Virus record (IMG/VR): IMGVR_UViG_3300027704_003386
Direction: 5' to 3' (one strand)
DNA: 64,000 bases
Origin: an uncultured virus (IMG/VR IMGVR_UViG_3300027704_003386)
Lineage: Duplodnaviria > Heunggongvirae > Uroviricota > Caudoviricetes
The notes beneath the pieces were generated by a model that saw only the letters and a program-made list of their open reading frames with translations, did not search any database and was not told the origin of the DNA. The position numbers and the translations under genes were made by a program. Shown piece by piece: positions 1 to 64,000 of the stretch; position 1 is the stretch's first letter; every line of letters begins with the position of its first letter.

Positions 1-1
1 T

Positions 2-400
2 ATCATTCTTGAATGTAACTTTGATTTTAGCCGTAGTTGAACGCTTGCCTCCATCTGAATCTACAAGAATTTCCTTTATATTATGTTCGGTGTGTCCTTT
101 TTTCTTAAAGATACCTAATAATGATTTTTTTAAAGAAGATGTATTGGTACCACCAAAGTTTAACCTTGCATCGAATTCTATTTCTAATTTTTCAAGACCT
201 ATTGAAGAGTGGTCTGCTAATATGTAAAGAGGTATTACAACATCCTTACCTTGTATTTTCACCGAAGTTGTTTCTGGATTACCTTCATCATCGAAATAAT
301 GTCTCAATGAATTTATGTGTTGTCTTTCACTTAAGTTAGAAGCTACGAGAGCGGCCTCTAAGAGACCACTCACTAACTCCTCAATCTTTAATTTTGCCAT
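2..400 (-). CDS. DUF2589-like protein (partial, runs off the window's left edge); not in the ORF track
   Basis: Hand translation from ATG at 400 gives MAKLKIEELVSGLLEAALVASNLSERQHINSLRHYFDDEGNPETTSVKIQGKDVVIPLYILADHSSIGLEKLEIEFDARL..., open to the window edge. IPLxxL..xxLxxxxIxF pattern parallels the adjacent ORF. Confidence 0.65.
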   Translation of the reverse strand, partial: MAKLKIEELVSGLLEAALVASNLSERQHINSLRHYFDDEGNPETTSVKIQGKDVVIPLYILADHSSIGLEKLEIEFDARLNFGGTNTSSLKKSLLGIFKKKGHTEHNIKEILVDSDGGKRSTTAKIKVTFKND

Positions 401-421
401 AACTTATTTTTTAATTGTTTA

Positions 422-1030
422 CTACTCTCCTGAACCACCTTTACCTCCAGCTGCTGGCTGAGTAATAGGATCCATTAGAGTTGTCAGCATATCAGATAAT
501 TTTAACATACCCTCTGTTGGAGGTAATTGTTCTGCATGTACATTTACTTCGTACTTAGCTGAATTATCAGTCTCTCTTGTATTTTCTCTTGTAGTTGAAA
601 CTTCACCATGTACTGTTACTTCAACTGGGGAAAACCAACTTTTAGATTTTACATCAACAGTTGATTTTATATCCGTTTTAGAGTGATCTTTTACTGTTTC
701 TTTCACTTCCATAGTAAAACTGATATCCGCTTTAGTTATTGCTAAAGATGGGATTGGTACTAATGGTAGCATTGGGATTTGAGAATGAACTATTTGTAAT
801 TGTGGTGCTCCACCTTTTGGGTCTGCAACAAAACGATTTAGTGCAATCTTAAGTTGTTTTGCTTCTCGAGCATCTCCTTCTTTACCTTCTTTTGGTGCTT
901 CAAAAGCTACTTCTTGAATGTAATTCCAAGCTACATCGTTTAATGCTGCTTGTCCTTTAGCCATTCCGATTAAAGGTGATACGATTAGGTCTTCGATAGG
1001 AAGTCCTCTGAATTGGTCTGCAATTGGCAT
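422..1030 (-). CDS. DUF2589-family protein
   Basis: FRGLPIEDLIVSPL...AKGQAAL, IPMLPLVPIPSLAI..ADISFTMEVK and TDNSAKYEVNVHAEQLPPTEGM match my recollection of DUF2589. Confidence 0.75.
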   Translation of the reverse strand: MPIADQFRGLPIEDLIVSPLIGMAKGQAALNDVAWNYIQEVAFEAPKEGKEGDAREAKQLKIALNRFVADPKGGAPQLQIVHSQIPMLPLVPIPSLAITKADISFTMEVKETVKDHSKTDIKSTVDVKSKSWFSPVEVTVHGEVSTTRENTRETDNSAKYEVNVHAEQLPPTEGMLKLSDMLTTLMDPITQPAAGGKGGSGE

Positions 1031-1149
1031 AATTTATTTTGTTTGTTTAGTTAATAAAATGAAAACCTTTATTATGTTGCAGATAAGTATAAACCTTTAT
1101 TTCTGTAACTAATATAAATATATAAGATTTTCACTTTTAATATAATTAA

Positions 1150-1353
1150 TTAAGAGAATTTAGCAATATCTGAATATTTATTTTTAATCTTTTCCATCTC
1201 TCGTAAACCCTCTCTTAAAGTATCAGTTGCAATATCACTTGTTTCAAAGTTCATTATTACCTCACAATGAGGACAAACTGAGACTGGGTTATCTAATATG
1301 TATTGAAGTGTTAAATCGAGTGGATTCTTACACGAAGGACAGGGCATTGCCAT
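1150..1353 (-). CDS. small zinc-ribbon protein
   Basis: CPSC...CPHC motifs; own promoter at 1382-1411. Confidence 0.6.
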   Translation of the reverse strand: MAMPCPSCKNPLDLTLQYILDNPVSVCPHCEVIMNFETSDIATDTLREGLREMEKIKNKYSDIAKFS

Positions 1354-1404
1354 ATATAACTTATTTACTGTTTATTCTTTAAATATACGAAAAAATATTT
1401 GGGT

Positions 1405-2553
1405 CTACAAATATCTAATGATATTTTCTTCCTTTTCGTTTTTAATACCTCCACCGATATCTTTCTTATCTAGCCAAGCTTCAGTATTATCAGAATAGAG
1501 TACTCTTATTTTTGAAGGAGATTTTTGTAATATTTTTATAATTTTCTTCTCTGGAATTGGTTTATCATTCTCATCTGATATTATCCAATCTTCTTCTTTT
1601 ATAATTTTAGGTGAGTGTAATGTTCCTTTTACTTTAGGTGCTATAACAGTAATAGGGTCTACTACCTCTATTTCGTTTACGTTTACAGTCTCATCTTTTT
1701 TTTTAGTAGGAGGTTCTTCCTCTTCTAACTCACCGTATAGATTCTTCCTATTAGCGTTGTCGAATGCAAAGTTTGCTGCAATTACTAATGAAATAGCTAA
1801 AGGATCAAATACAAATATAATTACTAACAACAATATGTTGATAATCTTATCCATAGAAGTACCAGTTAATCCGGAAAGGTATTGAAGTGGACCTAACTCT
1901 CCTGCTACTTCAGAATTATTCTCTAAAGTCAGAATTTCGATTTGATACTTTTGTAAGGAATCGGCTGCCACTTCTCGTTTAGTTTGAACCTTTTGTCGGT
2001 TTTCTTCTTCCACTTCGATACGTTTTTGGGATAACCTAAGCTCTGTAGTAGAGATTGTTGATCGAAAGCCTGAAGATACCGTGGTGTCTCGTACTTGGAT
2101 GTTTGAAACTTTCGCATTAGATAAAGTGCTAATGTTATTAGAGATTCTTTCAAGTTCCTGATCATATCGTATAACGTCTTTATTGTAGAAGTCTTTCTTT
2201 TGAGTTAAGAAAGCTGTTTGATTGTTTTTAATTGTTAGCTGTCTATAAGTATCTTGATATGCTGCACTTAAAAAGCCGTATATACCCATACTAGTAATAA
2301 GTACTAAAACTACAGCAGCAATAGAGAGATACGTTCTAAGAAGCTTATTTATAGTGTCCCAATACTGGTATAAGAGTGAAGCTATAACTAGTTTAGCTAC
2401 CTCCAATGAACCTGCCATTATAATTACCTCTAGTGTAGCTCCTGCAAATAGCTTACTTAACCCACTTACGGAGTAAAAAGCAGCTGAGCCGCTTACAGAG
2501 AGAGCAGTTAATGCTATAATGGTAGGGAAAAAGTTTCTTTTAATTCTATTCAT
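1405..2553 (-). CDS. membrane protein with long coiled coil (3 N-terminal TMs plus 1 further TM)
   Basis: Hydrophobic segments flank a heptad-rich region. Confidence 0.55.
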   Translation of the reverse strand: MNRIKRNFFPTIIALTALSVSGSAAFYSVSGLSKLFAGATLEVIIMAGSLEVAKLVIASLLYQYWDTINKLLRTYLSIAAVVLVLITSMGIYGFLSAAYQDTYRQLTIKNNQTAFLTQKKDFYNKDVIRYDQELERISNNISTLSNAKVSNIQVRDTTVSSGFRSTISTTELRLSQKRIEVEEENRQKVQTKREVAADSLQKYQIEILTLENNSEVAGELGPLQYLSGLTGTSMDKIINILLLVIIFVFDPLAISLVIAANFAFDNANRKNLYGELEEEEPPTKKKDETVNVNEIEVVDPITVIAPKVKGTLHSPKIIKEEDWIISDENDKPIPEKKIIKILQKSPSKIRVLYSDNTEAWLDKKDIGGGIKNEKEENIIRYL

Positions 2554-2981
2554 TATTGAGCTAGTAAAAGTAAAGTTGCAAATACTCCGATGCCTGAACC
2601 TATCTGGTATAGTTTCTTAGCACGAGCCTCTTTCTTTAATTCTTTTTGTAACTGATTAGAAAGAACATCTGAAGTTTGTAACTGTACGTTTTTATCGCTA
2701 ATAATTAATTGGTAGTTTTTAACTTGCTGAGATAAGTTAGTGTTTAATTTAAGTGACTTATCTAACCTGTTATTGGTTTCTTGAATCAATTGATTTAATG
2801 TTTTATTAGTCTTTTCTAATCCATCAAAGCTGATTAAGTCTTTTACGACTAACTTAGCTATAGGTTTAGTTAATACTATCCTTGTAGTATCTGTAACGGT
2901 CTGTGAAAAACTGTTCCAGCTTATCATTACTGTAAAGATTAACAGCATCAAGCTGTTTCTGTGTTTCTTTTTTGATAGCAT
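2553..2981 (-). CDS. secreted coiled-coil protein, spanin-like partner
   Basis: Signal-like N-terminus, coiled coil and hydrophobic C-terminus; overlaps the upstream ORF in the lysis region; no lipobox Cys seen. Confidence 0.4.
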   Translation of the reverse strand: MLSKKKHRNSLMLLIFTVMISWNSFSQTVTDTTRIVLTKPIAKLVVKDLISFDGLEKTNKTLNQLIQETNNRLDKSLKLNTNLSQQVKNYQLIISDKNVQLQTSDVLSNQLQKELKKEARAKKLYQIGSGIGVFATLLLLAQ

Positions 2982-3225
2982 ATATCTTAATATTTAAGTT
3001 TTTAATTTTCCTATCGTAGTTTGCTAGCTCTAATACAAGTGAATCAGCTTGTACTTCTAGCGTAATGTTTTTAACTTGTAGAGAATCTATCTTACTCTCT
3101 AAAGCTACTATTTGAGACTCATACTTAGATACATCTGTTTTTATATCAGTAGGAGCAAAGATCATTCTGTACAACACTATAGCAGCAATAGCAATTATAA
3201 CGTTCTGTATTAATGTCTTATTCAT
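2866..3225 (-). CDS. i-spanin-like membrane-anchored coiled-coil protein
   Basis: One N-terminal TM and a coiled coil, directly downstream of the endolysin. Confidence 0.45.
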   Translation of the reverse strand: MNKTLIQNVIIAIAAIVLYRMIFAPTDIKTDVSKYESQIVALESKIDSLQVKNITLEVQADSLVLELANYDRKIKNLNIKIYAIKKETQKQLDAVNLYSNDKLEQFFTDRYRYYKDSIN

Positions 3226-3245
3226 ATAGTATAAATATAAGAAAA

Positions 3246-3746
3246 TTACTTTGATCTAGCAACTAATGTACTCTTAAATGCTTCCCAGTCAAAAGCGTTA
3301 CCAGGGTCAGGTTTACCTTTCCCTTTACCTCTTACGTGATCACCGGAGCAGTCTGAGTGTCTTACTATGTTATCTATATCTATATTATACTTATTCATCC
3401 AGAAACTAAATACATTTACAGCAGTATCAAATTGATGCTTTGTGTATGTACCTTTTTTCTTAATTTTAGAATTAAACGATGACCAGTCATTTACTCCTGC
3501 TACTAATAGTTCAACTCCTAAGTAATGTGAGTTGAGATGTTTTAGACCATTCCATTCTGATTTACCTGCATGAAAGGCTTTACTTGGAGACACAATATGT
3601 TTGTCATATGTACCGTCAGGTTTAATATAACCATGAACGGATAAACCTATTTCTCTTATAAATTCTTTAGCATATAGTGTCTTACCTTCATATACTAGAT
3701 ATTCTGACATACTGTGTAGTATCAGTCCTTTTGGAACAATTGGCAT
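3246..3746 (-). CDS. N-acetylmuramoyl-L-alanine amidase (Amidase_2) endolysin
   Basis: ILHS, AFHAGKS, NSHYLGVEL, IVRHSD and KPDPG zinc-amidase motifs. Confidence 0.85.
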   Translation of the reverse strand: MPIVPKGLILHSMSEYLVYEGKTLYAKEFIREIGLSVHGYIKPDGTYDKHIVSPSKAFHAGKSEWNGLKHLNSHYLGVELLVAGVNDWSSFNSKIKKKGTYTKHQFDTAVNVFSFWMNKYNIDIDNIVRHSDCSGDHVRGKGKGKPDPGNAFDWEAFKSTLVARSK

Positions 3747-3757
3747 AATAACTTATT

Positions 3758-4093
3758 TTAAAATTTATCGTAATCTATTGAATCTCCACAGTTATCACAG
3801 TAACTAGGACCAGTTATAGTATGTGGATCTGCATCTGTCATTTCTATTGATTCTCCTGGTACGCCGTCATCGTCGCTGGCATTAAACCAAAAGTCTATAA
3901 TCTTACCATATGAAGCAATAAATGCACCCAGTACAAGTAAAAGTATTTCCTTCCATTCTGAGCCCATTGCTGCTTCAGAAAATAAAGCTATACCTATACC
4001 TACCATAATAAGTAGAAAAGTGACTAGAACAACGGTGGTGATAACGAACCTGTTTCTACGTACTCCTTTTTGTTTTTCTGTTATATCTGCCAT
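3758..4093 (-). CDS. putative holin (2 TM)
   Basis: Two TM helices, IIDFWF motif, immediately upstream of the amidase; C-terminal CxxC. Confidence 0.5.
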   Translation of the reverse strand: MADITEKQKGVRRNRFVITTVVLVTFLLIMVGIGIALFSEAAMGSEWKEILLLVLGAFIASYGKIIDFWFNASDDDGVPGESIEMTDADPHTITGPSYCDNCGDSIDYDKF

Positions 4094-4095
4094 AA

Positions 4096-4332
4096 TTAAC
4101 TACATTTACTTTTGATTTCATTATACAGTTCATCTGCATAACCTTGTGGGTTTTCAATATGTTGTTTAGTAGATTCTATTTTTTTTATTAAACACTTCTT
4201 AAAGTATTTAGCTTGTTTACCTTTAAGTAAAGTTTCTTCTGCACATGCTTTCATCCACCCTCTTGGGTCATTACCCTGTATTGATGTTTTTACGTTGTTG
4301 ATTGCTATAATGCATTGTATTGCGTCTGCCAT
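4096..4332 (-). CDS. hypothetical protein
   Basis: Tightly packed ORF in the operon. Confidence 0.55.
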   Translation of the reverse strand: MADAIQCIIAINNVKTSIQGNDPRGWMKACAEETLLKGKQAKYFKKCLIKKIESTKQHIENPQGYADELYNEIKSKCS

Positions 4333-4335
4333 AAT

Positions 4336-4740
4336 TTAATATTTATTTGCGGTTTTAACTTCTTCTATAGATTCTTGTAGTTCACTTAAATTAACAGGAC
4401 ATTCTAAATCTAACCCTGCTTTAAATATTTCTTCCTTAATTCCGTTATTAAATATAATTAAAGTAGGAGCCATTCTAATTCTATATTTCTTTTTTGTAGC
4501 AGGAGCGTCTGCTATATCTACTCTAAAATATTTAGCACCTTTGATTTTATCCCAGTCTGAAAATGCATTTGCTTCATTAAACTTAGCCCAAAATTCAACT
4601 ACTACTATATTAAATTCAGGATCATCTCCAAATGAATGTTTTTCATTTACCTTTGATTCAAAATTACCGTCTTCAAGAGTATCTTGAGAGTAACTTATCA
4701 TCGATAACATTATTAAAACTATATTTAAGACTTTTTTCAT
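4336..4740 (-). CDS. secreted thioredoxin-fold protein lacking CxxC
   Basis: Signal peptide; VVVEFWAKFN, FRVDI and PTLIIFNNG Trx-fold motifs without catalytic Cys. Confidence 0.65.
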   Translation of the reverse strand: MKKVLNIVLIMLSMISYSQDTLEDGNFESKVNEKHSFGDDPEFNIVVVEFWAKFNEANAFSDWDKIKGAKYFRVDIADAPATKKKYRIRMAPTLIIFNNGIKEEIFKAGLDLECPVNLSELQESIEEVKTANKY

Positions 4741-5057
4741 TATTGCTGCTTTTGAAGCTCATATAATCTATCGTCAATTTTTTCTAACTCCTTTAAGATA
4801 GCTTCTACATCTTCTTGAGTATCCATTATTGTTTGTCTAATAAGTTCATCCTTCATATCGAACTCCATTCGTTCAATAGGGGGTATTGGAAGCTCTTTAG
4901 CTTCTTGTATATCAGCTTTAAGAGTAAACCACATACCTATAATAGTTGAGATTAATATAAGTATACCTCCTATAGTTTTTAGATCAAAAGCGAAATCTGG
5001 TTTTCCATCACCATCTATATCTACTCCTACTGATACGTTATCTACTTTTTTTGCCAT
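4740..5057 (-). CDS. single-TM membrane protein with Ca-binding-like DIDGDGKPD motif
   Basis: DxDGDGxxD motif, TM helix and C-terminal coiled coil. Confidence 0.55.
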   Translation of the reverse strand: MAKKVDNVSVGVDIDGDGKPDFAFDLKTIGGILILISTIIGMWFTLKADIQEAKELPIPPIERMEFDMKDELIRQTIMDTQEDVEAILKELEKIDDRLYELQKQQ

Positions 5058-5067
5058 TGTTATATTA

Positions 5068-5634
5068 TTAATCTAATAAATATCCATAAGGAGTAGCATT
5101 AATATCTAATCCAATTTCTATATTCTCTAATTTTAAATCTAAAGTCATATTCCTTTGAATATAAGGATTATAAAACTCACCGACTGCTGTTAAACATATA
5201 AGTCCTTTATGTGCTCCTCCTAATTGACCAGCATCTTGAACCTGTACTTCGTTCCATACTATATAGTCATCTGGGCCTGGTATTTCTACTCCGGCATATT
5301 TGTTGTTAATATTTTGCCATGTATAAACTCCTTTATCTAATAAAAATTCGTCATCATTAGCATCTGTATCTAATAGGTACATTGCAAAATGCTGTCTATC
5401 TAATCTTGGATTACCGTCATCAATTTGTAAGTAAAGAATAAATATTTTTTTAGTAATACCATTTTCTTCCTTTACACCACCGAATGTATTAATTACAGAA
5501 TACTTTTCATAGGGGTCAAATGACTCTCCATCAAGAGCAATTTCGAATACAGGTATTAAAGTTTCTACTTGATCGTCTTTGCTACAGCTTAAAATTAAAA
5601 TAATACAACTTATTGTTAAAAGTATATTTTTCAT
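5068..5634 (-). CDS. putative lipoprotein
   Basis: MKNILL...ILSC-SKDD lipobox followed by a KDD-type acidic motif typical of Bacteroidota lipoproteins. Confidence 0.65.
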   Translation of the reverse strand: MKNILLTISCIILILSCSKDDQVETLIPVFEIALDGESFDPYEKYSVINTFGGVKEENGITKKIFILYLQIDDGNPRLDRQHFAMYLLDTDANDDEFLLDKGVYTWQNINNKYAGVEIPGPDDYIVWNEVQVQDAGQLGGAHKGLICLTAVGEFYNPYIQRNMTLDLKLENIEIGLDINATPYGYLLD

Positions 5635-6845
5635 TATCTAAATGTATAGTTAATTCCAAAGGAAGTGTTAAATATTTTAGTATCCCAAAACTTAGTATAT
5701 TCACCTTCTGCAAATATTCCTATGTTCTTGGTAATTCTGAATCCAAAATTAGCTCCGAATTGATAATCTTCCCATTGAAGTGGTGCAGCATCTTCTCTCA
5801 ATCCTCCTTTACCCCAATTTTCTCTATTAAGGTAACTAAAGTTTTCAGATCCACTGATATATTTATGAAACCCTGGAAGGTAGTTACCGTAAGCATGTAA
5901 CCAGAAGTTACTTTTATAATGGTAAAAATCAAACCCTATAATTGGTGATATTAAATTGAATCCTGCTAGGTCATCCCATATTTCATTATTATACCTATTC
6001 ATTAATTCACCGAAGACTCCATTTCTAAAATCTATATCAGAATAAGCTACTATATCTCCTAATTCATCCTTCCATATCCAGTTTTGTGTTTCTTCTTGTG
6101 TTTCATAGTCAGAATAGGTAGTAAAGTGGTCTGTATATCCGTATTCGTATCCTAATTCAAACCATTGATTAACAGGTCTTTCTATCATTTCTCCATTATC
6201 GGCCTCTACCATTTCAGTTTCGTTAAGGTAAATTTCAATAGGATTTACTCCATATACTGTTTGATGTGTTCTTCCGATTACACCTGCTGATAAAGAGAAT
6301 TTCTTTCCAATACCTATTCTAGCTCTTAATTCAGCTGATTGGTAATTAAATCCTACATTACCTTGTTCTCTTGATTCTATTTTAGCAATATGATATTTGC
6401 CTGTATGTCTTAAAAAGTACCTATGGTTAGTAAATTCTTCTCCTCTTAATCTTTCTTTTTCCCAATGTATAAGGTATTCAAATCCTTTTACTGCCGACTC
6501 TGGTCCAATTAAAGCTGTTTGTTTTTCTATGTCTGCATTACCTGTCCAGAAGTTTCCAGGTTTATTTTCGTAATCGTATCTTCCTAGCTTTCTTATACCG
6601 AATCCTATTCTATAGTCATAGTCATAGTATTCAGTTACATCTATTACTTTTGGTATATCATAAAGACCTCCCTCTTCTGGTCTAGCTACGAAGTAATCTT
6701 TTCTAGTATTTTCGTATGCATTTGTTATGTCTCCTGCAACATAAAATGTACTGTACTTTAAAAAGTCCTTATAGAAATTTTCAAAAAATTGTGCATTAAC
6801 AGAACTAGTTATGAAAAATGCAACTAAAAGAATTATATGTCTCAT
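5634..6845 (-). CDS. putative outer-membrane beta-barrel protein
   Basis: Cleavable signal peptide (SVNA|Q), aromatic alternating strands and C-terminal FGINYTF beta-signal. Confidence 0.65.
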   Translation of the reverse strand: MRHIILLVAFFITSSVNAQFFENFYKDFLKYSTFYVAGDITNAYENTRKDYFVARPEEGGLYDIPKVIDVTEYYDYDYRIGFGIRKLGRYDYENKPGNFWTGNADIEKQTALIGPESAVKGFEYLIHWEKERLRGEEFTNHRYFLRHTGKYHIAKIESREQGNVGFNYQSAELRARIGIGKKFSLSAGVIGRTHQTVYGVNPIEIYLNETEMVEADNGEMIERPVNQWFELGYEYGYTDHFTTYSDYETQEETQNWIWKDELGDIVAYSDIDFRNGVFGELMNRYNNEIWDDLAGFNLISPIIGFDFYHYKSNFWLHAYGNYLPGFHKYISGSENFSYLNRENWGKGGLREDAAPLQWEDYQFGANFGFRITKNIGIFAEGEYTKFWDTKIFNTSFGINYTFR

Positions 6846-7077
6846 ATTATGTTATAGTATGGTTTATAAATAAATAGCTTTAATTAACAAGAAGAGGGAG
6901 GGAGAGTGTACGTCTTAAAAGGAGTTCTAAGACAATGTACATAATGCTTGTTTTAATCTAATTTTTACTTTATGTTTTTAGGAATACTATAGTCCTAAAA
7001 TTGAAAAACTAATAAAAAAGCTCAATAAGAAAAGAAATACTTTCATAAAACTCTTAGTATATCATCATAAATAGAAC

Positions 7078-7107
7078 AAAAAAAAAGGAACACTTTTGTG
7101 TTCCCTT
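7078..7107 (-). terminator. rho-independent terminator
   Basis: GGAACAC-AAAA-GTGTTCC stem followed by a long T run on the minus strand. Confidence 0.8.
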
Positions 7108-7148
7108 AATTTTAGTAGTAGTCATGAAGACCGCTATAGTTCCATCCT

Positions 7149-7367
7149 TTAGAAGCTTTGAGCTTCCTTTGGTAAGAACTCGACATTAACATGTCCGCAT
7201 CCTTTGCAGCTGAAAACTGGGATTGGTACGTAACCGGTTTTGCCGGTACCTGTGAGGATACCTGAGGCTTTTCGGATGATAACTGCTTGTTCGAAGAGGT
7301 TTTCGTTGCACTCCTCGCAAAGAACTGGGGTAGTTTGATTGATGTCCACATTTAAATTTTGATCCAT
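7149..7367 (-). CDS. small zinc-ribbon protein
   Basis: CEEC...CKGCGH. Confidence 0.65.
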   Translation of the reverse strand: MDQNLNVDINQTTPVLCEECNENLFEQAVIIRKASGILTGTGKTGYVPIPVFSCKGCGHVNVEFLPKEAQSF

Positions 7368-7376
7368 AAGATTCTC

Positions 7377-7541
7377 TTATCTCTTACCTCCGTAGTAACC
7401 TCCTGAAGAAGATCCTCCTCTTGGTTTTCTCGGCGCTACTGGTTTAGTAGTTTTCTTTGTTACTGTTTTTTTACCTTTTACCTGTGTAAAGTAGTATGCT
7501 GCTCCAGCTCCTACAATTACTATTATTATAATCCAACTCAT
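7377..7541 (-). CDS. small membrane-anchored basic protein (54 aa), not in the ORF track
   Basis: MSWIIIIVIVGAGAAYYFTQVKGKK...GGYYGGKR fills the gap between neighbours. Confidence 0.6.
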   Translation of the reverse strand: MSWIIIIVIVGAGAAYYFTQVKGKKTVTKKTTKPVAPRKPRGGSSSGGYYGGKR

Positions 7542-7544
7542 AGT

Positions 7545-7871
7545 TTATTTTTTAGTTGTTTTCTTGGCGGCAGGCTTTCTACCACGTCTTGGTTTTCCTT
7601 TTGCTGCATCTGCAACATCTTTTACTTGTTTCACTACATCCTTTGCTGCTTCTGCAACATCGGTGAGTTCCTCTTTTACTCGCTTTGCACGGCTCCTTAC
7701 AGCTTTCTTCGCTGTAGCAACTTTTGCTTTTGCTTCTTCTACAGTATCCTCAACTTCATCAGGGATTCCATCTGCATCTCTATCGCTAAATAAGTTAAAA
7801 TACTTAGTGGCAATATAAATTGCTCCGGCTATAACCGCAACAACTAAAATAGTAATTAAAATTGTTTTCAT
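7545..7871 (-). CDS. membrane-anchored protein with DxDxDGIPD motif and Lys/Ala-rich basic tail
   Basis: N-terminal TM, DRDADGIPD and KPRRGRKPAAKKTTKK. Confidence 0.6.
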   Translation of the reverse strand: MKTILITILVVAVIAGAIYIATKYFNLFSDRDADGIPDEVEDTVEEAKAKVATAKKAVRSRAKRVKEELTDVAEAAKDVVKQVKDVADAAKGKPRRGRKPAAKKTTKK

Positions 7872-7908
7872 TTAATTGAATTTGTTAATATTAACTTTAT
7901 TATAAATA

Positions 7909-8415
7909 TCACCAATTTTTAGGGACCGGCTTAACCCGTAAAGTTCTACTTTTATACTTATTATCTACTTTAAAAAAGAATGTTAATAAGTCTTTATGAG
8001 ATTTTATAACCTCTTTATCGTACTGCTCTTTACTCATTTTAAAATAAAATAAAAAACATTTTTTAAGTTCTTCAAGCTTATTTTTTTCGTCCTTATCTCT
8101 ATCTTCCTGCAAGCGTTTAATCCTTGCGTTGTCTAATGATATAGCTTCTATATACTGCACTTGGTCATGACCTAGTTTAATATACTTTTCATTTATTCTA
8201 TGCTGAACTAATTCTATTTCAAAAGTATAAGATCCTAAATTAAAATCACCGTTAGTAATTCTATCTTTCAATGGGTGTAGACTACTAAGAGGTTTATTTC
8301 TTAGGGTATAGGATCTCCACCACATAAATCGGTCGTACTTTTTTTTATAGTAATTAGTAGATAAATAATTTTCTAACCACTTTACGGAATGTATAGGCTT
8401 ATAAGGTTCAAACAT
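7909..8415 (-). CDS. hypothetical protein
   Basis: ORF with its own promoter at 8422-8451. Confidence 0.6.
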   Translation of the reverse strand: MFEPYKPIHSVKWLENYLSTNYYKKKYDRFMWWRSYTLRNKPLSSLHPLKDRITNGDFNLGSYTFEIELVQHRINEKYIKLGHDQVQYIEAISLDNARIKRLQEDRDKDEKNKLEELKKCFLFYFKMSKEQYDKEVIKSHKDLLTFFFKVDNKYKSRTLRVKPVPKNW

Positions 8416-8450
8416 ATATTAAATATAAGAACTTTAATTCAATTATACAA

Positions 8451-8696
8451 CTATTCTCCTATGTCAATTATTTTCATTGCAACTCGAATTACCTCCTCAT
8501 CGTATTCACAGAGTAGGGTATAAGCTTTTTTCTTTAGTTCTAATGATACTTTCTGTGGGTGTTGAATTACTGATCTTTCAGATATATCTCCTCCAAATGG
8601 ACGTTCAGTAATAGTATCACCTCCGTCAGGGGATTCATAAATCTTTAGTTTTTTATCTTCTTGCATTTCATGCCATTTTTTTACACTGTCGCTCAT
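8451..8696 (-). CDS. hypothetical phage protein (YESPDGG motif)
   Basis: IYESPDGGDTI motif, common in large-phage small proteins. Confidence 0.55.
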   Translation of the reverse strand: MSDSVKKWHEMQEDKKLKIYESPDGGDTITERPFGGDISERSVIQHPQKVSLELKKKAYTLLCEYDEEVIRVAMKIIDIGE

Positions 8697-8697
8697 C

Positions 8698-9648
8698 TTA
8701 TAGCCAATTAAATTTGTTCCCCATATGTCCCCATTCAGCTGTCTTACTGAATATAGGCTCTTTTAACCCTAAGAATTTAATAATACCTCTAGGACTTAAA
8801 TCATAATCACGTATTACTGAAGAGCTTCCGTCTACTATAGCTGTAGCTTCCAATGGTTGATCATGACCTATGGCATAAGCTAATCTTACTGTTACTTCTT
8901 TAGCTTTAAACTCTTTTAAGTAGTCTACTGCTATTCTTCTAGCCATATAGGCTGCTGATCTATCTACTTTAGTACAGTCTTTTCCGCTAAATGCTCCTCC
9001 TCCAAGAGGAACTCTAGGACCGTAATTATCTACTGCTAATTTTCTTCCAGTCAGTCCAGCATCAGCATCAAATCCTCCTAATGACCAATCCCCTGCAGGA
9101 TTCGCAAAAGCAGTTTTTAAGTTTAAGTTAAACTCTACTAGAAATTCATCAATAAGTTTAAGGAGTTCTTCTTTAGGTGCATTTTGAAATGAAGCTACAA
9201 CACTTACGTTCCCACTGCCGTCTAAAGTTACTTGAGTTTTTCCATCAAATGGATAAACCTTGTATATCTTCTTGGCTAATTTTCTAGCTAAGTAATACTC
9301 TTGTGGAACCATTTCGTCGTTGTCGTCACAAGCATAACCTATCATAATACCCTGATCTCCTGCTCCTCCTGTGTCAACTCCTTGAGATATTTCTGGTGAT
9401 TGACGAACAATGTTAGTTTGCACACCAATATCTTTACCGTAGACTCCTTTTACAACTGAAGGTATATCGACAAAGGCCGATGTCGTTAATTCTCCAGTTA
9501 CAGTTATAATTCCATGACCTCCCATAGTTTCAATTGCTGCTCTAGTATTAGGGTCTTGTTTAAGACATTCATCAAATATTGCATCTGAGATTCTATCGCA
9601 TATTTTATCGGGATGATTTGGTGTTACTATTTCTGCTGTTCTAACCAT
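8698..9648 (-). CDS. metK: S-adenosylmethionine synthetase (compact)
   Basis: HPDKICDRISD, GAGDQG, DAGLTGRK and GGGAFSGKD.TKVDRSAAY signatures. Confidence 0.95.
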   Translation of the reverse strand: MVRTAEIVTPNHPDKICDRISDAIFDECLKQDPNTRAAIETMGGHGIITVTGELTTSAFVDIPSVVKGVYGKDIGVQTNIVRQSPEISQGVDTGGAGDQGIMIGYACDDNDEMVPQEYYLARKLAKKIYKVYPFDGKTQVTLDGSGNVSVVASFQNAPKEELLKLIDEFLVEFNLNLKTAFANPAGDWSLGGFDADAGLTGRKLAVDNYGPRVPLGGGAFSGKDCTKVDRSAAYMARRIAVDYLKEFKAKEVTVRLAYAIGHDQPLEATAIVDGSSSVIRDYDLSPRGIIKFLGLKEPIFSKTAEWGHMGNKFNWL

Positions 9649-10190
9649 TTGTGTAAAACGTTTTTAAAATTATTATATCCGGCTGCTGCGTTAGCCAGCC
9701 AACGAGAGGATTCTCCATCATCGCTTATCCATTTATACAAAGATACGGAAACATTTTCAGACTGACAAACTTTTGCTATAGAATATCCTTCCATGTCTAC
9801 TATATCACATTCTCGTATCTTAGTCGTATAGTTATTACTGTAGACTCCTTCTATATCATAAAAGATATCGGTAGTAAATAACTTAGTAGGGGAATCAGAT
9901 ACTTTAATTGGCAGATGTTCCGGAACTACACAACCGTAGAAGTCATCGTGTATTACACCAACTTTAAGTACTTCTCCTACTTTATGGTTTTTTAGGTTTC
10001 CACAAGAGCCAAAATTTATAACATGGTGCGGTATTTCTCCAGCATGAGTTAACTTGTAGTTATCTATTAATTTTTTTATATTTAAAGCAGATTCAACTTT
10101 ACCTACTCCAATAATATGGATTGGAATACCAAAAAGTTCTGTATCATGGTGCTCTAATTTAGTAGCCGATACTAATAAGATATTAGACAT
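9627..10190 (-). CDS. MTA/SAH nucleosidase-like (PNP_UDP_1 family)
   Basis: GVGKV, INFGSCG, TTDIF, VDMEG and KWISD motifs. Confidence 0.8.
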   Translation of the reverse strand: MSNILLVSATKLEHHDTELFGIPIHIIGVGKVESALNIKKLIDNYKLTHAGEIPHHVINFGSCGNLKNHKVGEVLKVGVIHDDFYGCVVPEHLPIKVSDSPTKLFTTDIFYDIEGVYSNNYTTKIRECDIVDMEGYSIAKVCQSENVSVSLYKWISDDGESSRWLANAAAGYNNFKNVLHKWLEQQK

Positions 10191-10666
10191 TTAGTGTTGT
10201 GATTTTTCTCGATACCGATATCAACTAAACATAAAGTATCGAGAACTTCATATCCAGCCATTTTACATAACTCTATTGCTGCTTTCATAGTACCGCCCGT
10301 TGCGTATATATCGTCAACAATCACTACCTTCCCTTTTCCTTTCATCATTTGAATAGTATCTTCTCCGTATTCTAATTTATAGTTTAGAGTGACTAAGTTA
10401 ATAGGGGGTAATTTACCTTCTTTTCTTATAAGTTTTAATCCGTTTCCTGGAGATATCGATAGTGCAGATGCAAATATAAATCCTCTTGATTCAATTCCTA
10501 CCCAATAATCTACTTTTTCATACTCTACCAAACCTGCCATTCTTCTGACGGAGTCGTTAAATACATACTCTTTTTCTAATAAAGGTTGAATATCTCTATA
10601 GACTATTCCTTTGATAGGAAAGTCTTCAACATCTTTAATATAATCTTTTAAATTCATTACCACCAC
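10172..10666 (-). CDS. apt: adenine phosphoribosyltransferase
   Basis: DFPIKGIVYRDI, GIESRGF, RKEGKLP, YKLEYG and VDDIYATGGT. Confidence 0.92.
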   Translation of the reverse strand: MVVMNLKDYIKDVEDFPIKGIVYRDIQPLLEKEYVFNDSVRRMAGLVEYEKVDYWVGIESRGFIFASALSISPGNGLKLIRKEGKLPPINLVTLNYKLEYGEDTIQMMKGKGKVVIVDDIYATGGTMKAAIELCKMAGYEVLDTLCLVDIGIEKNHNTKCLISY

Positions 10667-11568
10667 GGATTAGTTTTATTATAACGTTCACATTGAATAT
10701 CTACTTCTTCTAAAGTAGCAGTTTTACCCGAGTCAATCATATTTTTCATTTCCAGATAAAGTCTATACTGCCAACCTACATTCATATGTATATCCCTTGA
10801 TTCCTCTACAGGCGAATTTGGATTAACTCTAAATACTTTACTGAATTCGGCCATGTCATTATACTCTACACATCCGAAATGAAAATCTTGCCAAAAGTAT
10901 GGAGTAATATTATTTTTTTCACATAGGTATAAGATCGCGAGCAGATTTGAACGATGTACATAATAACTATAGTCTTGGTCAAGCAATAATCTACGTAAAG
11001 CTTTTCCGGACTTGTCATCCCATGTAATATCATAAAAACCGTAATCAAGATGAGGGAACATCGTCTCCCAATGGTTATATATAGGTTTATTGTGCTCTTC
11101 TTCTTCTTCCCCTAAAGAAAAATCATACCTGTCGTGGTGAGGGTAGAATATAAAGCATTTATCTGCTTTTACTTTATCGATATATTGTTCCAACATTCTA
11201 AAACCGGTCTGTATGCCGGAGCCTGGAGCTGCCATATTGTAGAAACGTCCGCCTATTTGCTCGTTTAGTATATGACTCCAAGTATTTTCAAGGTAGTGTC
11301 CGGTGCCAAAAGTGTGACTGCAACCTAAAAAAATATTCCCATTATGCTCGGTAGAAAATTCATCGGCTCTAAAACCATATTTATTATACTTATACTCAAT
11401 TGGATTCTCAACATAATAATCGTAATCTTTTAACTTAGGCCAATTATTATCTTTAGCCTCTTTATAGTTAATTAAAAAATTTTTATTTGAATCACTTCCT
11501 TCCCAATATTGTGTACTATCTCGGAATCGATAGTTAAGGTGTTTATCTCCTTTTTTCGTCGTTAACAT
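10657..11568 (-). CDS. SGNH-hydrolase-like hypothetical protein
   Basis: NKYGFR..F, FLGCSHTFG, TWSH.L, NMAAPGSG and a C-terminal DxH. Confidence 0.55.
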   Translation of the reverse strand: MLTTKKGDKHLNYRFRDSTQYWEGSDSNKNFLINYKEAKDNNWPKLKDYDYYVENPIEYKYNKYGFRADEFSTEHNGNIFLGCSHTFGTGHYLENTWSHILNEQIGGRFYNMAAPGSGIQTGFRMLEQYIDKVKADKCFIFYPHHDRYDFSLGEEEEEHNKPIYNHWETMFPHLDYGFYDITWDDKSGKALRRLLLDQDYSYYVHRSNLLAILYLCEKNNITPYFWQDFHFGCVEYNDMAEFSKVFRVNPNSPVEESRDIHMNVGWQYRLYLEMKNMIDSGKTATLEEVDIQCERYNKTNPWW

Positions 11569-11638
11569 ACTTTGCTTTGTTATATATAAATATTAACTTT
11601 TGTTAAATTCGCGCGTGGCAGAAGGAACGACGCCCTCT

Positions 11639-12007
11639 CTACTTCCCACCTGATTCTTTCCAGAAAGACTGCACCCCTAGCACTATAAAGCAAAGAAGCA
11701 ACTGTACTGCTATCTTTAAGGTAAATTTTTCCTCGAAGAATAATTGAATCATAATAGCATAAACTATCATCCCAATTGCAAAGCCTATAAACCTAGCTCC
11801 CCATATTGATCCATAACCTTCTACGTTATATTTAGTAGCTAATATGAATACATAAGTTAATGGAACTGATAGAGCATACATACCCCACCATTTTTCGTCA
11901 AGTTCTGGGTATTTAAACTGTAGGTTGTGTTGAAACCATGCTCCTACTTGAGCAATTACGGTAATCGCGGCTCCTAAAATAATATAGTACCAATTTAAGT
12001 CTTTCAT
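11639..12007 (-). CDS. small 4-TM membrane protein (SMR/EamA-like size)
   Basis: Four hydrophobic helices in 122 aa. Confidence 0.55.
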   Translation of the reverse strand: MKDLNWYYIILGAAITVIAQVGAWFQHNLQFKYPELDEKWWGMYALSVPLTYVFILATKYNVEGYGSIWGARFIGFAIGMIVYAIMIQLFFEEKFTLKIAVQLLLCFIVLGVQSFWKESGGK

Positions 12008-12011
12008 AGTT

Positions 12012-12040
12012 AAAAAATAAAACCCGCCGAAGCGGGCTTT
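12012..12040 (-). terminator. rho-independent terminator after the groEL operon
   Basis: CCCGC-TTCG-GCGGG (UUCG tetraloop) followed by TTTTATTTTTT. Confidence 0.85.
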
Positions 12041-12054
12041 GATTTAATGGTACC

Positions 12055-12225
12055 TTACTTGCTTTCCTCAACTGAAGCCTTTCTGTAGTCTGTAATCAAT
12101 TTCTTGATTTCACCTGCAGCTTTTCTAGCTCTTTGTTGTGAAGCTTTAGTAGAACCCTCATTGTTCTCAGCTAAAGTGTTAAAATTAGCTTCGATTTGAT
12201 CAAATAATTCTTGTTTACTTGCCAT
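12055..12225 (-). CDS. histone H1-like (Hc1-family) small protein, not in the ORF track
   Basis: MASKQELFDQIEANFNTLAENNEGSTKASQQRARKAAGEIKKLITDYRKASVEESK; the KA..RARK....K....RK.S pattern is typical of Bacteroidota Hc1-like proteins. Confidence 0.75.
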   Translation of the reverse strand: MASKQELFDQIEANFNTLAENNEGSTKASQQRARKAAGEIKKLITDYRKASVEESK

Positions 12226-12245
12226 AGTTATTATATTTAATTTAA

Positions 12246-13904
12246 TTAACCTAGCAACATATTTGGATCTACTCCTCCTACATTACCCTTATTGTCGTCT
12301 TCTTTATTAATTGATACCACCGCTTCTGTAATTAGCATAGTGCTAGCTACTGATGCAGCATTTTCCAAGGCAAGACGTGTAACCTTTGTTGGATCAATAA
12401 TTCCTGTTATATCATCCATATTGTAGAAAGTATCAGTACGTGAGTTATACCCGTACCAGAAATCTCCGTTAGTAATTAACTCTTCTTCAATATCTCCGAT
12501 TTTATTTTCCGATAATCCTCCGTTAGTAAGTATCTTAGTAAAAGGTGACTCACATGCAGCAATTACTATTTCTACTCCTGCTTTTTCATGTAAGTTATAT
12601 TCACTATCATCATCTGTTAATATACCCACAAGTTGTTTAGAGGCTTTTAGCAAAGCTACTCCACCTCCTGGTAGTATACCTTCTTCTAAAGCTGCTTGAG
12701 TAGCATGTAGAGCATCATCCACTCTATCTTTTTTCTCTTTCATTTCAACTTCAGTATGCCCTCCAACGTATACAATAGCTATCCCTCCTATAAATTTAGC
12801 TAACCTACTTTGTAAGTTTTCTTTTTCATAAGGGGAAGTAGATTTATCGATTGCATTTTTAATTTCCTCCATTCGTTTCTGAATGTCTTCTTCGTTTCCT
12901 TTAGCATCGATAATAGTCGTATTATCCTTCCCTACTGTCACTTTATGTGCAGTACCTAACCATTTAGTATCGAATTTATCTAATCTTTGACCTTTTTCAG
13001 ATGATACTACTTGACCTCCTGTTAAGGTAGCGATATCCTGTAGAATAGCTTTCTTACGATCACCAAAGTCAGGTGCTTTAACTGCTACTACCGGTAAGAT
13101 ACCTCTCATTTTATTTACTACCATAGTAGACAATGCCTCTCCGTCAATATCGTCAGCTATTATAACTAATGACTTGTTCTGTTGAGAAACACCTTCTAAG
13201 ATAGGTAAAAGCTCTTTAATATTAGTTAAACGTTTATCCGTAATTAAGATTAAAGGTTCATCTAGTACTGCTGTCATAGTATTATTGTCGGTGACAAAAT
13301 ATGGAGATTTATAACCTCTATCAAATTGCATTCCTTCAACAGTCTCTAAATAAGTTTCACCTGTTCTTGATTCTTCAATAGTAACTACTCCATCTCTTCC
13401 GACTTTATCAATTGCGGTTGCAATCAAAGTACCTACTTCTTCATCATTATTAGATGAAATTGTAGCAACTTGTTTAATTAAAGCTTCATCTGTAATATCT
13501 TTAGAGTTTTCAATTAGGTAATCAGTAACTACATTTACAGCTTTACTGATTCCTTTTTTAATATCTACAGCATTTGCACCATCGTACATCCTACTCATTC
13601 CATCATTTAATATTGTCTGAGCTAATAAGGTAGATGTCGTAGTTCCATCTCCAGCTTGTTCTGCTGTTTTAATGGAAGCTTGTTTAACTATCTGTGCTCC
13701 AATATTCTCTTGTGGATCTGTTAATTCAATTGACTTTGCTACTGTAACTCCGTCTTTAGTAGATACTGGGTTACCTTGTGCTTGTTCGATAATTACATTA
13801 CGGCCAGATGGTCCTAATGTTGACGTTACTGCGTTTGCAAGTGCATCAACTCCTTGAGCTAATTTCTGTCTTGCATCATTTGAAAAAATAATTGATTTAC
13901 TCAT
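12246..13904 (-). CDS. groEL: chaperonin GroEL
   Basis: TLGPSGRNV, TKDGVTVAK, AGDGTTT, EGMQFDRGY and GILPGGG. Confidence 0.97.
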   Translation of the reverse strand: MSKSIIFSNDARQKLAQGVDALANAVTSTLGPSGRNVIIEQAQGNPVSTKDGVTVAKSIELTDPQENIGAQIVKQASIKTAEQAGDGTTTSTLLAQTILNDGMSRMYDGANAVDIKKGISKAVNVVTDYLIENSKDITDEALIKQVATISSNNDEEVGTLIATAIDKVGRDGVVTIEESRTGETYLETVEGMQFDRGYKSPYFVTDNNTMTAVLDEPLILITDKRLTNIKELLPILEGVSQQNKSLVIIADDIDGEALSTMVVNKMRGILPVVAVKAPDFGDRKKAILQDIATLTGGQVVSSEKGQRLDKFDTKWLGTAHKVTVGKDNTTIIDAKGNEEDIQKRMEEIKNAIDKSTSPYEKENLQSRLAKFIGGIAIVYVGGHTEVEMKEKKDRVDDALHATQAALEEGILPGGGVALLKASKQLVGILTDDDSEYNLHEKAGVEIVIAACESPFTKILTNGGLSENKIGDIEEELITNGDFWYGYNSRTDTFYNMDDITGIIDPTKVTRLALENAASVASTMLITEAVVSINKEDDNKGNVGGVDPNMLLG

Positions 13905-14214
13905 CTTTGCTTTCTTTTATAACTGCTAAAATCTCTCTATCTTGTGCTATGTAGTACTCTTCTCCTTCAAAGTCTATTCGTAAAGTACCTAGTTTTGGGA
14001 CTAATACAATATCTCCTGGTTTACAAGAACGTACTAAAATAAGTTTAGAAGGATCTAATTCTGATTGTCGGCCTGAACCGATAGCTAAAACTTCTCCCAT
14101 TTCTGGTTTTTCTTTTCCCATATCGGGAATAACTATAGACCCGTAAGTCTGTTCCCCTTCATCAATCGGCTTTATTAGTATCCGATCATTTGTAGGCTGT
14201 AACTGTTTTGACAT
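13897..14214 (-). CDS. groES: co-chaperonin GroES
   Basis: LQPTNDRILI, IVIPD.GKEKP.GEVLAIG and EILAV. Confidence 0.93.
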   Translation of the reverse strand: MSKQLQPTNDRILIKPIDEGEQTYGSIVIPDMGKEKPEMGEVLAIGSGRQSELDPSKLILVRSCKPGDIVLVPKLGTLRIDFEGEEYYIAQDREILAVIKESKDE

Positions 14215-14283
14215 ATGTAACGTTTTTATTTATTATTAATATACGATTATTATATATAAGAGCAAACCCTAGAGCGGGTTAAT

Positions 14284-14721
14284 TTAGCTAATTTTTAAAG
14301 TTTTTGATTCTTTTCCTTTAGCATAAGGTATTGAAACTTGCAATAAGCCGTTTTTAAACTCAGCTTTTGCTTTTTGTAGGTCAAATCTGCTATCAATCTT
14401 CCAACCTAAATTAAAAGATCTTTTAGCGATTCCTCTATAAATGTATTCCGTCTGTGAACAATCACAGTCTGGTTCACATTGGCAATCGTCTTTTGTTTTG
14501 TTATAATTGATTTTAATAATATTACCCTCAATTAAGATTTCGATTTCTTCTTTTGGAATACCGGTACAGGCTATATCTAAGCCAAGGCCGTCTTCTACTT
14601 CGTAAATATCTACTGGGTGGGGTAATTTTGACTCTTCTAACGTTTGATAGTTTTGAGTCTTTTGCAAAAAATTGCGGACTAAAATGTCGAACGGATTACG
14701 TTCTTGAAAAATATTACTCAT
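14284..14721 (-). CDS. small heat-shock protein Hsp20
   Basis: PVDIYE, YRGIAKRSF and AEFKNGLL alpha-crystallin motifs. Confidence 0.92.
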   Translation of the reverse strand: MSNIFQERNPFDILVRNFLQKTQNYQTLEESKLPHPVDIYEVEDGLGLDIACTGIPKEEIEILIEGNIIKINYNKTKDDCQCEPDCDCSQTEYIYRGIAKRSFNLGWKIDSRFDLQKAKAEFKNGLLQVSIPYAKGKESKTLKIS

Positions 14722-14812
14722 ATTGATGTAGTTTTGTGGAGTCCTAAGATCTCCGGTTAAAATAAAATAAAAATTGCTCTAGGGTCTATTCTTATTTAAT
14801 ATAAATAGCAGT

Positions 14813-15028
14813 TTATTTGCATTTAGTAATAAATTCTAAGTAAGGAACATCTACGTTTTGTACGTTAACGCTCATTAGCTTAGGTTTCCATGCAAGAGGA
14901 TCGCTTTTATTGTCTAAAATGTTTTCTATAATTTGGAGACTACGTTCCGAAAAATCTTCTACGTACCCTACTCTCTTTGATCTCCAATCTCCTTTTTTTT
15001 GTTTTTTCATAATTCTATTAATGTCCAT
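14813..15028 (-). CDS. hypothetical protein
   Basis: Short ORF overlapping the polA stop. Confidence 0.45.
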   Translation of the reverse strand: MDINRIMKKQKKGDWRSKRVGYVEDFSERSLQIIENILDNKSDPLAWKPKLMSVNVQNVDVPYLEFITKCK

Positions 15029-17420
15029 CTCTCCAATTATTAGAAATCTCTGGAGGTGCTTTTAAAGTTACTCCTGGTAGATGTGTAGTATTCTCCATAA
15101 TCTCCTGTACTACTGGGGCAAACATCTCTACATCTTTAGCATCACAGTTAATAATAAGTTGATCATGAACTTGTGCCTGTACTTTAGCATCTATTCCTAA
15201 TTCTTTAGCCTTTAAGTTAACTTTTAATGCTGCTCTATTTACTACTGCTGCAGCAAGGGATTGTAATTGAAAGTTTAAACAGTTATTAAGTCCGTTACGG
15301 TAGTCTCTATAAGCTTGAGTTACTTGGTCTCTAGGAGAAGTAATCTTACCAGTTTTCATATCAGTTTTAACAGGTATCTGCATCTCTAAATCTTTTCTAA
15401 ATCTCCAATCCATTAATCTATCACCTAATTTCTCATGAAGCCTCTTTACTTTAGGTAAATGACGTATCCTTCCTAAAAAGTTTTGAATACTACCGTGCTC
15501 TTTAACTTGTATTCTAGAGTTTTCTCTCCATTTAGCTAATCCTGGAAATCCGTCTAAGTATCCTTTAATTAGTCCTTCTGCAGTCTTTTGATCAACTCCT
15601 AAAGTCATCTTTAATGCATATGCTTCCATACCGTAAGCTACTCCTAGTGAATAAGCTTTTGCTTTATTACGAGCTAGTACATCTAACTTTTTTAAGTAGT
15701 TATCAGCTTTTTTATCAGCAGATACACCATTAGGAAATCTATCTGTCTGCTCATTCATCTTTTCAGTTTGAATAGCAACGTAAGAGTAGAAATCCCAACC
15801 ATTAGCAAATATCTCTTGAAGTTTTTCATCTCCTGAAACTGATGCAAAGCAATGAGGTTCTAAAGATTCATAATCTGCATCAATAACCTTCCTACCTTCT
15901 CCAGCTATTAAGAAAGCTCTTACAATATTTACATACTTCATAATAATAGGAGCATCTTCACCTTCTTCTAAAGGTTTAGGTAACTGTTGAGCATCTGATC
16001 CGTATCGACCAGATACAGTCCCGTTTTGCTTAAAGTAGAAATAGTATTTACCGTCTTCCTGACGGTCTCTAAACCTGTCTACGTAAGTAGATTTGATCTT
16101 AAGTAACTTATTATATATACGTAAGTTCTCAGCCCAGGTATAGTCTTTAGCTAGGGTCTCTACCATACTCATATCAAACTTATCCCTACCGGATTTAGTA
16201 TTAGCTCCTGCAGTAATAGGTTTTACTCCCATGTACTTAAAGACTATTTCACCTAAGTGCTTTTTAGATTGAATATTAATATACTCTCCATTATTTGATT
16301 CTTTCCATAGAGCCATTGAAATACGGTAACGTTCTACCTCTTCTATTAATTCTTCATTACCGGTCAATAGAAACTCTTTTACTACTCTTTCTTTATCCGT
16401 AGAAGGTTCAAAAGCTTCTATATTTTTTTGAGTCAGAGAGTATTTACCAGTTTTATCTGATTTAGGTAAAGGTATAGAGTATCTTTGAATAAGGCTCTGA
16501 GCCCAATTACCTTTATGGGATACAGGGTATGCATTGAGAGCTGTTCCCATCACCCATGTTTGAGCTTCGTCAGTATCTAATAAAGATTTCATTACTATCT
16601 CTTTATTAATTTTTAAATCTTCAGATATAGTTTTATGAGTTTCTTCAATTAAGTCCATATCTAATTCAACACCGTGTGCTTCCATAGGAACAGTTACTTC
16701 CCTATAAACAGGCATTACTTCATCTTCGAAGAAGAACTTTTCCAAGCCCTCATCTCTAAGCTTATCCAAATATAAATTACAAATACGAAGGGTAAGGTCA
16801 GTATCAGCAGCAGCATATTTTGAAAGTATATCCAAATCAGCTTTATATATTTGAAAGCTTTCTTTTGTAACGGATCCTCCATTTTTCTTTATGCTTTCTT
16901 TTAGTTCTACTTGTTCTTCATTAGCAGCTTTTTCAACATCAAGCCCTAATGCCTCTTGGTTCATAATAGCAATAGATTTTAGACCAAAAGGATTACCAAA
17001 ACCAAATGCACCTTCTTCATAAACTGTATGAACAAGTAATCCTGTATCAACCCATACGTCTGGTAATAAATCTATACCGTAGTAATTACTGATAAACTGG
17101 ACATCAAAAGAAGCATTATGAAATACTAACTTCTTTCCTTTAAGTAACTTTAATAAGTTTTTAGAAATAACCTCAGTAGAGGTACCTTTAATTTCTTGGA
17201 GCATAAGCTCTTCTCTATGGTAATCCCATACTAGAGTAGGTAGGTAAAAACCTACTCCTTCATCTCCTGATACTGACCATCCTATAATTTTATCCTTACG
17301 AGGATTAAGACCAGTAGTCTCTGTATCTACTGCAATTGTATCTGAGTCAAGGATATGTTGGTGAAGTAATTCTAACGTTTCACTATCTTGAACTGTGTAA
17401 TACTTTTTCTCTAACTTCAT
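15018..17420 (-). CDS. polA: family A DNA polymerase with 3'-5' exonuclease
   Basis: Exo motifs DTETTG, HNASFD and YAAAD; Pol motifs DYESLE, R.KAKAYSLG..YG and QVHDQL. Confidence 0.93.
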   Translation of the reverse strand: MKLEKKYYTVQDSETLELLHQHILDSDTIAVDTETTGLNPRKDKIIGWSVSGDEGVGFYLPTLVWDYHREELMLQEIKGTSTEVISKNLLKLLKGKKLVFHNASFDVQFISNYYGIDLLPDVWVDTGLLVHTVYEEGAFGFGNPFGLKSIAIMNQEALGLDVEKAANEEQVELKESIKKNGGSVTKESFQIYKADLDILSKYAAADTDLTLRICNLYLDKLRDEGLEKFFFEDEVMPVYREVTVPMEAHGVELDMDLIEETHKTISEDLKINKEIVMKSLLDTDEAQTWVMGTALNAYPVSHKGNWAQSLIQRYSIPLPKSDKTGKYSLTQKNIEAFEPSTDKERVVKEFLLTGNEELIEEVERYRISMALWKESNNGEYINIQSKKHLGEIVFKYMGVKPITAGANTKSGRDKFDMSMVETLAKDYTWAENLRIYNKLLKIKSTYVDRFRDRQEDGKYYFYFKQNGTVSGRYGSDAQQLPKPLEEGEDAPIIMKYVNIVRAFLIAGEGRKVIDADYESLEPHCFASVSGDEKLQEIFANGWDFYSYVAIQTEKMNEQTDRFPNGVSADKKADNYLKKLDVLARNKAKAYSLGVAYGMEAYALKMTLGVDQKTAEGLIKGYLDGFPGLAKWRENSRIQVKEHGSIQNFLGRIRHLPKVKRLHEKLGDRLMDWRFRKDLEMQIPVKTDMKTGKITSPRDQVTQAYRDYRNGLNNCLNFQLQSLAAAVVNRAALKVNLKAKELGIDAKVQAQVHDQLIINCDAKDVEMFAPVVQEIMENTTHLPGVTLKAPPEISNNWRDGH

Positions 17421-17442
17421 ATATAACCTTTATTTAATTTAG

Positions 17443-17515
17443 TTGCGCTGGAAGGATTCGAACCTTCGACCTCTAGGTTATGAGCCTAGCGAGCTGGCCA
17501 CTGCTCTACAGCGCT
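17443..17515 (-). tRNA. tRNA-Met (CAU), initiator-like; CCA not encoded
   Basis: AGCGCTG TA GAGCAGTGGCCAGCTC G CTAGG-CTCATAA-CCTAG AGGTC GAAGG-TTCGAAT-CCTTC CAGCGCA A; 1:72 mismatch and A11-U24 as in initiators. Confidence 0.9.
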
Positions 17516-17544
17516 ATATTATATCTAAATATAAGAATAATTTT

Positions 17545-18120
17545 TCAATTCTCCAACATTTCTTCAGGTAAATCTTTCTTATCAATTTTCGTTTCACACA
17601 TAGTTTCTAATTGAGATATTACATGTCTCTTAGCTAATATATCTCCAGTATAAAAGGTATATATCATACTAAGTTTTTGAACTTCTATTTGTTTAGATAG
17701 ACTTTTAATACTTCCCTCTAGTAGCTCTTCATCTTCCTCTTCAATATCAAACTTAACATCATTCAATCCAGCTAACTCTAATAATTCTAACATATCGTTA
17801 GATTCATATGCTTTTTTTGCAGATAAGAAATCTTCCTCTTTACCTCCTTTGTCAGGGTGTAATCTTTTTGATAGTTCTCTGAATAACTTTTTAACCTTAT
17901 TATGTTTTTTAGATTTAGGGGTATTTTCAATCTCTTCTGGGTCTTTCAGTTCTCCAGTTTCAGTATTTATTAACATCTCTTTATCTTTGACAAAGTACTT
18001 TCCAAAACGTTTATTCCAATCTTCTAAATGACTTTCACATATATCGTTAATATCTTCAAGTTCCAATTTTAAATACTGGTGCTTTAATGAATACTTCTTT
18101 ATATATCTAGATTTCGACAT
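17545..18120 (-). CDS. J-domain-containing protein
   Basis: KKLFRELSKRLHPDKGG..F...KAY. Confidence 0.8.
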   Translation of the reverse strand: MSKSRYIKKYSLKHQYLKLELEDINDICESHLEDWNKRFGKYFVKDKEMLINTETGELKDPEEIENTPKSKKHNKVKKLFRELSKRLHPDKGGKEEDFLSAKKAYESNDMLELLELAGLNDVKFDIEEEDEELLEGSIKSLSKQIEVQKLSMIYTFYTGDILAKRHVISQLETMCETKIDKKDLPEEMLEN

Positions 18121-18389
18121 TAAATTCCTTCCCCATAAAGGTCAAATAATTCAGGTTCTTTTTCTTCTACAATTTTTTCGTGTTCTATAATAGCATATAG
18201 TTTACCGTTGAGAGGTTCTAACCTATAGTGCCCTTTAAATTTAGTTTTTCTCAAATATGCCGTTAATGCCGGAACTAATCCTTCAATAACAGTAGACTGG
18301 TCTCTTTCCAGAACCCAATTATCTCCAGGAGCTTTTCTTTTAGCGATTAATACGTTTTCTTCTTCTATAACTGTTTCTATATTGCTCAT
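18120..18389 (-). CDS. hypothetical protein
   Basis: Translationally coupled ORF. Confidence 0.55.
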   Translation of the reverse strand: MSNIETVIEEENVLIAKRKAPGDNWVLERDQSTVIEGLVPALTAYLRKTKFKGHYRLEPLNGKLYAIIEHEKIVEEKEPELFDLYGEGI

Positions 18390-19210
18390 ACTACTGCTCT
18401 ACCTTTTAATTCTAACCAATCCTTATTCTCTCTTACTGTATCATTTAGTTCTAATACGCTTTCAAAAAAAATAGGGTCGATTCCTTTGCTTTTGTATAAA
18501 TAGACTAAAGCGTTAAGATCTTTAGGTAAGCAATGTCCTCCAAAGCCTAACTCCCCATCAGGGCCTGGTACTGCTAGATGTGCTTTTCCAATACGTGGAT
18601 CTAAAGTAGCATATTCAACAACTTTATCGTAATCTAGATTTATAGCTTCACATAACCTGTATACTTCATTAGCAAAAGTAACTTTAGTTGCTAAAAAAGC
18701 ATTAGTAAAGTACTTAACCATTTCAGCATGTGCTGCACCTGTTTTTACGATAGTAGCATTAGGAAATACTTTAACATATACTTGCTTAAGTAAAGTAGTA
18801 GAAGGTCTAGGACCTCCTAAAATAACTCTAGTAGTATTTTTAAAGTCTTCTTCTGCTGATACTTCAGATAAAAATTCAGGATTAAATACGATACTCATAT
18901 CTGAGTAAATTGAGTTTAATTCATCTGTGGTACCCGGTGGTACAGTAGACTTAATTACTATAGTTTCTCTATACCCCAAGAAATTAAGATCGTCTAATGC
19001 TTGTCTTAGTATATCGGTACTACAAGCTCCTGAAGATTCCATTGGGGTAGGTAAGCATAAAAATACTATTCCGCATTTTTGTACTATAATTTCTAAAGTA
19101 GAATTACACTTATCCTTATCTAGGTCATATGTAAATACTTCATAATAGCTTTTAAACTTTTTATAGATTGCATCACCTACAAAGCCTTGTCCTACAATTC
19201 CTATGTTCAT
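18386..19210 (-). CDS. UDP-glucose/GDP-mannose dehydrogenase family (short form)
   Basis: GQGFVG, CLPTP, IKSTVPPGT, NPEFL, AEMVK and GFGGHCLPKD. Confidence 0.9.
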   Translation of the reverse strand: MNIGIVGQGFVGDAIYKKFKSYYEVFTYDLDKDKCNSTLEIIVQKCGIVFLCLPTPMESSGACSTDILRQALDDLNFLGYRETIVIKSTVPPGTTDELNSIYSDMSIVFNPEFLSEVSAEEDFKNTTRVILGGPRPSTTLLKQVYVKVFPNATIVKTGAAHAEMVKYFTNAFLATKVTFANEVYRLCEAINLDYDKVVEYATLDPRIGKAHLAVPGPDGELGFGGHCLPKDLNALVYLYKSKGIDPIFFESVLELNDTVRENKDWLELKGRAVV

Positions 19211-19213
19211 AAC

Positions 19214-20119
19214 TTATTGACGTAGAGTTTTTCTAATACAAAACATTGGGTTAGTAAAAAACTCTGGTATTAGCATTTGGTGGGTTGCTCTAATAGGGTT
19301 AATATCTATTCCTCCTCTGCGGGTATACAGACAAGCAACCATTAATTGTTCTGGTTTGAATCTTTCTGTTAAGTGAGAATAAATCATTTCGCATATCTCT
19401 TCATGAAAGTGACTTACTGTTCTATGACTAACTATGTATTTAGCAAGAGATTCTGCGGTAGGTACTTCATCTCCTTTGATAAAGATAAATATATCTCCCC
19501 AATCTGGTTGATCAGTTACTCTACAATTAGAACGTAATAAATTTGATCGAACCTTAAGTTCTCGAGCATCAATAGAACCTTCTAACTGATTAGCATCTGA
19601 TTTAAATGCTGTAAAATCGATTGCATCTAAATTAGCTAATTCTCCAATTTCTTCGAATTCTTCAGAAAAAGACAAGGTTTCCATTTCAAAATCAGAAGAA
19701 TAGAAACTAACTGTAGTTATAGTATCAAGTAGTTCATCTAAATCTCTCTTTATTCTTGCTTCAATTCCTGCGATGCAGTCTGCTGCATTGTCACCTATCT
19801 TAGTCATATTAAATGAATTAAGATAAAGTTTAATCGATTTAGACTCAACGTGGTTTTCACTATCAGCCGGACATACTATTTTAACCATACCGGCAACAGG
19901 TTGACCTTTTGTAGTAATAGCAGAAACTTCATAAGCATTCCATGTATCTACACCTACGAATTCCTTACCTGTTAATCCATATCCTTCTCGATTAAGATAT
20001 CTTGGTATCTTAACTAAAAGTTCTGGAGAGTAAGTATCTTTATAACCTGCTCCGCCTACAGTTCCTAAATGTTTGGATGCAATATCCTTTACTTGTTCGT
20101 AATTTTTAACTTCTGACAT
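19214..20119 (-). CDS. queF: 7-cyano-7-deazaguanine (preQ0) reductase, bimodular
   Basis: QueF motif ESKSIKLYLNSF, SNCRVTDQPDWG, FHEEICE and YTRRGGIDINP. Confidence 0.93.
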   Translation of the reverse strand: MSEVKNYEQVKDIASKHLGTVGGAGYKDTYSPELLVKIPRYLNREGYGLTGKEFVGVDTWNAYEVSAITTKGQPVAGMVKIVCPADSENHVESKSIKLYLNSFNMTKIGDNAADCIAGIEARIKRDLDELLDTITTVSFYSSDFEMETLSFSEEFEEIGELANLDAIDFTAFKSDANQLEGSIDARELKVRSNLLRSNCRVTDQPDWGDIFIFIKGDEVPTAESLAKYIVSHRTVSHFHEEICEMIYSHLTERFKPEQLMVACLYTRRGGIDINPIRATHQMLIPEFFTNPMFCIRKTLRQ

Positions 20120-20121
20120 AA

Positions 20122-20493
20122 TTATCCTTTAAATATTTGTTTTTTACCACCTTCGTATTGATAAGCGTGGCCATTCTCTACCAGTAGTTTATTTAATGAG
20201 GTTTCTTCTCCGTCGATATCAATAAAAATCTCAGCAAGTATTCGACCGTACTTCCCTTTACCGTAAGATTGAATAACAAACTTACCATCATTCATCTCCA
20301 TATATTTCTCAGTAAATTTAGAAGCTTCTATACCTTTAGCTTTCTCTTCTAAATTTCTAGTTCTCTTTTCCCAAGTATCAACTCCTTTAAATCTTAATCT
20401 GGCTCTAACCCAAGTATCAAATCCTAGATCGATCATTACATCTGCTGTATCACCATCAACTACTCTTAATAATTTTGCTCCGTATTTATACAT
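20122..20493 (-). CDS. thermonuclease (SNase-like)
   Basis: RVVDGDT, RLRFKGVDT.E, GKYGRILA and LVENGHA. Confidence 0.85.
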   Translation of the reverse strand: MYKYGAKLLRVVDGDTADVMIDLGFDTWVRARLRFKGVDTWEKRTRNLEEKAKGIEASKFTEKYMEMNDGKFVIQSYGKGKYGRILAEIFIDIDGEETSLNKLLVENGHAYQYEGGKKQIFKG

Positions 20494-21007
20494 TTATAAA
20501 ATTTAATATTTGCTCTACTCTTTGCATAGGAGAGCCAGTTATCGTCAAATAAGGTTGACGTACGTCTTCTAATACTGCTTTAAACTCTTCATCAATATCT
20601 ACTCTCCACTTTTCATTTATACTTCTAACTCCATCATCTACAGAATCAAATTCTATAGGAAAATAAATATAATGAGTATACTCGTTTTTAATCCTATTCC
20701 AAGTAGCATCTATATATTTCCACGTCTCTTCTGATACGTTATCCATAAATCTTGTATATACTACAACATCCATAAAGCATCTATCGAGTACTTGATTATA
20801 AGGTTGTAATAAAGCTTCTAAATGAAAACAACTAATAGCTAATTGAGTAGCATCAGTTCCTTTTTCATTGATAGGAAAACCATAAGAACCTACCGTTCTA
20901 GTAGATTCGTTAACAAAGTCGTACTTTGGTAATTTATTCTTTAGTAATTCATACACAGTAGTCTTACCTGTACTACTAGCTCCTACTAACGCAATTCTCT
21001 TTGTCAT
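20486..21007 (-). CDS. P-loop nucleotide kinase-like (NadR/AAA_28-type)
   Basis: GASSTGKTT, ESTR, LDRCFMD and DDGVR. Confidence 0.75.
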   Translation of the reverse strand: MTKRIALVGASSTGKTTVYELLKNKLPKYDFVNESTRTVGSYGFPINEKGTDATQLAISCFHLEALLQPYNQVLDRCFMDVVVYTRFMDNVSEETWKYIDATWNRIKNEYTHYIYFPIEFDSVDDGVRSINEKWRVDIDEEFKAVLEDVRQPYLTITGSPMQRVEQILNFINV

Positions 21008-21039
21008 ACAACCTTTTTATTTAATACAATATACGAACT

Positions 21040-21609
21040 TTATTTTTTATTACCGAATAATTCATTAGCAAATTCAATCCAAAGATATAGAGACCTATCT
21101 TTAAATACTTTCCACATCTCTTCTTCAGTTATACTAAATGCATTAAACCTAATTTCTTTTAGAACTTTTCCTTCATCTACTCCTTCTACTACTTTGTGTA
21201 TTACACATCCCATAACTTCATGCTTAGCTTCAAAAGCTCTAATTTGAGGATCCTTTCCTTTTAATTCTGGGTAGACAGTTATTAGTCCTGGATGACCGTT
21301 AAATATGTTGAAGCTTTGAGTAACTTCAGAAGGTAGAATTCTCAGCCAACCGTGTAATGTAATAATCGCATCTGGAAAATACTGAAGTACGTCTAGATAT
21401 TCATTCACTTTAGGTTTATTACTAAAGGTAAAATATCCTTTTTCTTCTATTCTAGGATCTATAGTTCTAGCATCATTAGGTCTCTCATTAGTAATAATAC
21501 GGGATGGCCACTTACCTGTGCTTTCAGCAAGATCAGCTATTTCTGCTCCTGTTTGAGAGAAAAAAGCAATCCAGGTTTGTTTGCCAGATTTAATTTTTAT
21601 ATCTTTCAT
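21040..21609 (-). CDS. PurN-like formyltransferase (probable DpdN-type preQ1 formyltransferase)
   Basis: FSQTG, GWLRIL, NGHPGL and HKVVEGVDEG formyltransferase motifs; coupled to the DpdA-like gene. Confidence 0.75.
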   Translation of the reverse strand: MKDIKIKSGKQTWIAFFSQTGAEIADLAESTGKWPSRIITNERPNDARTIDPRIEEKGYFTFSNKPKVNEYLDVLQYFPDAIITLHGWLRILPSEVTQSFNIFNGHPGLITVYPELKGKDPQIRAFEAKHEVMGCVIHKVVEGVDEGKVLKEIRFNAFSITEEEMWKVFKDRSLYLWIEFANELFGNKK

Positions 21610-22424
21610 ATTCCTGCTATAGGTGTTGATCCATTAACGAACCACCTAAATTTCTGTATATTATTTAATACGGTGGGTATTTCTATATCGTCAATATCTG
21701 TGTTAATAAGTTCGAATAACTTCTGCGATTCTTTACTCCATAAGCCATCAGATCCGTAAGTTATGTCTTTTAATCCGTGTACTACAGGATTTGAAGTATC
21801 TAAAGAGTATATCCAACTGTAGTCTAAATGTTTATAGTACGAAAATTCCTGGGGAAGTGAACATCCTAATAAGTGATGAGGTTTATCTTTATTAATAACA
21901 CCGTCTCTAAGTAAATCTCCAAGTAGCTTAACACGTCCTAGCATCCAACTAACGTATTTATTAGGATGAGGAAAAGACTCAGTATAATACGAATAATCAA
22001 AGGATATAGCAATCATATCACAAGGTGATAATTCATCTATAGCTTTATAACAGTCTTTAATTTCCTGATAAGTCTTACCTTGAACCACCCCTATACTCTT
22101 ACCCGGTACATTATTATACTTTTTAAACCAGCTAGCCATTTGCGACATAGTTTTTTCAGCATTTTCTAAAGCATCTGGTACTATATACCATGTAGGTTTA
22201 AGCAATTGTACCCAGTTAGAAAACTTATCAGCATCAAAGGCTTCTTCTAATTCAAAAATAGAGTTGTCTAATATTACTTCTCTTCCTTTTCTTACTGCTT
22301 TTTCAAACTGCCTTAAGTATTCTGGATCTTCTTCTAGTAAATGTACTAATGCATAGTCATAATCAGTTAGTCTTTGAACTTCATCAAAAATACTATTCGG
22401 AGATTCATGAGCAATCTTAATCAT
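21606..22424 (-). CDS. dpdA: TGT-fold 7-deazaguanine enzyme (DpdA/DpdA3-like)
   Basis: ILDNSIFE, IVPD, GVVQG, HLLG and SLDTS mirror TGT catalytic segments; lies inside the que locus. Confidence 0.7.
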   Translation of the reverse strand: MIKIAHESPNSIFDEVQRLTDYDYALVHLLEEDPEYLRQFEKAVRKGREVILDNSIFELEEAFDADKFSNWVQLLKPTWYIVPDALENAEKTMSQMASWFKKYNNVPGKSIGVVQGKTYQEIKDCYKAIDELSPCDMIAISFDYSYYTESFPHPNKYVSWMLGRVKLLGDLLRDGVINKDKPHHLLGCSLPQEFSYYKHLDYSWIYSLDTSNPVVHGLKDITYGSDGLWSKESQKLFELINTDIDDIEIPTVLNNIQKFRWFVNGSTPIAGI

Positions 22425-22602
22425 CTTTATTAATTTCCTTTAAAGCGTTATTTAATAATTCTATTGAGCTATCTACTTTTAAAGCAGCATTATTAAGCTT
22501 AGCAGTATAATTGCTTACTTCTTTAATAGCTTTTTCAGCTATTTCTACTGGGATCATTTCTACTCCTTCTACTACTACGATATTTTCTTTCCATGTATTC
22601 AT
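22417..22602 (-). CDS. hypothetical protein
   Basis: Coupled short ORF. Confidence 0.5.
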   Translation of the reverse strand: MNTWKENIVVVEGVEMIPVEIAEKAIKEVSNYTAKLNNAALKVDSSIELLNNALKEINKDD

Positions 22603-23171
22603 ATCCCTAAGTGTTGCTGTGGTCTAGTTTTAACAATTTCATCATCTGTAAAGAATTGTTTAAGGTCCGGTCTGAAGTAGTTAGTGCTTTTCATTACTTT
22701 TCTATCTCTAGTACGGTAGACAATATACCGTCCTTCCTCAATCTTTTCAAAATGACAGGCCTCACCTTGTTCCTTACTTCTTTGGCGGACGGTCTGTATG
22801 GCTTCTTTTTCAGTTTCACAAGCTTTTGACATATTAGAGGCTTGTACTTCTTGATATGCTGGCCATATCTTGTTCTTAAGGCCATGTAGCATAGTACCGT
22901 TCCCAAGGGAAACATAAGTAATATCGCACAAAGCATCCAAAATTTCCACAATGTCTCCTCTTTCGCAAGCTTCTTTATATTCTTGGAGCTCTTCAAGGAT
23001 AAAGTCGTAAACAAATCTCCATTCTTTTTCACTAGGGATAGTTGGTTCATAGTTATTAGGTTTGTTAAACGTTTTGTTAAACTCTTCTACTTCATCTACG
23101 AAAGGAACTCCGTTAACCCATACGGGTAATACTTTTTCTTCTACTTCAAATAATGATAGTTGCTCACCCAT
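22599..23171 (-). CDS. MazG-like/PRA-PH nucleoside triphosphate pyrophosphohydrolase
   Basis: EELQEY, EILDALCDITYV and EVQASNMSK. Confidence 0.8.
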   Translation of the reverse strand: MGEQLSLFEVEEKVLPVWVNGVPFVDEVEEFNKTFNKPNNYEPTIPSEKEWRFVYDFILEELQEYKEACERGDIVEILDALCDITYVSLGNGTMLHGLKNKIWPAYQEVQASNMSKACETEKEAIQTVRQRSKEQGEACHFEKIEEGRYIVYRTRDRKVMKSTNYFRPDLKQFFTDDEIVKTRPQQHLGI

Positions 23172-23172
23172 A

Positions 23173-23373
23173 TTAGATTACTTTTAAAATTCTTGATTCT
23201 GTAAGGCTTATGATTCTGAAATCTCTTTCTCCTTCGTTTTCTAAGTACTTATAAACTTTAGATTCAGCTTCAGTACCGCCCATAGCGTCAACCAAATAAA
23301 TTTCTTTTACTTTTTGAATACGACCTCTATCGTTTTCTCTTTCAAACTGGGTAGTAACTTGCCAATATGTCAT
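23173..23373 (-). CDS. DUF4494-like protein
   Basis: G.IQKVKEIYLVDA...TEAE resembles the Bacteroidota DUF4494 N-terminus (from recall). Confidence 0.55.
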   Translation of the reverse strand: MTYWQVTTQFERENDRGRIQKVKEIYLVDAMGGTEAESKVYKYLENEGERDFRIISLTESRILKVI

Positions 23374-23426
23374 AATAATGCTTTTTTAATTTAATTTAAT
23401 ATACGATTAATTTTACTTCTATACAA

Positions 23427-23795
23427 CTATTCTCTATTATAGTCATCTTCATATCTGATTATGTCTGATTCATCAAATATACCTGCATTACTATGCTGCA
23501 CTTCAATAAAAATCATATCTTTGTTATCCTGTACGTTATTAATATTTCTTATTCTATGTTTAGCTCCTTCTGGTATATAAACAGTATTCTTCTCCGTCAA
23601 AACACTATCTGAGCCATCTAAAGTATATCCTGCCATTCCCTGTACTATAGTCCAAGTCTCTGATCTATGTTTATGAGATTGATAGGATAGTTGTCCGCCA
23701 GGTTTAACTGTAATCATTTTTACCTTACAAAAAGGACTATCAAGTAAAACTTGATACTCCCCCCAAGGTCTTATATCATGTTCTAATGTCTGCAT
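23427..23795 (-). CDS. mannose-6-phosphate isomerase type II cupin
   Basis: RPWGEY, LSYQSHKHRSETW, HRIRN, FIEVQ and DIIRYED. Confidence 0.85.
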   Translation of the reverse strand: MQTLEHDIRPWGEYQVLLDSPFCKVKMITVKPGGQLSYQSHKHRSETWTIVQGMAGYTLDGSDSVLTEKNTVYIPEGAKHRIRNINNVQDNKDMIFIEVQHSNAGIFDESDIIRYEDDYNRE

Positions 23796-24496
23796 ATACT
23801 TGCTAATTCTATATTCTTATAAAACTCTGCTTTTGCAGAATCCTCATCTAAAAATGCTCCTGTTAACTTAGCTGTCTGCATTGAAGCTCCTTGATGCTTT
23901 ACTCCTCTACAGCTTACACAGTTATGAGTAGCATTAATTTGAACTGCTACTCCTAAATTACCATCACAAATTTTATTAACAGCATTATGTATGGCAACTG
24001 TTAATTGTTCTTGAATGGCTCCTCTTCTTCCAAATTGTTCTACTATTCTATTTAATTTGGATAATCCAACAACCTTCCCAGACTCTGAAGCAATATAGGC
24101 TATGCTAACAGTCCCACCTATTGTTTGGTGGTGGTGACTACACATTGACGTTACAGGTATATTAGACTCTTGTACGATTCCGTCGTAGCCGTCGCTAGGG
24201 AATGCTGTAACTCGGTCTAAAGGTTCAAATCTACCTTTCCATAGATCATTAACGTATGCTTTAGCTACTCTCATAGGAGTATCAGAAGAGTTGGGATCGT
24301 TTTCCCAGTCAGTTCCAAGAGCGGTTAAGAAGTCACCAAATGCTGTTGCTGCATTAGTAATAATCTCTTGTTTCTCTTCTGATGATAACCTTGCTTCAGG
24401 TCCTTCGGTTAGTTGTTTCTTTGCTAATTGACTGGATATACCATTAGCGAATCCAGCTTGAACTAATTCTGTTCCTTCTATAAACTTCTTTGCCAT
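23783..24496 (-). CDS. folE: GTP cyclohydrolase I
   Basis: DTPMRVAKAY, SMCSHH, GLSKLNR, IQEQLT and HNCVSCRGV. Confidence 0.95.
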   Translation of the reverse strand: MAKKFIEGTELVQAGFANGISSQLAKKQLTEGPEARLSSEEKQEIITNAATAFGDFLTALGTDWENDPNSSDTPMRVAKAYVNDLWKGRFEPLDRVTAFPSDGYDGIVQESNIPVTSMCSHHHQTIGGTVSIAYIASESGKVVGLSKLNRIVEQFGRRGAIQEQLTVAIHNAVNKICDGNLGVAVQINATHNCVSCRGVKHQGASMQTAKLTGAFLDEDSAKAEFYKNIELASICRH

Positions 24497-24529
24497 TCTT
24501 ATAACTTATTTATACTTAAATATACGATT

Positions 24530-24934
24530 TTATTTTGTAGTATCCAAATAACCTTGTATGGTTTTTGAATCTTTTTTTTCCCAAGGGTAAACTATCCATT
24601 CAGGTCCTATATGCTGTGCAAAATAATCTGGTTTAAATGTAGATTGTTTTTTATAATGAAGTGTTGCATATAAAGGTTGGGGGAACTTATACTGAAACTG
24701 TTTTAAAGTTTCTCCTGTATCAGCTATATCATCAAGTACTAATAGGCTTGGATAATGATTGCTTGGGTTTTCCATATACTCAATTCCGAACCTATGTGAG
24801 TAGAGTATTGCTAAAATCGTACCTCCTCTTGGTACTCCTGTAACGTATCCTACCTGTCCTTTTGTCTGTTGGTATATATTATCTAGAAGGGAGTTTATAT
24901 CTTCCCACGTTAAAAAAACTTTCTTTACGCTCAT
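24530..24934 (-). CDS. Gpt/Hpt-like purine phosphoribosyltransferase
   Basis: VPRGG, LVLDDIADTGETL, PDYF and WIVYPWE; start reassigned to ATG 24934, coupled to the upstream stop. Confidence 0.8.
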   Translation of the reverse strand: MSVKKVFLTWEDINSLLDNIYQQTKGQVGYVTGVPRGGTILAILYSHRFGIEYMENPSNHYPSLLVLDDIADTGETLKQFQYKFPQPLYATLHYKKQSTFKPDYFAQHIGPEWIVYPWEKKDSKTIQGYLDTTK

Positions 24935-25065
24935 ACAATATTTGTTGTCCAAAACTGGTTATCGATTATATAACTCTGATCTTTACTTTTCCAGTATAAT
25001 TCTCTTACTTTACTTCCTAATTCTTGATCGTTAGGATTTTCTTCTACTAATTTATTAAGGTTCAT
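24931..25065 (-). CDS. small hypothetical protein (44 aa), not in the ORF track
   Basis: MNLNKLVEENPNDQELGSKVRELYW...; its TGA overlaps the PRTase ATG. Confidence 0.6.
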   Translation of the reverse strand: MNLNKLVEENPNDQELGSKVRELYWKSKDQSYIIDNQFWTTNIV

Positions 25066-25366
25066 AATTTAATCCAAAAAATTTATAATTGTTTTTAACT
25101 GCTTCTAATTCTCCTGCTTCTATTGCATCTTCTTCTGTTTCGTATATAGCCTCAACTGGGCATTCTGGAATACAGGCTCCGCAATCTATACATTCGTCTG
25201 GGTTAATATATAGGCTTTTGCCTATCAATTGCTCTTTAGTCATATTCGCAACTTCTGCTCCTGCACCTTCAATATCTATAGGACCATGTATACAATCTAC
25301 AGGACAAACAGCAACACAAGCTGTATCACATGTACTAATACAGGGACTTCCTATAATGTAGCTCAT
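25055..25366 (-). CDS. dicluster ferredoxin
   Basis: CISTCDTACVAVCPVDCI and CIDCGACIPECPV. Confidence 0.92.
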   Translation of the reverse strand: MSYIIGSPCISTCDTACVAVCPVDCIHGPIDIEGAGAEVANMTKEQLIGKSLYINPDECIDCGACIPECPVEAIYETEEDAIEAGELEAVKNNYKFFGLNYEP

Positions 25367-25599
25367 AAAGTAACTTTTTTCATAAATTTGTTTACAGCAT
25401 CTGTAGAGGATGTTCCGGTTGCTATATCCTCTGTAACTATTAGAGCACCATATAGGTTAGACATTATCTCCCCAATCACGTCTAGTTCTTCACTAGTAAC
25501 TTTTCTTGCTTCTGAGATGTCTTCTAATACCTTTAAAGTAATATTAATTTCATCTTCGTTAGAAGTTTTTACGATTTGTTTAATTACTTGTAGTTTCAT
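25363..25599 (-). CDS. small helical protein resembling a conserved Bacteroidota family
   Basis: MKL.VIK...LEVLE...ELDVIGE..SNLYGAL pattern. Confidence 0.5.
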   Translation of the reverse strand: MKLQVIKQIVKTSNEDEINITLKVLEDISEARKVTSEELDVIGEIMSNLYGALIVTEDIATGTSSTDAVNKFMKKVTL

Positions 25600-25617
25600 T
25601 ATAAGTTATTTATTAGG

Positions 25618-26397
25618 TTATACTTCTCTTTGATCCTCAAATGCTATAATATGTGGTCTCCAAGTCATCCTATATCCATTATCTCTAACCCAATCAAATA
25701 GTACCGGGTAAGATTTAAATAAAGCTTCTCTTGAATCTCCACTTGGCATAAACCAGACTTTATCCTGAGGTACTTCTAAAATACCTATGCATTCTAATAT
25801 CTCCTGTAATGCGAAATCATCCTTTCCGTCCCATACAGGTTTAATATGGTAGTCTGCATGGTATGCTATACTCTTTTTCATTGCATCATAATTAAGCCTA
25901 AACTTATTATGCTGTTTAATCATCCTTTCGTCAGTAATCTTACCTTGTGGTGTTGCCACTCCAAGTACAGGTACCGAATTAGAGAACTTGGGACTGATCG
26001 AAAGCAGATTGATAGGATAATCCGTAGGTACAAAATGACTACCTTCATTCTCCATTGTAATAAAAATATTTTTTTCATTTGCAAAATGTGTTAGTTCATT
26101 AACCAGTTTACCATGCATAGAAGGTGAACCTCCTGTAAGCATCATTTCTTTTATATGAGGATTTTTCTCATATGCTTTAATAATGTCATTAAAGTTATAT
26201 TGACCTTTATCTGGATGTATTGATGTATACCAGCTATCACACCAGCCACCTTCTCCAAAATAACATCTGTGAGTACATCCTGTGGTTCTAATTACTACTG
26301 TAGGGTACCCTGCTCTTGATCCTTCAGATTGAACAGCAGTATATATCTCTACAATAGGTAAATTCTTATCATAATCTACTACTCTACCTAGGCTCAT
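25618..26397 (-). CDS. queE: 7-carboxy-7-deazaguanine synthase (radical SAM)
   Basis: EIYTAVQSEG.RAG.P.V.IRT.GC, LTGGSP and ISPK; adjacent to queD. Confidence 0.9.
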   Translation of the reverse strand: MSLGRVVDYDKNLPIVEIYTAVQSEGSRAGYPTVVIRTTGCTHRCYFGEGGWCDSWYTSIHPDKGQYNFNDIIKAYEKNPHIKEMMLTGGSPSMHGKLVNELTHFANEKNIFITMENEGSHFVPTDYPINLLSISPKFSNSVPVLGVATPQGKITDERMIKQHNKFRLNYDAMKKSIAYHADYHIKPVWDGKDDFALQEILECIGILEVPQDKVWFMPSGDSREALFKSYPVLFDWVRDNGYRMTWRPHIIAFEDQREV

Positions 26398-26851
26398 ATG
26401 TTGCTGTATTTTTAGCGTGTTCTCTAAATTCTACTTTTGATATTTTTACTCTTCCTTCAGTTTCTGCCTCAATAAAAGGATTTAATTTATCAAATATAAA
26501 CTGTGAAAATCTTTCTCCTCCTGTTGCTGGTATTACTCTTATTTGAGCTACACCTGCATCATCCATTTTTTTAAATGATTCTAAGAAAGGATCATCTTCG
26601 GCTACTATAAAAGTATGGTCAAACATATAGTCCATCCACTCTTTAGCAGACATACCATCAATCTTCCCTTTCGCCCTTTTCATTCCTCCGAAATCCCATA
26701 CCCAGTTTCTTTCGTCTAAATCTCCTTCAAACCAAATTTTAAAAGAAATACCGTAACCGTGTAAAAACCTACAGTGAGTAGTTTCAGCTTTCCATTGTCT
26801 AAAGACTGTACTGAATCCTTCAAATACTTTTGTTGATTTAAATTTACTCAT
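26384..26851 (-). CDS. queD: 6-carboxytetrahydropterin synthase
   Basis: HCRFLHGY, WVWDFG, FDH and E..KN; start reassigned to MSKFKS (ATG 26851). Confidence 0.9.
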   Translation of the reverse strand: MSKFKSTKVFEGFSTVFRQWKAETTHCRFLHGYGISFKIWFEGDLDERNWVWDFGGMKRAKGKIDGMSAKEWMDYMFDHTFIVAEDDPFLESFKKMDDAGVAQIRVIPATGGERFSQFIFDKLNPFIEAETEGRVKISKVEFREHAKNTATYEPR

Positions 26852-27008
26852 GCTTACAACTTTTTTTATGATTAAACATTCCTCCACATTTACATTTTAT
26901 ATATGTAACTGCTGCCAATACCATTGGACTTCCTGCTAGTAAGGTAAGTGCGTTAGGATGCCAATGATCCCCGCAAATGCCTACTGCGTGCTTTAAAATT
27001 TCTATCAT
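26844..27008 (-). CDS. small Cys/His-rich membrane protein (54 aa), not in the ORF track
   Basis: MIEILKHAVGICGDHWHPNALTLLAG...KCKCGGMFNHKKSCKHE; overlaps both neighbours. Confidence 0.6.
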   Translation of the reverse strand: MIEILKHAVGICGDHWHPNALTLLAGSPMVLAAVTYIKCKCGGMFNHKKSCKHE

Positions 27009-27268
27009 ACTAATTCCTCTATTATACCAATTACTTCAGAAACAATTAAAACACTAGCTGCTGCTAATAAGTTAATAGGTATAAGTATATAACCAAATAT
27101 ACGAATTCCTGACTTAATAAACGACACTATCTGGTGTTTTTTTGCGTCTGGGTAGTTAATAAAGGAGTCTGGTAAAGGGTTTGAGTTTTGTCTGTTGAGT
27201 AGATACTCTTCGTTTGTAACTCTTCTTGACTCTACATCGTAGAGTTCTTTTTCAATTATACTATTCAT
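27005..27268 (-). CDS. small membrane protein, first gene of the que operon
   Basis: PDAKKHQIVSFIKSGIRI followed by hydrophobic helices ending EELV. Confidence 0.65.
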   Translation of the reverse strand: MNSIIEKELYDVESRRVTNEEYLLNRQNSNPLPDSFINYPDAKKHQIVSFIKSGIRIFGYILIPINLLAAASVLIVSEVIGIIEELV

Positions 27269-27302
27269 ATTTCGTGTTTTTAAAGTGGTGCTGTGACACT
27301 AT
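27269..27302 (-). promoter_or_regulatory. candidate preQ1-I-like riboswitch aptamer
   Basis: AGUG-UCACAGCAC-CACU-UUAAAAACACGAA lies between the promoter and the first ATG of the queD/queE operon. Confidence 0.4.
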
Positions 27303-27320
27303 GTCTTATATTTATATTAC

Positions 27321-27350
27321 AATATAAGAAGAAAAAGGGTAGTAAACAAC
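27321..27350 (-). promoter_or_regulatory. Bacteroidota sigma70-type promoter (representative copy)
   Basis: GTTG-N17-TCTTATATT; 13 copies of the proximal element found in intergenic positions. Confidence 0.7.
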
Positions 27351-27358
27351 TACCCCTT
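27331..27358 (-). terminator. rho-independent terminator
   Basis: GGGTAGT-TGTTT-ACTACCC followed by TTTTT. Confidence 0.75.
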
Positions 27359-27366
27359 AGTTTATT

Positions 27367-28260
27367 TTAATATAAAGCATTCCAAGTTGAACCGTTATAA
27401 AAATACGGTTTAATTGGACTACTTGATGATACTGCGAATGCTCCGGCTGCTAATCCTGCAGATGGAAGAGGATGTTGTGGCTGTAATGTTAATACGTTAG
27501 ATGCACTTACGAAAAGTGATGCTGATAGTGGGTATACAGCATTAATATGACCATTATCCTGTATAGTTAGTCTAACAGTTGATCCATATGCTCCTGTTTC
27601 TTGAGTTGCAAATGTTATCTTAGCTCCTGAAGAGCTTACTGCTGATTTTGTTACAGTTCCTGTAATTTGTACAGGTTCAGAATAATCTGTCCAAGTTAGA
27701 GCGTTACCTGTTCTTGTAGAACCTGAGTTTACTACTCTTCCTGCTATTCTAAATATATTATCGCCTACTAGTGCGGGTGATTCAGCTCCTGGTACACCTC
27801 TTGATTTTATAAATACAAAGTTTCCTGCTGACTGGTCAGTTGAAGCTTGGTCAATCCAAATCTCAGATCTATAATTTTTTAACCCAATTTTAGCCGGGTA
27901 CCAGTGATGTTGTCCTATCTCTACAGATCCTGTAATAGATAAACTACCTGTGTGGTTTATTTTTCCTCTAATTAACTGCTCACCTATAAACGTATTACTA
28001 CTAGTTAGTGCGTATTTCGCATTATTAACATAAGATGCGGTAGTTGCGGTAGTTGCTTTTGTAGATACAGATGATGATAGTGCAGTAACAATAGAAGTTA
28101 GCCCAGATCCGTCTCCAACAAATGATCCTGAGAATGATCCTGTAAGGTTATTGAAAGATGCAGAAAGTGCATTTCCAAGTCCATCTTCAAATCTATTATT
28201 AGTCCACTGTACTACTTTTCCGTAGGTATCCTTTATTTTACTTCCTGTTAAATTTGCCAT
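27367..28260 (-). CDS. virion structural / tail-fibre-like protein
   Basis: Gly/Ser/Thr-rich with GSFSGSFVGDGSGLT, MANLTG..IKDTY start and YNGSTW end. Confidence 0.6.
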   Translation of the reverse strand: MANLTGSKIKDTYGKVVQWTNNRFEDGLGNALSASFNNLTGSFSGSFVGDGSGLTSIVTALSSSVSTKATTATTASYVNNAKYALTSSNTFIGEQLIRGKINHTGSLSITGSVEIGQHHWYPAKIGLKNYRSEIWIDQASTDQSAGNFVFIKSRGVPGAESPALVGDNIFRIAGRVVNSGSTRTGNALTWTDYSEPVQITGTVTKSAVSSSGAKITFATQETGAYGSTVRLTIQDNGHINAVYPLSASLFVSASNVLTLQPQHPLPSAGLAAGAFAVSSSSPIKPYFYNGSTWNALY

Positions 28261-28286
28261 GAGTATACTGTATAAAAATAAATAGG

Positions 28287-28403
28287 TTAAAAATTCTTAT
28301 AGGTGAAAGGATCTCTCTTTTTCATTTCAGCTATCCTTTTTTCAAAGTTCTTTTCTCTTTTTCTATTAGCAAAGTATGCTTTTATCTTCTGAATCAAGTT
28401 CAT
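28287..28403 (-). CDS. small basic protein (38 aa), not in the ORF track
   Basis: MNLIQKIKAYFANRKREKNFEKRIAEMKKRDPFTYKNF; KRDPFxY-type peptides often trail phage carbamoyltransferase loci (from recall). Confidence 0.55.
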   Translation of the reverse strand: MNLIQKIKAYFANRKREKNFEKRIAEMKKRDPFTYKNF

Positions 28404-29031
28404 ATATTTGTTTTTTAGTGAAAAACTTAGGTTTTATATTATTTAGTAGTAAAGAAAAAGCTATTCCCATACCTTCACCATTGCCCCTATGGTTATAAAT
28501 AGACTTCTCAAACATACTATTGTACTCTATTATAGGTTTAAGTACCTCTATATACTTAGTAACATTTCTCAACCTACTGTCGTAAGGGATGTAAAATACG
28601 GTTTCTAGTAATGGTCTTAATAAATTTATAGGGAAATCTGCAAGTTTTAAGTAGTCTGTTAATTTGTCCCAATAGGAACCATTTATATCTGTATCTTTCC
28701 ATATAGAATTGCCGTAGTCCCAGTACCCTACAAAACAATAATCGTCACTTCCTTTAAAATGCTGGTGGAAGTCTGGTGTCATTGCATGTATTTTATTAGC
28801 ATCAACAAAAAGTACTCCTTGTTTTTCTTTTAACGCTAATTGAAATGCATATATCAACTTATCGTAGTATGAAAATATAATATTATTATAGGTTGTAGTA
28901 TCGTATTCCTTGAACCGTTCGGGATCATCGGTTAACACTCTAATATCGTATATTTTTCTATCTAATATCTTTAATAGTTTTTCAGCTGATTCTGTATACG
29001 GTTTATTTATTGCAGTTGTAGCTAAAATCAT
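28366..29031 (-). CDS. glycosyltransferase-like hypothetical protein
   Basis: VLTDDPERF, DKL and VLFVDAN resemble a GT-A fold. Confidence 0.4.
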   Translation of the reverse strand: MILATTAINKPYTESAEKLLKILDRKIYDIRVLTDDPERFKEYDTTTYNNIIFSYYDKLIYAFQLALKEKQGVLFVDANKIHAMTPDFHQHFKGSDDYCFVGYWDYGNSIWKDTDINGSYWDKLTDYLKLADFPINLLRPLLETVFYIPYDSRLRNVTKYIEVLKPIIEYNSMFEKSIYNHRGNGEGMGIAFSLLLNNIKPKFFTKKQIYELDSEDKSILC

Positions 29032-30689
29032 GTTTTTCTGATTAAAAAGTTACCTATAACTAAAAAATTAATTTTAGAAGATATAAACCTCTCTATTGCC
29101 TGTTTTGGAGTCATCGTAATAGTTTGGTCTTTTAGGTTAAAAGATGTATTAAGTACTACTGCTTTATTTGATAACCTACCTACTTGTTTAATAAGGTCAT
29201 AATATCTTTTATTTTGAGCTTGTGTTACAGTGTGTACTCTACAGCTACCGTCTATATGTGTTGCTGCAGGTAGGTATTTAGTTTTAGCTTGTACTACTTG
29301 ATTCATATAGGGAATATTCTCTTTCACGTGGAACCACATGGAGGCCTCTTCCTCTATAACAGACGGAGCAAAGGGTCTAAATCCTTCTCGTTCTTTAATA
29401 ATAAGGTTGAGTCTTTGTCTCATTTCTGGATCTGATGGAGAGGCTAGGATACTTCTATTACCTAAAGCTCTAGCTCCAAATTCCATTCTACCTTGGAACC
29501 ATGCTACTATATTTTGATTATTAATTAACTCAGCAGTTTTTTGAATTAATTTTGAATCAGATAGTTTAAATGCCTGAATATGCTCTTTATAGTTCTGTAT
29601 CTCTTTGGAAATTTCTTTATTACTGTATTCTGGTCCTAAGAATGGATTTGAATTTTCTTCCCTTTTTAACTCCGTTGAAATATTACTAAAGCAAGCTCCA
29701 ATTGCTGATCCAGCATCTGATGGAGCATTAGGGATATGGATAGACTTAAAGTACTTATAAGCAAGTGTATTAGCTACACCATTATACGCACAGCCTCCTC
29801 CTAAACATAAGTTATTTGATTTAGTTAAGTATTTTGTTCTTTCTACAAGTTTTAAAAACTGTATCTCATATATTTTTTGTAATGCTGCTGCTAAATCTTT
29901 ATGTTCTTGAGTAACTTTTTCTTCAGGTAATCTAGGAGGTAGATCTAAAAGTGAAGCTAGTTTTTTATTAAACATAATTTTATCTGAGTATTCCCATGTA
30001 AAGTACTTCTGTTTAATATAGAATTTATTAGTAGTATTTTCAAATACACTAGCTAACTTCTCTTTATACCTGCTTGGGTCTCCATAAGGTGCTAATCCCA
30101 TAACTTTATACTCGCCTTCATTAGGTTTAAAGCCTAGAAACGAAGTAATAGTTGAGTAAAACATACCTAGTGAATTAGGGAAATCAATTGAAACTTTCTT
30201 TTCTATTCTATTACCTATACCTAATGATACAGTAGCTGTTTCCCATTCTCCTACTCCATCAATAGTTAAAATTGCTGAATCAATATAAGGAGAGGTATAG
30301 TAACTATAAGCAGCATGAGAAGCATGGTGAGGAGTATATACAATCTCTCCGGTGAATCCCATATTCTGTAAAAGCAACTTAATATCGTGTATTTTTTGCT
30401 CTTTAAGAAACTTTCGTCTTTGAAAATACGTCCTAAAAAATTTCTTATTAAACGTAGTAAGTACTCTATCTTTTTTAATAATTGGGTCTTCATACCAGCA
30501 TACTTGATCTATATCTTTTATGGTTAGTCCTTCTTCTTCTAAACAGAAGTTTATAGCATTAATTGGGAAAGATAAGTCATGTTTAATTTCAGTAAATCTT
30601 TCTTCCTCTACTGCTACTTTGACTTTTCCGTCAATTAGTATACAAGCTGCAGCGTCGTGATAAAATGCGGATATTCCTAATTGCTTCAT
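29028..30689 (-). CDS. carbamoyltransferase (NodU/CmcH family)
   Basis: HDAAAC, EEERF, HHASHAAY, DGVGE, EYKVMGLAPYG, EFGARALGNRS, RPFAP and LNTSFN. Confidence 0.95.
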   Translation of the reverse strand: MKQLGISAFYHDAAACILIDGKVKVAVEEERFTEIKHDLSFPINAINFCLEEEGLTIKDIDQVCWYEDPIIKKDRVLTTFNKKFFRTYFQRRKFLKEQKIHDIKLLLQNMGFTGEIVYTPHHASHAAYSYYTSPYIDSAILTIDGVGEWETATVSLGIGNRIEKKVSIDFPNSLGMFYSTITSFLGFKPNEGEYKVMGLAPYGDPSRYKEKLASVFENTTNKFYIKQKYFTWEYSDKIMFNKKLASLLDLPPRLPEEKVTQEHKDLAAALQKIYEIQFLKLVERTKYLTKSNNLCLGGGCAYNGVANTLAYKYFKSIHIPNAPSDAGSAIGACFSNISTELKREENSNPFLGPEYSNKEISKEIQNYKEHIQAFKLSDSKLIQKTAELINNQNIVAWFQGRMEFGARALGNRSILASPSDPEMRQRLNLIIKEREGFRPFAPSVIEEEASMWFHVKENIPYMNQVVQAKTKYLPAATHIDGSCRVHTVTQAQNKRYYDLIKQVGRLSNKAVVLNTSFNLKDQTITMTPKQAIERFISSKINFLVIGNFLIRKT

Positions 30690-31729
30690 AACAGTTCTGA
30701 GAAATTATTGTGAACTTTATCTTGTGGTAAAATTCTTTTTATAGTATTAACGAAATCTTCATGGTTTCTATGGGAAGTATCAAATATATTATGCTCTTTA
30801 AATTCTTCTTCACTAAAAGTACCCCAATTAATAAGTCTACTAAAGTAAATATCCGATTTTTCTTTACATATACCAACTATTAGCTCAATAAAGTCTTCCA
30901 TTTCATGATAATTACTATTTTGCACAACAAAAGAGGTTTTTATATGTTTTAAGGTAGGAATGGTGTATATATAGTTTAAATTACTTATAAGTTCTTTCCA
31001 TTTTCCTCCTAACCTTACTTTATTTTCATAAGTATTTTGAGTAGCTGCATCAATTGATACCTCAGTGCTCTTTACGTATTCATGTACGTTAGACATACTA
31101 TTCCACATTTTTTTATTCCACTTAGTAGCGTTAGTATGAAGGTGTATCCAGTAGAGATTTGGATACTTACTTTTATCGAAGTTCTTTAAGAAGTTTCTAA
31201 ATCCTACTGATACGAAAGGATCACCGGTTCCTGTTAAAGACAGTAGTTGTACGTACTCTCCTAAACTCTCTTCTATCTCTTCTATAGTCTTTTGTACTTT
31301 AGTTATAGTTGACTTATTAGCAGTAATAATTTCCACTCTGCAGGTAGGGCATTTTAAATTGCAGGTATAATCAAAGGAATATTGAACCGTATTAGGGTAT
31401 ATAGGTTTACCTTGTTTATAGTCGTTAATTGTATTTTGTAAAGTATCAGGTAGCTTCCCTCTGTCTACCATTGGACGGATCACTTTAGGTGCAGTTTTGT
31501 CTCTTAAGCCGGAAAGTAGTGAACAAAGATTTTCATCACAGTACCTATAAGAACCATCGAGAATAGAATCTCGAATTTCATTCGCTTCTTTAGAGTTCCA
31601 AGCTTCTAATGGTGATATGTTTTCTGGTAATTTTTTGCTAACCCAAGCAGGGCAACATAAAAAACTTGTTTTATCATGGACTTCTAAATTTACGAAAGGA
31701 TTTGCACATATATAATCCTTTTTATTCAT
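30686..31729 (-). CDS. radical SAM protein with N-terminal SPASM/twitch-like Cys domain
   Basis: CNLKCPTC, GTGDPF and HTN; N-terminal C.NPF...CC...W..C...C. Confidence 0.85.
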   Translation of the reverse strand: MNKKDYICANPFVNLEVHDKTSFLCCPAWVSKKLPENISPLEAWNSKEANEIRDSILDGSYRYCDENLCSLLSGLRDKTAPKVIRPMVDRGKLPDTLQNTINDYKQGKPIYPNTVQYSFDYTCNLKCPTCRVEIITANKSTITKVQKTIEEIEESLGEYVQLLSLTGTGDPFVSVGFRNFLKNFDKSKYPNLYWIHLHTNATKWNKKMWNSMSNVHEYVKSTEVSIDAATQNTYENKVRLGGKWKELISNLNYIYTIPTLKHIKTSFVVQNSNYHEMEDFIELIVGICKEKSDIYFSRLINWGTFSEEEFKEHNIFDTSHRNHEDFVNTIKRILPQDKVHNNFSELL

Positions 31730-32498
31730 GTATAAAGTATAAATCTTTACTTATAAATAACTTTATATAGTCATTTAAATCTTTTTGTTTAAAATGAGTT
31801 TCAAATTTTGCGTTAGATACTAAAGGCTCATACTTCTTAATATAAGCCTCTAGCGTTGTACCTTGATTTAAAAAATAATGCATTACAGGCGTTTCATCGC
31901 TTACTATTTCAATATCTTCTTCTTGATTTATTCTAATAAATTCCTCAGCTATGCTTAGATCTGAGCAGTATACAAAGGATGTGTTAGGAACTACTACGTT
32001 GTTTGCCCATTGCCAATTATATTTCTGGAGTACAGATTGGTGTTTATGTAAGTATTTTATATCTTCCCTGCTTATATCTTTCCATTCTTTAAGAACATAC
32101 TCTTCGTAGTTATTAGGAAAACAATAAAGAGGTATTTGAAGTTTACTGTTTTGCTCTTCTAACCTACTATAAAAATTAAAATCAAGTGGTTTCTGTTGGT
32201 AAATATCCCAGTCAAGAAATATAATTTGTTCGTATAGCTCTACTCCAGTCTTTATAGCTACAAGCTTATGCAGGAAAAAAGTATGTGATTCATAGAAGTA
32301 GTGTGTTCCGTACTCATAAGGATCTTTAGACATTAATATAGCTTCATACCCAAAAGATTTAATAAAATCATAATTGCTTTCGCCCCATACGAACACTACT
32401 TCATCAAATCTTTGTTCTTTAGAGCATCTTATAATTTCTTTTCTTGGTTTACTATCATGATGTTCTAAATCTCCCCATAGGGCTCTAATAAATTTCAT
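31722..32498 (-). CDS. glycosyltransferase-like hypothetical protein
   Basis: HKL...IIFLDWD (DxD) and PNTSF. Confidence 0.45.
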   Translation of the reverse strand: MKFIRALWGDLEHHDSKPRKEIIRCSKEQRFDEVVFVWGESNYDFIKSFGYEAILMSKDPYEYGTHYFYESHTFFLHKLVAIKTGVELYEQIIFLDWDIYQQKPLDFNFYSRLEEQNSKLQIPLYCFPNNYEEYVLKEWKDISREDIKYLHKHQSVLQKYNWQWANNVVVPNTSFVYCSDLSIAEEFIRINQEEDIEIVSDETPVMHYFLNQGTTLEAYIKKYEPLVSNAKFETHFKQKDLNDYIKLFISKDLYFIHE

Positions 32499-32526
32499 AT
32501 GATAGATTTAAGTATTTCCCAATAAT

Positions 32527-33342
32527 TTAAGAATAACCTAATTCTGCAGCAGTACTGTAGTCGACTAGTATTTTTTCTACATGTGCTTTCGCAACATTAT
32601 AATCAACCGGTCCAGTTTCGTTCTCGTACTGTACAGGGTCATCCACACCGAGTGCGATAAAAGCTTCAATCCTTTCAACAGATGATGCTGATTTGTAATC
32701 GCTATTACCGCTAGGATAGGGCTTATAAGAAGTATTAGTACGTTTGTACACTTCATTAAAAACAATTCCGAGCTCTTCAACCAATTGTTGTCCATCTTTT
32801 AATATTCCAAATTTGTCTGTTTCTAAATAAGGTGTAAAATACCCTACCTTATCTGCTTCCCAATTACCTAATCTAAAGGCATTGTCATCTGCATCTCTAA
32901 ACTCTTGTCTACAGTCTGGATATACTGCATGATCACCTGCATGTATACCTAATGCAATATCTGTATTATTACCATTAGCCATTGCTTCTGATAGAGCTAC
33001 TGCTTGTACTAACGAAGCAAATATTTTGTTTCTATTAGGTACTACTGTAGCTTTCATGTTATCCTGTTCATAATGACCTTCAGGTACATCTGCTCCTCCT
33101 TCAGTAAGTGCTGAATTTAGTAAGTTTACTAATCCGTCTAGTTTAATTACCTGGTACTTGATACCAAAATCTTTCTCATTTAGGTAATCTACTAACGATT
33201 GTGCTCTTTCAAGCTCTACTTTATGCTTTTGACCGTAATCGAAAGATATTGCAGTTACATTGTCATACTCTGATAAACATCTGAGTAGTAAAGTAGAGGA
33301 ATCCATCCCTCCCGATAAGGATATTACAACATTTTTTGCCAT
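32527..33342 (-). CDS. queC: 7-cyano-7-deazaguanine synthase
   Basis: SLSGGMDS, FDYGQKH..E, TVVPNRN.IF and HAGDHAVYPDCR. Confidence 0.93.
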   Translation of the reverse strand: MAKNVVISLSGGMDSSTLLLRCLSEYDNVTAISFDYGQKHKVELERAQSLVDYLNEKDFGIKYQVIKLDGLVNLLNSALTEGGADVPEGHYEQDNMKATVVPNRNKIFASLVQAVALSEAMANGNNTDIALGIHAGDHAVYPDCRQEFRDADDNAFRLGNWEADKVGYFTPYLETDKFGILKDGQQLVEELGIVFNEVYKRTNTSYKPYPSGNSDYKSASSVERIEAFIALGVDDPVQYENETGPVDYNVAKAHVEKILVDYSTAAELGYS

Positions 33343-33397
33343 TTGTATAAATTTAATTTTTGCCAGGTATTAATAAGGATATAGGCGAATCCTATTT

Positions 33398-33700
33398 TTA
33401 AAAGTTAAATCTACTACTTATCTCGTTATGTATAGTTTCATATCTATTAACATATTGATTTAAATCGTATACTTTACTTTCTCCATTATTAAGTCTCTCT
33501 TTTACTACTGTTTTTAAAGCAGCATTGAAGTTAGAAGGGTAGCTAATAGTTTTAATATACTCTGTTTTATTCTCTCCCTTAATAACTCTTTCGTAGACTG
33601 TATAACCTCCTGATTGAGATTTAGCAATAAAAAAAGGTTCCATTACTTTATCTTGTATAACTGTATCCCCAGAAGGAATACTATTTGGGTTTCTTAACAT
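33398..33700 (-). CDS. hypothetical protein
   Basis: ORF in the operon. Confidence 0.55.
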   Translation of the reverse strand: MLRNPNSIPSGDTVIQDKVMEPFFIAKSQSGGYTVYERVIKGENKTEYIKTISYPSNFNAALKTVVKERLNNGESKVYDLNQYVNRYETIHNEISSRFNF

Positions 33701-33704
33701 ATTA

Positions 33705-33965
33705 TTACGTGTTTATTAGTTTAATTAATGCATTTTTATCTAATCTACCTTGTACTAAATTAACTCTATTATCCTCTTTAATTATTAAAGTAGCAGGAAT
33801 ATTAGAGACTTTATATTTAGCAGCAAAACCTGTAGTATCTTTATCAATATTTACTTCAGAAAATTCATGTTCATCTTTTAACTCTTCTGCAACTATACTA
33901 AAAGTCTTCGCATACAGTTTACAGGGGCCACACCAATTGGCGTATACTTTAATTACCTTTGCCAT
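33705..33965 (-). CDS. thioredoxin
   Basis: WCGPC and cis-Pro IPATL; near the RNR genes. Confidence 0.9.
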   Translation of the reverse strand: MAKVIKVYANWCGPCKLYAKTFSIVAEELKDEHEFSEVNIDKDTTGFAAKYKVSNIPATLIIKEDNRVNLVQGRLDKNALIKLINT

Positions 33966-33970
33966 AATTA

Positions 33971-34099
33971 TTATTTTTTATTGTAAGTGTCTGCTTTAGA
34001 GAAGCGTTTTTGTCTACTTTCAGTTTTAACAGTTGGTCTATTTACTGCTAACCATTCTTTGAGTTGAGTAATTCTTTGTTTTGCGGAGTTTCTTGACAT
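33971..34099 (-). CDS. small basic protein (42 aa), not in the ORF track
   Basis: MSRNSAKQRITQLKEWL...KADTYNKK, just behind the promoter at 34124-34153. Confidence 0.55.
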   Translation of the reverse strand: MSRNSAKQRITQLKEWLAVNRPTVKTESRQKRFSKADTYNKK

Positions 34100-34148
34100 A
34101 TTTATAACTTATTTGTTTATATTAATATACGAAATAATTATTAATCTA

Positions 34149-34682
34149 TCAACTAAATCTACCGTAAAATTGACTTGATCCAGTAAATGTAGTTAAAGTG
34201 ATAGATAGTGGGTTATCTGTAGATACTGCTGAACCTCCTGAACTTGCATGAAACCATCCACCAAAGGTTGTTGGATATACTGGGTTAGCTTTTATAGTAA
34301 AGTTAGGATATGTATTAAAATTAACTTTTTGAGCAATTGAACTAGTAACTGGTCCGGCTGCAATGGGATAGGTTACTTCAACAGTAGAGTTCCTACCGCT
34401 TGAATCTGTAGCAAATACATCAAAGTATCTAGTTGCAGGGTTAGCATTTCCTATAACATTTAAACTACCAGTTGTATTAATACATGCATTGTCTTTTGAT
34501 CGTCCCCAAAATACATTATAAGCATCAGGTATATCATTTATTGTAACGCCTGAACCTGTTAATGCTGAAGCAGAAACTATCGTTATTAGGTTACTAGCAG
34601 TAATAGCAGTATGGTATATTTCTATAGTTGTTAAATCGAAACCTAATGATCCACTTTCTCGTATGTTAATTGACTTGCTCAT
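34149..34682 (-). CDS. beta-rich, probably virion-associated protein
   Basis: Ser/Thr/Gly-rich, FGGW...STDNP motif; TATTTATA motif immediately upstream. Confidence 0.45.
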   Translation of the reverse strand: MSKSINIRESGSLGFDLTTIEIYHTAITASNLITIVSASALTGSGVTINDIPDAYNVFWGRSKDNACINTTGSLNVIGNANPATRYFDVFATDSSGRNSTVEVTYPIAAGPVTSSIAQKVNFNTYPNFTIKANPVYPTTFGGWFHASSGGSAVSTDNPLSITLTTFTGSSQFYGRFS

Positions 34683-34704
34683 ATAATATAAATAGCTTAT
34701 TTAT

Positions 34705-36420
34705 TTAACCATCACAGCTTAAACAGTTCTCATCCGTTCTACTTCCAATGTCTCCGTTGATTACACTATCAGTACGTAGGTAATATAGTGTTTTTATTCC
34801 TAATCTCCAAGCTGTTTGATGTACTTCGTTAATAAACTTAGGACTATCCGTAGGATCGAAAGCTAAATTAAGAGATTGTGTTTGATCTATATACTTTTGT
34901 CTAGCTGCTGCCTGTTCTACTAACTGCAATTGATTTATTTCTGCAAAAGTAAGAAATATAGGTTTATCTTCATGTGGCATAACACTTTCAGGTAGATTAG
35001 CTATAGACCCTCTATCTTTCATTATTTGATCCCATACTTCTTCTGTGTTTGATCCTTTTCCTTCAAGGTAAGACTCTAAAGCTGAGTTTTTTCTTATAAA
35101 TGTTCCTTTAGCTGAATTAAACGTAAATATGTTAGCTGGTATTGGTTCGATTCCTGCAGATATTCCTCCTACGATCGTACTATTAGAAACTGTTGGTGCT
35201 ATAGCTAGAGTATGGGTATTTCTCATTCCAGTTCCTCTACACCAAAGAGGTTCCCCGTACTCGTCTGCTAACTTTCTTGAAGCTGCTTCTGATTGGTTTT
35301 TTATTTGTGAAAATATCTGATGAGTATAAGAGGTAGCAGCTAAAGATGCGAAAGGAATTCTTTCGTTCTGTAAGAATGTATGCCATCCCAGTACTCCGAG
35401 TCCAATAGCTCTTCCTTTTTTAGCTGATCTTGCTGCTCTTACTAGTGATTCTCTTCCTGATACTTTATCAAGAAACTCTTCTAGTACTCCGTCTAAAAAG
35501 TATATAGCAGTTTCTATTAAATCGCTATTTTTCCATTCATGCCATTTAGTTAGATTAACTGAAGATAAACAGCATATAAACGAATGCTCTTCGTCTGTGT
35601 GGAGTGTAATCTCTGAGCATATATTAGTCATACTTACATCCAAGTTGTTCTTTTTATATGCAGCAGGATTTGCATTATTAACATTATCCTTAAACATAAT
35701 ATAGGGTTCACCTGTTTCCATTCGAGACTTCAGTATAGTCACCCATAATTCCATTGCATCAGGGTCTCTATGCTCTAATTTTTGCATATATGTATCATCC
35801 ACTACAACACATTGATGTAGGTTTAGACACTGTCTATTAGGGTCTCCTTTAGGTCTTCTTATCTCTAGAAACTCTTTAATATCTGGATGATTAATGTCTA
35901 GGTTTACAGAAGCGGCTCCTCTTCTTACTGCACCTTGATTAGTTGCAATAATAGTAGAATCATAAATCTTTGCCCAAGGAATAACTCCTTCTGATTGTCC
36001 TATTCCTTCTCTTCCGATCTGTTCTCCTCTACCTCTTACTTTAGATAGTCCAATTCCAACTCCTCCTCCTAAAGAAGTAAGTCTCATTAGTTCAGCATTA
36101 GTAAGACCTATTCCTCTTATTGAATCTGGGGTATCTATACCGAAACAAGAGATTGGGAGTCCCTTATCTGTACCGGTATTAGATAAAACAGGTGAGGCTA
36201 AGTTCAACCAACCTTTCCACATATAGCGGAAAAACTTATTCGCTAGATCAGGTCGATCTAATCTTTTGGCAATTGTATCTGCAACACGTTTATATGCCTT
36301 TTTTGGAGTTTCGTCCGGTAGTAAGTAACCTTTCGATATTGTTGCTAATGAAACTTCATTCATCCACTCAGGATAATCTTTACCTACCTCCCAAGTTGCA
36401 GTGTCTACGTCTATTCCCAT
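34705..36420 (-). CDS. nrdA: ribonucleotide reductase class I alpha subunit (short, no ATP cone seen)
   Basis: LPISCF, GGGVG, ETGEPY, TNICSEI, APTVSNS, KTLYY and C-terminal CLSC. Confidence 0.95.
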   Translation of the reverse strand: MGIDVDTATWEVGKDYPEWMNEVSLATISKGYLLPDETPKKAYKRVADTIAKRLDRPDLANKFFRYMWKGWLNLASPVLSNTGTDKGLPISCFGIDTPDSIRGIGLTNAELMRLTSLGGGVGIGLSKVRGRGEQIGREGIGQSEGVIPWAKIYDSTIIATNQGAVRRGAASVNLDINHPDIKEFLEIRRPKGDPNRQCLNLHQCVVVDDTYMQKLEHRDPDAMELWVTILKSRMETGEPYIMFKDNVNNANPAAYKKNNLDVSMTNICSEITLHTDEEHSFICCLSSVNLTKWHEWKNSDLIETAIYFLDGVLEEFLDKVSGRESLVRAARSAKKGRAIGLGVLGWHTFLQNERIPFASLAATSYTHQIFSQIKNQSEAASRKLADEYGEPLWCRGTGMRNTHTLAIAPTVSNSTIVGGISAGIEPIPANIFTFNSAKGTFIRKNSALESYLEGKGSNTEEVWDQIMKDRGSIANLPESVMPHEDKPIFLTFAEINQLQLVEQAAARQKYIDQTQSLNLAFDPTDSPKFINEVHQTAWRLGIKTLYYLRTDSVINGDIGSRTDENCLSCDG

Positions 36421-36428
36421 AATTTATT

Positions 36429-37406
36429 TTAAAATGCTGTTGACCAGTCTAAATGACCTTTACTATAATTTGTTACTCTACTTGCAAAGAAATCTGTTTG
36501 TTGTTTACCTGCGATGACTGCATCAAACCATTTCATAGTTTTTAATGCTCCTTTATCAATATCTTCTGATGGAATAATAGGTGTTAGCCCTAAGTCACTC
36601 ATTTTGATATTAACTCTATGTCTAATAAAGTTTTTTAATTCGTCTTTAGTTAAATTTTCTAAATCTCCCATTTCGAATGTCTTATCAATAAAGTCAAATT
36701 CTAATTTTATTGCTAATAGTGCTGCTTCTTCTATTTCTTTAATTAACTTTTTAGTTTTGAATTCAGGATGCTCCTCCATTAAAGTTCTAAATAACCAACA
36801 TCCAGCGTTAGAGTGTAAAGATTCATCTCTCACTGACCATTCTACTATTTGTCCTACTCCTTTTAACTTATTTCTCATTTTAAAAGAAAGTAAAACAGCA
36901 AAGGAAGAAAATAAATTAACACCTTCTGTAAATGCAGAAAAAATTGCAAGTGATTTAGCTCTTTCATGCCAGTTTGCAGTACCATCATGATTATCTCTAA
37001 CATTCATTAAAGATTCTATTTTAGCCATAGTAGCTTCATCTTGTAGGAATTCTGAGAAGTCATCTAATCCTAATTGCTCATTTAGTAAAGAGTATGCCTC
37101 AGCATGAATAGTTTCTGATGAACCTAAAGTTGTGCCCATCATAATTATTTCAGGTTTTCTGAACCATTTAGTTACTAAGGTAGACCAGTAGTCGTTTACT
37201 ATAGTTTCAGTTTGTGCAAATCCTTTTAGTATTTGACCTATTACGTTTTTTTCGTATGGTTTTAAATTACTTTTCCAGTCTGTTACATCATTTGCCATTG
37301 GTACCTCTGTATGTAGCCAGTGTGCTTGTTGTTGTTTTAACCAGTAGTCGTATGCCTGTGGGTATTCAAACGGTTTATAAACAATTCTTTCATTAAGTAA
37401 ACTCAT
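36429..37406 (-). CDS. nrdB: ribonucleotide reductase class I beta subunit
   Basis: ETIHAEAY, EGVNLFSSF, RDESLH and DFF..RV.NY. Confidence 0.95.
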   Translation of the reverse strand: MSLLNERIVYKPFEYPQAYDYWLKQQQAHWLHTEVPMANDVTDWKSNLKPYEKNVIGQILKGFAQTETIVNDYWSTLVTKWFRKPEIIMMGTTLGSSETIHAEAYSLLNEQLGLDDFSEFLQDEATMAKIESLMNVRDNHDGTANWHERAKSLAIFSAFTEGVNLFSSFAVLLSFKMRNKLKGVGQIVEWSVRDESLHSNAGCWLFRTLMEEHPEFKTKKLIKEIEEAALLAIKLEFDFIDKTFEMGDLENLTKDELKNFIRHRVNIKMSDLGLTPIIPSEDIDKGALKTMKWFDAVIAGKQQTDFFASRVTNYSKGHLDWSTAF

Positions 37407-37512
37407 ATATCTTTATATATTATTGATTGATTTAGACAAGAAATCCTCGATAATCTTTGACTGTCGAGGACATTTAATAAATAGAATATATATTCTACTT
37501 TCGCCCTAAAAA

Positions 37513-38865
37513 TTATAGTTTTTTATCAAATACTTTATTCATTACATCTTTATCCAAATTATACTTCGGAGTATTTTCATCAGCAATTAAATCTTGTGCT
37601 GACATTTTCTCTAAAAATTCTATCCTACCGTTATTAGTATCCATTTTTATGTTATAAGTCATACCGTCTTGGCCGTATCTATTTTTCATGACGTGTATTC
37701 TTCCTGTTCCAAGTACTTTATCTTCTTTCTGACGTGATAAGGATATACATAGGTCTGCTACCATCATCTTATCGTAAGATCCTGCTGCTTTATCTCCTTC
37801 TATAATTGTATCTTTAGCTCCCATTCTATTAACTTGGGAAGGAGTAATAATAGGTATTTTTAATTCCTTAGCTAATCCTTTAGTTGCAATAAATACATCA
37901 TCAATTTCATCTTTACGTTCTGCAAACTTATTTCCTTTAGAGGGTGCTCGTAAGTAGTCTACATAGTCAATAACAACTAAGTCTGGTTTATGTTCCATAT
38001 CCATACATTTTTGAATGTGTGACTTAATAGTGTTAACTGTAGCTCCTTTTGGAGGGTACTCCTTAACTATTAACTTACCTTTAAGGTTATCTACGTACTT
38101 CTGTACTTCCTCACGGTGTTGATTAACTTCATCGATAGAGTATCCTGTAAAATAGCAGTCAAAGCGCTTGCCAACGTAGTCTTCTCCGAGTTCCAAAGTG
38201 TAATAATTAACGTTGTACCCAAGGCTAACAGCGTGAGCAGCAATAGCAACCATAGTCCACGACTTACCGCCACCAGGATTACCAAATACAATACCAAGGT
38301 CCCCAGGTCCGAACCCTCCTTGAATAGCATCGTTAAAGATAGGCCAAGGAGTAGCAACAGTAGGACGATAGTCAGTTCTATACCGCGTTTCAACATCTTT
38401 ATTATATTCATGTCCAATATTTTTATCCATCCCGGCTTTCATTGCAGTTTCGATTGTATTTCTTATACCGTCGAAATCACCAGCTTTTAATAAGTCTGCT
38501 GAGTTAAGGATAGCGTGTTTCATTTCTTGATTCTTACAGAAAGTTGTAAATTCTTCCTGTACATATTCTAAGTCATCTTGAGATGCCTCATAAGAAGTTC
38601 TTAATTCTTCTTTTAATGCAACTATCAACACTTCGTTTTCAACTTTTTGTAGCTCTACTTTGAGTACATCCATTGTTACAACGGTGTGGTACTTATCAAA
38701 GTATTCTGTAATCTTATTAATAATCCACTTATGTGAATCTGCATCAAAATACTCCTCTCTAATTGTATCTCTAACATTTAAAAGAAAGGTCTTATCCGTA
38801 AGGAGAGAACCTAAAACTTTTAACTGGAAACCTTTACCGTACTCTTGAAGTCTTTTTAATGTCAT
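37513..38865 (-). CDS. DnaB-like replicative helicase
   Basis: GNPGGGKS, YTLEL, VIDYVD, SQVNR and KNRYG. Confidence 0.92.
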   Translation of the reverse strand: MTLKRLQEYGKGFQLKVLGSLLTDKTFLLNVRDTIREEYFDADSHKWIINKITEYFDKYHTVVTMDVLKVELQKVENEVLIVALKEELRTSYEASQDDLEYVQEEFTTFCKNQEMKHAILNSADLLKAGDFDGIRNTIETAMKAGMDKNIGHEYNKDVETRYRTDYRPTVATPWPIFNDAIQGGFGPGDLGIVFGNPGGGKSWTMVAIAAHAVSLGYNVNYYTLELGEDYVGKRFDCYFTGYSIDEVNQHREEVQKYVDNLKGKLIVKEYPPKGATVNTIKSHIQKCMDMEHKPDLVVIDYVDYLRAPSKGNKFAERKDEIDDVFIATKGLAKELKIPIITPSQVNRMGAKDTIIEGDKAAGSYDKMMVADLCISLSRQKEDKVLGTGRIHVMKNRYGQDGMTYNIKMDTNNGRIEFLEKMSAQDLIADENTPKYNLDKDVMNKVFDKKL

Positions 38866-38894
38866 ATAACCGTTTTATTATTCTATAAATATAA

Positions 38895-39317
38895 TTAATT
38901 TTTGTCTAATAGCCAACTACTTGACTGTATCTTTTGCCCTAATCCGTCAATTAACTTTATCCCTAATTCTTTACATATTAATGATTCAGGAATAGTATCA
39001 TTATTCTGGTCTCCTCCATTAGCAAAAGATAGTACGTGAGTTTCACCATATATAGCATGTACTTCTTTTAAACTTTGAATTTGAGTTTTATCAATATCCA
39101 CAGATACCATAGCCCAGTCAACATATTTTATTGCTTTAATAATTGTTAACCTTTCTTCTTCGAGTTGAAATTCTTTAGAACCTTTTAAATACCTTTGCAA
39201 GTCTGAGTTAACTATTACTATTAGCATATCTCCTACTCCTTTAGCAATCTCTAATAATTCTAAATGACCTTTATGAATGGGGTTAAAATACCCGCTAACT
39301 ATTGTTGCTTTTTTCAT
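38895..39317 (-). CDS. cytidylyltransferase (TagD/RfaE-like)
   Basis: SGYFNPIHKGH, VNSD, FANGGD and KIQSSS. Confidence 0.88.
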   Translation of the reverse strand: MKKATIVSGYFNPIHKGHLELLEIAKGVGDMLIVIVNSDLQRYLKGSKEFQLEEERLTIIKAIKYVDWAMVSVDIDKTQIQSLKEVHAIYGETHVLSFANGGDQNNDTIPESLICKELGIKLIDGLGQKIQSSSWLLDKN

Positions 39318-40335
39318 TTACCGTTGTTAATCTTCTAAAATTTTCTAGCCAACCTTCTGTGTTCTTAGTTATACCTTCTATCTTATCTATTTCTAGTAAA
39401 GATAAAAATACTCCTACTCGCAGGGTAGGAATGGGAGCTTTAATAACCTCCATAACATGCTCTTTTTCTTTATCGTCAAGTACAGTTTTATGCAAGTCCA
39501 TTAATTCAAAATTGGTTTCAACTCTATCCCATTCTGTGATAATCTTAGGAAATATTTTTTTACCGTCTAATTTTCCTTCACAGACTTCGTAAACATACTC
39601 TAAACCAGTATTAGGTTCAGTAACTAATTTAGGGAACTCTTTAATTATTGTTTTTATCCCTAATCCTTTTACTCCTGCTAAATTATCAGAATTATCACCT
39701 AATAAAGCTTTTACAACGTTGTAGTTGGTAACGTCTACTTTTAATTCTTCAGCTATATTATCCTTAGTAAACAGTACTTTTCTAATAGGAGAGTATACTT
39801 CTACTGTATCGTCTACAAGTTGTAGGAAATCTTTATCTGAAGATACTATTGTTAATTTTTTAGAATTAGAAAATGATGCTTGTTTACCTATATAGGCTAT
39901 AATATCATCTGCTTCAAGTTTGTCAAGTATAATTTGCTGGACTGGTAGGTGTTCTATATAGTCCATAGTCCTATAAAGCTGTGCTATTAATGCTTCTGTT
40001 TCTTCAGCTTTAGTATCATATAACCCCCAATGTGTTATCCTATTAGTAGCTCGATTAGCTTTATAGTTAGGATCAATATTTTTCCTATTACCTGATCCTC
40101 CTTTTCCATCCCATACTATTACAACTCTTGTAGGATCAAAAGTACGTGTAACGTAACCAAGAGAACGCAAGAAGCCAACCAGACCTCCTATATGGTGGCC
40201 TGATGGATTCATTGCCTTAAGAAGAGAAAAACTACGAATTAACATATTCATAGCATCGATCACTAAAATGTGGTCGTTCACTTCTCGGGGCGGGGTCTCT
40301 TTTAAGTTATTAAGTATATTACTATAGTTTGCCAT
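39295..40335 (-). CDS. 5'-3' exonuclease / phage RNase H
   Basis: VIDAMN, VWDG, YKANR, EADDIIA, SSDKDFLQL and GDNSDNLAGVKGLG. Confidence 0.93.
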   Translation of the reverse strand: MANYSNILNNLKETPPREVNDHILVIDAMNMLIRSFSLLKAMNPSGHHIGGLVGFLRSLGYVTRTFDPTRVVIVWDGKGGSGNRKNIDPNYKANRATNRITHWGLYDTKAEETEALIAQLYRTMDYIEHLPVQQIILDKLEADDIIAYIGKQASFSNSKKLTIVSSDKDFLQLVDDTVEVYSPIRKVLFTKDNIAEELKVDVTNYNVVKALLGDNSDNLAGVKGLGIKTIIKEFPKLVTEPNTGLEYVYEVCEGKLDGKKIFPKIITEWDRVETNFELMDLHKTVLDDKEKEHVMEVIKAPIPTLRVGVFLSLLEIDKIEGITKNTEGWLENFRRLTTVNEKSNNS

Positions 40336-41405
40336 TAATCTAAAATATTAGGTGTGATTCTTTCTTCTTCAAGGTCTCCCTCTTCTATTAAGTCGAAATC
40401 TATAGTACCTACTAATTTTAGCCAGTGATCTTTATGTGCATCTCTATATTTATCTATTGCTTTTTTATCATCTTCGATAAAACCATGTGAAGTCATTACA
40501 ACTCTACCTCTTGATTGTACGCCACCTATATGGTTTTTTTCTATCTGAATGTTTGTTCTTTTAGCAAACTCTACCTGTAAGCCATTCTTTACAGCTTTAA
40601 TTTTAGAAGTACCTGGATTAGTAATATTTCCAAACGTTACAACTAAAGTAGCGTCATACCACATGGACATACCTCCTTTGTTCTGTAATTTAGGCTGTCC
40701 CATCGGATGCTCAGGTTTCATTGTCCAAACCTTATTGATAGCAACTAATGTATTAGTATAAGGTGAGTTTTCTTTTCTAGATAATAGAATCTTTTGATTT
40801 AGGTTATTACCGAATTGAGTAGACATTGCTCCTGCATTCCATTCATTATTATTCTTATTAGAACGAATTGATAAATCACAAGGTATAGATCCGATTGAAT
40901 CCCAGAAGAAGCACATATCATATGGTAAGTTACCTTTTGCTTGTTCATCCATTAAGTCAGCCATATATACCGCTACTTCTTCAATAGAATTTAACGAACC
41001 TCTATCTGCATATAAAAAATGACCTTCGTAATCCGTTACGGTACCGTTTTTATCGGTTACCTCATCGAACTCTAATCCCATCTCTTTAGCATGATCCCAA
41101 GACCATTTCATCTCAGATATAATGAATACTGGTAGAATACCTGCTTTTTGAGCATTTACTGCTGCTTCTAATAACGCGGTAGTTTTTCCAGTATCACTAT
41201 GTCCTCTTAATAAAGTTATATGTCCTGTTGGAATACCAGGTAGTGAAGTAATATCTTGAAATGCCTTAGACAAGGGAATCCAACCTTGCTCCTTAAATTT
41301 TACGGATGCATTTGAGAATCCTTTCTTCTTTTTAAAATTACCAAGATTAAAATTTTTCTTGACAGCCGCACTCGCGGCTTCTTGGACTTCCTTTTTCTTT
41401 GCCAT
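40335..41405 (-). CDS. RecA/UvsX-like recombinase
   Basis: GIPTGHI..L.GHSDTGKTT, WDSIGS, KGG and KNH. Confidence 0.85.
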   Translation of the reverse strand: MAKKKEVQEAASAAVKKNFNLGNFKKKKGFSNASVKFKEQGWIPLSKAFQDITSLPGIPTGHITLLRGHSDTGKTTALLEAAVNAQKAGILPVFIISEMKWSWDHAKEMGLEFDEVTDKNGTVTDYEGHFLYADRGSLNSIEEVAVYMADLMDEQAKGNLPYDMCFFWDSIGSIPCDLSIRSNKNNNEWNAGAMSTQFGNNLNQKILLSRKENSPYTNTLVAINKVWTMKPEHPMGQPKLQNKGGMSMWYDATLVVTFGNITNPGTSKIKAVKNGLQVEFAKRTNIQIEKNHIGGVQSRGRVVMTSHGFIEDDKKAIDKYRDAHKDHWLKLVGTIDFDLIEEGDLEEERITPNILD

Positions 41406-41415
41406 TTATTGTTTT

Positions 41416-42207
41416 TTACTCGTTAAATAAATCTGTAAACTTTTCTGCTTTTGTTGATCCTTGCGATTGAGCTGTCTCTAAAGAAAAATCAGTAGTAGTA
41501 GGTGCAGGTACAACTCCAGGAGTAGCAGCAGGAGCATCTGATTCTATCTCTGCAGATGGATCAAGATATTTCTGTAATTGCTTCTTTACAAAGTCGTATG
41601 CCATAGGTTTATGAACCTCCATAGGATCTGGTTGTTCTTTTAACCATGCTTCTACTAAAGTATTATTATCGGATAAAGCAGTTTGCTTAGGTTTAATACG
41701 AACAGTAGTCTGTGGGTAAGGGTTACCTTGTACTTGTTCTACTACTAAATCCCATCCGTTAATCACGTCCGTAATATCACCGATATCTTCATCAGCAATT
41801 AGAGAGTATAGAGCTTTCTGAATAGTAACTCCGAATCCCCATAGTCTTACTCCTTGGTCTTCTTGACCTCTTACTATAACAGGAGCAAATACTCTTGTTT
41901 TAGGGTTAAGTTTACCAGCTAAAGACCAATTGTCTCTATCAGAAGTCTTTTTTAATTCATTTACGAACTCTTCAATAGGGTCTTGTTTACCGAAGTTAGA
42001 TAGAGCTACCATAGGTCGTTCTCCTACTCCATAGTGAAATTTCATTTCTTTGAATGGCATTGCCGGATCAAAAAATGATGGAAGCAGACGAACTGTCTGT
42101 TTTCCTAATTCAGGTTTCCAAAAGATTTTGGTGTAGTCAGTTTTTTCTCTCTCCTGACCATTTGAGTTTAAGGCATCTAGTTTAGCCTTGATTGCATTTA
42201 AATCCAT
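41416..42207 (-). CDS. single-stranded DNA-binding protein (gp32-like)
   Basis: FWKP....VRLLP, DPIEE, GDITD...GWD and acidic/aromatic C-terminus (FTDLFNE). Confidence 0.8.
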   Translation of the reverse strand: MDLNAIKAKLDALNSNGQEREKTDYTKIFWKPELGKQTVRLLPSFFDPAMPFKEMKFHYGVGERPMVALSNFGKQDPIEEFVNELKKTSDRDNWSLAGKLNPKTRVFAPVIVRGQEDQGVRLWGFGVTIQKALYSLIADEDIGDITDVINGWDLVVEQVQGNPYPQTTVRIKPKQTALSDNNTLVEAWLKEQPDPMEVHKPMAYDFVKKQLQKYLDPSAEIESDAPAATPGVVPAPTTTDFSLETAQSQGSTKAEKFTDLFNE

Positions 42208-42265
42208 ATATATAACATTTAATTAATAACCTATTATTCTATAATATAAGAATAATTTTTCGAAC

Positions 42266-42718
42266 TTACAACTCTAATATCTTATAAAGTTTAGTATTTA
42301 TCCTTTTTAATTCGTCTCCTTTGGTTAAAAGTATACAGTTTTTGAAGTCTGGCCAATTAACTCGGAAAGTATTGTCTGCTACTCCTCCATTTAACTCTTT
42401 AATTAGTGTATTCAATGCATTAATTGTATATAATGTATTAGATTCTTTCTTTCTGTGTACTAGGATAGTATTCTCTAAAAAATTAGAAATATTACCAAAG
42501 TCTACATTATACGTACAGATGTATTCATCTTGACTCTTTGCATACAGTATAAAGATCTTGTTGTAAATGATCTTATATTTTTCCTGTATTTGCGTGAGAG
42601 TTGAATCTAGATTTTGCTCTGTAGAAAATGTGCAAAATAATTTGTTACTCATATCGTCGTTTATCCTAATAGGCTCGAAATCGTAGCTAAATGTGTTCGT
42701 GTCTTGAATGTCTATCAT
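42266..42718 (-). CDS. conserved-looking phage hypothetical protein
   Basis: NKLFCTF, TYNVD and HRKKESNTLYTINALN. Confidence 0.55.
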   Translation of the reverse strand: MIDIQDTNTFSYDFEPIRINDDMSNKLFCTFSTEQNLDSTLTQIQEKYKIIYNKIFILYAKSQDEYICTYNVDFGNISNFLENTILVHRKKESNTLYTINALNTLIKELNGGVADNTFRVNWPDFKNCILLTKGDELKRINTKLYKILEL

Positions 42719-42740
42719 TCTAATATAAATATGAGTTACT

Positions 42741-44060
42741 TTATAAAACTAAACTGTTTGAATACTTAAATTTAACGGGGTATAACGAGTTGCATTCTAA
42801 AATAGACTGCAATTCACTTATTATATGTTCTCCATCATCATCACTTAAGTCGATAATTAAAGCGTCATAGATATATAACACTAGTTCACTTTTCTTATTA
42901 TCTAAATACCTAAGTACTTCTTTTAATATAGTAATATTATTTGAGGTCTCCAACGATTGCATCATATAGTTCATTAACTTTGCTGGATGCATCTCTTTTA
43001 ATGCTTTAGTAAACGGCTTTCCTGATTGAGGATTATATACAACTCCATCTTTTTCATATGTAGCCCAAAGAGTATCTATGTACTCTTGTACTTTAATAAA
43101 TATTTCTAAATTTTTATGCTCTTCTGGTATTTTACCGTATATTGCTTGAAAATTAATCTGTTTTGCCTGTATATACTGTTCATCAGTAATATCTTTAGTT
43201 CCGTAATAAAATTCAGCAAGTTGTTTGTGGGCTGATTCTGCTGTTAACTTGTAGTTAATCTGATTACAAAGTAGACGCAAGTGATAACCGTCAAAATCAA
43301 GCTCAACAAATCGGTTATTTTTAGGTCTGAAAGATTTCCTGTGTTCTTCAGATTTTGGTATTGCAGCGAAATTAACGCTATTAAAAGCATTAGTAGGTCT
43401 AGATGTAGCATTATATAAATTGTATGAAGTTAGTACTGATTTATTAAGTGTGTTGTATTTAGGGTCCCTTGGTGTAAATAATTTAATGTAATCTTCATAA
43501 TTTACTCCTATACCCGGTTGTTCTATTAAGTAAAATACATTAGTAGCGGTTTTATTATAAAAATCAAACCCTTTTGGTATATCAAACCCTATTACGTGTT
43601 TAACTGAATTGTATGTATCCTCACAGGATTCGTGTAATTTAGCAATTGGTATGATTCTGTTAATATCATCAATTGTTCTGTACCTTGAATAGAGGTTATT
43701 GTTAATTTCCTTACTATACTCTAATCTATCGTACTTAGTCATTGAATATAACAGTGATAGATCTATTGCTCCCTGTAAATTGAAGTGGTATAACAGATCC
43801 TTTTTGTTTAATGTATATAGTAGTGGTATTTTCGAAAGAATTGCAGAGACACAAGATTTCGATAGGTTAACTCCTTCTTCATGGTCGATAGGGATAATAT
43901 ATCCTTTAGTATCATGGACGGGTCGTAAATATACTGCAACAGTTTTAGATAATTTAGGATGGTAGTAGTTATTAGTAGTTATAACATCTACGTATAACCC
44001 ATCTTTTGATAATTCCAGTAATTTTTCGAGTTTAGACTCTTCTTCAACTATATAAAACAC
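42741..44060 (-). CDS. short family A DNA polymerase-like protein (second PolA)
   Basis: TSRP, motif A ELDFDGYHLRL, motif B AKQINFQAIYG and motif C YIYDAL. Confidence 0.75.
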   Translation of the reverse strand: MFYIVEEESKLEKLLELSKDGLYVDVITTNNYYHPKLSKTVAVYLRPVHDTKGYIIPIDHEEGVNLSKSCVSAILSKIPLLYTLNKKDLLYHFNLQGAIDLSLLYSMTKYDRLEYSKEINNNLYSRYRTIDDINRIIPIAKLHESCEDTYNSVKHVIGFDIPKGFDFYNKTATNVFYLIEQPGIGVNYEDYIKLFTPRDPKYNTLNKSVLTSYNLYNATSRPTNAFNSVNFAAIPKSEEHRKSFRPKNNRFVELDFDGYHLRLLCNQINYKLTAESAHKQLAEFYYGTKDITDEQYIQAKQINFQAIYGKIPEEHKNLEIFIKVQEYIDTLWATYEKDGVVYNPQSGKPFTKALKEMHPAKLMNYMMQSLETSNNITILKEVLRYLDNKKSELVLYIYDALIIDLSDDDGEHIISELQSILECNSLYPVKFKYSNSLVL

Positions 44061-44111
44061 TTGTATAACCTTTTTATTTAATATAAGAATAAATAAGTTA
44101 TAAAAAAACTA

Positions 44112-44972
44112 TTACAGCATTTGATCTCGATCTCTATTTGAACCTCCGCTTCTACCTCCTGATCTTCTAGTGCTTATCATTCCTTTTGGATCATTTACCC
44201 TTCTTCTTTGAGGACTCGGTGTTTTTTTCTTTTTAACTCTCTCAATATTTTTCTCCTTAACTACTATTTCTTTTTCTACCTTAGGGGTAATAGGTCGAGG
44301 TATTGGTTTTGATTTAGGATTCAATAAATCATTTAACTGGTTTAATGCACCTTCAATATCAATTTTAGATTTATAAGGTACGAAAGGTTTTAACTTAGCT
44401 TTTTCAGCTGCTATTGCGGCTTGAATAAATGAGTTAGCTTGTCCTTCCGTAAGTATAAATTCAGTAGTATCGTTTAAAATTAAAGCAATACCTGGGAATA
44501 TTATTTGCGATTGATCAATTACGTCTTGATTTTTACGTTTTAACCCCGGGTGCTGATAGTCATTAATAATGGTATCTTCTGCAAGTCCTACTATATTCCA
44601 CTGTACCTTTAAGGTTCTTCTATATAATTTACCTTCTTTTTGTTCAGCAAGATATTGTTTAGGATCAGTTTCTACAATTTTATTTTTTCTTATGTCTCTT
44701 ATAAAATACCTATCGTATGTTTTTTTCTGATAGTCTTTATATGTAGGTTTTCTATAAACTCTAGTCAATCCTAATTCTTTAGCAACTAAGTTTGGATCTA
44801 TATCAGGAACAAATTCTAGGGATACTGATTCAGCTGTTACTTCTTCTCCTTTGTAAAAATTACCTAGAAAATCTTGCACAAACTTACCGCCGAAAGCTCT
44901 TCCAGTTACTTTATCAAGTAGTTTCCCACCGATCTTTCCTCCTACTATTTGTTTTATCTTAGGTATATACAT
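44112..44972 (-). CDS. hypothetical protein (end of the tail module)
   Basis: Coupled to the upstream baseplate-like gene; basic low-complexity C-terminus. Confidence 0.5.
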   Translation of the reverse strand: MYIPKIKQIVGGKIGGKLLDKVTGRAFGGKFVQDFLGNFYKGEEVTAESVSLEFVPDIDPNLVAKELGLTRVYRKPTYKDYQKKTYDRYFIRDIRKNKIVETDPKQYLAEQKEGKLYRRTLKVQWNIVGLAEDTIINDYQHPGLKRKNQDVIDQSQIIFPGIALILNDTTEFILTEGQANSFIQAAIAAEKAKLKPFVPYKSKIDIEGALNQLNDLLNPKSKPIPRPITPKVEKEIVVKEKNIERVKKKKTPSPQRRRVNDPKGMISTRRSGGRSGGSNRDRDQML

Positions 44973-47371
44973 TACATTCCAGTTGAATACATTAAAGCTT
45001 TAACATTTGTAACCCATTTATTATCTGCGCCTACATCATGAGATATTCCTGTTATAATATACGCAAATCTTTTATACCTATCAGGTAAAATAGTATTATT
45101 TATTCTAAAGGTAAGTCCTATTTTGAATCCTGCTATTCCTTGTAGCTTTAAAGACAGTTCAATAGGTACAGGTAGTGGATCAAAACTAAATTCTTTATCA
45201 ATATCCAGTCGCAATTGTTCTTTTATATTTTTAGCCCCTTGTTCTGCTATTATAGGCCAAATATAGGTATTAGTCACACCCTCACTTAATTGATCGTATC
45301 CTTTTCTTAGTAATTCTGTGTAATTAAGTTTGGGGTCTTCATCGGATTTTTGAGATTCTTCTTTGTCAATTTTACATGCCTTTTCTGCTTTAGCATTTGC
45401 CTTGTATGGAAAGTGTCTGTCTACTGCTCCTAAATTCCATTGCATCATAGCCTCAACATTAGAGTTATACCCAGACCCTACTGATCCTTGAGCTGCTATG
45501 GAAACTTGAGAAGAAGTGTTAGATGATATTTTGCTCTCTACACCTAATTCTAAGACTGTAGAATTTAATCCGGATTCTGCAATAATAGGTATCCCTACTT
45601 TAAGACCTCCTGATGGGAACCCTCTATCTACTATAGTGAACATCTTCAAGTTTTGGTCAAACATATACGTAAAATGGTTTATACCCCCAAATGCATCATT
45701 AATAATTTTACATATTAAATCAATAAATGTGAGTATAGACTTTTCTCCATCAACCATCGTCTCTTCATATGCTTGAAGTATAGAATCTGTTTCTATTAAT
45801 ACTGATAAACAGTCATCTATAGGTACTCCTTTTTTAATGGCAGCTACATTTAAACTCACATTAAAGCCTTTTCCTTTTACTACGTTATCTGGATTTAATG
45901 TCGGGGTGCCTAATTTTATTGCTTTTGTAGGTGCTATACTATAGTGTGATTTATAGGTTTTAAACTTTTCCCCTAGTTGTTCACTAAATAATACTACCGC
46001 TTCTCCGTTTGAAGCATTCTTAGGCATTTCTATTGAGTTAATAATAGAAAGTAGGGTACGGAACGAAATGTAAGTTAAATTTTCACCTGGTGTTAGAAAC
46101 TTATTAAACATTATTGATGCCCAACGAAGTAAGTTACCCCCCATAGTGTTAGAACTATCATCATTTACTGCTTCTGATTTTACTACAAAAAACTCTAAAG
46201 TAGTAGAGCTACAATCATGGTTATATAATCCCTTATAAAGCTTCCGTTGCTGTTTATCAGTTATAGATTGAGCTCCTGTTAAATAGTCGTATATTTTGAC
46301 ACCTAATGCATACGGTTTTTTTAGTCCTGCCAGTGCTCGCTTCTTTATCTCACCGCGAAGTGCCATTTCCAAAGGGTAGTCATAACCATCTTTAGCATTA
46401 TCTGCATTATGGGTCCAAATATCATTTCCAAATATTTGCAAATTTCGAAGGAGAAAGTGCATGGCTGATATATCTTCAGTGTCGTCTCTTCCTTTCTCAC
46501 CATCTGGTCCAGGGTTACATACAAATGTGGTTATCTGTACTCCAGTTTTTAAACTTTCTACAATCGATCCTTTTGAAGTAAGTTTAACTGTGCATTTATA
46601 TGTACCGTCTTTATTAAAAGAGTACGAAAAGTTAGTTATAAATCCGAAGAGTCCGTCGTAATTATAATCTGTTTTTTTCTTAAGTTTATCTATTTGAAGT
46701 ACTATGTCATCAGCTTTATCAGATGATTTAAACCAAAGATCTTCGCTAATTTTTTCTCCTGCAGTTTTAACTCTATTTCCGTCATTATCTATATATACCG
46801 TATGGCCCCATTCTAACAACGCAGAGTATCCAGGTCTAAAGAAGAGCAATTCAGCATCCTCTAACTGTTCTTGAGAGTTAAGTGTAAAATTAACTGTTGC
46901 TGTTCTTAACTGACCGTATGCTCCTTTGGTTGCTACAGATATACCCGTTAATCCTGGCATTGGTCTGAATCCCATACTATCGTAGTTCAGGTAAGCTTCT
47001 GTATCTCTTTGTAAAGCAGCAGCTCCGTGATAATCATCAGAGTCTTTGCTGTTAAGTATCCCTGATCTAGGTGTTTTACTATCGGGGTTTAAAGTTCCTC
47101 CTAATAGTTCGTAATTCTGTGCTTTAATTGGGCTCCCTCTTTTAACATTCGTATTAATTATACAGTTATTTTTAGATGCATTAAAGATATCTCGAGCATC
47201 ATTATAAGTAACTTTGTTAACACTAGATCTAAATATTGCAAACCCAGTATTTGAATTTATAGCTTCCATCTCATCTAAAGTTTTATTATTAGATGAAAGT
47301 GCTTCTCCTCGTACCTTAATTTGTTTTGCTACTTTATCGGGAATAGGTGAACCTAATACTTGTTTTGACAT
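44972..47371 (-). CDS. putative baseplate hub protein
   Basis: GFRPMPG, PGYSALLEWG, NYDG..G.ITNFS and C-terminal YIITGISH...W.T; position after the LysM-like gene. Confidence 0.55.
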   Translation of the reverse strand: MSKQVLGSPIPDKVAKQIKVRGEALSSNNKTLDEMEAINSNTGFAIFRSSVNKVTYNDARDIFNASKNNCIINTNVKRGSPIKAQNYELLGGTLNPDSKTPRSGILNSKDSDDYHGAAALQRDTEAYLNYDSMGFRPMPGLTGISVATKGAYGQLRTATVNFTLNSQEQLEDAELLFFRPGYSALLEWGHTVYIDNDGNRVKTAGEKISEDLWFKSSDKADDIVLQIDKLKKKTDYNYDGLFGFITNFSYSFNKDGTYKCTVKLTSKGSIVESLKTGVQITTFVCNPGPDGEKGRDDTEDISAMHFLLRNLQIFGNDIWTHNADNAKDGYDYPLEMALRGEIKKRALAGLKKPYALGVKIYDYLTGAQSITDKQQRKLYKGLYNHDCSSTTLEFFVVKSEAVNDDSSNTMGGNLLRWASIMFNKFLTPGENLTYISFRTLLSIINSIEMPKNASNGEAVVLFSEQLGEKFKTYKSHYSIAPTKAIKLGTPTLNPDNVVKGKGFNVSLNVAAIKKGVPIDDCLSVLIETDSILQAYEETMVDGEKSILTFIDLICKIINDAFGGINHFTYMFDQNLKMFTIVDRGFPSGGLKVGIPIIAESGLNSTVLELGVESKISSNTSSQVSIAAQGSVGSGYNSNVEAMMQWNLGAVDRHFPYKANAKAEKACKIDKEESQKSDEDPKLNYTELLRKGYDQLSEGVTNTYIWPIIAEQGAKNIKEQLRLDIDKEFSFDPLPVPIELSLKLQGIAGFKIGLTFRINNTILPDRYKRFAYIITGISHDVGADNKWVTNVKALMYSTGM

Positions 47372-47376
47372 AACTA

Positions 47377-47682
47377 CTATAATTTTTCATTAAATTCAGT
47401 AAATAGGTTCTTAGCAGCTGTACCGTTAGCAGGAATTCTTAACTGTACACCCGGTTTTACTATCAGCCCATCTGTTTTAGATACATTTGCTGATGCTATT
47501 ACCCACCAGAGTTTATGGTCTCCGTAAAACTGCTGTGCTAAAGTATCGTATCTATCACTACCTGTTGTAATAACATATAAGTCATTATCAGTAACAGGTA
47601 TGTCTGGGTAAATGGCATTTTTATAGTACCTTTTCCCTTCATCTGTTTTTAATACCTCTATTTCTTTATATCTATTAGCCAT
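47377..47682 (-). CDS. LysM-like baseplate wedge protein (gp53/gpX-like)
   Basis: DRYDTLAQQFYGD..LWWVIA.AN and G.QLRIP. Confidence 0.8.
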   Translation of the reverse strand: MANRYKEIEVLKTDEGKRYYKNAIYPDIPVTDNDLYVITTGSDRYDTLAQQFYGDHKLWWVIASANVSKTDGLIVKPGVQLRIPANGTAAKNLFTEFNEKL

Positions 47683-49601
47683 TAGTTGGATGGATCGATT
47701 ACATTGGTAGCGTTAGTACTAAAGTCTCTTCCTGTATCTGGGCTTTTTCCAAAGTCTCCGGTTCCTACCTCAACACTTGCGTTTCTACCTCCAATATACT
47801 TTCTTAAGCTAGAGGTTATTTTTTCTGCGTTTACATTAAAATTATGTATGGGTGTAAATGCAATTGAACAGTCAAGAACATGTGGTACTAGGGGATTTTT
47901 TTTGCCGACACTTTGATTATTAGTTTCCCATTGGTAGGATGTGTTCCAGCTTAAATTTACACTTGTTATAAAGCCTTTTACGTTATTAAGGTAGTTTCCT
48001 ATAGTTACTGCAGTCAAAGTTCCTTTCATAAAAGCTCCTTCAGTGTTATAAGTTGGAGCAGTAGTAGATACTAGTCCATTAATTTTTTGGTACATAGGTA
48101 TTAATTCCTCTCTTGAAAATGCTGCTATTTTAAATGAAAAGTCTATTGTTCTATCAAATCCTTGATAAGTATAGAATTGTTCAGCTCTACCTACGTATCT
48201 TTCTCCGCCCCAGTCTCCAGTGTAATTATCAGCTAAGCTATCTAAAAAAGCTCTAAAGTATATAAACCTCTCATCATCATTAGGTGTAATTATTTGAAAT
48301 TCGAAAGGAATAATATCCTCTACTTCTGATTTACCGAGTATTGATTGTGTTTGCTCAGCTAATAGTCCTATTGCATCAGGATAAAGAGACGGTTTACTAT
48401 TAGTACCACCTTTATTATACCTATTACGTAAGGTTATATTACTATTTATATAGTTTGTTTCGTTCTTTTTTGTACCTACTGGCCTATAAACATTTAAGTC
48501 GCTAGTATCTGGTTTAGGATCAGTCCATCCTGCTTCTCCTATTAGTCCTTTTCTGTTTGACCTAGTTGTAGTGCCGTCGTTAACTAATTTTCGAAGTAAA
48601 GCATCGTTTTCTGTTGCAATACGAGTTGATATAGGAACGTTAATTTTACTTCTGCCTGAATTAGTAGTACCAACTGCGTTTTCATCGTCGCTGTTGAGAT
48701 AACCGTTATTACGGTCAAAAGGTTTAGAGTTTGTTGGTTCTGTTAGTTGAACTTTTTCTAAAGAAGCATCTAACAAAGAGCCTAAGAATGGAATATTGTT
48801 TTTTAGTAATAAACTGTTAGTTGCAAGACTTGGTGTTCCTGGTAAGTTAAATCTAGCAAGAGCTTTACTCACAAAAGGTGGTTTACTCAAACTGTATATT
48901 GCTTTTAGTGCAAATGCTCCTAATGGTGCAGCATATTTTGCGAAAAGTTCTAATGATACGTCGCTACCAAATTCTGAGTTTTGAATAGATAAATCACTTT
49001 CAAACTGACTATTATTAAGTATACCTCCGTCTTCTAATCTACCGGATATTGTTTGACCTTTTAAAGCTTTTGATGCCCCGTCTACTCCTCCACCGATATC
49101 AGCAAAATCTTTTACTTTTTGAATAAATCTTCCTAAGCCGGTGCTAGCTTCCTCTCGGCCTCCTTCTCTAAGGTAGCCGTTTGCTCCTAATCCCTGTATA
49201 AAATGGGTACCTGTACCATTAACTGGTGCTTGTGCCAGAATAGACAGGGTAGTCTTAGCATTATTTAGTGCGGTATTTAATACCTGTTTACCTATACGTT
49301 TACCTAGTTCTTTAAAATTAAACTTACCTTTCTTAGACTTACCAAGATTTTTTAAGTTTAATTCGTTTCCATACTGATAAAGTAGTGCTTGATTGGCTTG
49401 AAATTTGAGACCTTGTTTAGATAATAGTAACTTACCTAATCTCTCAGTATCTGTTATACGTGAATTGATTTGGTTATACTTATTACCTATTTTATCTTCG
49501 ATAATAGGAGAACCGTTACGGTACTCACTGTACTTAAGTGAGCGTAAATTAGTTTGTTCTCCTTTTAGCAGAGATGTTTTAAGGCCTTTATTTTCCGCCA
49601 T
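47682..49601 (-). CDS. baseplate/tail-tube initiator-like protein
   Basis: C-terminal FRAFL, YVGRAE.FY.Y.GF.R.I.F.F and TIGNY; position after the tape measure. Confidence 0.55.
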   Translation of the reverse strand: MAENKGLKTSLLKGEQTNLRSLKYSEYRNGSPIIEDKIGNKYNQINSRITDTERLGKLLLSKQGLKFQANQALLYQYGNELNLKNLGKSKKGKFNFKELGKRIGKQVLNTALNNAKTTLSILAQAPVNGTGTHFIQGLGANGYLREGGREEASTGLGRFIQKVKDFADIGGGVDGASKALKGQTISGRLEDGGILNNSQFESDLSIQNSEFGSDVSLELFAKYAAPLGAFALKAIYSLSKPPFVSKALARFNLPGTPSLATNSLLLKNNIPFLGSLLDASLEKVQLTEPTNSKPFDRNNGYLNSDDENAVGTTNSGRSKINVPISTRIATENDALLRKLVNDGTTTRSNRKGLIGEAGWTDPKPDTSDLNVYRPVGTKKNETNYINSNITLRNRYNKGGTNSKPSLYPDAIGLLAEQTQSILGKSEVEDIIPFEFQIITPNDDERFIYFRAFLDSLADNYTGDWGGERYVGRAEQFYTYQGFDRTIDFSFKIAAFSREELIPMYQKINGLVSTTAPTYNTEGAFMKGTLTAVTIGNYLNNVKGFITSVNLSWNTSYQWETNNQSVGKKNPLVPHVLDCSIAFTPIHNFNVNAEKITSSLRKYIGGRNASVEVGTGDFGKSPDTGRDFSTNATNVIDPSN

Positions 49602-49604
49602 TTA

Positions 49605-49751
49605 TTAGTCTCTTGCTGCTGGTGGTGTAGCATCAACAATATTAGATCCTAAAGCATCTTCTGGTCTGTTGTCTTCGTAAGTTCCTAATGCAGGAAGCTC
49701 ACCTTTCAATCCTAAGATGGAATTTGGTAATTGATCTTTTTTGATTCCCAT
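49605..49751 (-). CDS. small hypothetical protein (48 aa), not in the ORF track
   Basis: MGIKKDQLPNSILGLKGELP...ARD, downstream of the TATTTATA motif at 49788. Confidence 0.5.
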   Translation of the reverse strand: MGIKKDQLPNSILGLKGELPALGTYEDNRPEDALGSNIVDATPPAARD

Positions 49752-49815
49752 GATTTTAAATTTAATTGGTTATATTATTATTATAAGTATAAATAGATAG
49801 TAAAAAAGGTATTAT

Positions 49816-52602
49816 CTACCCTAGTCCTGGATTTTTAGCTAATGCTGCTTGGACTTTATCTCCATCTAAGTACACATCAAAACTTTTATTTTTCATGACT
49901 GCTTTAAGTTGCTGCAGTTCTTTTATAACATTATTATTACTAGTTTCTTCATTATCTCCTGTAATACCTGTTATTAAATCTGTTATTGCTCCTGTTGCTG
50001 CCACCATTGGTGCGGCGAATGCTGTGGTTATAACTAGATCTTGTAATTCATCTAATTTTTCAGTATCTAATTTATTTAATGCTGAAGCAACTAGTCCTAT
50101 ACCTGCTGCTATAGTAGTTAATGATGTTCCAACACTTAGTAAGTCGGGAGCTAACGTAGAAATAGATTTTAATAAAGGTAAAGATAGGTATAACAAAGGT
50201 GCAGCTAGAAGTAATTGACCTGCAAATAACGCTAATCCTGATCCTGCTACTATGAGTGCCGGTCCTAATGCGTAGAGAAATCCTAATTTATCTAGTGTCA
50301 TTCCATCTAAGAAGGTATGAAACTCTTTTGCTACTAACGGAATTATTGTTGCAATACCGTTAAATACAGATGTGATTATTGTACCGAATGCTTCGATAGC
50401 GGGTGCGGCTGCTCTTAATCCAAGTCCAATTCCTATAATTCCTAAGGCTATCACACCTACACCAGCTGCAGTTGCAGGGTTGGCAAATACCGCTAAACCT
50501 GCTGCGATTGCTTGAGCAGATAAGGCGAATGATGATCCGAATAATCTTGACGAGGTGGTTGCTGTGGTTTGTGCTGCTGAGTATCCGAGTAGGTTTGCTG
50601 TTCCTGCTATAATTTTTTTGGAAAACAGAGAGATTCCTCCTGCTAATTTAGTAAAAAGGAATCCTACCGCTTTAAAAGGCAACATAATTAAAGATCTTCC
50701 AAAGAGTAGTACTGCACCTACTACAGGTCCTCCAAAGCCTTTTGCAAAACTATCTATAAATTCAATAGATTTAGCTATTGCATAAGCTAAAGGTTTTACA
50801 ATCGACCCGAGTACATCTACAATAGGAATAAGTACCTCTAGAACAGGTGAAAAAGATTGTGCTAATTTAGAAACCATTAAATTTAACTTAGTCTGTACAT
50901 CTAAAGCTTCTGAAGCTTCAATTGTTATTCCTCTTGCAGCTGCTTTTTGTTTCTTTGTTAAGTTTAATCCTTGAGACTGGTTAATTAGCATTTCAGCCAT
51001 TTCCTGTTTACTCATTCCCATTGCTTCAGAAATAGCATTTTGTTGTATTCTATTCATATTAGCAAACTCTAGTGCTGATGCTCCTTGTTTGCTTAGTTCT
51101 TGTGCTAATCCTGCTAAATCATTATTTAATGCTAGTTCTCTAGCTTTACCTAATCTTATATGTTTACCTGTTAATAGTTGAGCTTCTAATTCACTTTCTA
51201 TAGAAGATTCAAAGTCCATTAATTTATCTGCTATACTATTAACTTTAGATAAATCTATACCTAATTTACGTGCTGCTGCTGCTGCTTCTGAAAGTGCAGT
51301 AGGGCTATTGCCTAATGATAAAGCTATATCGTCACTTACGTTTAGTACGTCTTTCATTACCTCGTGTGGACTAACAATTGAATCATTTAATGTATTGAAT
51401 GCTGAAACAGAGTTATATATGTTGTCGTTAAATGTACCTACGTTTCCTCCAAATGTTTTACTTAGTCTGCCTATTTGAATAGCTTCATCGCTGCTTAACC
51501 CTAAAAGATTTTTTGCTTCAGCTAACCTACTTAGATCTTCTTTAGAAAATACAGACGTACTAAGCATTCCTAATTTTCTAGTTGCCTCGGCTGATAATTC
51601 TAGTGTTTGAGCAGCTGATGCTAAGTTAGTGTTAAGACTTGCAAAATTAGTATCAGTTCTACCTGTTTGTCTTTGAAAGTCTGTCTGTGCCTTATTTACT
51701 GCTAAAAATGCTTTTAATATATTACCTAAGATGACTACTGGGTCTGTTAATGCAGCTCCTATTGCTTTTGCAGCTCCTTTTGCACCTATCAAAGCAACTT
51801 GAAGTCTACTTCCCTCTTTAGCTGCTTCTCGCATTTCTTCAGTTGTCTCCTTTAGTATATCCTGTACTTGTGAAGAAGAAATACCTAATTTAGTCATCAG
51901 TCCTCCTACTCCTTCTAATGCAGCACCGGATAATCCCATTGCTTTATTAATTCGTAGTTGTAACTGTATTTGTTCTTCTGTCTTATTAAGTAATTCTTGG
52001 GTTATATCAACATTGTCTGTTCCTATACCTCTTCTAGATATCTCTAGTGCTATAAGTGCTCTTGTCTCATCAGACGAGTCTTTTAATGCCTTTAGATTCA
52101 TTATTGCGTCTAATGCAGAATCATGATTATGAGAATTGCCGTCTGATTTTAGATTATTTAACTGTTTTGTTAAATTTACACCGGTGGTTTGGGAGATAAT
52201 GTTGACGGCAGCGGAAGCAGCATGCGCATCTTGTAATACTATTTTTTGCTTAAGACTCTGCAATTGAATTAGGCTCATATCAGCGGATCCAGATTCAACA
52301 TCTTTTAGTTTCTCAGCAGCATTAGTAATCTGTCTCATTGCAGACCTACTTCTTCCTAATTCTGTTGTTTGACCTTTAAATTCTGATGCTATTGCTTTGA
52401 CTCTTTCAAATAGAGATGATGCTGTTCCTTCAAGATTAGCTAATTCACGACGTTCTTCTCTAATAGCTTGATTTATAGCCTGTTGAGATCTAGCTCTATC
52501 AGAACCTATCTTAGTGGTATCTGCTCCAGTCTTTTTCTCAAGTGCATTTAAATCTTTGAGAAGTTTCTGTCTTTCTCTTAAGTCGTCGTTCTGCTTTGCC
52601 AT
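49816..52602 (-). CDS. tape measure protein
   Basis: 928 aa, Ala/Leu-rich helical with hydrophobic segments; DFESSIESELEAQLLTG and C-terminal VYLDGDKV. Confidence 0.85.
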   Translation of the reverse strand: MAKQNDDLRERQKLLKDLNALEKKTGADTTKIGSDRARSQQAINQAIREERRELANLEGTASSLFERVKAIASEFKGQTTELGRSRSAMRQITNAAEKLKDVESGSADMSLIQLQSLKQKIVLQDAHAASAAVNIISQTTGVNLTKQLNNLKSDGNSHNHDSALDAIMNLKALKDSSDETRALIALEISRRGIGTDNVDITQELLNKTEEQIQLQLRINKAMGLSGAALEGVGGLMTKLGISSSQVQDILKETTEEMREAAKEGSRLQVALIGAKGAAKAIGAALTDPVVILGNILKAFLAVNKAQTDFQRQTGRTDTNFASLNTNLASAAQTLELSAEATRKLGMLSTSVFSKEDLSRLAEAKNLLGLSSDEAIQIGRLSKTFGGNVGTFNDNIYNSVSAFNTLNDSIVSPHEVMKDVLNVSDDIALSLGNSPTALSEAAAAARKLGIDLSKVNSIADKLMDFESSIESELEAQLLTGKHIRLGKARELALNNDLAGLAQELSKQGASALEFANMNRIQQNAISEAMGMSKQEMAEMLINQSQGLNLTKKQKAAARGITIEASEALDVQTKLNLMVSKLAQSFSPVLEVLIPIVDVLGSIVKPLAYAIAKSIEFIDSFAKGFGGPVVGAVLLFGRSLIMLPFKAVGFLFTKLAGGISLFSKKIIAGTANLLGYSAAQTTATTSSRLFGSSFALSAQAIAAGLAVFANPATAAGVGVIALGIIGIGLGLRAAAPAIEAFGTIITSVFNGIATIIPLVAKEFHTFLDGMTLDKLGFLYALGPALIVAGSGLALFAGQLLLAAPLLYLSLPLLKSISTLAPDLLSVGTSLTTIAAGIGLVASALNKLDTEKLDELQDLVITTAFAAPMVAATGAITDLITGITGDNEETSNNNVIKELQQLKAVMKNKSFDVYLDGDKVQAALAKNPGLG

Positions 52603-52642
52603 TAGGTAGTAGTTCTATATAGTATAAATAGTTAAGGCCCGC

Positions 52643-52906
52643 CTATTTGCGAGCCTTTGTACTATATGAAGGTTTTTTAATATTCGGTCCCATTGATGGA
52701 GTGCTGTTAGCTGGTTTTCCTTTAGCAGCTTCCTGCTCTGCTTCATAAAAATCAATTATCTTTCTGTGAGTAAAGTTTCTTAACCATATGGGCATATTAT
52801 ATATTGTGTTATAGTTGTAACCTCCTTTTCCATGAAATACTATATCATGAACTTGATTAAATATGTTTACTCTATATTGTTGCGTCAGGCCAAAGAAAGT
52901 TAATTC
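52643..52906 (-). CDS. frameshift-extension ORF of the tail assembly chaperone (+1 frame)
   Basis: Open +1 frame FGLTQQYRVNIFNQVHDIVFHGKGGYNYNTIYNMPIWLR...KARK, overlapping the end of the chaperone. Confidence 0.65.
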   Translation of the reverse strand, partial: ELTFFGLTQQYRVNIFNQVHDIVFHGKGGYNYNTIYNMPIWLRNFTHRKIIDFYEAEQEAAKGKPANSTPSMGPNIKKPSYSTKARK

Positions 52907-53615
52907 CTATCGGAATTGTAACCCCTCCTTCTGGTCCGTTCTCTGGGTAGAACGTTAGATCGACGTCTGGTGATACTTCTGCCATATGTTTTCTAAAAGA
53001 TCTTGAGTCTCTAGCAAGAAATAAGTTATCTACGAAATCTCTTACTGCCTTGGTATCTCCATTACCGTCAACTGATGTAATAGTATGTTTAAGTCTAGTA
53101 GATAATTCAGGAGAAGCATCTTTGTTAAATTTCTTTAACCCTCTTACTTCAGCATCTACCTTTTGTTCATCACCGTGAGTTAGTAACTTAAAGGTTATCA
53201 CTGTACCTGATGAAGGTAAAGTATACTCTAACTCATTATTACCATCTTTAAATTTTGAAAGGTCTACGTCCTTATGTCCTAATTGAGAAAGATCAACTGT
53301 TTCTTTTTCTCCTCCATAAGTAATTTCGTATTCTGCTCCATACCCTAAGATACGTGCTGCAACTAATAGTGCATTTTTATCTCCTGATAAGATTGTACTG
53401 TAGTCGATAGTTTTGTCTACAATTAATGCCTGTAATAATTTATCTATTACTGTGCCTTTTTCAATGTAGTTTTGATTTGTTAAAATATCTTCTTCTTTTG
53501 CAGTCATATACTTCATCTCTATCGTTCCGGATGATAAAGGTGAGTCTTTAGAATACAATAAGCCTTTTGAAGGTAATTCAACTTGTTCCGTTGGGAATTT
53601 AGTCTCTGTGCTCAT
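52872..53615 (-). CDS. tail assembly chaperone / T4 gp26-like protein
   Basis: VELPSKG, MTAKEEDIL, GDKNALL..ARI.GYG and NFLWP end; lies between the tube and tape measure genes. Confidence 0.75.
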   Translation of the reverse strand: MSTETKFPTEQVELPSKGLLYSKDSPLSSGTIEMKYMTAKEEDILTNQNYIEKGTVIDKLLQALIVDKTIDYSTILSGDKNALLVAARILGYGAEYEITYGGEKETVDLSQLGHKDVDLSKFKDGNNELEYTLPSSGTVITFKLLTHGDEQKVDAEVRGLKKFNKDASPELSTRLKHTITSVDGNGDTKAVRDFVDNLFLARDSRSFRKHMAEVSPDVDLTFYPENGPEGGVTIPIGINFLWPDATI

Positions 53616-53670
53616 AAATTTTATTTTGTGTAACTATAGTTATATATAAATATAAGATAAATAACTTTAT

Positions 53671-53703
53671 AAAACAACAAAACCCGACAAAAAGTCGGGC
53701 TTT
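53671..53703 (-). terminator. rho-independent terminator after the tail tube gene
   Basis: CCCGAC-TTTTT-GTCGGG followed by TTTTGTTGTTTT. Confidence 0.8.
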
Positions 53704-53722
53704 ATTTTTAATACTATAATGT

Positions 53723-54208
53723 TTAGTAGTTGAGAACGCAATAATCCATTGCTACTGTAATCTGTAGTTCTGCTGCATCTGAATTTGCCCAGTCAAACGA
53801 TCCTTGTTGCATGTTTGTAATAAACGCTCCTTGAATAATCCATTCTGATACGATATCACCTACAGGTCCTAATAGATTTAATGTTAAATCTTTTTTGTAG
53901 AAATCTGAGTATCCTGCTCTTCCTGTTACGGATTCATAAGATAAACGAGCCCAGTCCATTACTGCTTGTGCTCCAGAAGGTGTTATAGGATCATATAATG
54001 TCATGTCCATGTTATTCCAAGATCTTTTTCCTCGGATTTTTCTATATGTGTTGATATGATCAAGCTTCACCTCTTCATCCTCAAATGAAGGTGCAGTTAC
54101 AGATTTTATCATGAAAGATGGAATTCCATCTACATACATGACAAACCTATTCTGTACCTTAGGTTCAAAGGCTTTAAACATTATTTCGTTTGGATCTAAT
54201 ACTGCCAT
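53723..54208 (-). CDS. tail tube protein (T4 gp19-like)
   Basis: FEPKVQNRF, W..M..TLYD and W...GAF; follows the sheath gene. Confidence 0.88.
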   Translation of the reverse strand: MAVLDPNEIMFKAFEPKVQNRFVMYVDGIPSFMIKSVTAPSFEDEEVKLDHINTYRKIRGKRSWNNMDMTLYDPITPSGAQAVMDWARLSYESVTGRAGYSDFYKKDLTLNLLGPVGDIVSEWIIQGAFITNMQQGSFDWANSDAAELQITVAMDYCVLNY

Positions 54209-54244
54209 TTTATTTTCGTTTATTATAAATATTCACGTTTTAAA

Positions 54245-56002
54245 TTATCCTGCAAAAGTTGCTCCACCTGGCTCAACTGTAAAGTCAAGTACGATGTATT
54301 CTACTGTCTTAGCTGGTTGGATAAATATCTGACCTACTAATTGGTTTCTGTCAACTACGTCTGCAGTGTTGTTTGTGTCATCCATTACTACTCTGAAAGC
54401 GTAAAGACCTTGTCTTTGTACTACTGATTCTAAGTAAGGATTAACTTGCGATAAGAAAGCGTTTCTAGTTTGGATAGTATTCTGTTCGAATATTAAAGTT
54501 TTAGAAACATCTCCTACAAATTTCTTAAGTGAAATTAATAGTCTTCTCACGTTTACTCTATCAAGAGCTGATTTTTTCTTTTGTAAGGTCTTTTGACCGA
54601 ATACTGAAATACCAGATCCTGGGAACGTTGCAATTGGGTTAATGTTATTTGTATAAAGAGTATCTCTTTGAGTTCTCGTTAACTTTCTTTCTGCTTGTAT
54701 AACATTTCCAATACCTCCTCTAGTAAGACCTGCTGGTGCGAACCAAGGTGCTGCTGCTCCATCTGTAAAGGCATATACTCCTGGAATAACTGTCGAAGCA
54801 GGTATCCATACGTTTCTACCAGACTCAGATTGAGTCTGTAACCAAGGCCAGTAAGTAGCTGCATACGAACTATTAATTGTATTTGCTGCTGCTGTTGCAT
54901 TGGATACTGTTGCTCCATATTGCTCTACATCTACTACTGCGATACAATCTCCTCTTGTCTCTGCTAAAGAGATAATAGAATCAATCGGTGCTTTGTGAGT
55001 AGCGAAGTCATATATTAAACCTGGTGCTGATATAACGTTAAATACGTATTCGTCTTTGTTGTTTAATATTGAAATAGCATCTGTATAGTTAGGACCTGTT
55101 AATCCTTGAGTATCTAGATTAGATATATCTCCATTAAATTTCATTGCTCTATGTGAAGAAGCTTCTAAACCAGTTGCTCCAAAGAAAGAACCAGAAGATT
55201 TAGACGGTAGAGATCCTGAATAAGAAAAGCCATCAGATGCTACTCCTACTGTTAGTCCGTCATTACCTAAGTAATCTATTGTCTTGTTTGCTACTGAAGC
55301 GACTCTAATATAATTTGATCTTGTAACATATTCTCCTGATGATATTACAAAAGTAGCACCGTCTCCATCTGTTGTCTTGGATAGTGTTTGGTTACCAATT
55401 TGTCTTTCTATGTAATTAGAAGAATTCGGGTCTAAAGAAACGTTATTAAAAGTTTCTAGTACAATTTTATTTTTTGTATTATCGTCTCCACGTCTAATTA
55501 TAAGGCTAAATTCACCTACTTTAGTATTAACGTTAGATACTTCCCATCTTAGGTTGTCAGCTGAACCAGTTACTAATGAACCATCACTATTTTGGTGAGT
55601 TGTTCCTGTGCCTGCTTCTGCATTGTAAATTGTACCTCTACCTAGAGTAGTTAAGGTAAAAGGGTTAGTAATTGATGCTGTCTGTGCTGTTATAGTAGTA
55701 TTGGTTGCTGATGTAAATGAACCAGTTACTACTCTAGTAATTACCGCTGTGTTACCGCCTTGGTTAAAATAAGATTTAACTGCAATTGAAGTAAGGTATT
55801 CGTAGTTATTAGAGCCAGATTTAAGAGTCGTACCAAAAAGTCTTTGGTATTGACCGTATGATGTTACAAGTGTAGGAACTTCTACGGGTCCTTTTACCGA
55901 TGGACCAATGAACGCTGCTCCAGCTTCTACTGGGGATGGTGCGATAAATGATACATCGTTTTCGCGTGCTAGTACACCTGGTGAGATTAATGCTTCTGCC
56001 AT
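54245..56002 (-). CDS. contractile tail sheath protein
   Basis: SPGV..RE, YWPW, WFAPAG..RG, INPI, GQKT, RVNVRRL, FEQN and DDTNNT. Confidence 0.95.
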   Translation of the reverse strand: MAEALISPGVLARENDVSFIAPSPVEAGAAFIGPSVKGPVEVPTLVTSYGQYQRLFGTTLKSGSNNYEYLTSIAVKSYFNQGGNTAVITRVVTGSFTSATNTTITAQTASITNPFTLTTLGRGTIYNAEAGTGTTHQNSDGSLVTGSADNLRWEVSNVNTKVGEFSLIIRRGDDNTKNKIVLETFNNVSLDPNSSNYIERQIGNQTLSKTTDGDGATFVISSGEYVTRSNYIRVASVANKTIDYLGNDGLTVGVASDGFSYSGSLPSKSSGSFFGATGLEASSHRAMKFNGDISNLDTQGLTGPNYTDAISILNNKDEYVFNVISAPGLIYDFATHKAPIDSIISLAETRGDCIAVVDVEQYGATVSNATAAANTINSSYAATYWPWLQTQSESGRNVWIPASTVIPGVYAFTDGAAAPWFAPAGLTRGGIGNVIQAERKLTRTQRDTLYTNNINPIATFPGSGISVFGQKTLQKKKSALDRVNVRRLLISLKKFVGDVSKTLIFEQNTIQTRNAFLSQVNPYLESVVQRQGLYAFRVVMDDTNNTADVVDRNQLVGQIFIQPAKTVEYIVLDFTVEPGGATFAG

Positions 56003-56030
56003 GTTTTGTATGTTAAAATTATGAGTCTAT

Positions 56031-56038
56031 TATAAATA
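56031..56038 (-). promoter_or_regulatory. putative phage late promoter TATTTATA (representative copy)
   Basis: 15 exact intergenic copies found, including before the sheath, tube, chaperone and tape measure genes. Confidence 0.55.
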
Positions 56039-56116
56039 TCGTCTATATATCGAAAACAGCCTAAAATAACTAATGACTCTTTTACTAATATAAATATGTT
56101 TTAATTAGCGTAAAAG

Positions 56117-56368
56117 TTACTCAATAGTATTATATTTTCCATTCTCTAAATCTAACTGTCCTTTACCGTAAGTCGATTCTAGTAATTCAGCTAATTCCAC
56201 CTCTTTATTCTTTAAGTGCTTGTGTATATTTTCAGCTTGTTCTTTTCTTTCTTTTAGTGTAATTTCCTGTACGTATAGGTTACCGAAATCTTGTTGTAAT
56301 TTTCCTTGATCTATCTGTAATTGTTTGATTTGTGCTATTATTGGTTTACTTACTATAAAATCCGGCAT
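56117..56368 (-). CDS. small coiled-coil protein
   Basis: Heptads and YGKGQLDLENG end motif. Confidence 0.55.
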   Translation of the reverse strand: MPDFIVSKPIIAQIKQLQIDQGKLQQDFGNLYVQEITLKERKEQAENIHKHLKNKEVELAELLESTYGKGQLDLENGKYNTIE

Positions 56369-56407
56369 TGTTTATTAATTTAAATTGGTTTAAAACTCTT
56401 TTGTTAT

Positions 56408-57328
56408 TTAACATTGGTTGCTATGGTAGTGTTCTTCTTTATCTTCTGTTAAGATAGGATTGAACCAGAAGTCATATACTTTTGTTGCCCAGTGTTTATG
56501 TGCTTTTTCATCGTAGTGATGATCTTTTGCATGTTCAGAAATCTTCATATCTGGGTTTTGTTTCATATGTCCATAAAAAGACCTATCGTGATCTAAAAAT
56601 GCATAGTGGTATTTACTATCTTCTCTATACATCCTTAATAGGTTTATATAAGTTTTTTTAATCGGGTGGTGAGCATAGGCTTTAGGAATATAATCAAAAC
56701 CGGGTAAACTATTTATAGTATTTCCATGATACTTTTGTATATTTAAACTTTTTAGCCAGTGATTCATACTTACTATCTTCTGTAGCATAATATAGTCACT
56801 GAATAAGTTATCAAATAACATAACTTTTGCTTTTTTTAATTCACTTAAATTTAGTATATACTCAGGAGTTAAATTTTCTAAGCGATTAGTATCCAACGCA
56901 GGTGATAATGATATGAGTGAGTTATGTGGGTAAAGTTGATCCAGACCTTCAGGTTTACTTTCGTCTTTAGGAACGTATACTTCATACCTATCTACACCAC
57001 TCCAAAATAATATTACAATAATATCTTCTGGTAGATATTTCGGTTTCCTAGATTCTGCGTTTTTACCTTGTTCCGGTACTGAATCAAAATCTTTTTCTTC
57101 TCCTAGTATAACATTATCAATAATCCAATCTTGAGTGGTTCTGAAGATAGTGTCATTACTAGCGCCGGGTTGGGCAATATTTACTACCTCTTTTGTTTTC
57201 AATAGGTCTCCTAAGTGTTTAGGCCATGCTTTATGGTAACAATTTGGTTGATAAACATATTCCATTTCTGAGCCTGCAGTATGACTGCATCCATTTACTA
57301 ATAAAATCTTATTCTTAAAATCCTTCAT
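56408..57328 (-). CDS. SGNH-hydrolase-like hypothetical protein
   Basis: VNGCSHTAG, AWP..LG, NIAQPGASND, WSG.DR and C-terminal H...AH..W. Confidence 0.6.
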   Translation of the reverse strand: MKDFKNKILLVNGCSHTAGSEMEYVYQPNCYHKAWPKHLGDLLKTKEVVNIAQPGASNDTIFRTTQDWIIDNVILGEEKDFDSVPEQGKNAESRKPKYLPEDIIVILFWSGVDRYEVYVPKDESKPEGLDQLYPHNSLISLSPALDTNRLENLTPEYILNLSELKKAKVMLFDNLFSDYIMLQKIVSMNHWLKSLNIQKYHGNTINSLPGFDYIPKAYAHHPIKKTYINLLRMYREDSKYHYAFLDHDRSFYGHMKQNPDMKISEHAKDHHYDEKAHKHWATKVYDFWFNPILTEDKEEHYHSNQC

Positions 57329-60300
57329 TTATTCTATTACGATATTAGGTAGTTCAATAGGCGGTACTCTACTCTGTGTTAATGTTACCGGTCTATCCTT
57401 TTTACGGTACATTTCATGTATTGTAGGTTTAGTAATTACTTTGTCTACTTCTACTGAGGTTATATTACCCTGAAGTTCAATAGTATCTTGAAAACTTAAA
57501 TCTCCGTGTTCATTATCTCTTTCCCATTTAAGTATATCTTCCATTTTAGGAGTTTGTCCTTTATGTTTAAACTTATGATATAGGTTAAATTTAAATGTAC
57601 CGTCTGATTCTACTCTAACTTCCATACTACTTGCATAATTTGTTGCAATACTCCCCCAAGACATAATATCTTTTTCTGGTTCAAAATTTATTACCAGTTC
57701 AAAAGAGTTAAATATTCGGTAAAGACCATATATAACTGAAAAGTATTCATTAGAAAGGTAAAGACTCTGAGCTGAGTATGATGGAACTTCTTTAATAAGA
57801 GCAAAATTTAAGTTATCCTCTTGGGGAATATAATCTGGATGTTCAAAGTTTCCTAAGGTCTTAAAGGTGTAGCAATCTTGGATATCACCATGCCTTTGAG
57901 AATTACTTACTTTGCTTTCAGTAAATGCATTGAGGATTTCCATCCAGATATGAAACATTTTAACTCTTATAAATCTTGTCATCTTAGTATTACGGTAACC
58001 TGTGGTATACCAATCCCCTAAAAATTGATTATCCCATACTTTCTCTTTCCAAGCTATATCGTAAATTGCAAACCTTTCCTGTAAGTCACTTAAAGCACTT
58101 GGGCCACATCCCATACCAGGTGATAGTTCATGTATACTGTTTCTTGTATTATATATTAGTATATTACTATGGTAGTAGTCAATGTACTCCTCTGTTGGGA
58201 AACCAATTAACCAGTTTACATGTGTAAATATAGTGCCGGTATTGTAAGTATCCCTAAGGTTATTTTCTATTTCCCATATTTGTATTTTCTTACGCATATC
58301 GTTTAAGACCTTCTGGCTGCCTGATTCTACTCCGTAGCTAAGTGCTGTACATCCAGATTTTGCTACCGTATCTAAAAACTCTTTATCCATTCTACCGTCA
58401 CATCTGCTATAGCTATTCCACCCTATATTTAAATTATTAGCTATAATAAGATCGACTAACTGTCTAAAACTTTTAATATTTCCATTAACAAGACTGTCGA
58501 CGAACCAAAAACGTTTAACACCGTAGTTCTCTACGTGGTGTTTCATTTCTTCAACTGTACGTTCTGGTGCCATTGATCTAAATTTCCAGAAATAAGTCTC
58601 TGCGCAGAAGCTACATTGAGCAACGCATCCTCTTGAGGTTTCTATGCTAATACCGTCTTGATGTAGGTATGAAGTAAGGTCATAATCTTGAAAATCAGCA
58701 TAAGCTTGATCATCAAGGCTTAGTCTACTATCTGTGCTACCTATAGTTTTACCCATTAGTGGAAGGGTCTCTTTAAATACTTCATTATCTAAAAATTCTA
58801 AGAAACTTTCTTCTGATTCTCCTTTAAAGAAGTAACTAACGTACTTAGCAAATTGAGTTTTCATCATGTTCTCTTCTGTGGCTACTGCGGGTCCTCCTGC
58901 TATAATAATGACGTCTGGGTCTAATTCTTTTAATTTTTCTATTAGTACTAAACTAGCATTGGCATTAGTAGTATATAGACTAAGGCCTATCATAGTAGGT
59001 TTATCAGAAAGCATTTTAACTGCTGCTGCGTGTAGGTACTCCTCAATTTCTTTTAATAGGTATTCATTAAAAAACCATTTGTCTTCCCAAAAGAAAAACT
59101 TCTCTGAAGCCCAGTAGTCTTGACCTGTTCTTTTGAGTAAGTTATGATATAACTGTACATTTAAGTCATATACCTTACATGCATACCCTCCTTTTCTTGC
59201 AGCTCCTACAATTTTAGAGAGTCCATATGGAGGAAAAATTACTCCCCAGGATGGGCAGATTGTAAAGACTAACCTTTCTTTACCGTTGCTTGGAGTAAAA
59301 TCTCTGAGAGCTACAGGTTCTTCAAAATCGTGGTACTTTACATTACCGGGACGTCCAATATGAGCTGATGCATGCCCTAGAGAATCTTTTTTCTCTTTAT
59401 CAACCTTCATTATGTGTTTAACTATAAGTTGATCCCTGTCTCCAGATAAATTTTCTAAAGCATTTGTTCTTTTTAGTTCGTTTTCATCAAAGACTGGTTC
59501 ATCTAGATATTCAGATTCGGGAGTAAACCCTGTTAATATTGTATCATGTGGTAGATGTCTTTGTAGTATATAGAAACTTTCTTTTAATTTTTTTCTTGTT
59601 ACAAAGGTATTAGTAAAATCTGTAGCATAAATATTAGAAATATTAATAAATGCATTTTTACTTTCAATCTTACTAGTTAATTCTGTCGGGTCGTTAATTA
59701 GGTCGATCGTAGTAAATTCAACATTTGCTGCCCTAAAGGCTTTAAGGTACTCTACTGTCTTCTCTATACCTCCAAAATGTTTATAACTTTCGTTAATGTT
59801 ATTATGGAAATCCTCAGTGAATGTTTCTTCTGGTAAGTATGCGAATACTTTCTTACCTGATATTTGAAATTGAGACCTATGTTCAAAAGTTCTAATTAGT
59901 TCCTCTATATCTGTTTCAGTAGAATTCTTTATTAATTTAATCCATTCTAAACTTTTACTGTTAAAATCGTAGATAATTAATTTTCCGTTTTCCCTTAAGA
60001 GGTTACTTTTAAATGGTTCTAAAAATTTTAATCCTGCTGCTGGAAGTACAATGGTATTGTAAGTCCTATCTGGATGTTTATCAGATAGTACCATATTCTC
60101 TGAGTTTGTTAACCAGATTTGATCTTTAACATTAGACCCTAGAGCAAGAAGTTTTCTCTGGTTGATATTAAGTGAAGGATCTGTAGTCTTATTATTTAAG
60201 CATTCTAAAAATTTATCTGAATTGCTTTCAGGGTAGTAGTACGTTCTTTTATTTCTTATTTTTTGGGACCAATTCAGTACGTCAAAGTTATTTTTTATAC

Positions 60301-60865
60301 TCTCACTCAGGATATTCCATCCCTGTTTGGAATGGGACTGTTTTTCTTCTTTACCTGTTCCCTTGATCCACAGAGGAGTGTAGTCGTCATGAAAATTCTC
60401 TACACTTCTTTGTATAACAGGAAGTATACTGCTGTTCATACCCCATCCTCCGTAAAGAGGTTTATTACTTTTAGACCAATTCTCTGTATTAACTAACACA
60501 AATTGATGGTGTATTTCATACCAATGCTCTTTCCACTCTAAGATATGGCCTGCAACCATATAATTTGGATTATTGTTTATTTCATTATTTATATCAAATA
60601 TTATAGTACTATCAAAAATTCTTGCTCCTGCTGCTATAAATAAGATATGGTCATACTTTTCATGTAGTCTCTGGAGTCCTATATCAATGCTTTGGTGAAT
60701 TTCAATTTTAAAGGGAGTACTACAAATTGTATTCAGTCTTTGGATATAGAACTTAGTAAAATCAACCATTTTATCAGCTAGATCAAAATTAGTTAATGTA
60801 TCTGCAGGGAAGATACAAATTCCTATCTTGTTTGTGTTTTCAAATGTATCTTTAATATAGTCCAT
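57329..60865 (-). CDS. B12-binding radical SAM enzyme fused to a large unknown N-terminal region
   Basis: PPYGL, IGLSLY and IIAGGP (B12 domain); GESE; ETSRGCVAQCSFC, FVDS, GVESGSQKVL..MRK and LIGFP.E. Confidence 0.88.
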   Translation of the reverse strand: MDYIKDTFENTNKIGICIFPADTLTNFDLADKMVDFTKFYIQRLNTICSTPFKIEIHQSIDIGLQRLHEKYDHILFIAAGARIFDSTIIFDINNEINNNPNYMVAGHILEWKEHWYEIHHQFVLVNTENWSKSNKPLYGGWGMNSSILPVIQRSVENFHDDYTPLWIKGTGKEEKQSHSKQGWNILSESIKNNFDVLNWSQKIRNKRTYYYPESNSDKFLECLNNKTTDPSLNINQRKLLALGSNVKDQIWLTNSENMVLSDKHPDRTYNTIVLPAAGLKFLEPFKSNLLRENGKLIIYDFNSKSLEWIKLIKNSTETDIEELIRTFEHRSQFQISGKKVFAYLPEETFTEDFHNNINESYKHFGGIEKTVEYLKAFRAANVEFTTIDLINDPTELTSKIESKNAFINISNIYATDFTNTFVTRKKLKESFYILQRHLPHDTILTGFTPESEYLDEPVFDENELKRTNALENLSGDRDQLIVKHIMKVDKEKKDSLGHASAHIGRPGNVKYHDFEEPVALRDFTPSNGKERLVFTICPSWGVIFPPYGLSKIVGAARKGGYACKVYDLNVQLYHNLLKRTGQDYWASEKFFFWEDKWFFNEYLLKEIEEYLHAAAVKMLSDKPTMIGLSLYTTNANASLVLIEKLKELDPDVIIIAGGPAVATEENMMKTQFAKYVSYFFKGESEESFLEFLDNEVFKETLPLMGKTIGSTDSRLSLDDQAYADFQDYDLTSYLHQDGISIETSRGCVAQCSFCAETYFWKFRSMAPERTVEEMKHHVENYGVKRFWFVDSLVNGNIKSFRQLVDLIIANNLNIGWNSYSRCDGRMDKEFLDTVAKSGCTALSYGVESGSQKVLNDMRKKIQIWEIENNLRDTYNTGTIFTHVNWLIGFPTEEYIDYYHSNILIYNTRNSIHELSPGMGCGPSALSDLQERFAIYDIAWKEKVWDNQFLGDWYTTGYRNTKMTRFIRVKMFHIWMEILNAFTESKVSNSQRHGDIQDCYTFKTLGNFEHPDYIPQEDNLNFALIKEVPSYSAQSLYLSNEYFSVIYGLYRIFNSFELVINFEPEKDIMSWGSIATNYASSMEVRVESDGTFKFNLYHKFKHKGQTPKMEDILKWERDNEHGDLSFQDTIELQGNITSVEVDKVITKPTIHEMYRKKDRPVTLTQSRVPPIELPNIVIE

Positions 60866-61529
60866 TGAATGTTGTATTTACAGCTTCTGCCATAATATTA
60901 GGATTAACCTCCCCATGGAGTATTAAGTGTATTCTTTCTTGGTCTGTATTATTATATACTGCGTGTATGTTACCTATATCGGGGAATACACCTCTTCCTT
61001 TTTTAAAAGGTACAACTCCATAGTCTTCAAATACAAACTCACATCCTTCAGGATTGTTTAAAGCAATATTAAAAGGGCCGAATATTCTAGTTTTACCGTC
61101 TTTATGTGGCATAATGTATCCTCCTGGTGCTAATTTCATTAACCTTACTCTTTCGTATGTTATAAAATTTAAGTTTTTAATAAACTGTGTTATTTTTGGT
61201 ACATATTTACAGACATCTGTCCAAGTATAATTTGCCTCCTCTATACTTTTAAATCCATATCTATCATAGTTCTCAGTTTTATCATAAGATATACCGTGTA
61301 GTGTACAAGATTCCCAACCTTGATGTGAGTAAGAACCTTTTGAATCTTTTGCTCTATGGCTTGTCCAGAATTTACTAGGTAGCTCTATTGCTTCCTTTTC
61401 TAAAACATCAAAGTCATCTTTGAAATCTAAAAAAGCATAGGGCCAGTCTGATTCCCATACATTATTAGGTATATGTTCAGGTCTCCATATTTTTGTATGG
61501 TTTTCAGTGTAGAATTTACTTCGGATCAT
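60852..61529 (-). CDS. 2OG-Fe(II) oxygenase, Asp/Asn beta-hydroxylase-like
   Basis: RVRLMKLAPGG.I.PHKD, HAVYN and RIHL. Confidence 0.85.
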   Translation of the reverse strand: MIRSKFYTENHTKIWRPEHIPNNVWESDWPYAFLDFKDDFDVLEKEAIELPSKFWTSHRAKDSKGSYSHQGWESCTLHGISYDKTENYDRYGFKSIEEANYTWTDVCKYVPKITQFIKNLNFITYERVRLMKLAPGGYIMPHKDGKTRIFGPFNIALNNPEGCEFVFEDYGVVPFKKGRGVFPDIGNIHAVYNNTDQERIHLILHGEVNPNIMAEAVNTTFNGLY

Positions 61530-62547
61530 ATAAGTTAATTTGTTTAATACCGGTTACTTTAGTCCAAACCTCTTTGTTCCATTTTGTTTTAATATTTTCA
61601 CTATCATCTAAAGCCGGGTAAGAGGGGCCTACAGGTAAATGCCATTTTTTAATATCTGGTTCATAATCGGTAAAGGTATTATCTAATATAATACGGCCTA
61701 ACTTATATCTACCTAAAGATAATTTATAATAGTCTTCAATTGGTACTTTATCCTGTACTGATGGTTTTAATGTGAGGTACCATGTATAAAAACTCTCTCT
61801 TATAGAGTCCGACATATCTGGGCCAAAGTTTAACCAAGTCTCTGGAGCGAATCTTTCTTGAATTCTTATTTCATCTCGATCAATAACATCCCAGTCGTTT
61901 TCAGGTGCTACTGATAAGTAGTCTTTACCTAATGTGTTGTAACCTGTATAGAGTCCTCCCCATTCGAAACTATCACCTAAAAATAACTTATCTAGTAGGG
62001 TAACTGGTTCAAACTTACCTACTGGTAAAAAATCATATATGCAACTAAAGTTAGGAAATTTATGTTCATCACTATGAATAGCTGTTTCAATCATATGAAT
62101 AAACTCATTTAAATTAAGAAAAGCTTCGTGTAGTTCCATACTCCAGTAGTAGTAGACTCCACTAACTTCATCTTTGCCTTTTTCTTGTAGTTCCTCTATC
62201 CTATCTCCGTATACCTCAAACTCTTCATGTAAAAAGTTTAAAACCGTATTATCCAGTTCTTCTACGTTTGTAAATATAGGTAATTTACTATCGTATTCTG
62301 AATTTAGAGTTGTGTAGTTCTTATTAATGAATACTAGTATTTCATTAATTTTTTCCATTAGTTTACCTATATTATCAAAATCGTTATTGGTAATTCTAGT
62401 TTTTATTTCTAAATCTTCCTCTAATGATTCTTGAGTCATTTTAAACCATCTATCCACAATAGGGTTATTTGGGAATAGGTAGTATGATAATATTAATGGA
62501 GAATTATCTTCGGTTTTAAATTTTATTTTTATAATCCTATTTGGCAT
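61516..62547 (-). CDS. hypothetical protein of the radical-SAM cluster
   Basis: LNFLHEEFE, LNEFIHMIE and GYNTLGKD (possible His/Glu metal ligands). Confidence 0.5.
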   Translation of the reverse strand: MPNRIIKIKFKTEDNSPLILSYYLFPNNPIVDRWFKMTQESLEEDLEIKTRITNNDFDNIGKLMEKINEILVFINKNYTTLNSEYDSKLPIFTNVEELDNTVLNFLHEEFEVYGDRIEELQEKGKDEVSGVYYYWSMELHEAFLNLNEFIHMIETAIHSDEHKFPNFSCIYDFLPVGKFEPVTLLDKLFLGDSFEWGGLYTGYNTLGKDYLSVAPENDWDVIDRDEIRIQERFAPETWLNFGPDMSDSIRESFYTWYLTLKPSVQDKVPIEDYYKLSLGRYKLGRIILDNTFTDYEPDIKKWHLPVGPSYPALDDSENIKTKWNKEVWTKVTGIKQINLYDPK

Positions 62548-62558
62548 AACTTTTAATT

Positions 62559-63548
62559 TTATTTAAGTTCTGAATGAAGTTTTGATTTTGAAATAAACAT
62601 ATCTGTAGCACAATGGCATATGTCTACATTACAGGTGACAGCTTTAGTTGGCCATTGGACCTCTTGAGGGTTATCTAAATGACCTATGATGCCACCTACT
62701 ATACAGTTTCCTCGTTCTATATGACCAGTAGTACCTATAAAAAGACTTTCTAGACCTATATTACATTTCCAGCCATTAAAGTTTGTAAGTCCTTGATTTA
62801 TCCATTCAACAGGACTAATATTATCAGTATCATAAGCTGTATCATTTTCATCAATTAAAAGAGCTTTCATCGCTGGACTAGAATCTACCTGAGTTTCCAT
62901 TCTTCCAAACTGACTGCTTTTAATATCTCCAAACCATTCTAACTGCTCCGGTGAGTAATCAAAAGCATATTTAGCTACCCCTTTATATGGAGTAACTTTT
63001 ACACTTTCATAAGAAATTGTAGGGTTTTTTGATAATCTTTTAATAAGAGCTTTTGATTTATCCCACAGTTTAGGGTCTGCATGCATCATAACTCTAACGG
63101 GTGAAGTACTTATAGGGTTTGTAGTTAATACTTTTTCTATAAATTCTTGATCGTTAGTATACTCCGGATGGTAAGAGTAAGCAATATAATTTAAGTCATG
63201 TGCTATTTTTTCCATATACTTAACGGGTTTTACTCCGTTAGTGGTTATACCCACGGTGTTTCCTGAGTCTTTAATCATTCGAATAAATTCTGGAAAGAAA
63301 GGAGACATGGTTGGTTCTCCTCCGGAAACACTCCAATGTGAAGATTTATACCTGTTTATTACCGTCCGAATAAACTCTTTAGCATTTAGCCAATCGTAGT
63401 TATGGTTAGTCCCTGCATAAAGTGATGGAAGGCAGTAGGTACATGCATTACTACATATATTATTCATCACCCAAGTGACCTGGAGGGTGCTAGGTTCTAA
63501 ATTAACAATCTTCTTAAGGGGCTGTAATGCTGATTCTGTGCTTTTCAT
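62559..63548 (-). CDS. radical SAM protein with C-terminal SPASM/twitch-like Cys cluster
   Basis: CSNACTYC, SGGEPT, TTNG, SYH; C-terminal W.C..G...GNC...C....CHC..D. Confidence 0.9.
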   Translation of the reverse strand: MKSTESALQPLKKIVNLEPSTLQVTWVMNNICSNACTYCLPSLYAGTNHNYDWLNAKEFIRTVINRYKSSHWSVSGGEPTMSPFFPEFIRMIKDSGNTVGITTNGVKPVKYMEKIAHDLNYIAYSYHPEYTNDQEFIEKVLTTNPISTSPVRVMMHADPKLWDKSKALIKRLSKNPTISYESVKVTPYKGVAKYAFDYSPEQLEWFGDIKSSQFGRMETQVDSSPAMKALLIDENDTAYDTDNISPVEWINQGLTNFNGWKCNIGLESLFIGTTGHIERGNCIVGGIIGHLDNPQEVQWPTKAVTCNVDICHCATDMFISKSKLHSELK

Positions 63549-63558
63549 ATATTATATA

Positions 63559-63999
63559 TTAAGACTGTGGGCCGTGATCAACTTCTCTTCTTGCATCTTT
63601 AAATATTCCCATATCATCTAATTCTTTAAATGCTTCTTTTCTATTTAAATTTCTTAATTTATCTATATTTTCCAAGTAGTCATTAAATTGATTTAATAAG
63701 TGAGAATGGTCTTCCTCATTCATTAAAGCACAAAGTCCTTTTATACTATCTAAATTAATCCTATCTCCATAATCTAAGATAAAATTTTCTAATTTCCTAG
63801 TAATTTGTCTTTTTACTCTAGGAGGAAATATTTTTGGAGATAAGTATTGAGGGTAATGTAGTATACCTGTATGTATAATATCAGCTATATTATCTTTACT
63901 TTTGTAATCTGCGATCCTCGGTAAATCCATATCTAAAAGCCACTTAACAAACTCTGGTATATAGTATATATTTAAAGCTTGGACTGTGTATAATACTTT
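63559..63999 (-). CDS. C-terminal part of a probable radical SAM protein (start lies beyond the window)
   Basis: Frame stays open to the edge (KVLYTVQALNIYYIPEF...); the TVQ..N, P.YL and D..R tail resembles phage twitch-type radical SAM C-termini. Confidence 0.5.
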   Translation of the reverse strand, partial: KVLYTVQALNIYYIPEFVKWLLDMDLPRIADYKSKDNIADIIHTGILHYPQYLSPKIFPPRVKRQITRKLENFILDYGDRINLDSIKGLCALMNEEDHSHLLNQFNDYLENIDKLRNLNRKEAFKELDDMGIFKDARREVDHGPQS

Positions 64000-64000
64000 A

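What the first reader, a model, noticed from the sequence alone, without database searches (positions are those of the whole stretch)
19214..33342. Complete 7-deazaguanine DNA-modification locus that looks built for pre-replicative replacement of dG by a formylated preQ1
Seen: folE, queD, queE, queC and queF, plus a divergent TGT-fold protein coupled to a PurN-like formyltransferase. Interleaved with them are a Gpt-like phosphoribosyltransferase, a P-loop nucleotide kinase, a MazG-like pyrophosphatase, a nuclease and a ferredoxin; a class I RNR lies just upstream. Established: FolE-QueD-QueE-QueC make preQ0 and QueF makes preQ1, and phage DpdA/DpdN-type enzymes are linked to formyl-preQ1 in DNA of a Flavobacterium myovirus (recalled; verify). 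Inference: PRTase or the DpdA-like enzyme makes the modified nucleotide, the kinase and RNR raise it to a dNTP, and the MazG-like enzyme removes dGTP. That would be a nucleotide-pool route rather than post-replicative base exchange, with candidate enzymes for steps I believe are unassigned.
Basis: partly seen in the sequence, partly recalled or inferred. Interest (0 to 1): 0.85.

Follow-up and report, generated by a model that had tools for sequence, protein, structure and literature searches.

The report
Phage formyl-preQ1 guanine-replacement gene module
An uncultured relative of Flavobacterium phage immuto carries the known gene set for replacing the guanine in its DNA with a formylated 7-deazaguanine, and the company these genes keep suggests, without proving, that the new base is built on free nucleotides before DNA is copied.

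Summary
Window 19214-33342 (all on the minus strand) encodes QueF, FolE, QueD, QueE and QueC. It also encodes a TGT-fold protein (DpdA3) overlapping a PurN-like formyltransferase (DpdN), a P-loop kinase, a MazG-like pyrophosphatase, a Gpt-like phosphoribosyltransferase (PRT), an SNase nuclease and a ferredoxin. RNR and PolA flank the region.

The core is orthologous (42-80% aa) and syntenic with Flavobacterium phage immuto_2-6A, whose DNA is fully fdPreQ1-substituted (Cui et al. 2023). The locus is therefore a new member of a known system.

The pre-replicative idea gains independent support. In five further phage groups, DpdA3 or a distant DpdA3-like protein sits beside, or is fused to, a nucleotide kinase of varying family: AAA_28, phrog_761, T4 gp1-like DNMK and T7 gp1.7-like DUF3310. 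Three of them also keep a dNTP-hydrolase-type gene (HD or Dcd/dUTPase-like). A DpdA1 control had none in 0 of 17 loci.

PRT is missing from four other DpdA3 phage genomes and fits guanine salvage better.

This scan reached the same pre-replicative reading on at least eight other genomes. I found no paper stating it. Nothing here is biochemically shown.

The parts
32527..33342 (-). QueC, 7-cyano-7-deazaguanine (preQ0) synthase
   Evidence: PF06508 6.5e-40; TIGR00364 9e-41. 66% aa identity to immuto QueC.
31722..32498 (-). 258-aa GT-A/GT8-like predicted glycosyltransferase. First gene of an inserted sugar-tailoring cassette.
   Evidence: No Pfam, PHROG or NCBIfam hit. AF2 pLDDT 95.1. Foldseek PDB top hits are XXYLT1 and glycogenin, E 5e-6 to 1e-4, TM about 0.5. 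D96-W97-D98 is invariant in 19 homologues. Found in 0 of 80 related loci at E<=1e-5; one chance-level phmmer hit at E 0.0038.
30686..31729 (-). 347-aa radical SAM protein, twitch-domain type
   Evidence: Radical_SAM 4e-6 and Fer4_12. NF033640 9e-21, below its cut-off. Present in 3 of 80 related loci. Overlaps both neighbouring genes.
29028..30689 (-). NodU/CmcH-type carbamoyltransferase
   Evidence: Carbam_trans_N 2e-61 and Carbam_trans_C 9e-61. phrog_1601 2e-112. Present between queC and queD in 20 of 80 related loci.
28366..29031 (-). 221-aa ORF with no family
   Evidence: No hits. Only one near-identical cluster among 5.8 billion proteins.
27367..28260 (-). 297-aa ORF with no family
   Evidence: No hits. 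Homologues are about 450 aa and carry no Pfam domain. Weak matches to the ORFs that follow the carbamoyltransferase in L077 and L031.
27005..27268 (-). 87-aa conserved small ORF upstream of queD
   Evidence: Present in 44 of 80 related loci. No family.
26384..26887 (-). QueD, 6-carboxytetrahydropterin synthase
   Evidence: PTPS 9e-15; phrog_2389 1e-40. 72% identity to immuto.
25618..26397 (-). QueE, radical SAM 7-carboxy-7-deazaguanine synthase
   Evidence: phrog_2076 7e-48; TIGR03365 7e-14. 80% identity to immuto.
25363..25599 (-). DUF6952 protein
   Evidence: PF22264 2.5e-20. Present in 2 of 80 loci.
25055..25366 (-). FdxA-type ferredoxin. Inferred electron donor for QueE or the other radical SAM enzyme.
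   Evidence: Fer4 families; NF045480 5e-20. Lies directly after queE in 21-24 of 80 loci.
24530..24952 (-). Gpt-like purine phosphoribosyltransferase. Inferred to salvage guanine to GMP.
   Evidence: NF006613 3e-9. PDB purine PRTases 1vdm 2e-7 and 4trb 4e-7, with the PRPP motif aligned. This type is in 59 of 80 loci and a different PRT type in 11 of 80, never both.
23783..24496 (-). FolE, GTP cyclohydrolase I
   Evidence: PF01227 4e-42. 80% identity to immuto.
23427..23795 (-). ManC C-terminal-type cupin
   Evidence: PF01050 8.5e-26. Present in 18 of 80 loci. Absent from the fetched 27.8-kb immuto stretch L001; the rest of that record was not searched with it.
23173..23373 (-). DUF4494 small protein
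   Evidence: PF14902 1.5e-10. Present in immuto and in 35 of 80 loci.
22599..23171 (-). MazG-like all-alpha NTP pyrophosphohydrolase. Inferred to convert dGTP to dGMP.
   Evidence: PRA-PH 4.6e-11; phrog_671 3e-30. Within 3 kb of DpdA3 in 57 of 58 fully flanked loci.
22417..22602 (-). 61-aa ORF between the MazG-like gene and DpdA3
   Evidence: phmmer matches in 20 of 80 loci. No family.
21606..22424 (-). DpdA3, a TGT-fold guanine/7-deazaguanine transglycosylase
   Evidence: 74% identity to immuto 'DNA guanine transglycosylase'. AF2 pLDDT 96.5. TGT fold at Z 18. D53 and D209 are conserved and align to the DSG and D264 motifs.
21040..21609 (-). DpdN, PurN-like formyltransferase
   Evidence: PF00551 8e-12. 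47% identity to immuto DpdN. hhalign to E. coli PurN gives prob 96%, E 2e-9, with N104/H106/D145 on the PurN catalytic positions. Fused to DpdA3 in P0045 and P0123.
20486..21007 (-). AAA_28 P-loop nucleoside/nucleotide kinase
   Evidence: PF13521 2e-16; phrog_2107 3e-23. Walker A GASSTGKTT. 30% identity, E 2e-13, to CP220 gp057 next to that phage's DpdA3. Present in 58 of 58 flanked loci.
20122..20493 (-). Staphylococcal-nuclease-type nuclease
   Evidence: PF00565 2e-10; phrog_452 7e-40. SNase is in 14 of 80 loci and Endonuclease_NS in 45 of 80, never both.
19214..20119 (-). QueF, bimodular preQ0 reductase (preQ0 to preQ1)
   Evidence: QueF_N 1e-28 and QueF 4e-18; TIGR03138 6e-69. 62% identity to immuto.
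15018..17420 (-). Family A DNA polymerase with 3'-5' exonuclease (context)
   Evidence: PF00476 6e-54. 65% identity to immuto PolA. Downstream of the module in 66 of 80 loci.
34705..37406 (-). Class I ribonucleotide reductase NrdA and NrdB (context). A thioredoxin lies at 33705-33965.
   Evidence: PF02867 5e-99; PF00268 7.5e-64; PF00085 4e-16.

Best explanation
This is the guanine-replacement module of an uncultured 177-kb myophage related to Flavobacterium phage vB_FspM_immuto.

Proposed pathway:
1. [quoted passage not shown] The ferredoxin is the likely reductant for the radical SAM step.
2. The MazG-like enzyme turns dGTP into dGMP. This keeps dG out of phage DNA and supplies the acceptor.
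3. DpdA3 swaps guanine for preQ1 on a free deoxynucleotide or deoxynucleoside, not on finished DNA as the 2023 paper proposes.
4. DpdN, coupled to DpdA3, formylates the aminomethyl group.
5. The AAA_28 kinase phosphorylates the product. Host NDK and the adjacent phage PolA complete incorporation.
6. The Gpt-like PRT recycles the released guanine to GMP, and so to GTP for FolE.

What is shown: gene identities, orthology with immuto, the TGT fold of DpdA3, the PurN catalytic triad in DpdN, and the co-occurrence and fusion statistics.

What is inferred: every substrate assignment, and the timing of the exchange relative to replication.

My odds: about 0.9 that this is an fdPreQ1-type replacement module. 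About 0.5 that the exchange happens in the nucleotide pool.
For: Identity of the module:
- Eleven core proteins match immuto at 42-80% aa identity in the same order.
- Immuto DNA holds fdPreQ1 and no dG peak (Table 1 and Figure 2 legend passages).

Linkage within the immuto-like group:
- In 58 IMG/VR loci with at least 3 kb on both sides, the kinase lies within 3 kb of DpdA3 in 58 of 58, the MazG-like gene in 57 of 58 and DpdN in 55 of 58.
- Counting only the 43 distinct DpdA3 sequences, the figures are 43 of 43, 42 of 43 and 40 of 43.

The same linkage with other enzyme families in other phage groups:
- Campylobacter phage CP220: HD phosphohydrolase plus AAA_33, then DpdA3, then an AAA_28 kinase.
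- Aeromonas phage Ahp1 and 21 related loci: DpdA3 is followed by DUF3310 (15 loci) or DNMK (2 loci), so 17 of 21 have a kinase. A Dcd/dUTPase-like gene follows in 18 of 21.
- Rhizobium phage RHph_I1_18: DpdA3 is fused to a DUF3310 domain and followed by a Dcd/dUTPase-like gene.
- Representative P0150: DpdA3 fused to a phrog_236 'nucleotide kinase' domain, E 1e-10.
- T7 gp1.7 is DUF3310. It phosphorylates dTMP and dGMP (passage).
- Bacillus and Weizmannia phages: a distant DpdA3-like protein (24% identity) preceded by a P-loop phrog_761 'thymidylate kinase' and overlapping PolA.

Control: 0 of 17 DpdA1 (9g-like) loci have any of these kinase or NTPase types within 3 kb.

Coupling of DpdA3 and DpdN: DpdA3-DpdN fusions P0045 and P0123. 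DpdN keeps the catalytic triad of PurN, an enzyme that acts on a 5'-phosphoribosyl amine (the substrate is recalled).

From the paper (sections read):
- Only DpdA3 phages show complete replacement.
- DpdA3 expressed alone or with DpdL in E. coli gave no modification.
- The ADG nucleoside was seen in the cytoplasm of CP220-infected cells.
Against: - No TGT-family enzyme is known to use a mononucleotide. All characterised members act on tRNA or DNA (recalled).
- The published view is post-replicative (abstract and discussion).
- Gene linkage inside the nucleotide-metabolism and replication region of large phages can arise without a shared pathway. Within one group it is inherited rather than independent.
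- The control is mostly one subfamily (Queuovirinae) plus three more distant loci.
- A kinase and a PRT could equally serve a guanine-to-GTP recycling loop under a post-replicative model.
- 3 of 21 Ahp1-like loci with enough downstream DNA showed no recognisable kinase.
- The AAA_28 family also contains a nucleoside kinase (the NadR domain; weaker NadR-type hits), so the phosphorylation state of the DpdA3 substrate is open.
- Alignments of DpdA3 to TGT and DpdA1 are weak at sequence level: hhalign probabilities 7% and 2.6%.
- No sequence feature tested here distinguishes a DNA substrate from a nucleotide substrate.
Confidence: 0.5

Rival explanations
1. The published model. DNA is replicated with dGTP, and DpdA3 then exchanges every guanine in the DNA for preQ1. 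DpdN formylates either the free base or the base in DNA. The kinase, PRT and MazG-like enzyme are supporting nucleotide metabolism: PRT plus kinase recycle the excised guanine to GTP for FolE, and the MazG-like enzyme does house-cleaning.
For: - DpdA3 has the TGT fold and both catalytic aspartates.
- Characterised relatives such as bacterial DpdA (7ui4, 'DNA-guanine transglycosylase') act on polynucleotides (mechanism recalled).
- PRT lies next to folE and is replaced by another PRT type at the same site, which fits a recycling loop.
- The module sits in a general replication and nucleotide region with RNR, PolA, helicase and thioredoxin.
Against: - A dGTP-hydrolysing enzyme would work against replication with dGTP.
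- The kinases next to or fused with DpdA3 in the Ahp1-like and Rhizobium phage groups belong to deoxynucleotide kinase families (DNMK, DUF3310/gp1.7), not to GMP kinases.
- Complete replacement is seen only with DpdA3. Other DpdA subfamilies reach 0.1-30%.
- DpdA3 gave no DNA modification in E. coli.
- The DpdA1 control loci lack these neighbours, 0 of 17.
Confidence: 0.35
2. The Gpt-like PRT joins preQ0 or preQ1 to PRPP to give a ribonucleotide. The kinase raises it to the diphosphate, class I RNR reduces it, and NDK makes the dNTP. DpdA3 would be redundant or have another role.
For: - An intact purine PRT with a PRPP motif sits inside the cluster.
- RNR and thioredoxin are adjacent.
- A PRT that couples a 7-deazaguanine base to PRPP has a precedent in tubercidin biosynthesis (abstract of PMC6112128 in the listing, and recall).
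Against: - PF00156 was found in only 1 of 5 DpdA3 phage records. It is absent from CP220, which replaces all its G, and from the Ahp1, BSTP12 and Youna2 records.
- Among 21 Ahp1-like loci, a PRT lies within 3 kb in 6.
- DpdA3, not PRT, is the universal and fused partner of the kinases.
- The kinases of the Ahp1-like and Rhizobium phage groups are deoxy-specific families.
Confidence: 0.07
3. The TGT-like protein and the que genes serve queuosine-type tRNA modification (of host or phage tRNAs) rather than DNA modification.
For: The closest solved folds are tRNA-guanine transglycosylases.
Against: - The orthologous module in immuto goes with complete fdPreQ1 substitution of DNA.
- DpdA3 is only 12-15% identical to TGT and has no conserved cysteines for the TGT zinc site (the motif is recalled).
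- It is coupled or fused to a formyltransferase and to nucleotide kinases.
Confidence: 0.02

Closest known systems
[quoted passage not shown]
   Same: Same eleven core genes in the same order: QueF, kinase, DpdN, DpdA3, MazG-like, DUF4494, FolE, PRT, QueE and QueD, with QueC further upstream and PolA downstream. Amino-acid identity is 42-80%.
   Different: - DNA identity is only about 79% over 6% of the region.
- Extra genes here: SNase, cupin, ferredoxin, DUF6952 and the cassette of GT8-like protein, radical SAM protein, carbamoyltransferase and three unknown ORFs. None matched the fetched 27.8-kb immuto stretch.
- The interval between queC and queD holds unrelated cargo in immuto.
- The paper's main text does not mention the kinase or the PRT: 0 occurrences of 'kinase' and 'phosphoribosyl'.
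T4-type pre-replicative base replacement (dCTPase gp56, dCMP hydroxymethylase gp42, dNMP kinase gp1) and the Z-genome set (MazZ, PurZ, DatZ)
   Same: The logic is the same: a (d)NTP hydrolase that excludes the normal nucleotide and supplies the monophosphate, an enzyme that alters the monophosphate, and a dedicated kinase. Some DpdA3 groups use the very families involved, namely T4 gp1-like DNMK and MazG-like enzymes. The roles of the T4 and Z-genome enzymes are recalled.
   Different: The central enzyme here would be a TGT-fold base-exchange enzyme, not a thymidylate-synthase-like or PurA-like enzyme. No activity has been shown.
tRNA-guanine transglycosylase (TGT) and bacterial/phage DpdA1 and DpdA2 DNA transglycosylases
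   Same: TIM-barrel TGT fold (Z 18). LDNS/DSG-type and SxDTSNP/DxxD-type aspartates align. Base exchange with a 7-deazaguanine is expected.
   Different: - 272 aa, against 375 for E. coli TGT and 317 for 9g DpdA1.
- Only 232-236 of about 326 spanned TGT residues align.
- No conserved cysteines.
- No Pfam TGT hit. The profile against PDB reaches only E 0.21, to DpdA 7ui4.
- Different gene neighbours.
dDG system of Cellulophaga phage phiST and dADG system of Campylobacter phage CP220 (both DpdA3)
   Same: DpdA3 lies next to NTP-hydrolase and P-loop genes. In CP220: HD plus AAA_33, then DpdA3, then AAA_28. In phiST: CGPG_00068 (MazG/dUTPase by the paper's HHpred), DpdL, CGPG_00066 and DpdA3.
   Different: They stop the pathway at CDG (no QueF; phiST also has no QueC) and lack DpdN. 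I called phiST CGPG_00066 a P-loop protein only by eye from a Walker A motif. The PDB search gave nothing significant.

Membership tests
immuto-type fdPreQ1 DNA modification system | [quoted passage not shown] | tested here: met
   All five have family hits and 62-80% identity to immuto.
immuto-type fdPreQ1 DNA modification system | A DpdA3-subfamily transglycosylase | tested here: met
   74% identity over 265 aa to the immuto protein that the paper lists as DpdA3. phrog_19058 1e-52, the same PHROG as CP220 DpdA3.
immuto-type fdPreQ1 DNA modification system | A DpdN formyltransferase next to DpdA3 | tested here: met
   47% identity to immuto DpdN. PF00551. PurN triad N104/H106/D145. 4-nt overlap with DpdA3.
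immuto-type fdPreQ1 DNA modification system | Virion DNA carries fdPreQ1 in place of dG | not testable with these tools
   The virus is uncultured and known from an IMG/VR record. This needs LC-MS/MS.
TGT/DpdA superfamily (for the 272-aa protein) | TGT-type (beta/alpha)8 barrel | tested here: met
   AF2 pLDDT 96.5. Foldseek to TGT, E 2e-7. VIA Z 17.4-18.0, rmsd 3.0-3.5 A, 230-236 residues aligned.
TGT/DpdA superfamily (for the 272-aa protein) | Two catalytic aspartates (E. coli TGT D89 and D264; numbering recalled) | tested here: met
   D53 is invariant and D209 at least 90% conserved in 126 sequences. D209 aligns to the D of the TGT 'IDMFDC' stretch. D53 aligns to the 9g DpdA1 'LDSG'. Both alignments are weak.
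TGT/DpdA superfamily (for the 272-aa protein) | C-terminal zinc site (CxCxxC...H; recalled) | tested here: not met
   No cysteine is among the invariant or at-least-90% columns of A1.
TGT/DpdA superfamily (for the 272-aa protein) | Acts on a polynucleotide (tRNA or DNA) | not testable with these tools
   This is the open question. The paper reports failed assays for DpdA3.
T4-like pre-replicative replacement pathway | A phage NTP pyrophosphatase or hydrolase linked to the modifying enzyme | tested here: met
   MazG-like gene in 57 of 58 loci. HD in CP220. Dcd/dUTPase-like gene in 18 of 21 Ahp1-like loci and in RHph_I1_18. Specificity for dGTP was not tested.
T4-like pre-replicative replacement pathway | A dedicated nucleotide kinase linked to the modifying enzyme | tested here: met
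   58 of 58 and 17 of 21 loci, fusions in RHph_I1_18 and P0150, and 0 of 17 in the DpdA1 control. Substrate not tested.
T4-like pre-replicative replacement pathway | The modifying enzyme acts on a free nucleotide and the polymerase uses the modified dNTP | not testable with these tools
   Needs enzyme assays and pool measurements.
PurN/GAR formyltransferase family (DpdN) | Asn-His-Asp catalytic triad and the formyl-THF-binding fold | tested here: met
   hhalign to E. coli PurN residues 70-165, probability 96%, E 2e-9: NGHPGL aligns to NIHPSL and GVDEG to ELDGG. The N-terminal substrate loop did not align.
Type I purine phosphoribosyltransferases (Gpt-like) | PRPP-binding acidic loop followed by T-G | tested here: met
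   LVLDDIADTGET aligns to VVIVDDVSDTGKT of 1vdm. Base specificity not tested.
GT8-type GT-A glycosyltransferases (258-aa protein) | GT-A fold with a DxD metal/nucleotide-sugar motif | tested here: met
   Foldseek to glycogenin and XXYLT1, E 5e-6 to 1e-4, TM about 0.5. D96-W97-D98 invariant. No sequence-family hit. The Atlas gives only a 20%-share GT8 lead.

The most novel reading that the evidence does not exclude
DpdA3 is not a DNA transglycosylase. It is a nucleotide (or nucleoside) base-exchange enzyme that converts dGMP, dG or dGTP plus a 7-deazaguanine into the modified deoxynucleotide. Every fully 7-deazaguanine-substituted phage genome (dDG, dADG, fdPreQ1) would then be made pre-replicatively by a hydrolase, exchange-enzyme and kinase set analogous to the T4 hmC pathway. 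In this phage DpdN would formylate at the nucleotide level. The glycosyltransferase, radical SAM and carbamoyltransferase cassette embedded between queC and queD might decorate the base further; I rate that last part at about 0.15 or less on its own.
Probability: 0.45. Interest if true: 0.85.

Novelty: new member of a known kind. Interest (0 to 1): 0.6.

Why it matters
Complete replacement of guanine by 7-deazaguanines is the only known wholesale base replacement in phage DNA for which the literature proposes a post-replicative mechanism. The responsible enzyme, DpdA3, has never been shown active.

If the kinase and NTP-hydrolase genes that travel with DpdA3, or are fused to it, mark a nucleotide-pool route, three things follow:
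- The TGT fold gains a new substrate class.
- The published mechanism for dDG, dADG and fdPreQ1 genomes needs revision.
- A compact gene set would be available for making 7-substituted 7-deaza-dGTPs and fully substituted DNA enzymatically.

The question can be tested directly with the cultured phage immuto, or with recombinant proteins from this module.

The locus itself is ordinary in that its core is orthologous to a characterised system.

Tried and rejected
**Searches that gave nothing useful**
- PDB sequence searches with the MazG-like protein and the kinase gave nothing significant; best E-values were 0.27 and 0.73.
- phiST CGPG_00066 and CGPG_00068 likewise; best E-values were 0.56 and 0.056. 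My P-loop call for CGPG_00066 therefore rests on a Walker A motif read by eye.
- The profile of 126 DpdA3 sequences against PDB reached only E 0.21, to DpdA 7ui4.
- hhalign to single TGT and DpdA1 sequences gave low probabilities of 7% and 2.6%. The fold assignment rests on structure comparison.
- An IMG/VR scan with the Bacillus phage DpdA3-like protein found no relatives. The CP220 scan returned only the three isolates plus two weak hits.
- The 221-aa and 297-aa ORFs stayed without a family after Pfam, PHROGs, NCBIfam and the 5.8-billion-protein search.

**Readings considered and set aside**
- I considered the cassette between queC and queD as a further tailoring step on the base, and rate that low. 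In immuto the same interval holds about 11 kb of unrelated cargo. Among 80 related loci, the carbamoyltransferase is in 20, the radical SAM protein in 3 and the GT8-like protein in 0 at E<=1e-5. DpdN would already block the only amine.
- I considered SNase as the source of 5'-dGMP. SNase-type nucleases give 3'-phosphates (recalled), so that link is weak.

**Not run**
- Complex prediction, the look-up of sequencing runs and read laying. None would separate the two main models.

**Limits**

**Literature**
- Nine paper searches found no paper describing a nucleotide-level DpdA3 route.
- The library lacks most subscription journals, and bioRxiv supplements are closed.

Full report
**What is there**

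The window is part of a 177,020-base virus record rated complete. G+C is 30-36% throughout. Between 15 kb and 37.4 kb every long ORF lies on the minus strand, with gaps of 0-124 nt or short overlaps.

Pfam, PHROGs and NCBIfam give this order in the direction of transcription:

1. NrdB, NrdA, a 177-aa ORF, thioredoxin, a 100-aa ORF.
2. QueC.
3. A 258-aa ORF, a radical SAM protein, a carbamoyltransferase, and ORFs of 221, 297, 87 and 54 aa.
4. QueD, QueE, DUF6952, ferredoxin.
5. A Gpt-like PRT, FolE, a cupin, DUF4494.
6. A MazG-like protein, a 61-aa ORF, the 272-aa protein, the formyltransferase, the AAA_28 kinase, SNase, QueF.
7. A short nucleotide-sugar dehydrogenase, two small ORFs, PolA.

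**Identity**

Megablast found only Flavobacterium phage vB_FspM_immuto: 4 records, 79% identity over 6% of the query. The immuto record has the same order: QueF, kinase, formyltransferase, 'DNA guanine transglycosylase', NTP pyrophosphohydrolase, DUF4494, FolE, PRT, QueE and QueD, with QueC 11 kb upstream and PolA downstream.

Eleven window proteins of the module match it at 42-80% aa identity; PolA (65%) and the small h89 ORF (56%) match too.

From Cui, Hutinet et al. 2023 (PMC10516641) I read passages, sections 16 and 21, and sheet DS1 of the supplement. The paper reports:
- Immuto DNA has 345,000 fdPreQ1 per 10^6 nucleotides, no detectable dPreQ1 (Table 1) and no dG peak (Figure 2 legend).
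- The transglycosylase is named DpdA3 and the formyltransferase DpdN.
- DpdA3 phages (CP220, phiST, immuto) are the only fully substituted ones.
- All these modifications are proposed to be post-replicative.
- Attempts to test DpdA3 in E. coli failed.

The main text has no occurrence of 'kinase' or 'phosphoribosyl'. It mentions a MazG/dUTPase only for phiST CGPG_00068.

The locus is thus a new member of a known system.

**The 272-aa protein**

It has no Pfam or NCBIfam hit. A search of 1.84 billion representatives gave 1,540 relatives at E<=1e-3 and 288 at E<=1e-30.

An alignment of 126 of them has D53 invariant and D209 conserved in at least 90%. No cysteine is conserved.

The AF2 model (pLDDT 96.5) matches tRNA-guanine transglycosylases:
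- Foldseek E 2e-7, TM about 0.6, 12% identity.
- VIA Z 17.4-18.0, 230-236 residues aligned.

Weak profile alignments place GVVQG, KPHHLLG and D209 on the E. coli TGT motifs, and D53 on the LDSG of 9g DpdA1.

It is a stripped-down TGT barrel. It keeps the catalytic aspartates but lacks the conserved cysteines of the TGT zinc site (that motif is recalled).

**DpdN**

A profile of 44 DpdN sequences aligns to E. coli PurN residues 70-165 with probability 96% and E 2e-9. N104, H106 and D145 fall on the PurN catalytic positions.

Two representatives, P0045 and P0123 (447 aa each), are DpdA3-DpdN fusions. In the window the two genes overlap by 4 nt. They very likely act in consecutive steps.

**Evidence on timing**

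*Immuto-like group.* 120 of 125 IMG/VR candidate stretches encode a relative, and the best 80 loci were kept, at 62-78% DpdA3 identity.
- 58 loci have at least 3 kb on both sides.
- The kinase lies within 3 kb of DpdA3 in 58 of 58, the MazG-like gene in 57 of 58 and DpdN in 55 of 58.
- For the 43 distinct DpdA3 sequences the figures are 43 of 43, 42 of 43 and 40 of 43.
- This is one viral group, so the linkage is largely inherited.

*Other groups.* These carry more weight.
- **Campylobacter phage CP220** (DpdA3 41% identical). The gene is flanked by an HD phosphohydrolase fused to an AAA_33 kinase domain and by an AAA_28 kinase. That kinase is 30% identical to the window kinase, E 2e-13.
- **Aeromonas phage Ahp1 and 21 related IMG/VR loci.** DpdA3 is followed by a DUF3310 protein (15 loci) or a T4 gp1-like DNMK (2 loci), so 17 of 21 have a kinase. 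A Dcd/dUTPase-like gene follows in 18 of 21. Of the four without a kinase, one ends 67 nt after DpdA3.
- **Rhizobium phage RHph_I1_18.** DpdA3 carries a C-terminal DUF3310 domain (24.2 bits, cut-off 24) and is followed by a Dcd/dUTPase-like gene.
- **Representative P0150.** DpdA3 is joined to a phrog_236 'nucleotide kinase' domain, E 1e-10.
- **Bacillus and Weizmannia phages.** A distant DpdA3-like protein (24% identity) is preceded by a P-loop phrog_761 'thymidylate kinase' and overlaps PolA.

T7 gp1.7, annotated 'nucleotide kinase', is itself DUF3310 at 4.5e-23. It phosphorylates dTMP and dGMP (passage in PMC11897194).

*Control.* 17 loci around DpdA1 (phage 9g type; three of them only 40-49% identical) showed none of these kinase or hydrolase types within 3 kb, 0 of 17.

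*Reading.* Replacement of the partner by a different enzyme family, together with domain fusion, is what a shared pathway predicts. The logic mirrors the T4 set of dCTPase, dCMP hydroxymethylase and dNMP kinase, and the Z-genome set of MazZ, PurZ and DatZ (both recalled).

**What this does not show**

- No sequence feature tested here distinguishes a nucleotide substrate from a DNA substrate.
- A kinase plus a PRT would also fit a guanine-to-GTP recycling loop under the published model.
- Large phages cluster nucleotide genes anyway.
- AAA_28 also covers a nucleoside kinase (the NadR domain; weaker NadR-type hits). HD hydrolases can release nucleosides (recalled). The acceptor could therefore be dG, dGMP or dGTP.

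I put the pool route at about 0.5 and the published route at about 0.35.

The PRT is a complete Gpt-like enzyme with the PRPP loop. PF00156 was found in only 1 of 5 DpdA3 phage records, immuto. It was not found in CP220, Ahp1, BSTP12 or Youna2.

In the immuto-like group the window type occurs in 59 of 80 loci and a second, unrelated-looking PRT in 11 of 80. They never occur together. In the three second-type loci examined (L049, L052, L069) that PRT sits directly upstream of folE.

That placement suits recycling of the released guanine into the GTP that FolE consumes. It suits less well the making of the modified nucleotide. The RNR is an ordinary nrdAB pair with thioredoxin.

A nuclease is also a regular but replaceable member: SNase in 14 of 80 loci, Endonuclease_NS in 45 of 80, never both.

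QueC is followed by four genes with overlapping ends and two more ORFs:
- A 258-aa protein.
- A twitch-type radical SAM protein.
- A NodU/CmcH carbamoyltransferase.
- A 221-aa ORF.
- After a gap of about 100 nt, ORFs of 297 aa and then 87 aa.

The 258-aa protein has no sequence family. Its AF2 model (pLDDT 95.1) matches GT8 glycosyltransferases (glycogenin, XXYLT1) at E 5e-6 to 1e-4, TM about 0.5. A D-W-D triplet is invariant in 19 homologues.

This looks like a cassette for making or attaching a carbamoylated sugar. Its target is unknown.

I see three reasons to doubt a link to the base:
- The interval between queC and queD is a variable cargo site in relatives.
- Among 80 related loci, only 20 have the carbamoyltransferase, 3 the radical SAM protein and 0 the GT8-like protein at E<=1e-5.
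- DpdN would already cap the aminomethyl group.

Earlier notes of this scan describe sugar-tailoring genes inside other deazaguanine operons, so I leave it as an open lead.

**Earlier findings of this scan**

The same pre-replicative reading was reached on at least eight other genomes. A near-identical region was followed up on another record. These are unchecked AI notes. My counts were made independently, before I looked at them.

Nine literature searches found no paper proposing a nucleotide-level DpdA3 route. The library omits most subscription journals.

**Verdict**

- The locus is a new member of the immuto-type fdPreQ1 system.
- Its value lies in sharpening a testable challenge to the published mechanism, and in a so-far unexplained sugar-tailoring insert.

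Noticed in passing
window 8698-10666 (-): Three overlapping genes: SAM synthetase (three MetK domains), a PNP_UDP_1 phosphorylase/nucleosidase-like protein and a second PRT (PF00156 7e-14). Together they look like a SAM supply and 5'-deoxyadenosine/adenine salvage set for the phage's several radical SAM enzymes.
   Followed up: partly
window 57329-63548 (-): A 1178-aa B12-binding radical SAM protein, an Asp/Asn beta-hydroxylase-like protein, a 343-aa ORF and another radical SAM protein lie just beyond the tail sheath and tube genes. Earlier scan notes describe tailoring islands next to tail-sheath genes in other large phages.
   Followed up: no
window 18386-19210 (-): A nucleotide-sugar dehydrogenase of only 274 aa. 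The N-terminal GxGxxG and the central domain are present, but the C-terminal domain of the roughly 390-440-aa family is missing. Found in none of the 80 related loci at E<=1e-5.
   Followed up: partly
L059, L066, L067 (about 6.9-8.8 kb in L067); L009 and L011 (6123-7079 in L009): Immuto-like relatives without DpdN. One set has a 508-aa protein with a GNAT domain (2.8e-11) plus a glyoxalase-fold protein. The other has an AAA_28 kinase with a weak C-terminal GNAT match (E 0.0023). In both cases the genes sit between DpdA3 and QueF. This predicts an acyl group other than formyl on preQ1.
   Followed up: partly
proteins P0005, P0006, P0091: Other DpdA3 fusions. P0005 carries a homing endonuclease (phrog_314 8e-32). 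P0006 has an unknown 317-aa N-terminal extension. P0091 has a 160-aa C-terminal extension that looks GNAT-like by eye only.
   Followed up: partly
L107:4661-5170 and five other Ahp1-like loci: A peptide deformylase gene (5.7e-35) lies about 1.5 kb downstream of DpdA3 in 6 of 21 Ahp1-like loci.
   Followed up: no
window 12055-14721 (-): An Hc1 histone-like protein, GroEL, GroES and an Hsp20 lie just before PolA. Immuto also has GroEL and GroES there.
   Followed up: no
L049:1487-4823 and L052:5894-7380: In the more distant immuto-like loci the interval between queE and folE holds sugar genes: RmlD-like, C-methyltransferase, GT2 and DUF6445, along with ThyA or ThyX, Endonuclease_NS and a 4HBT thioesterase.
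   Followed up: no
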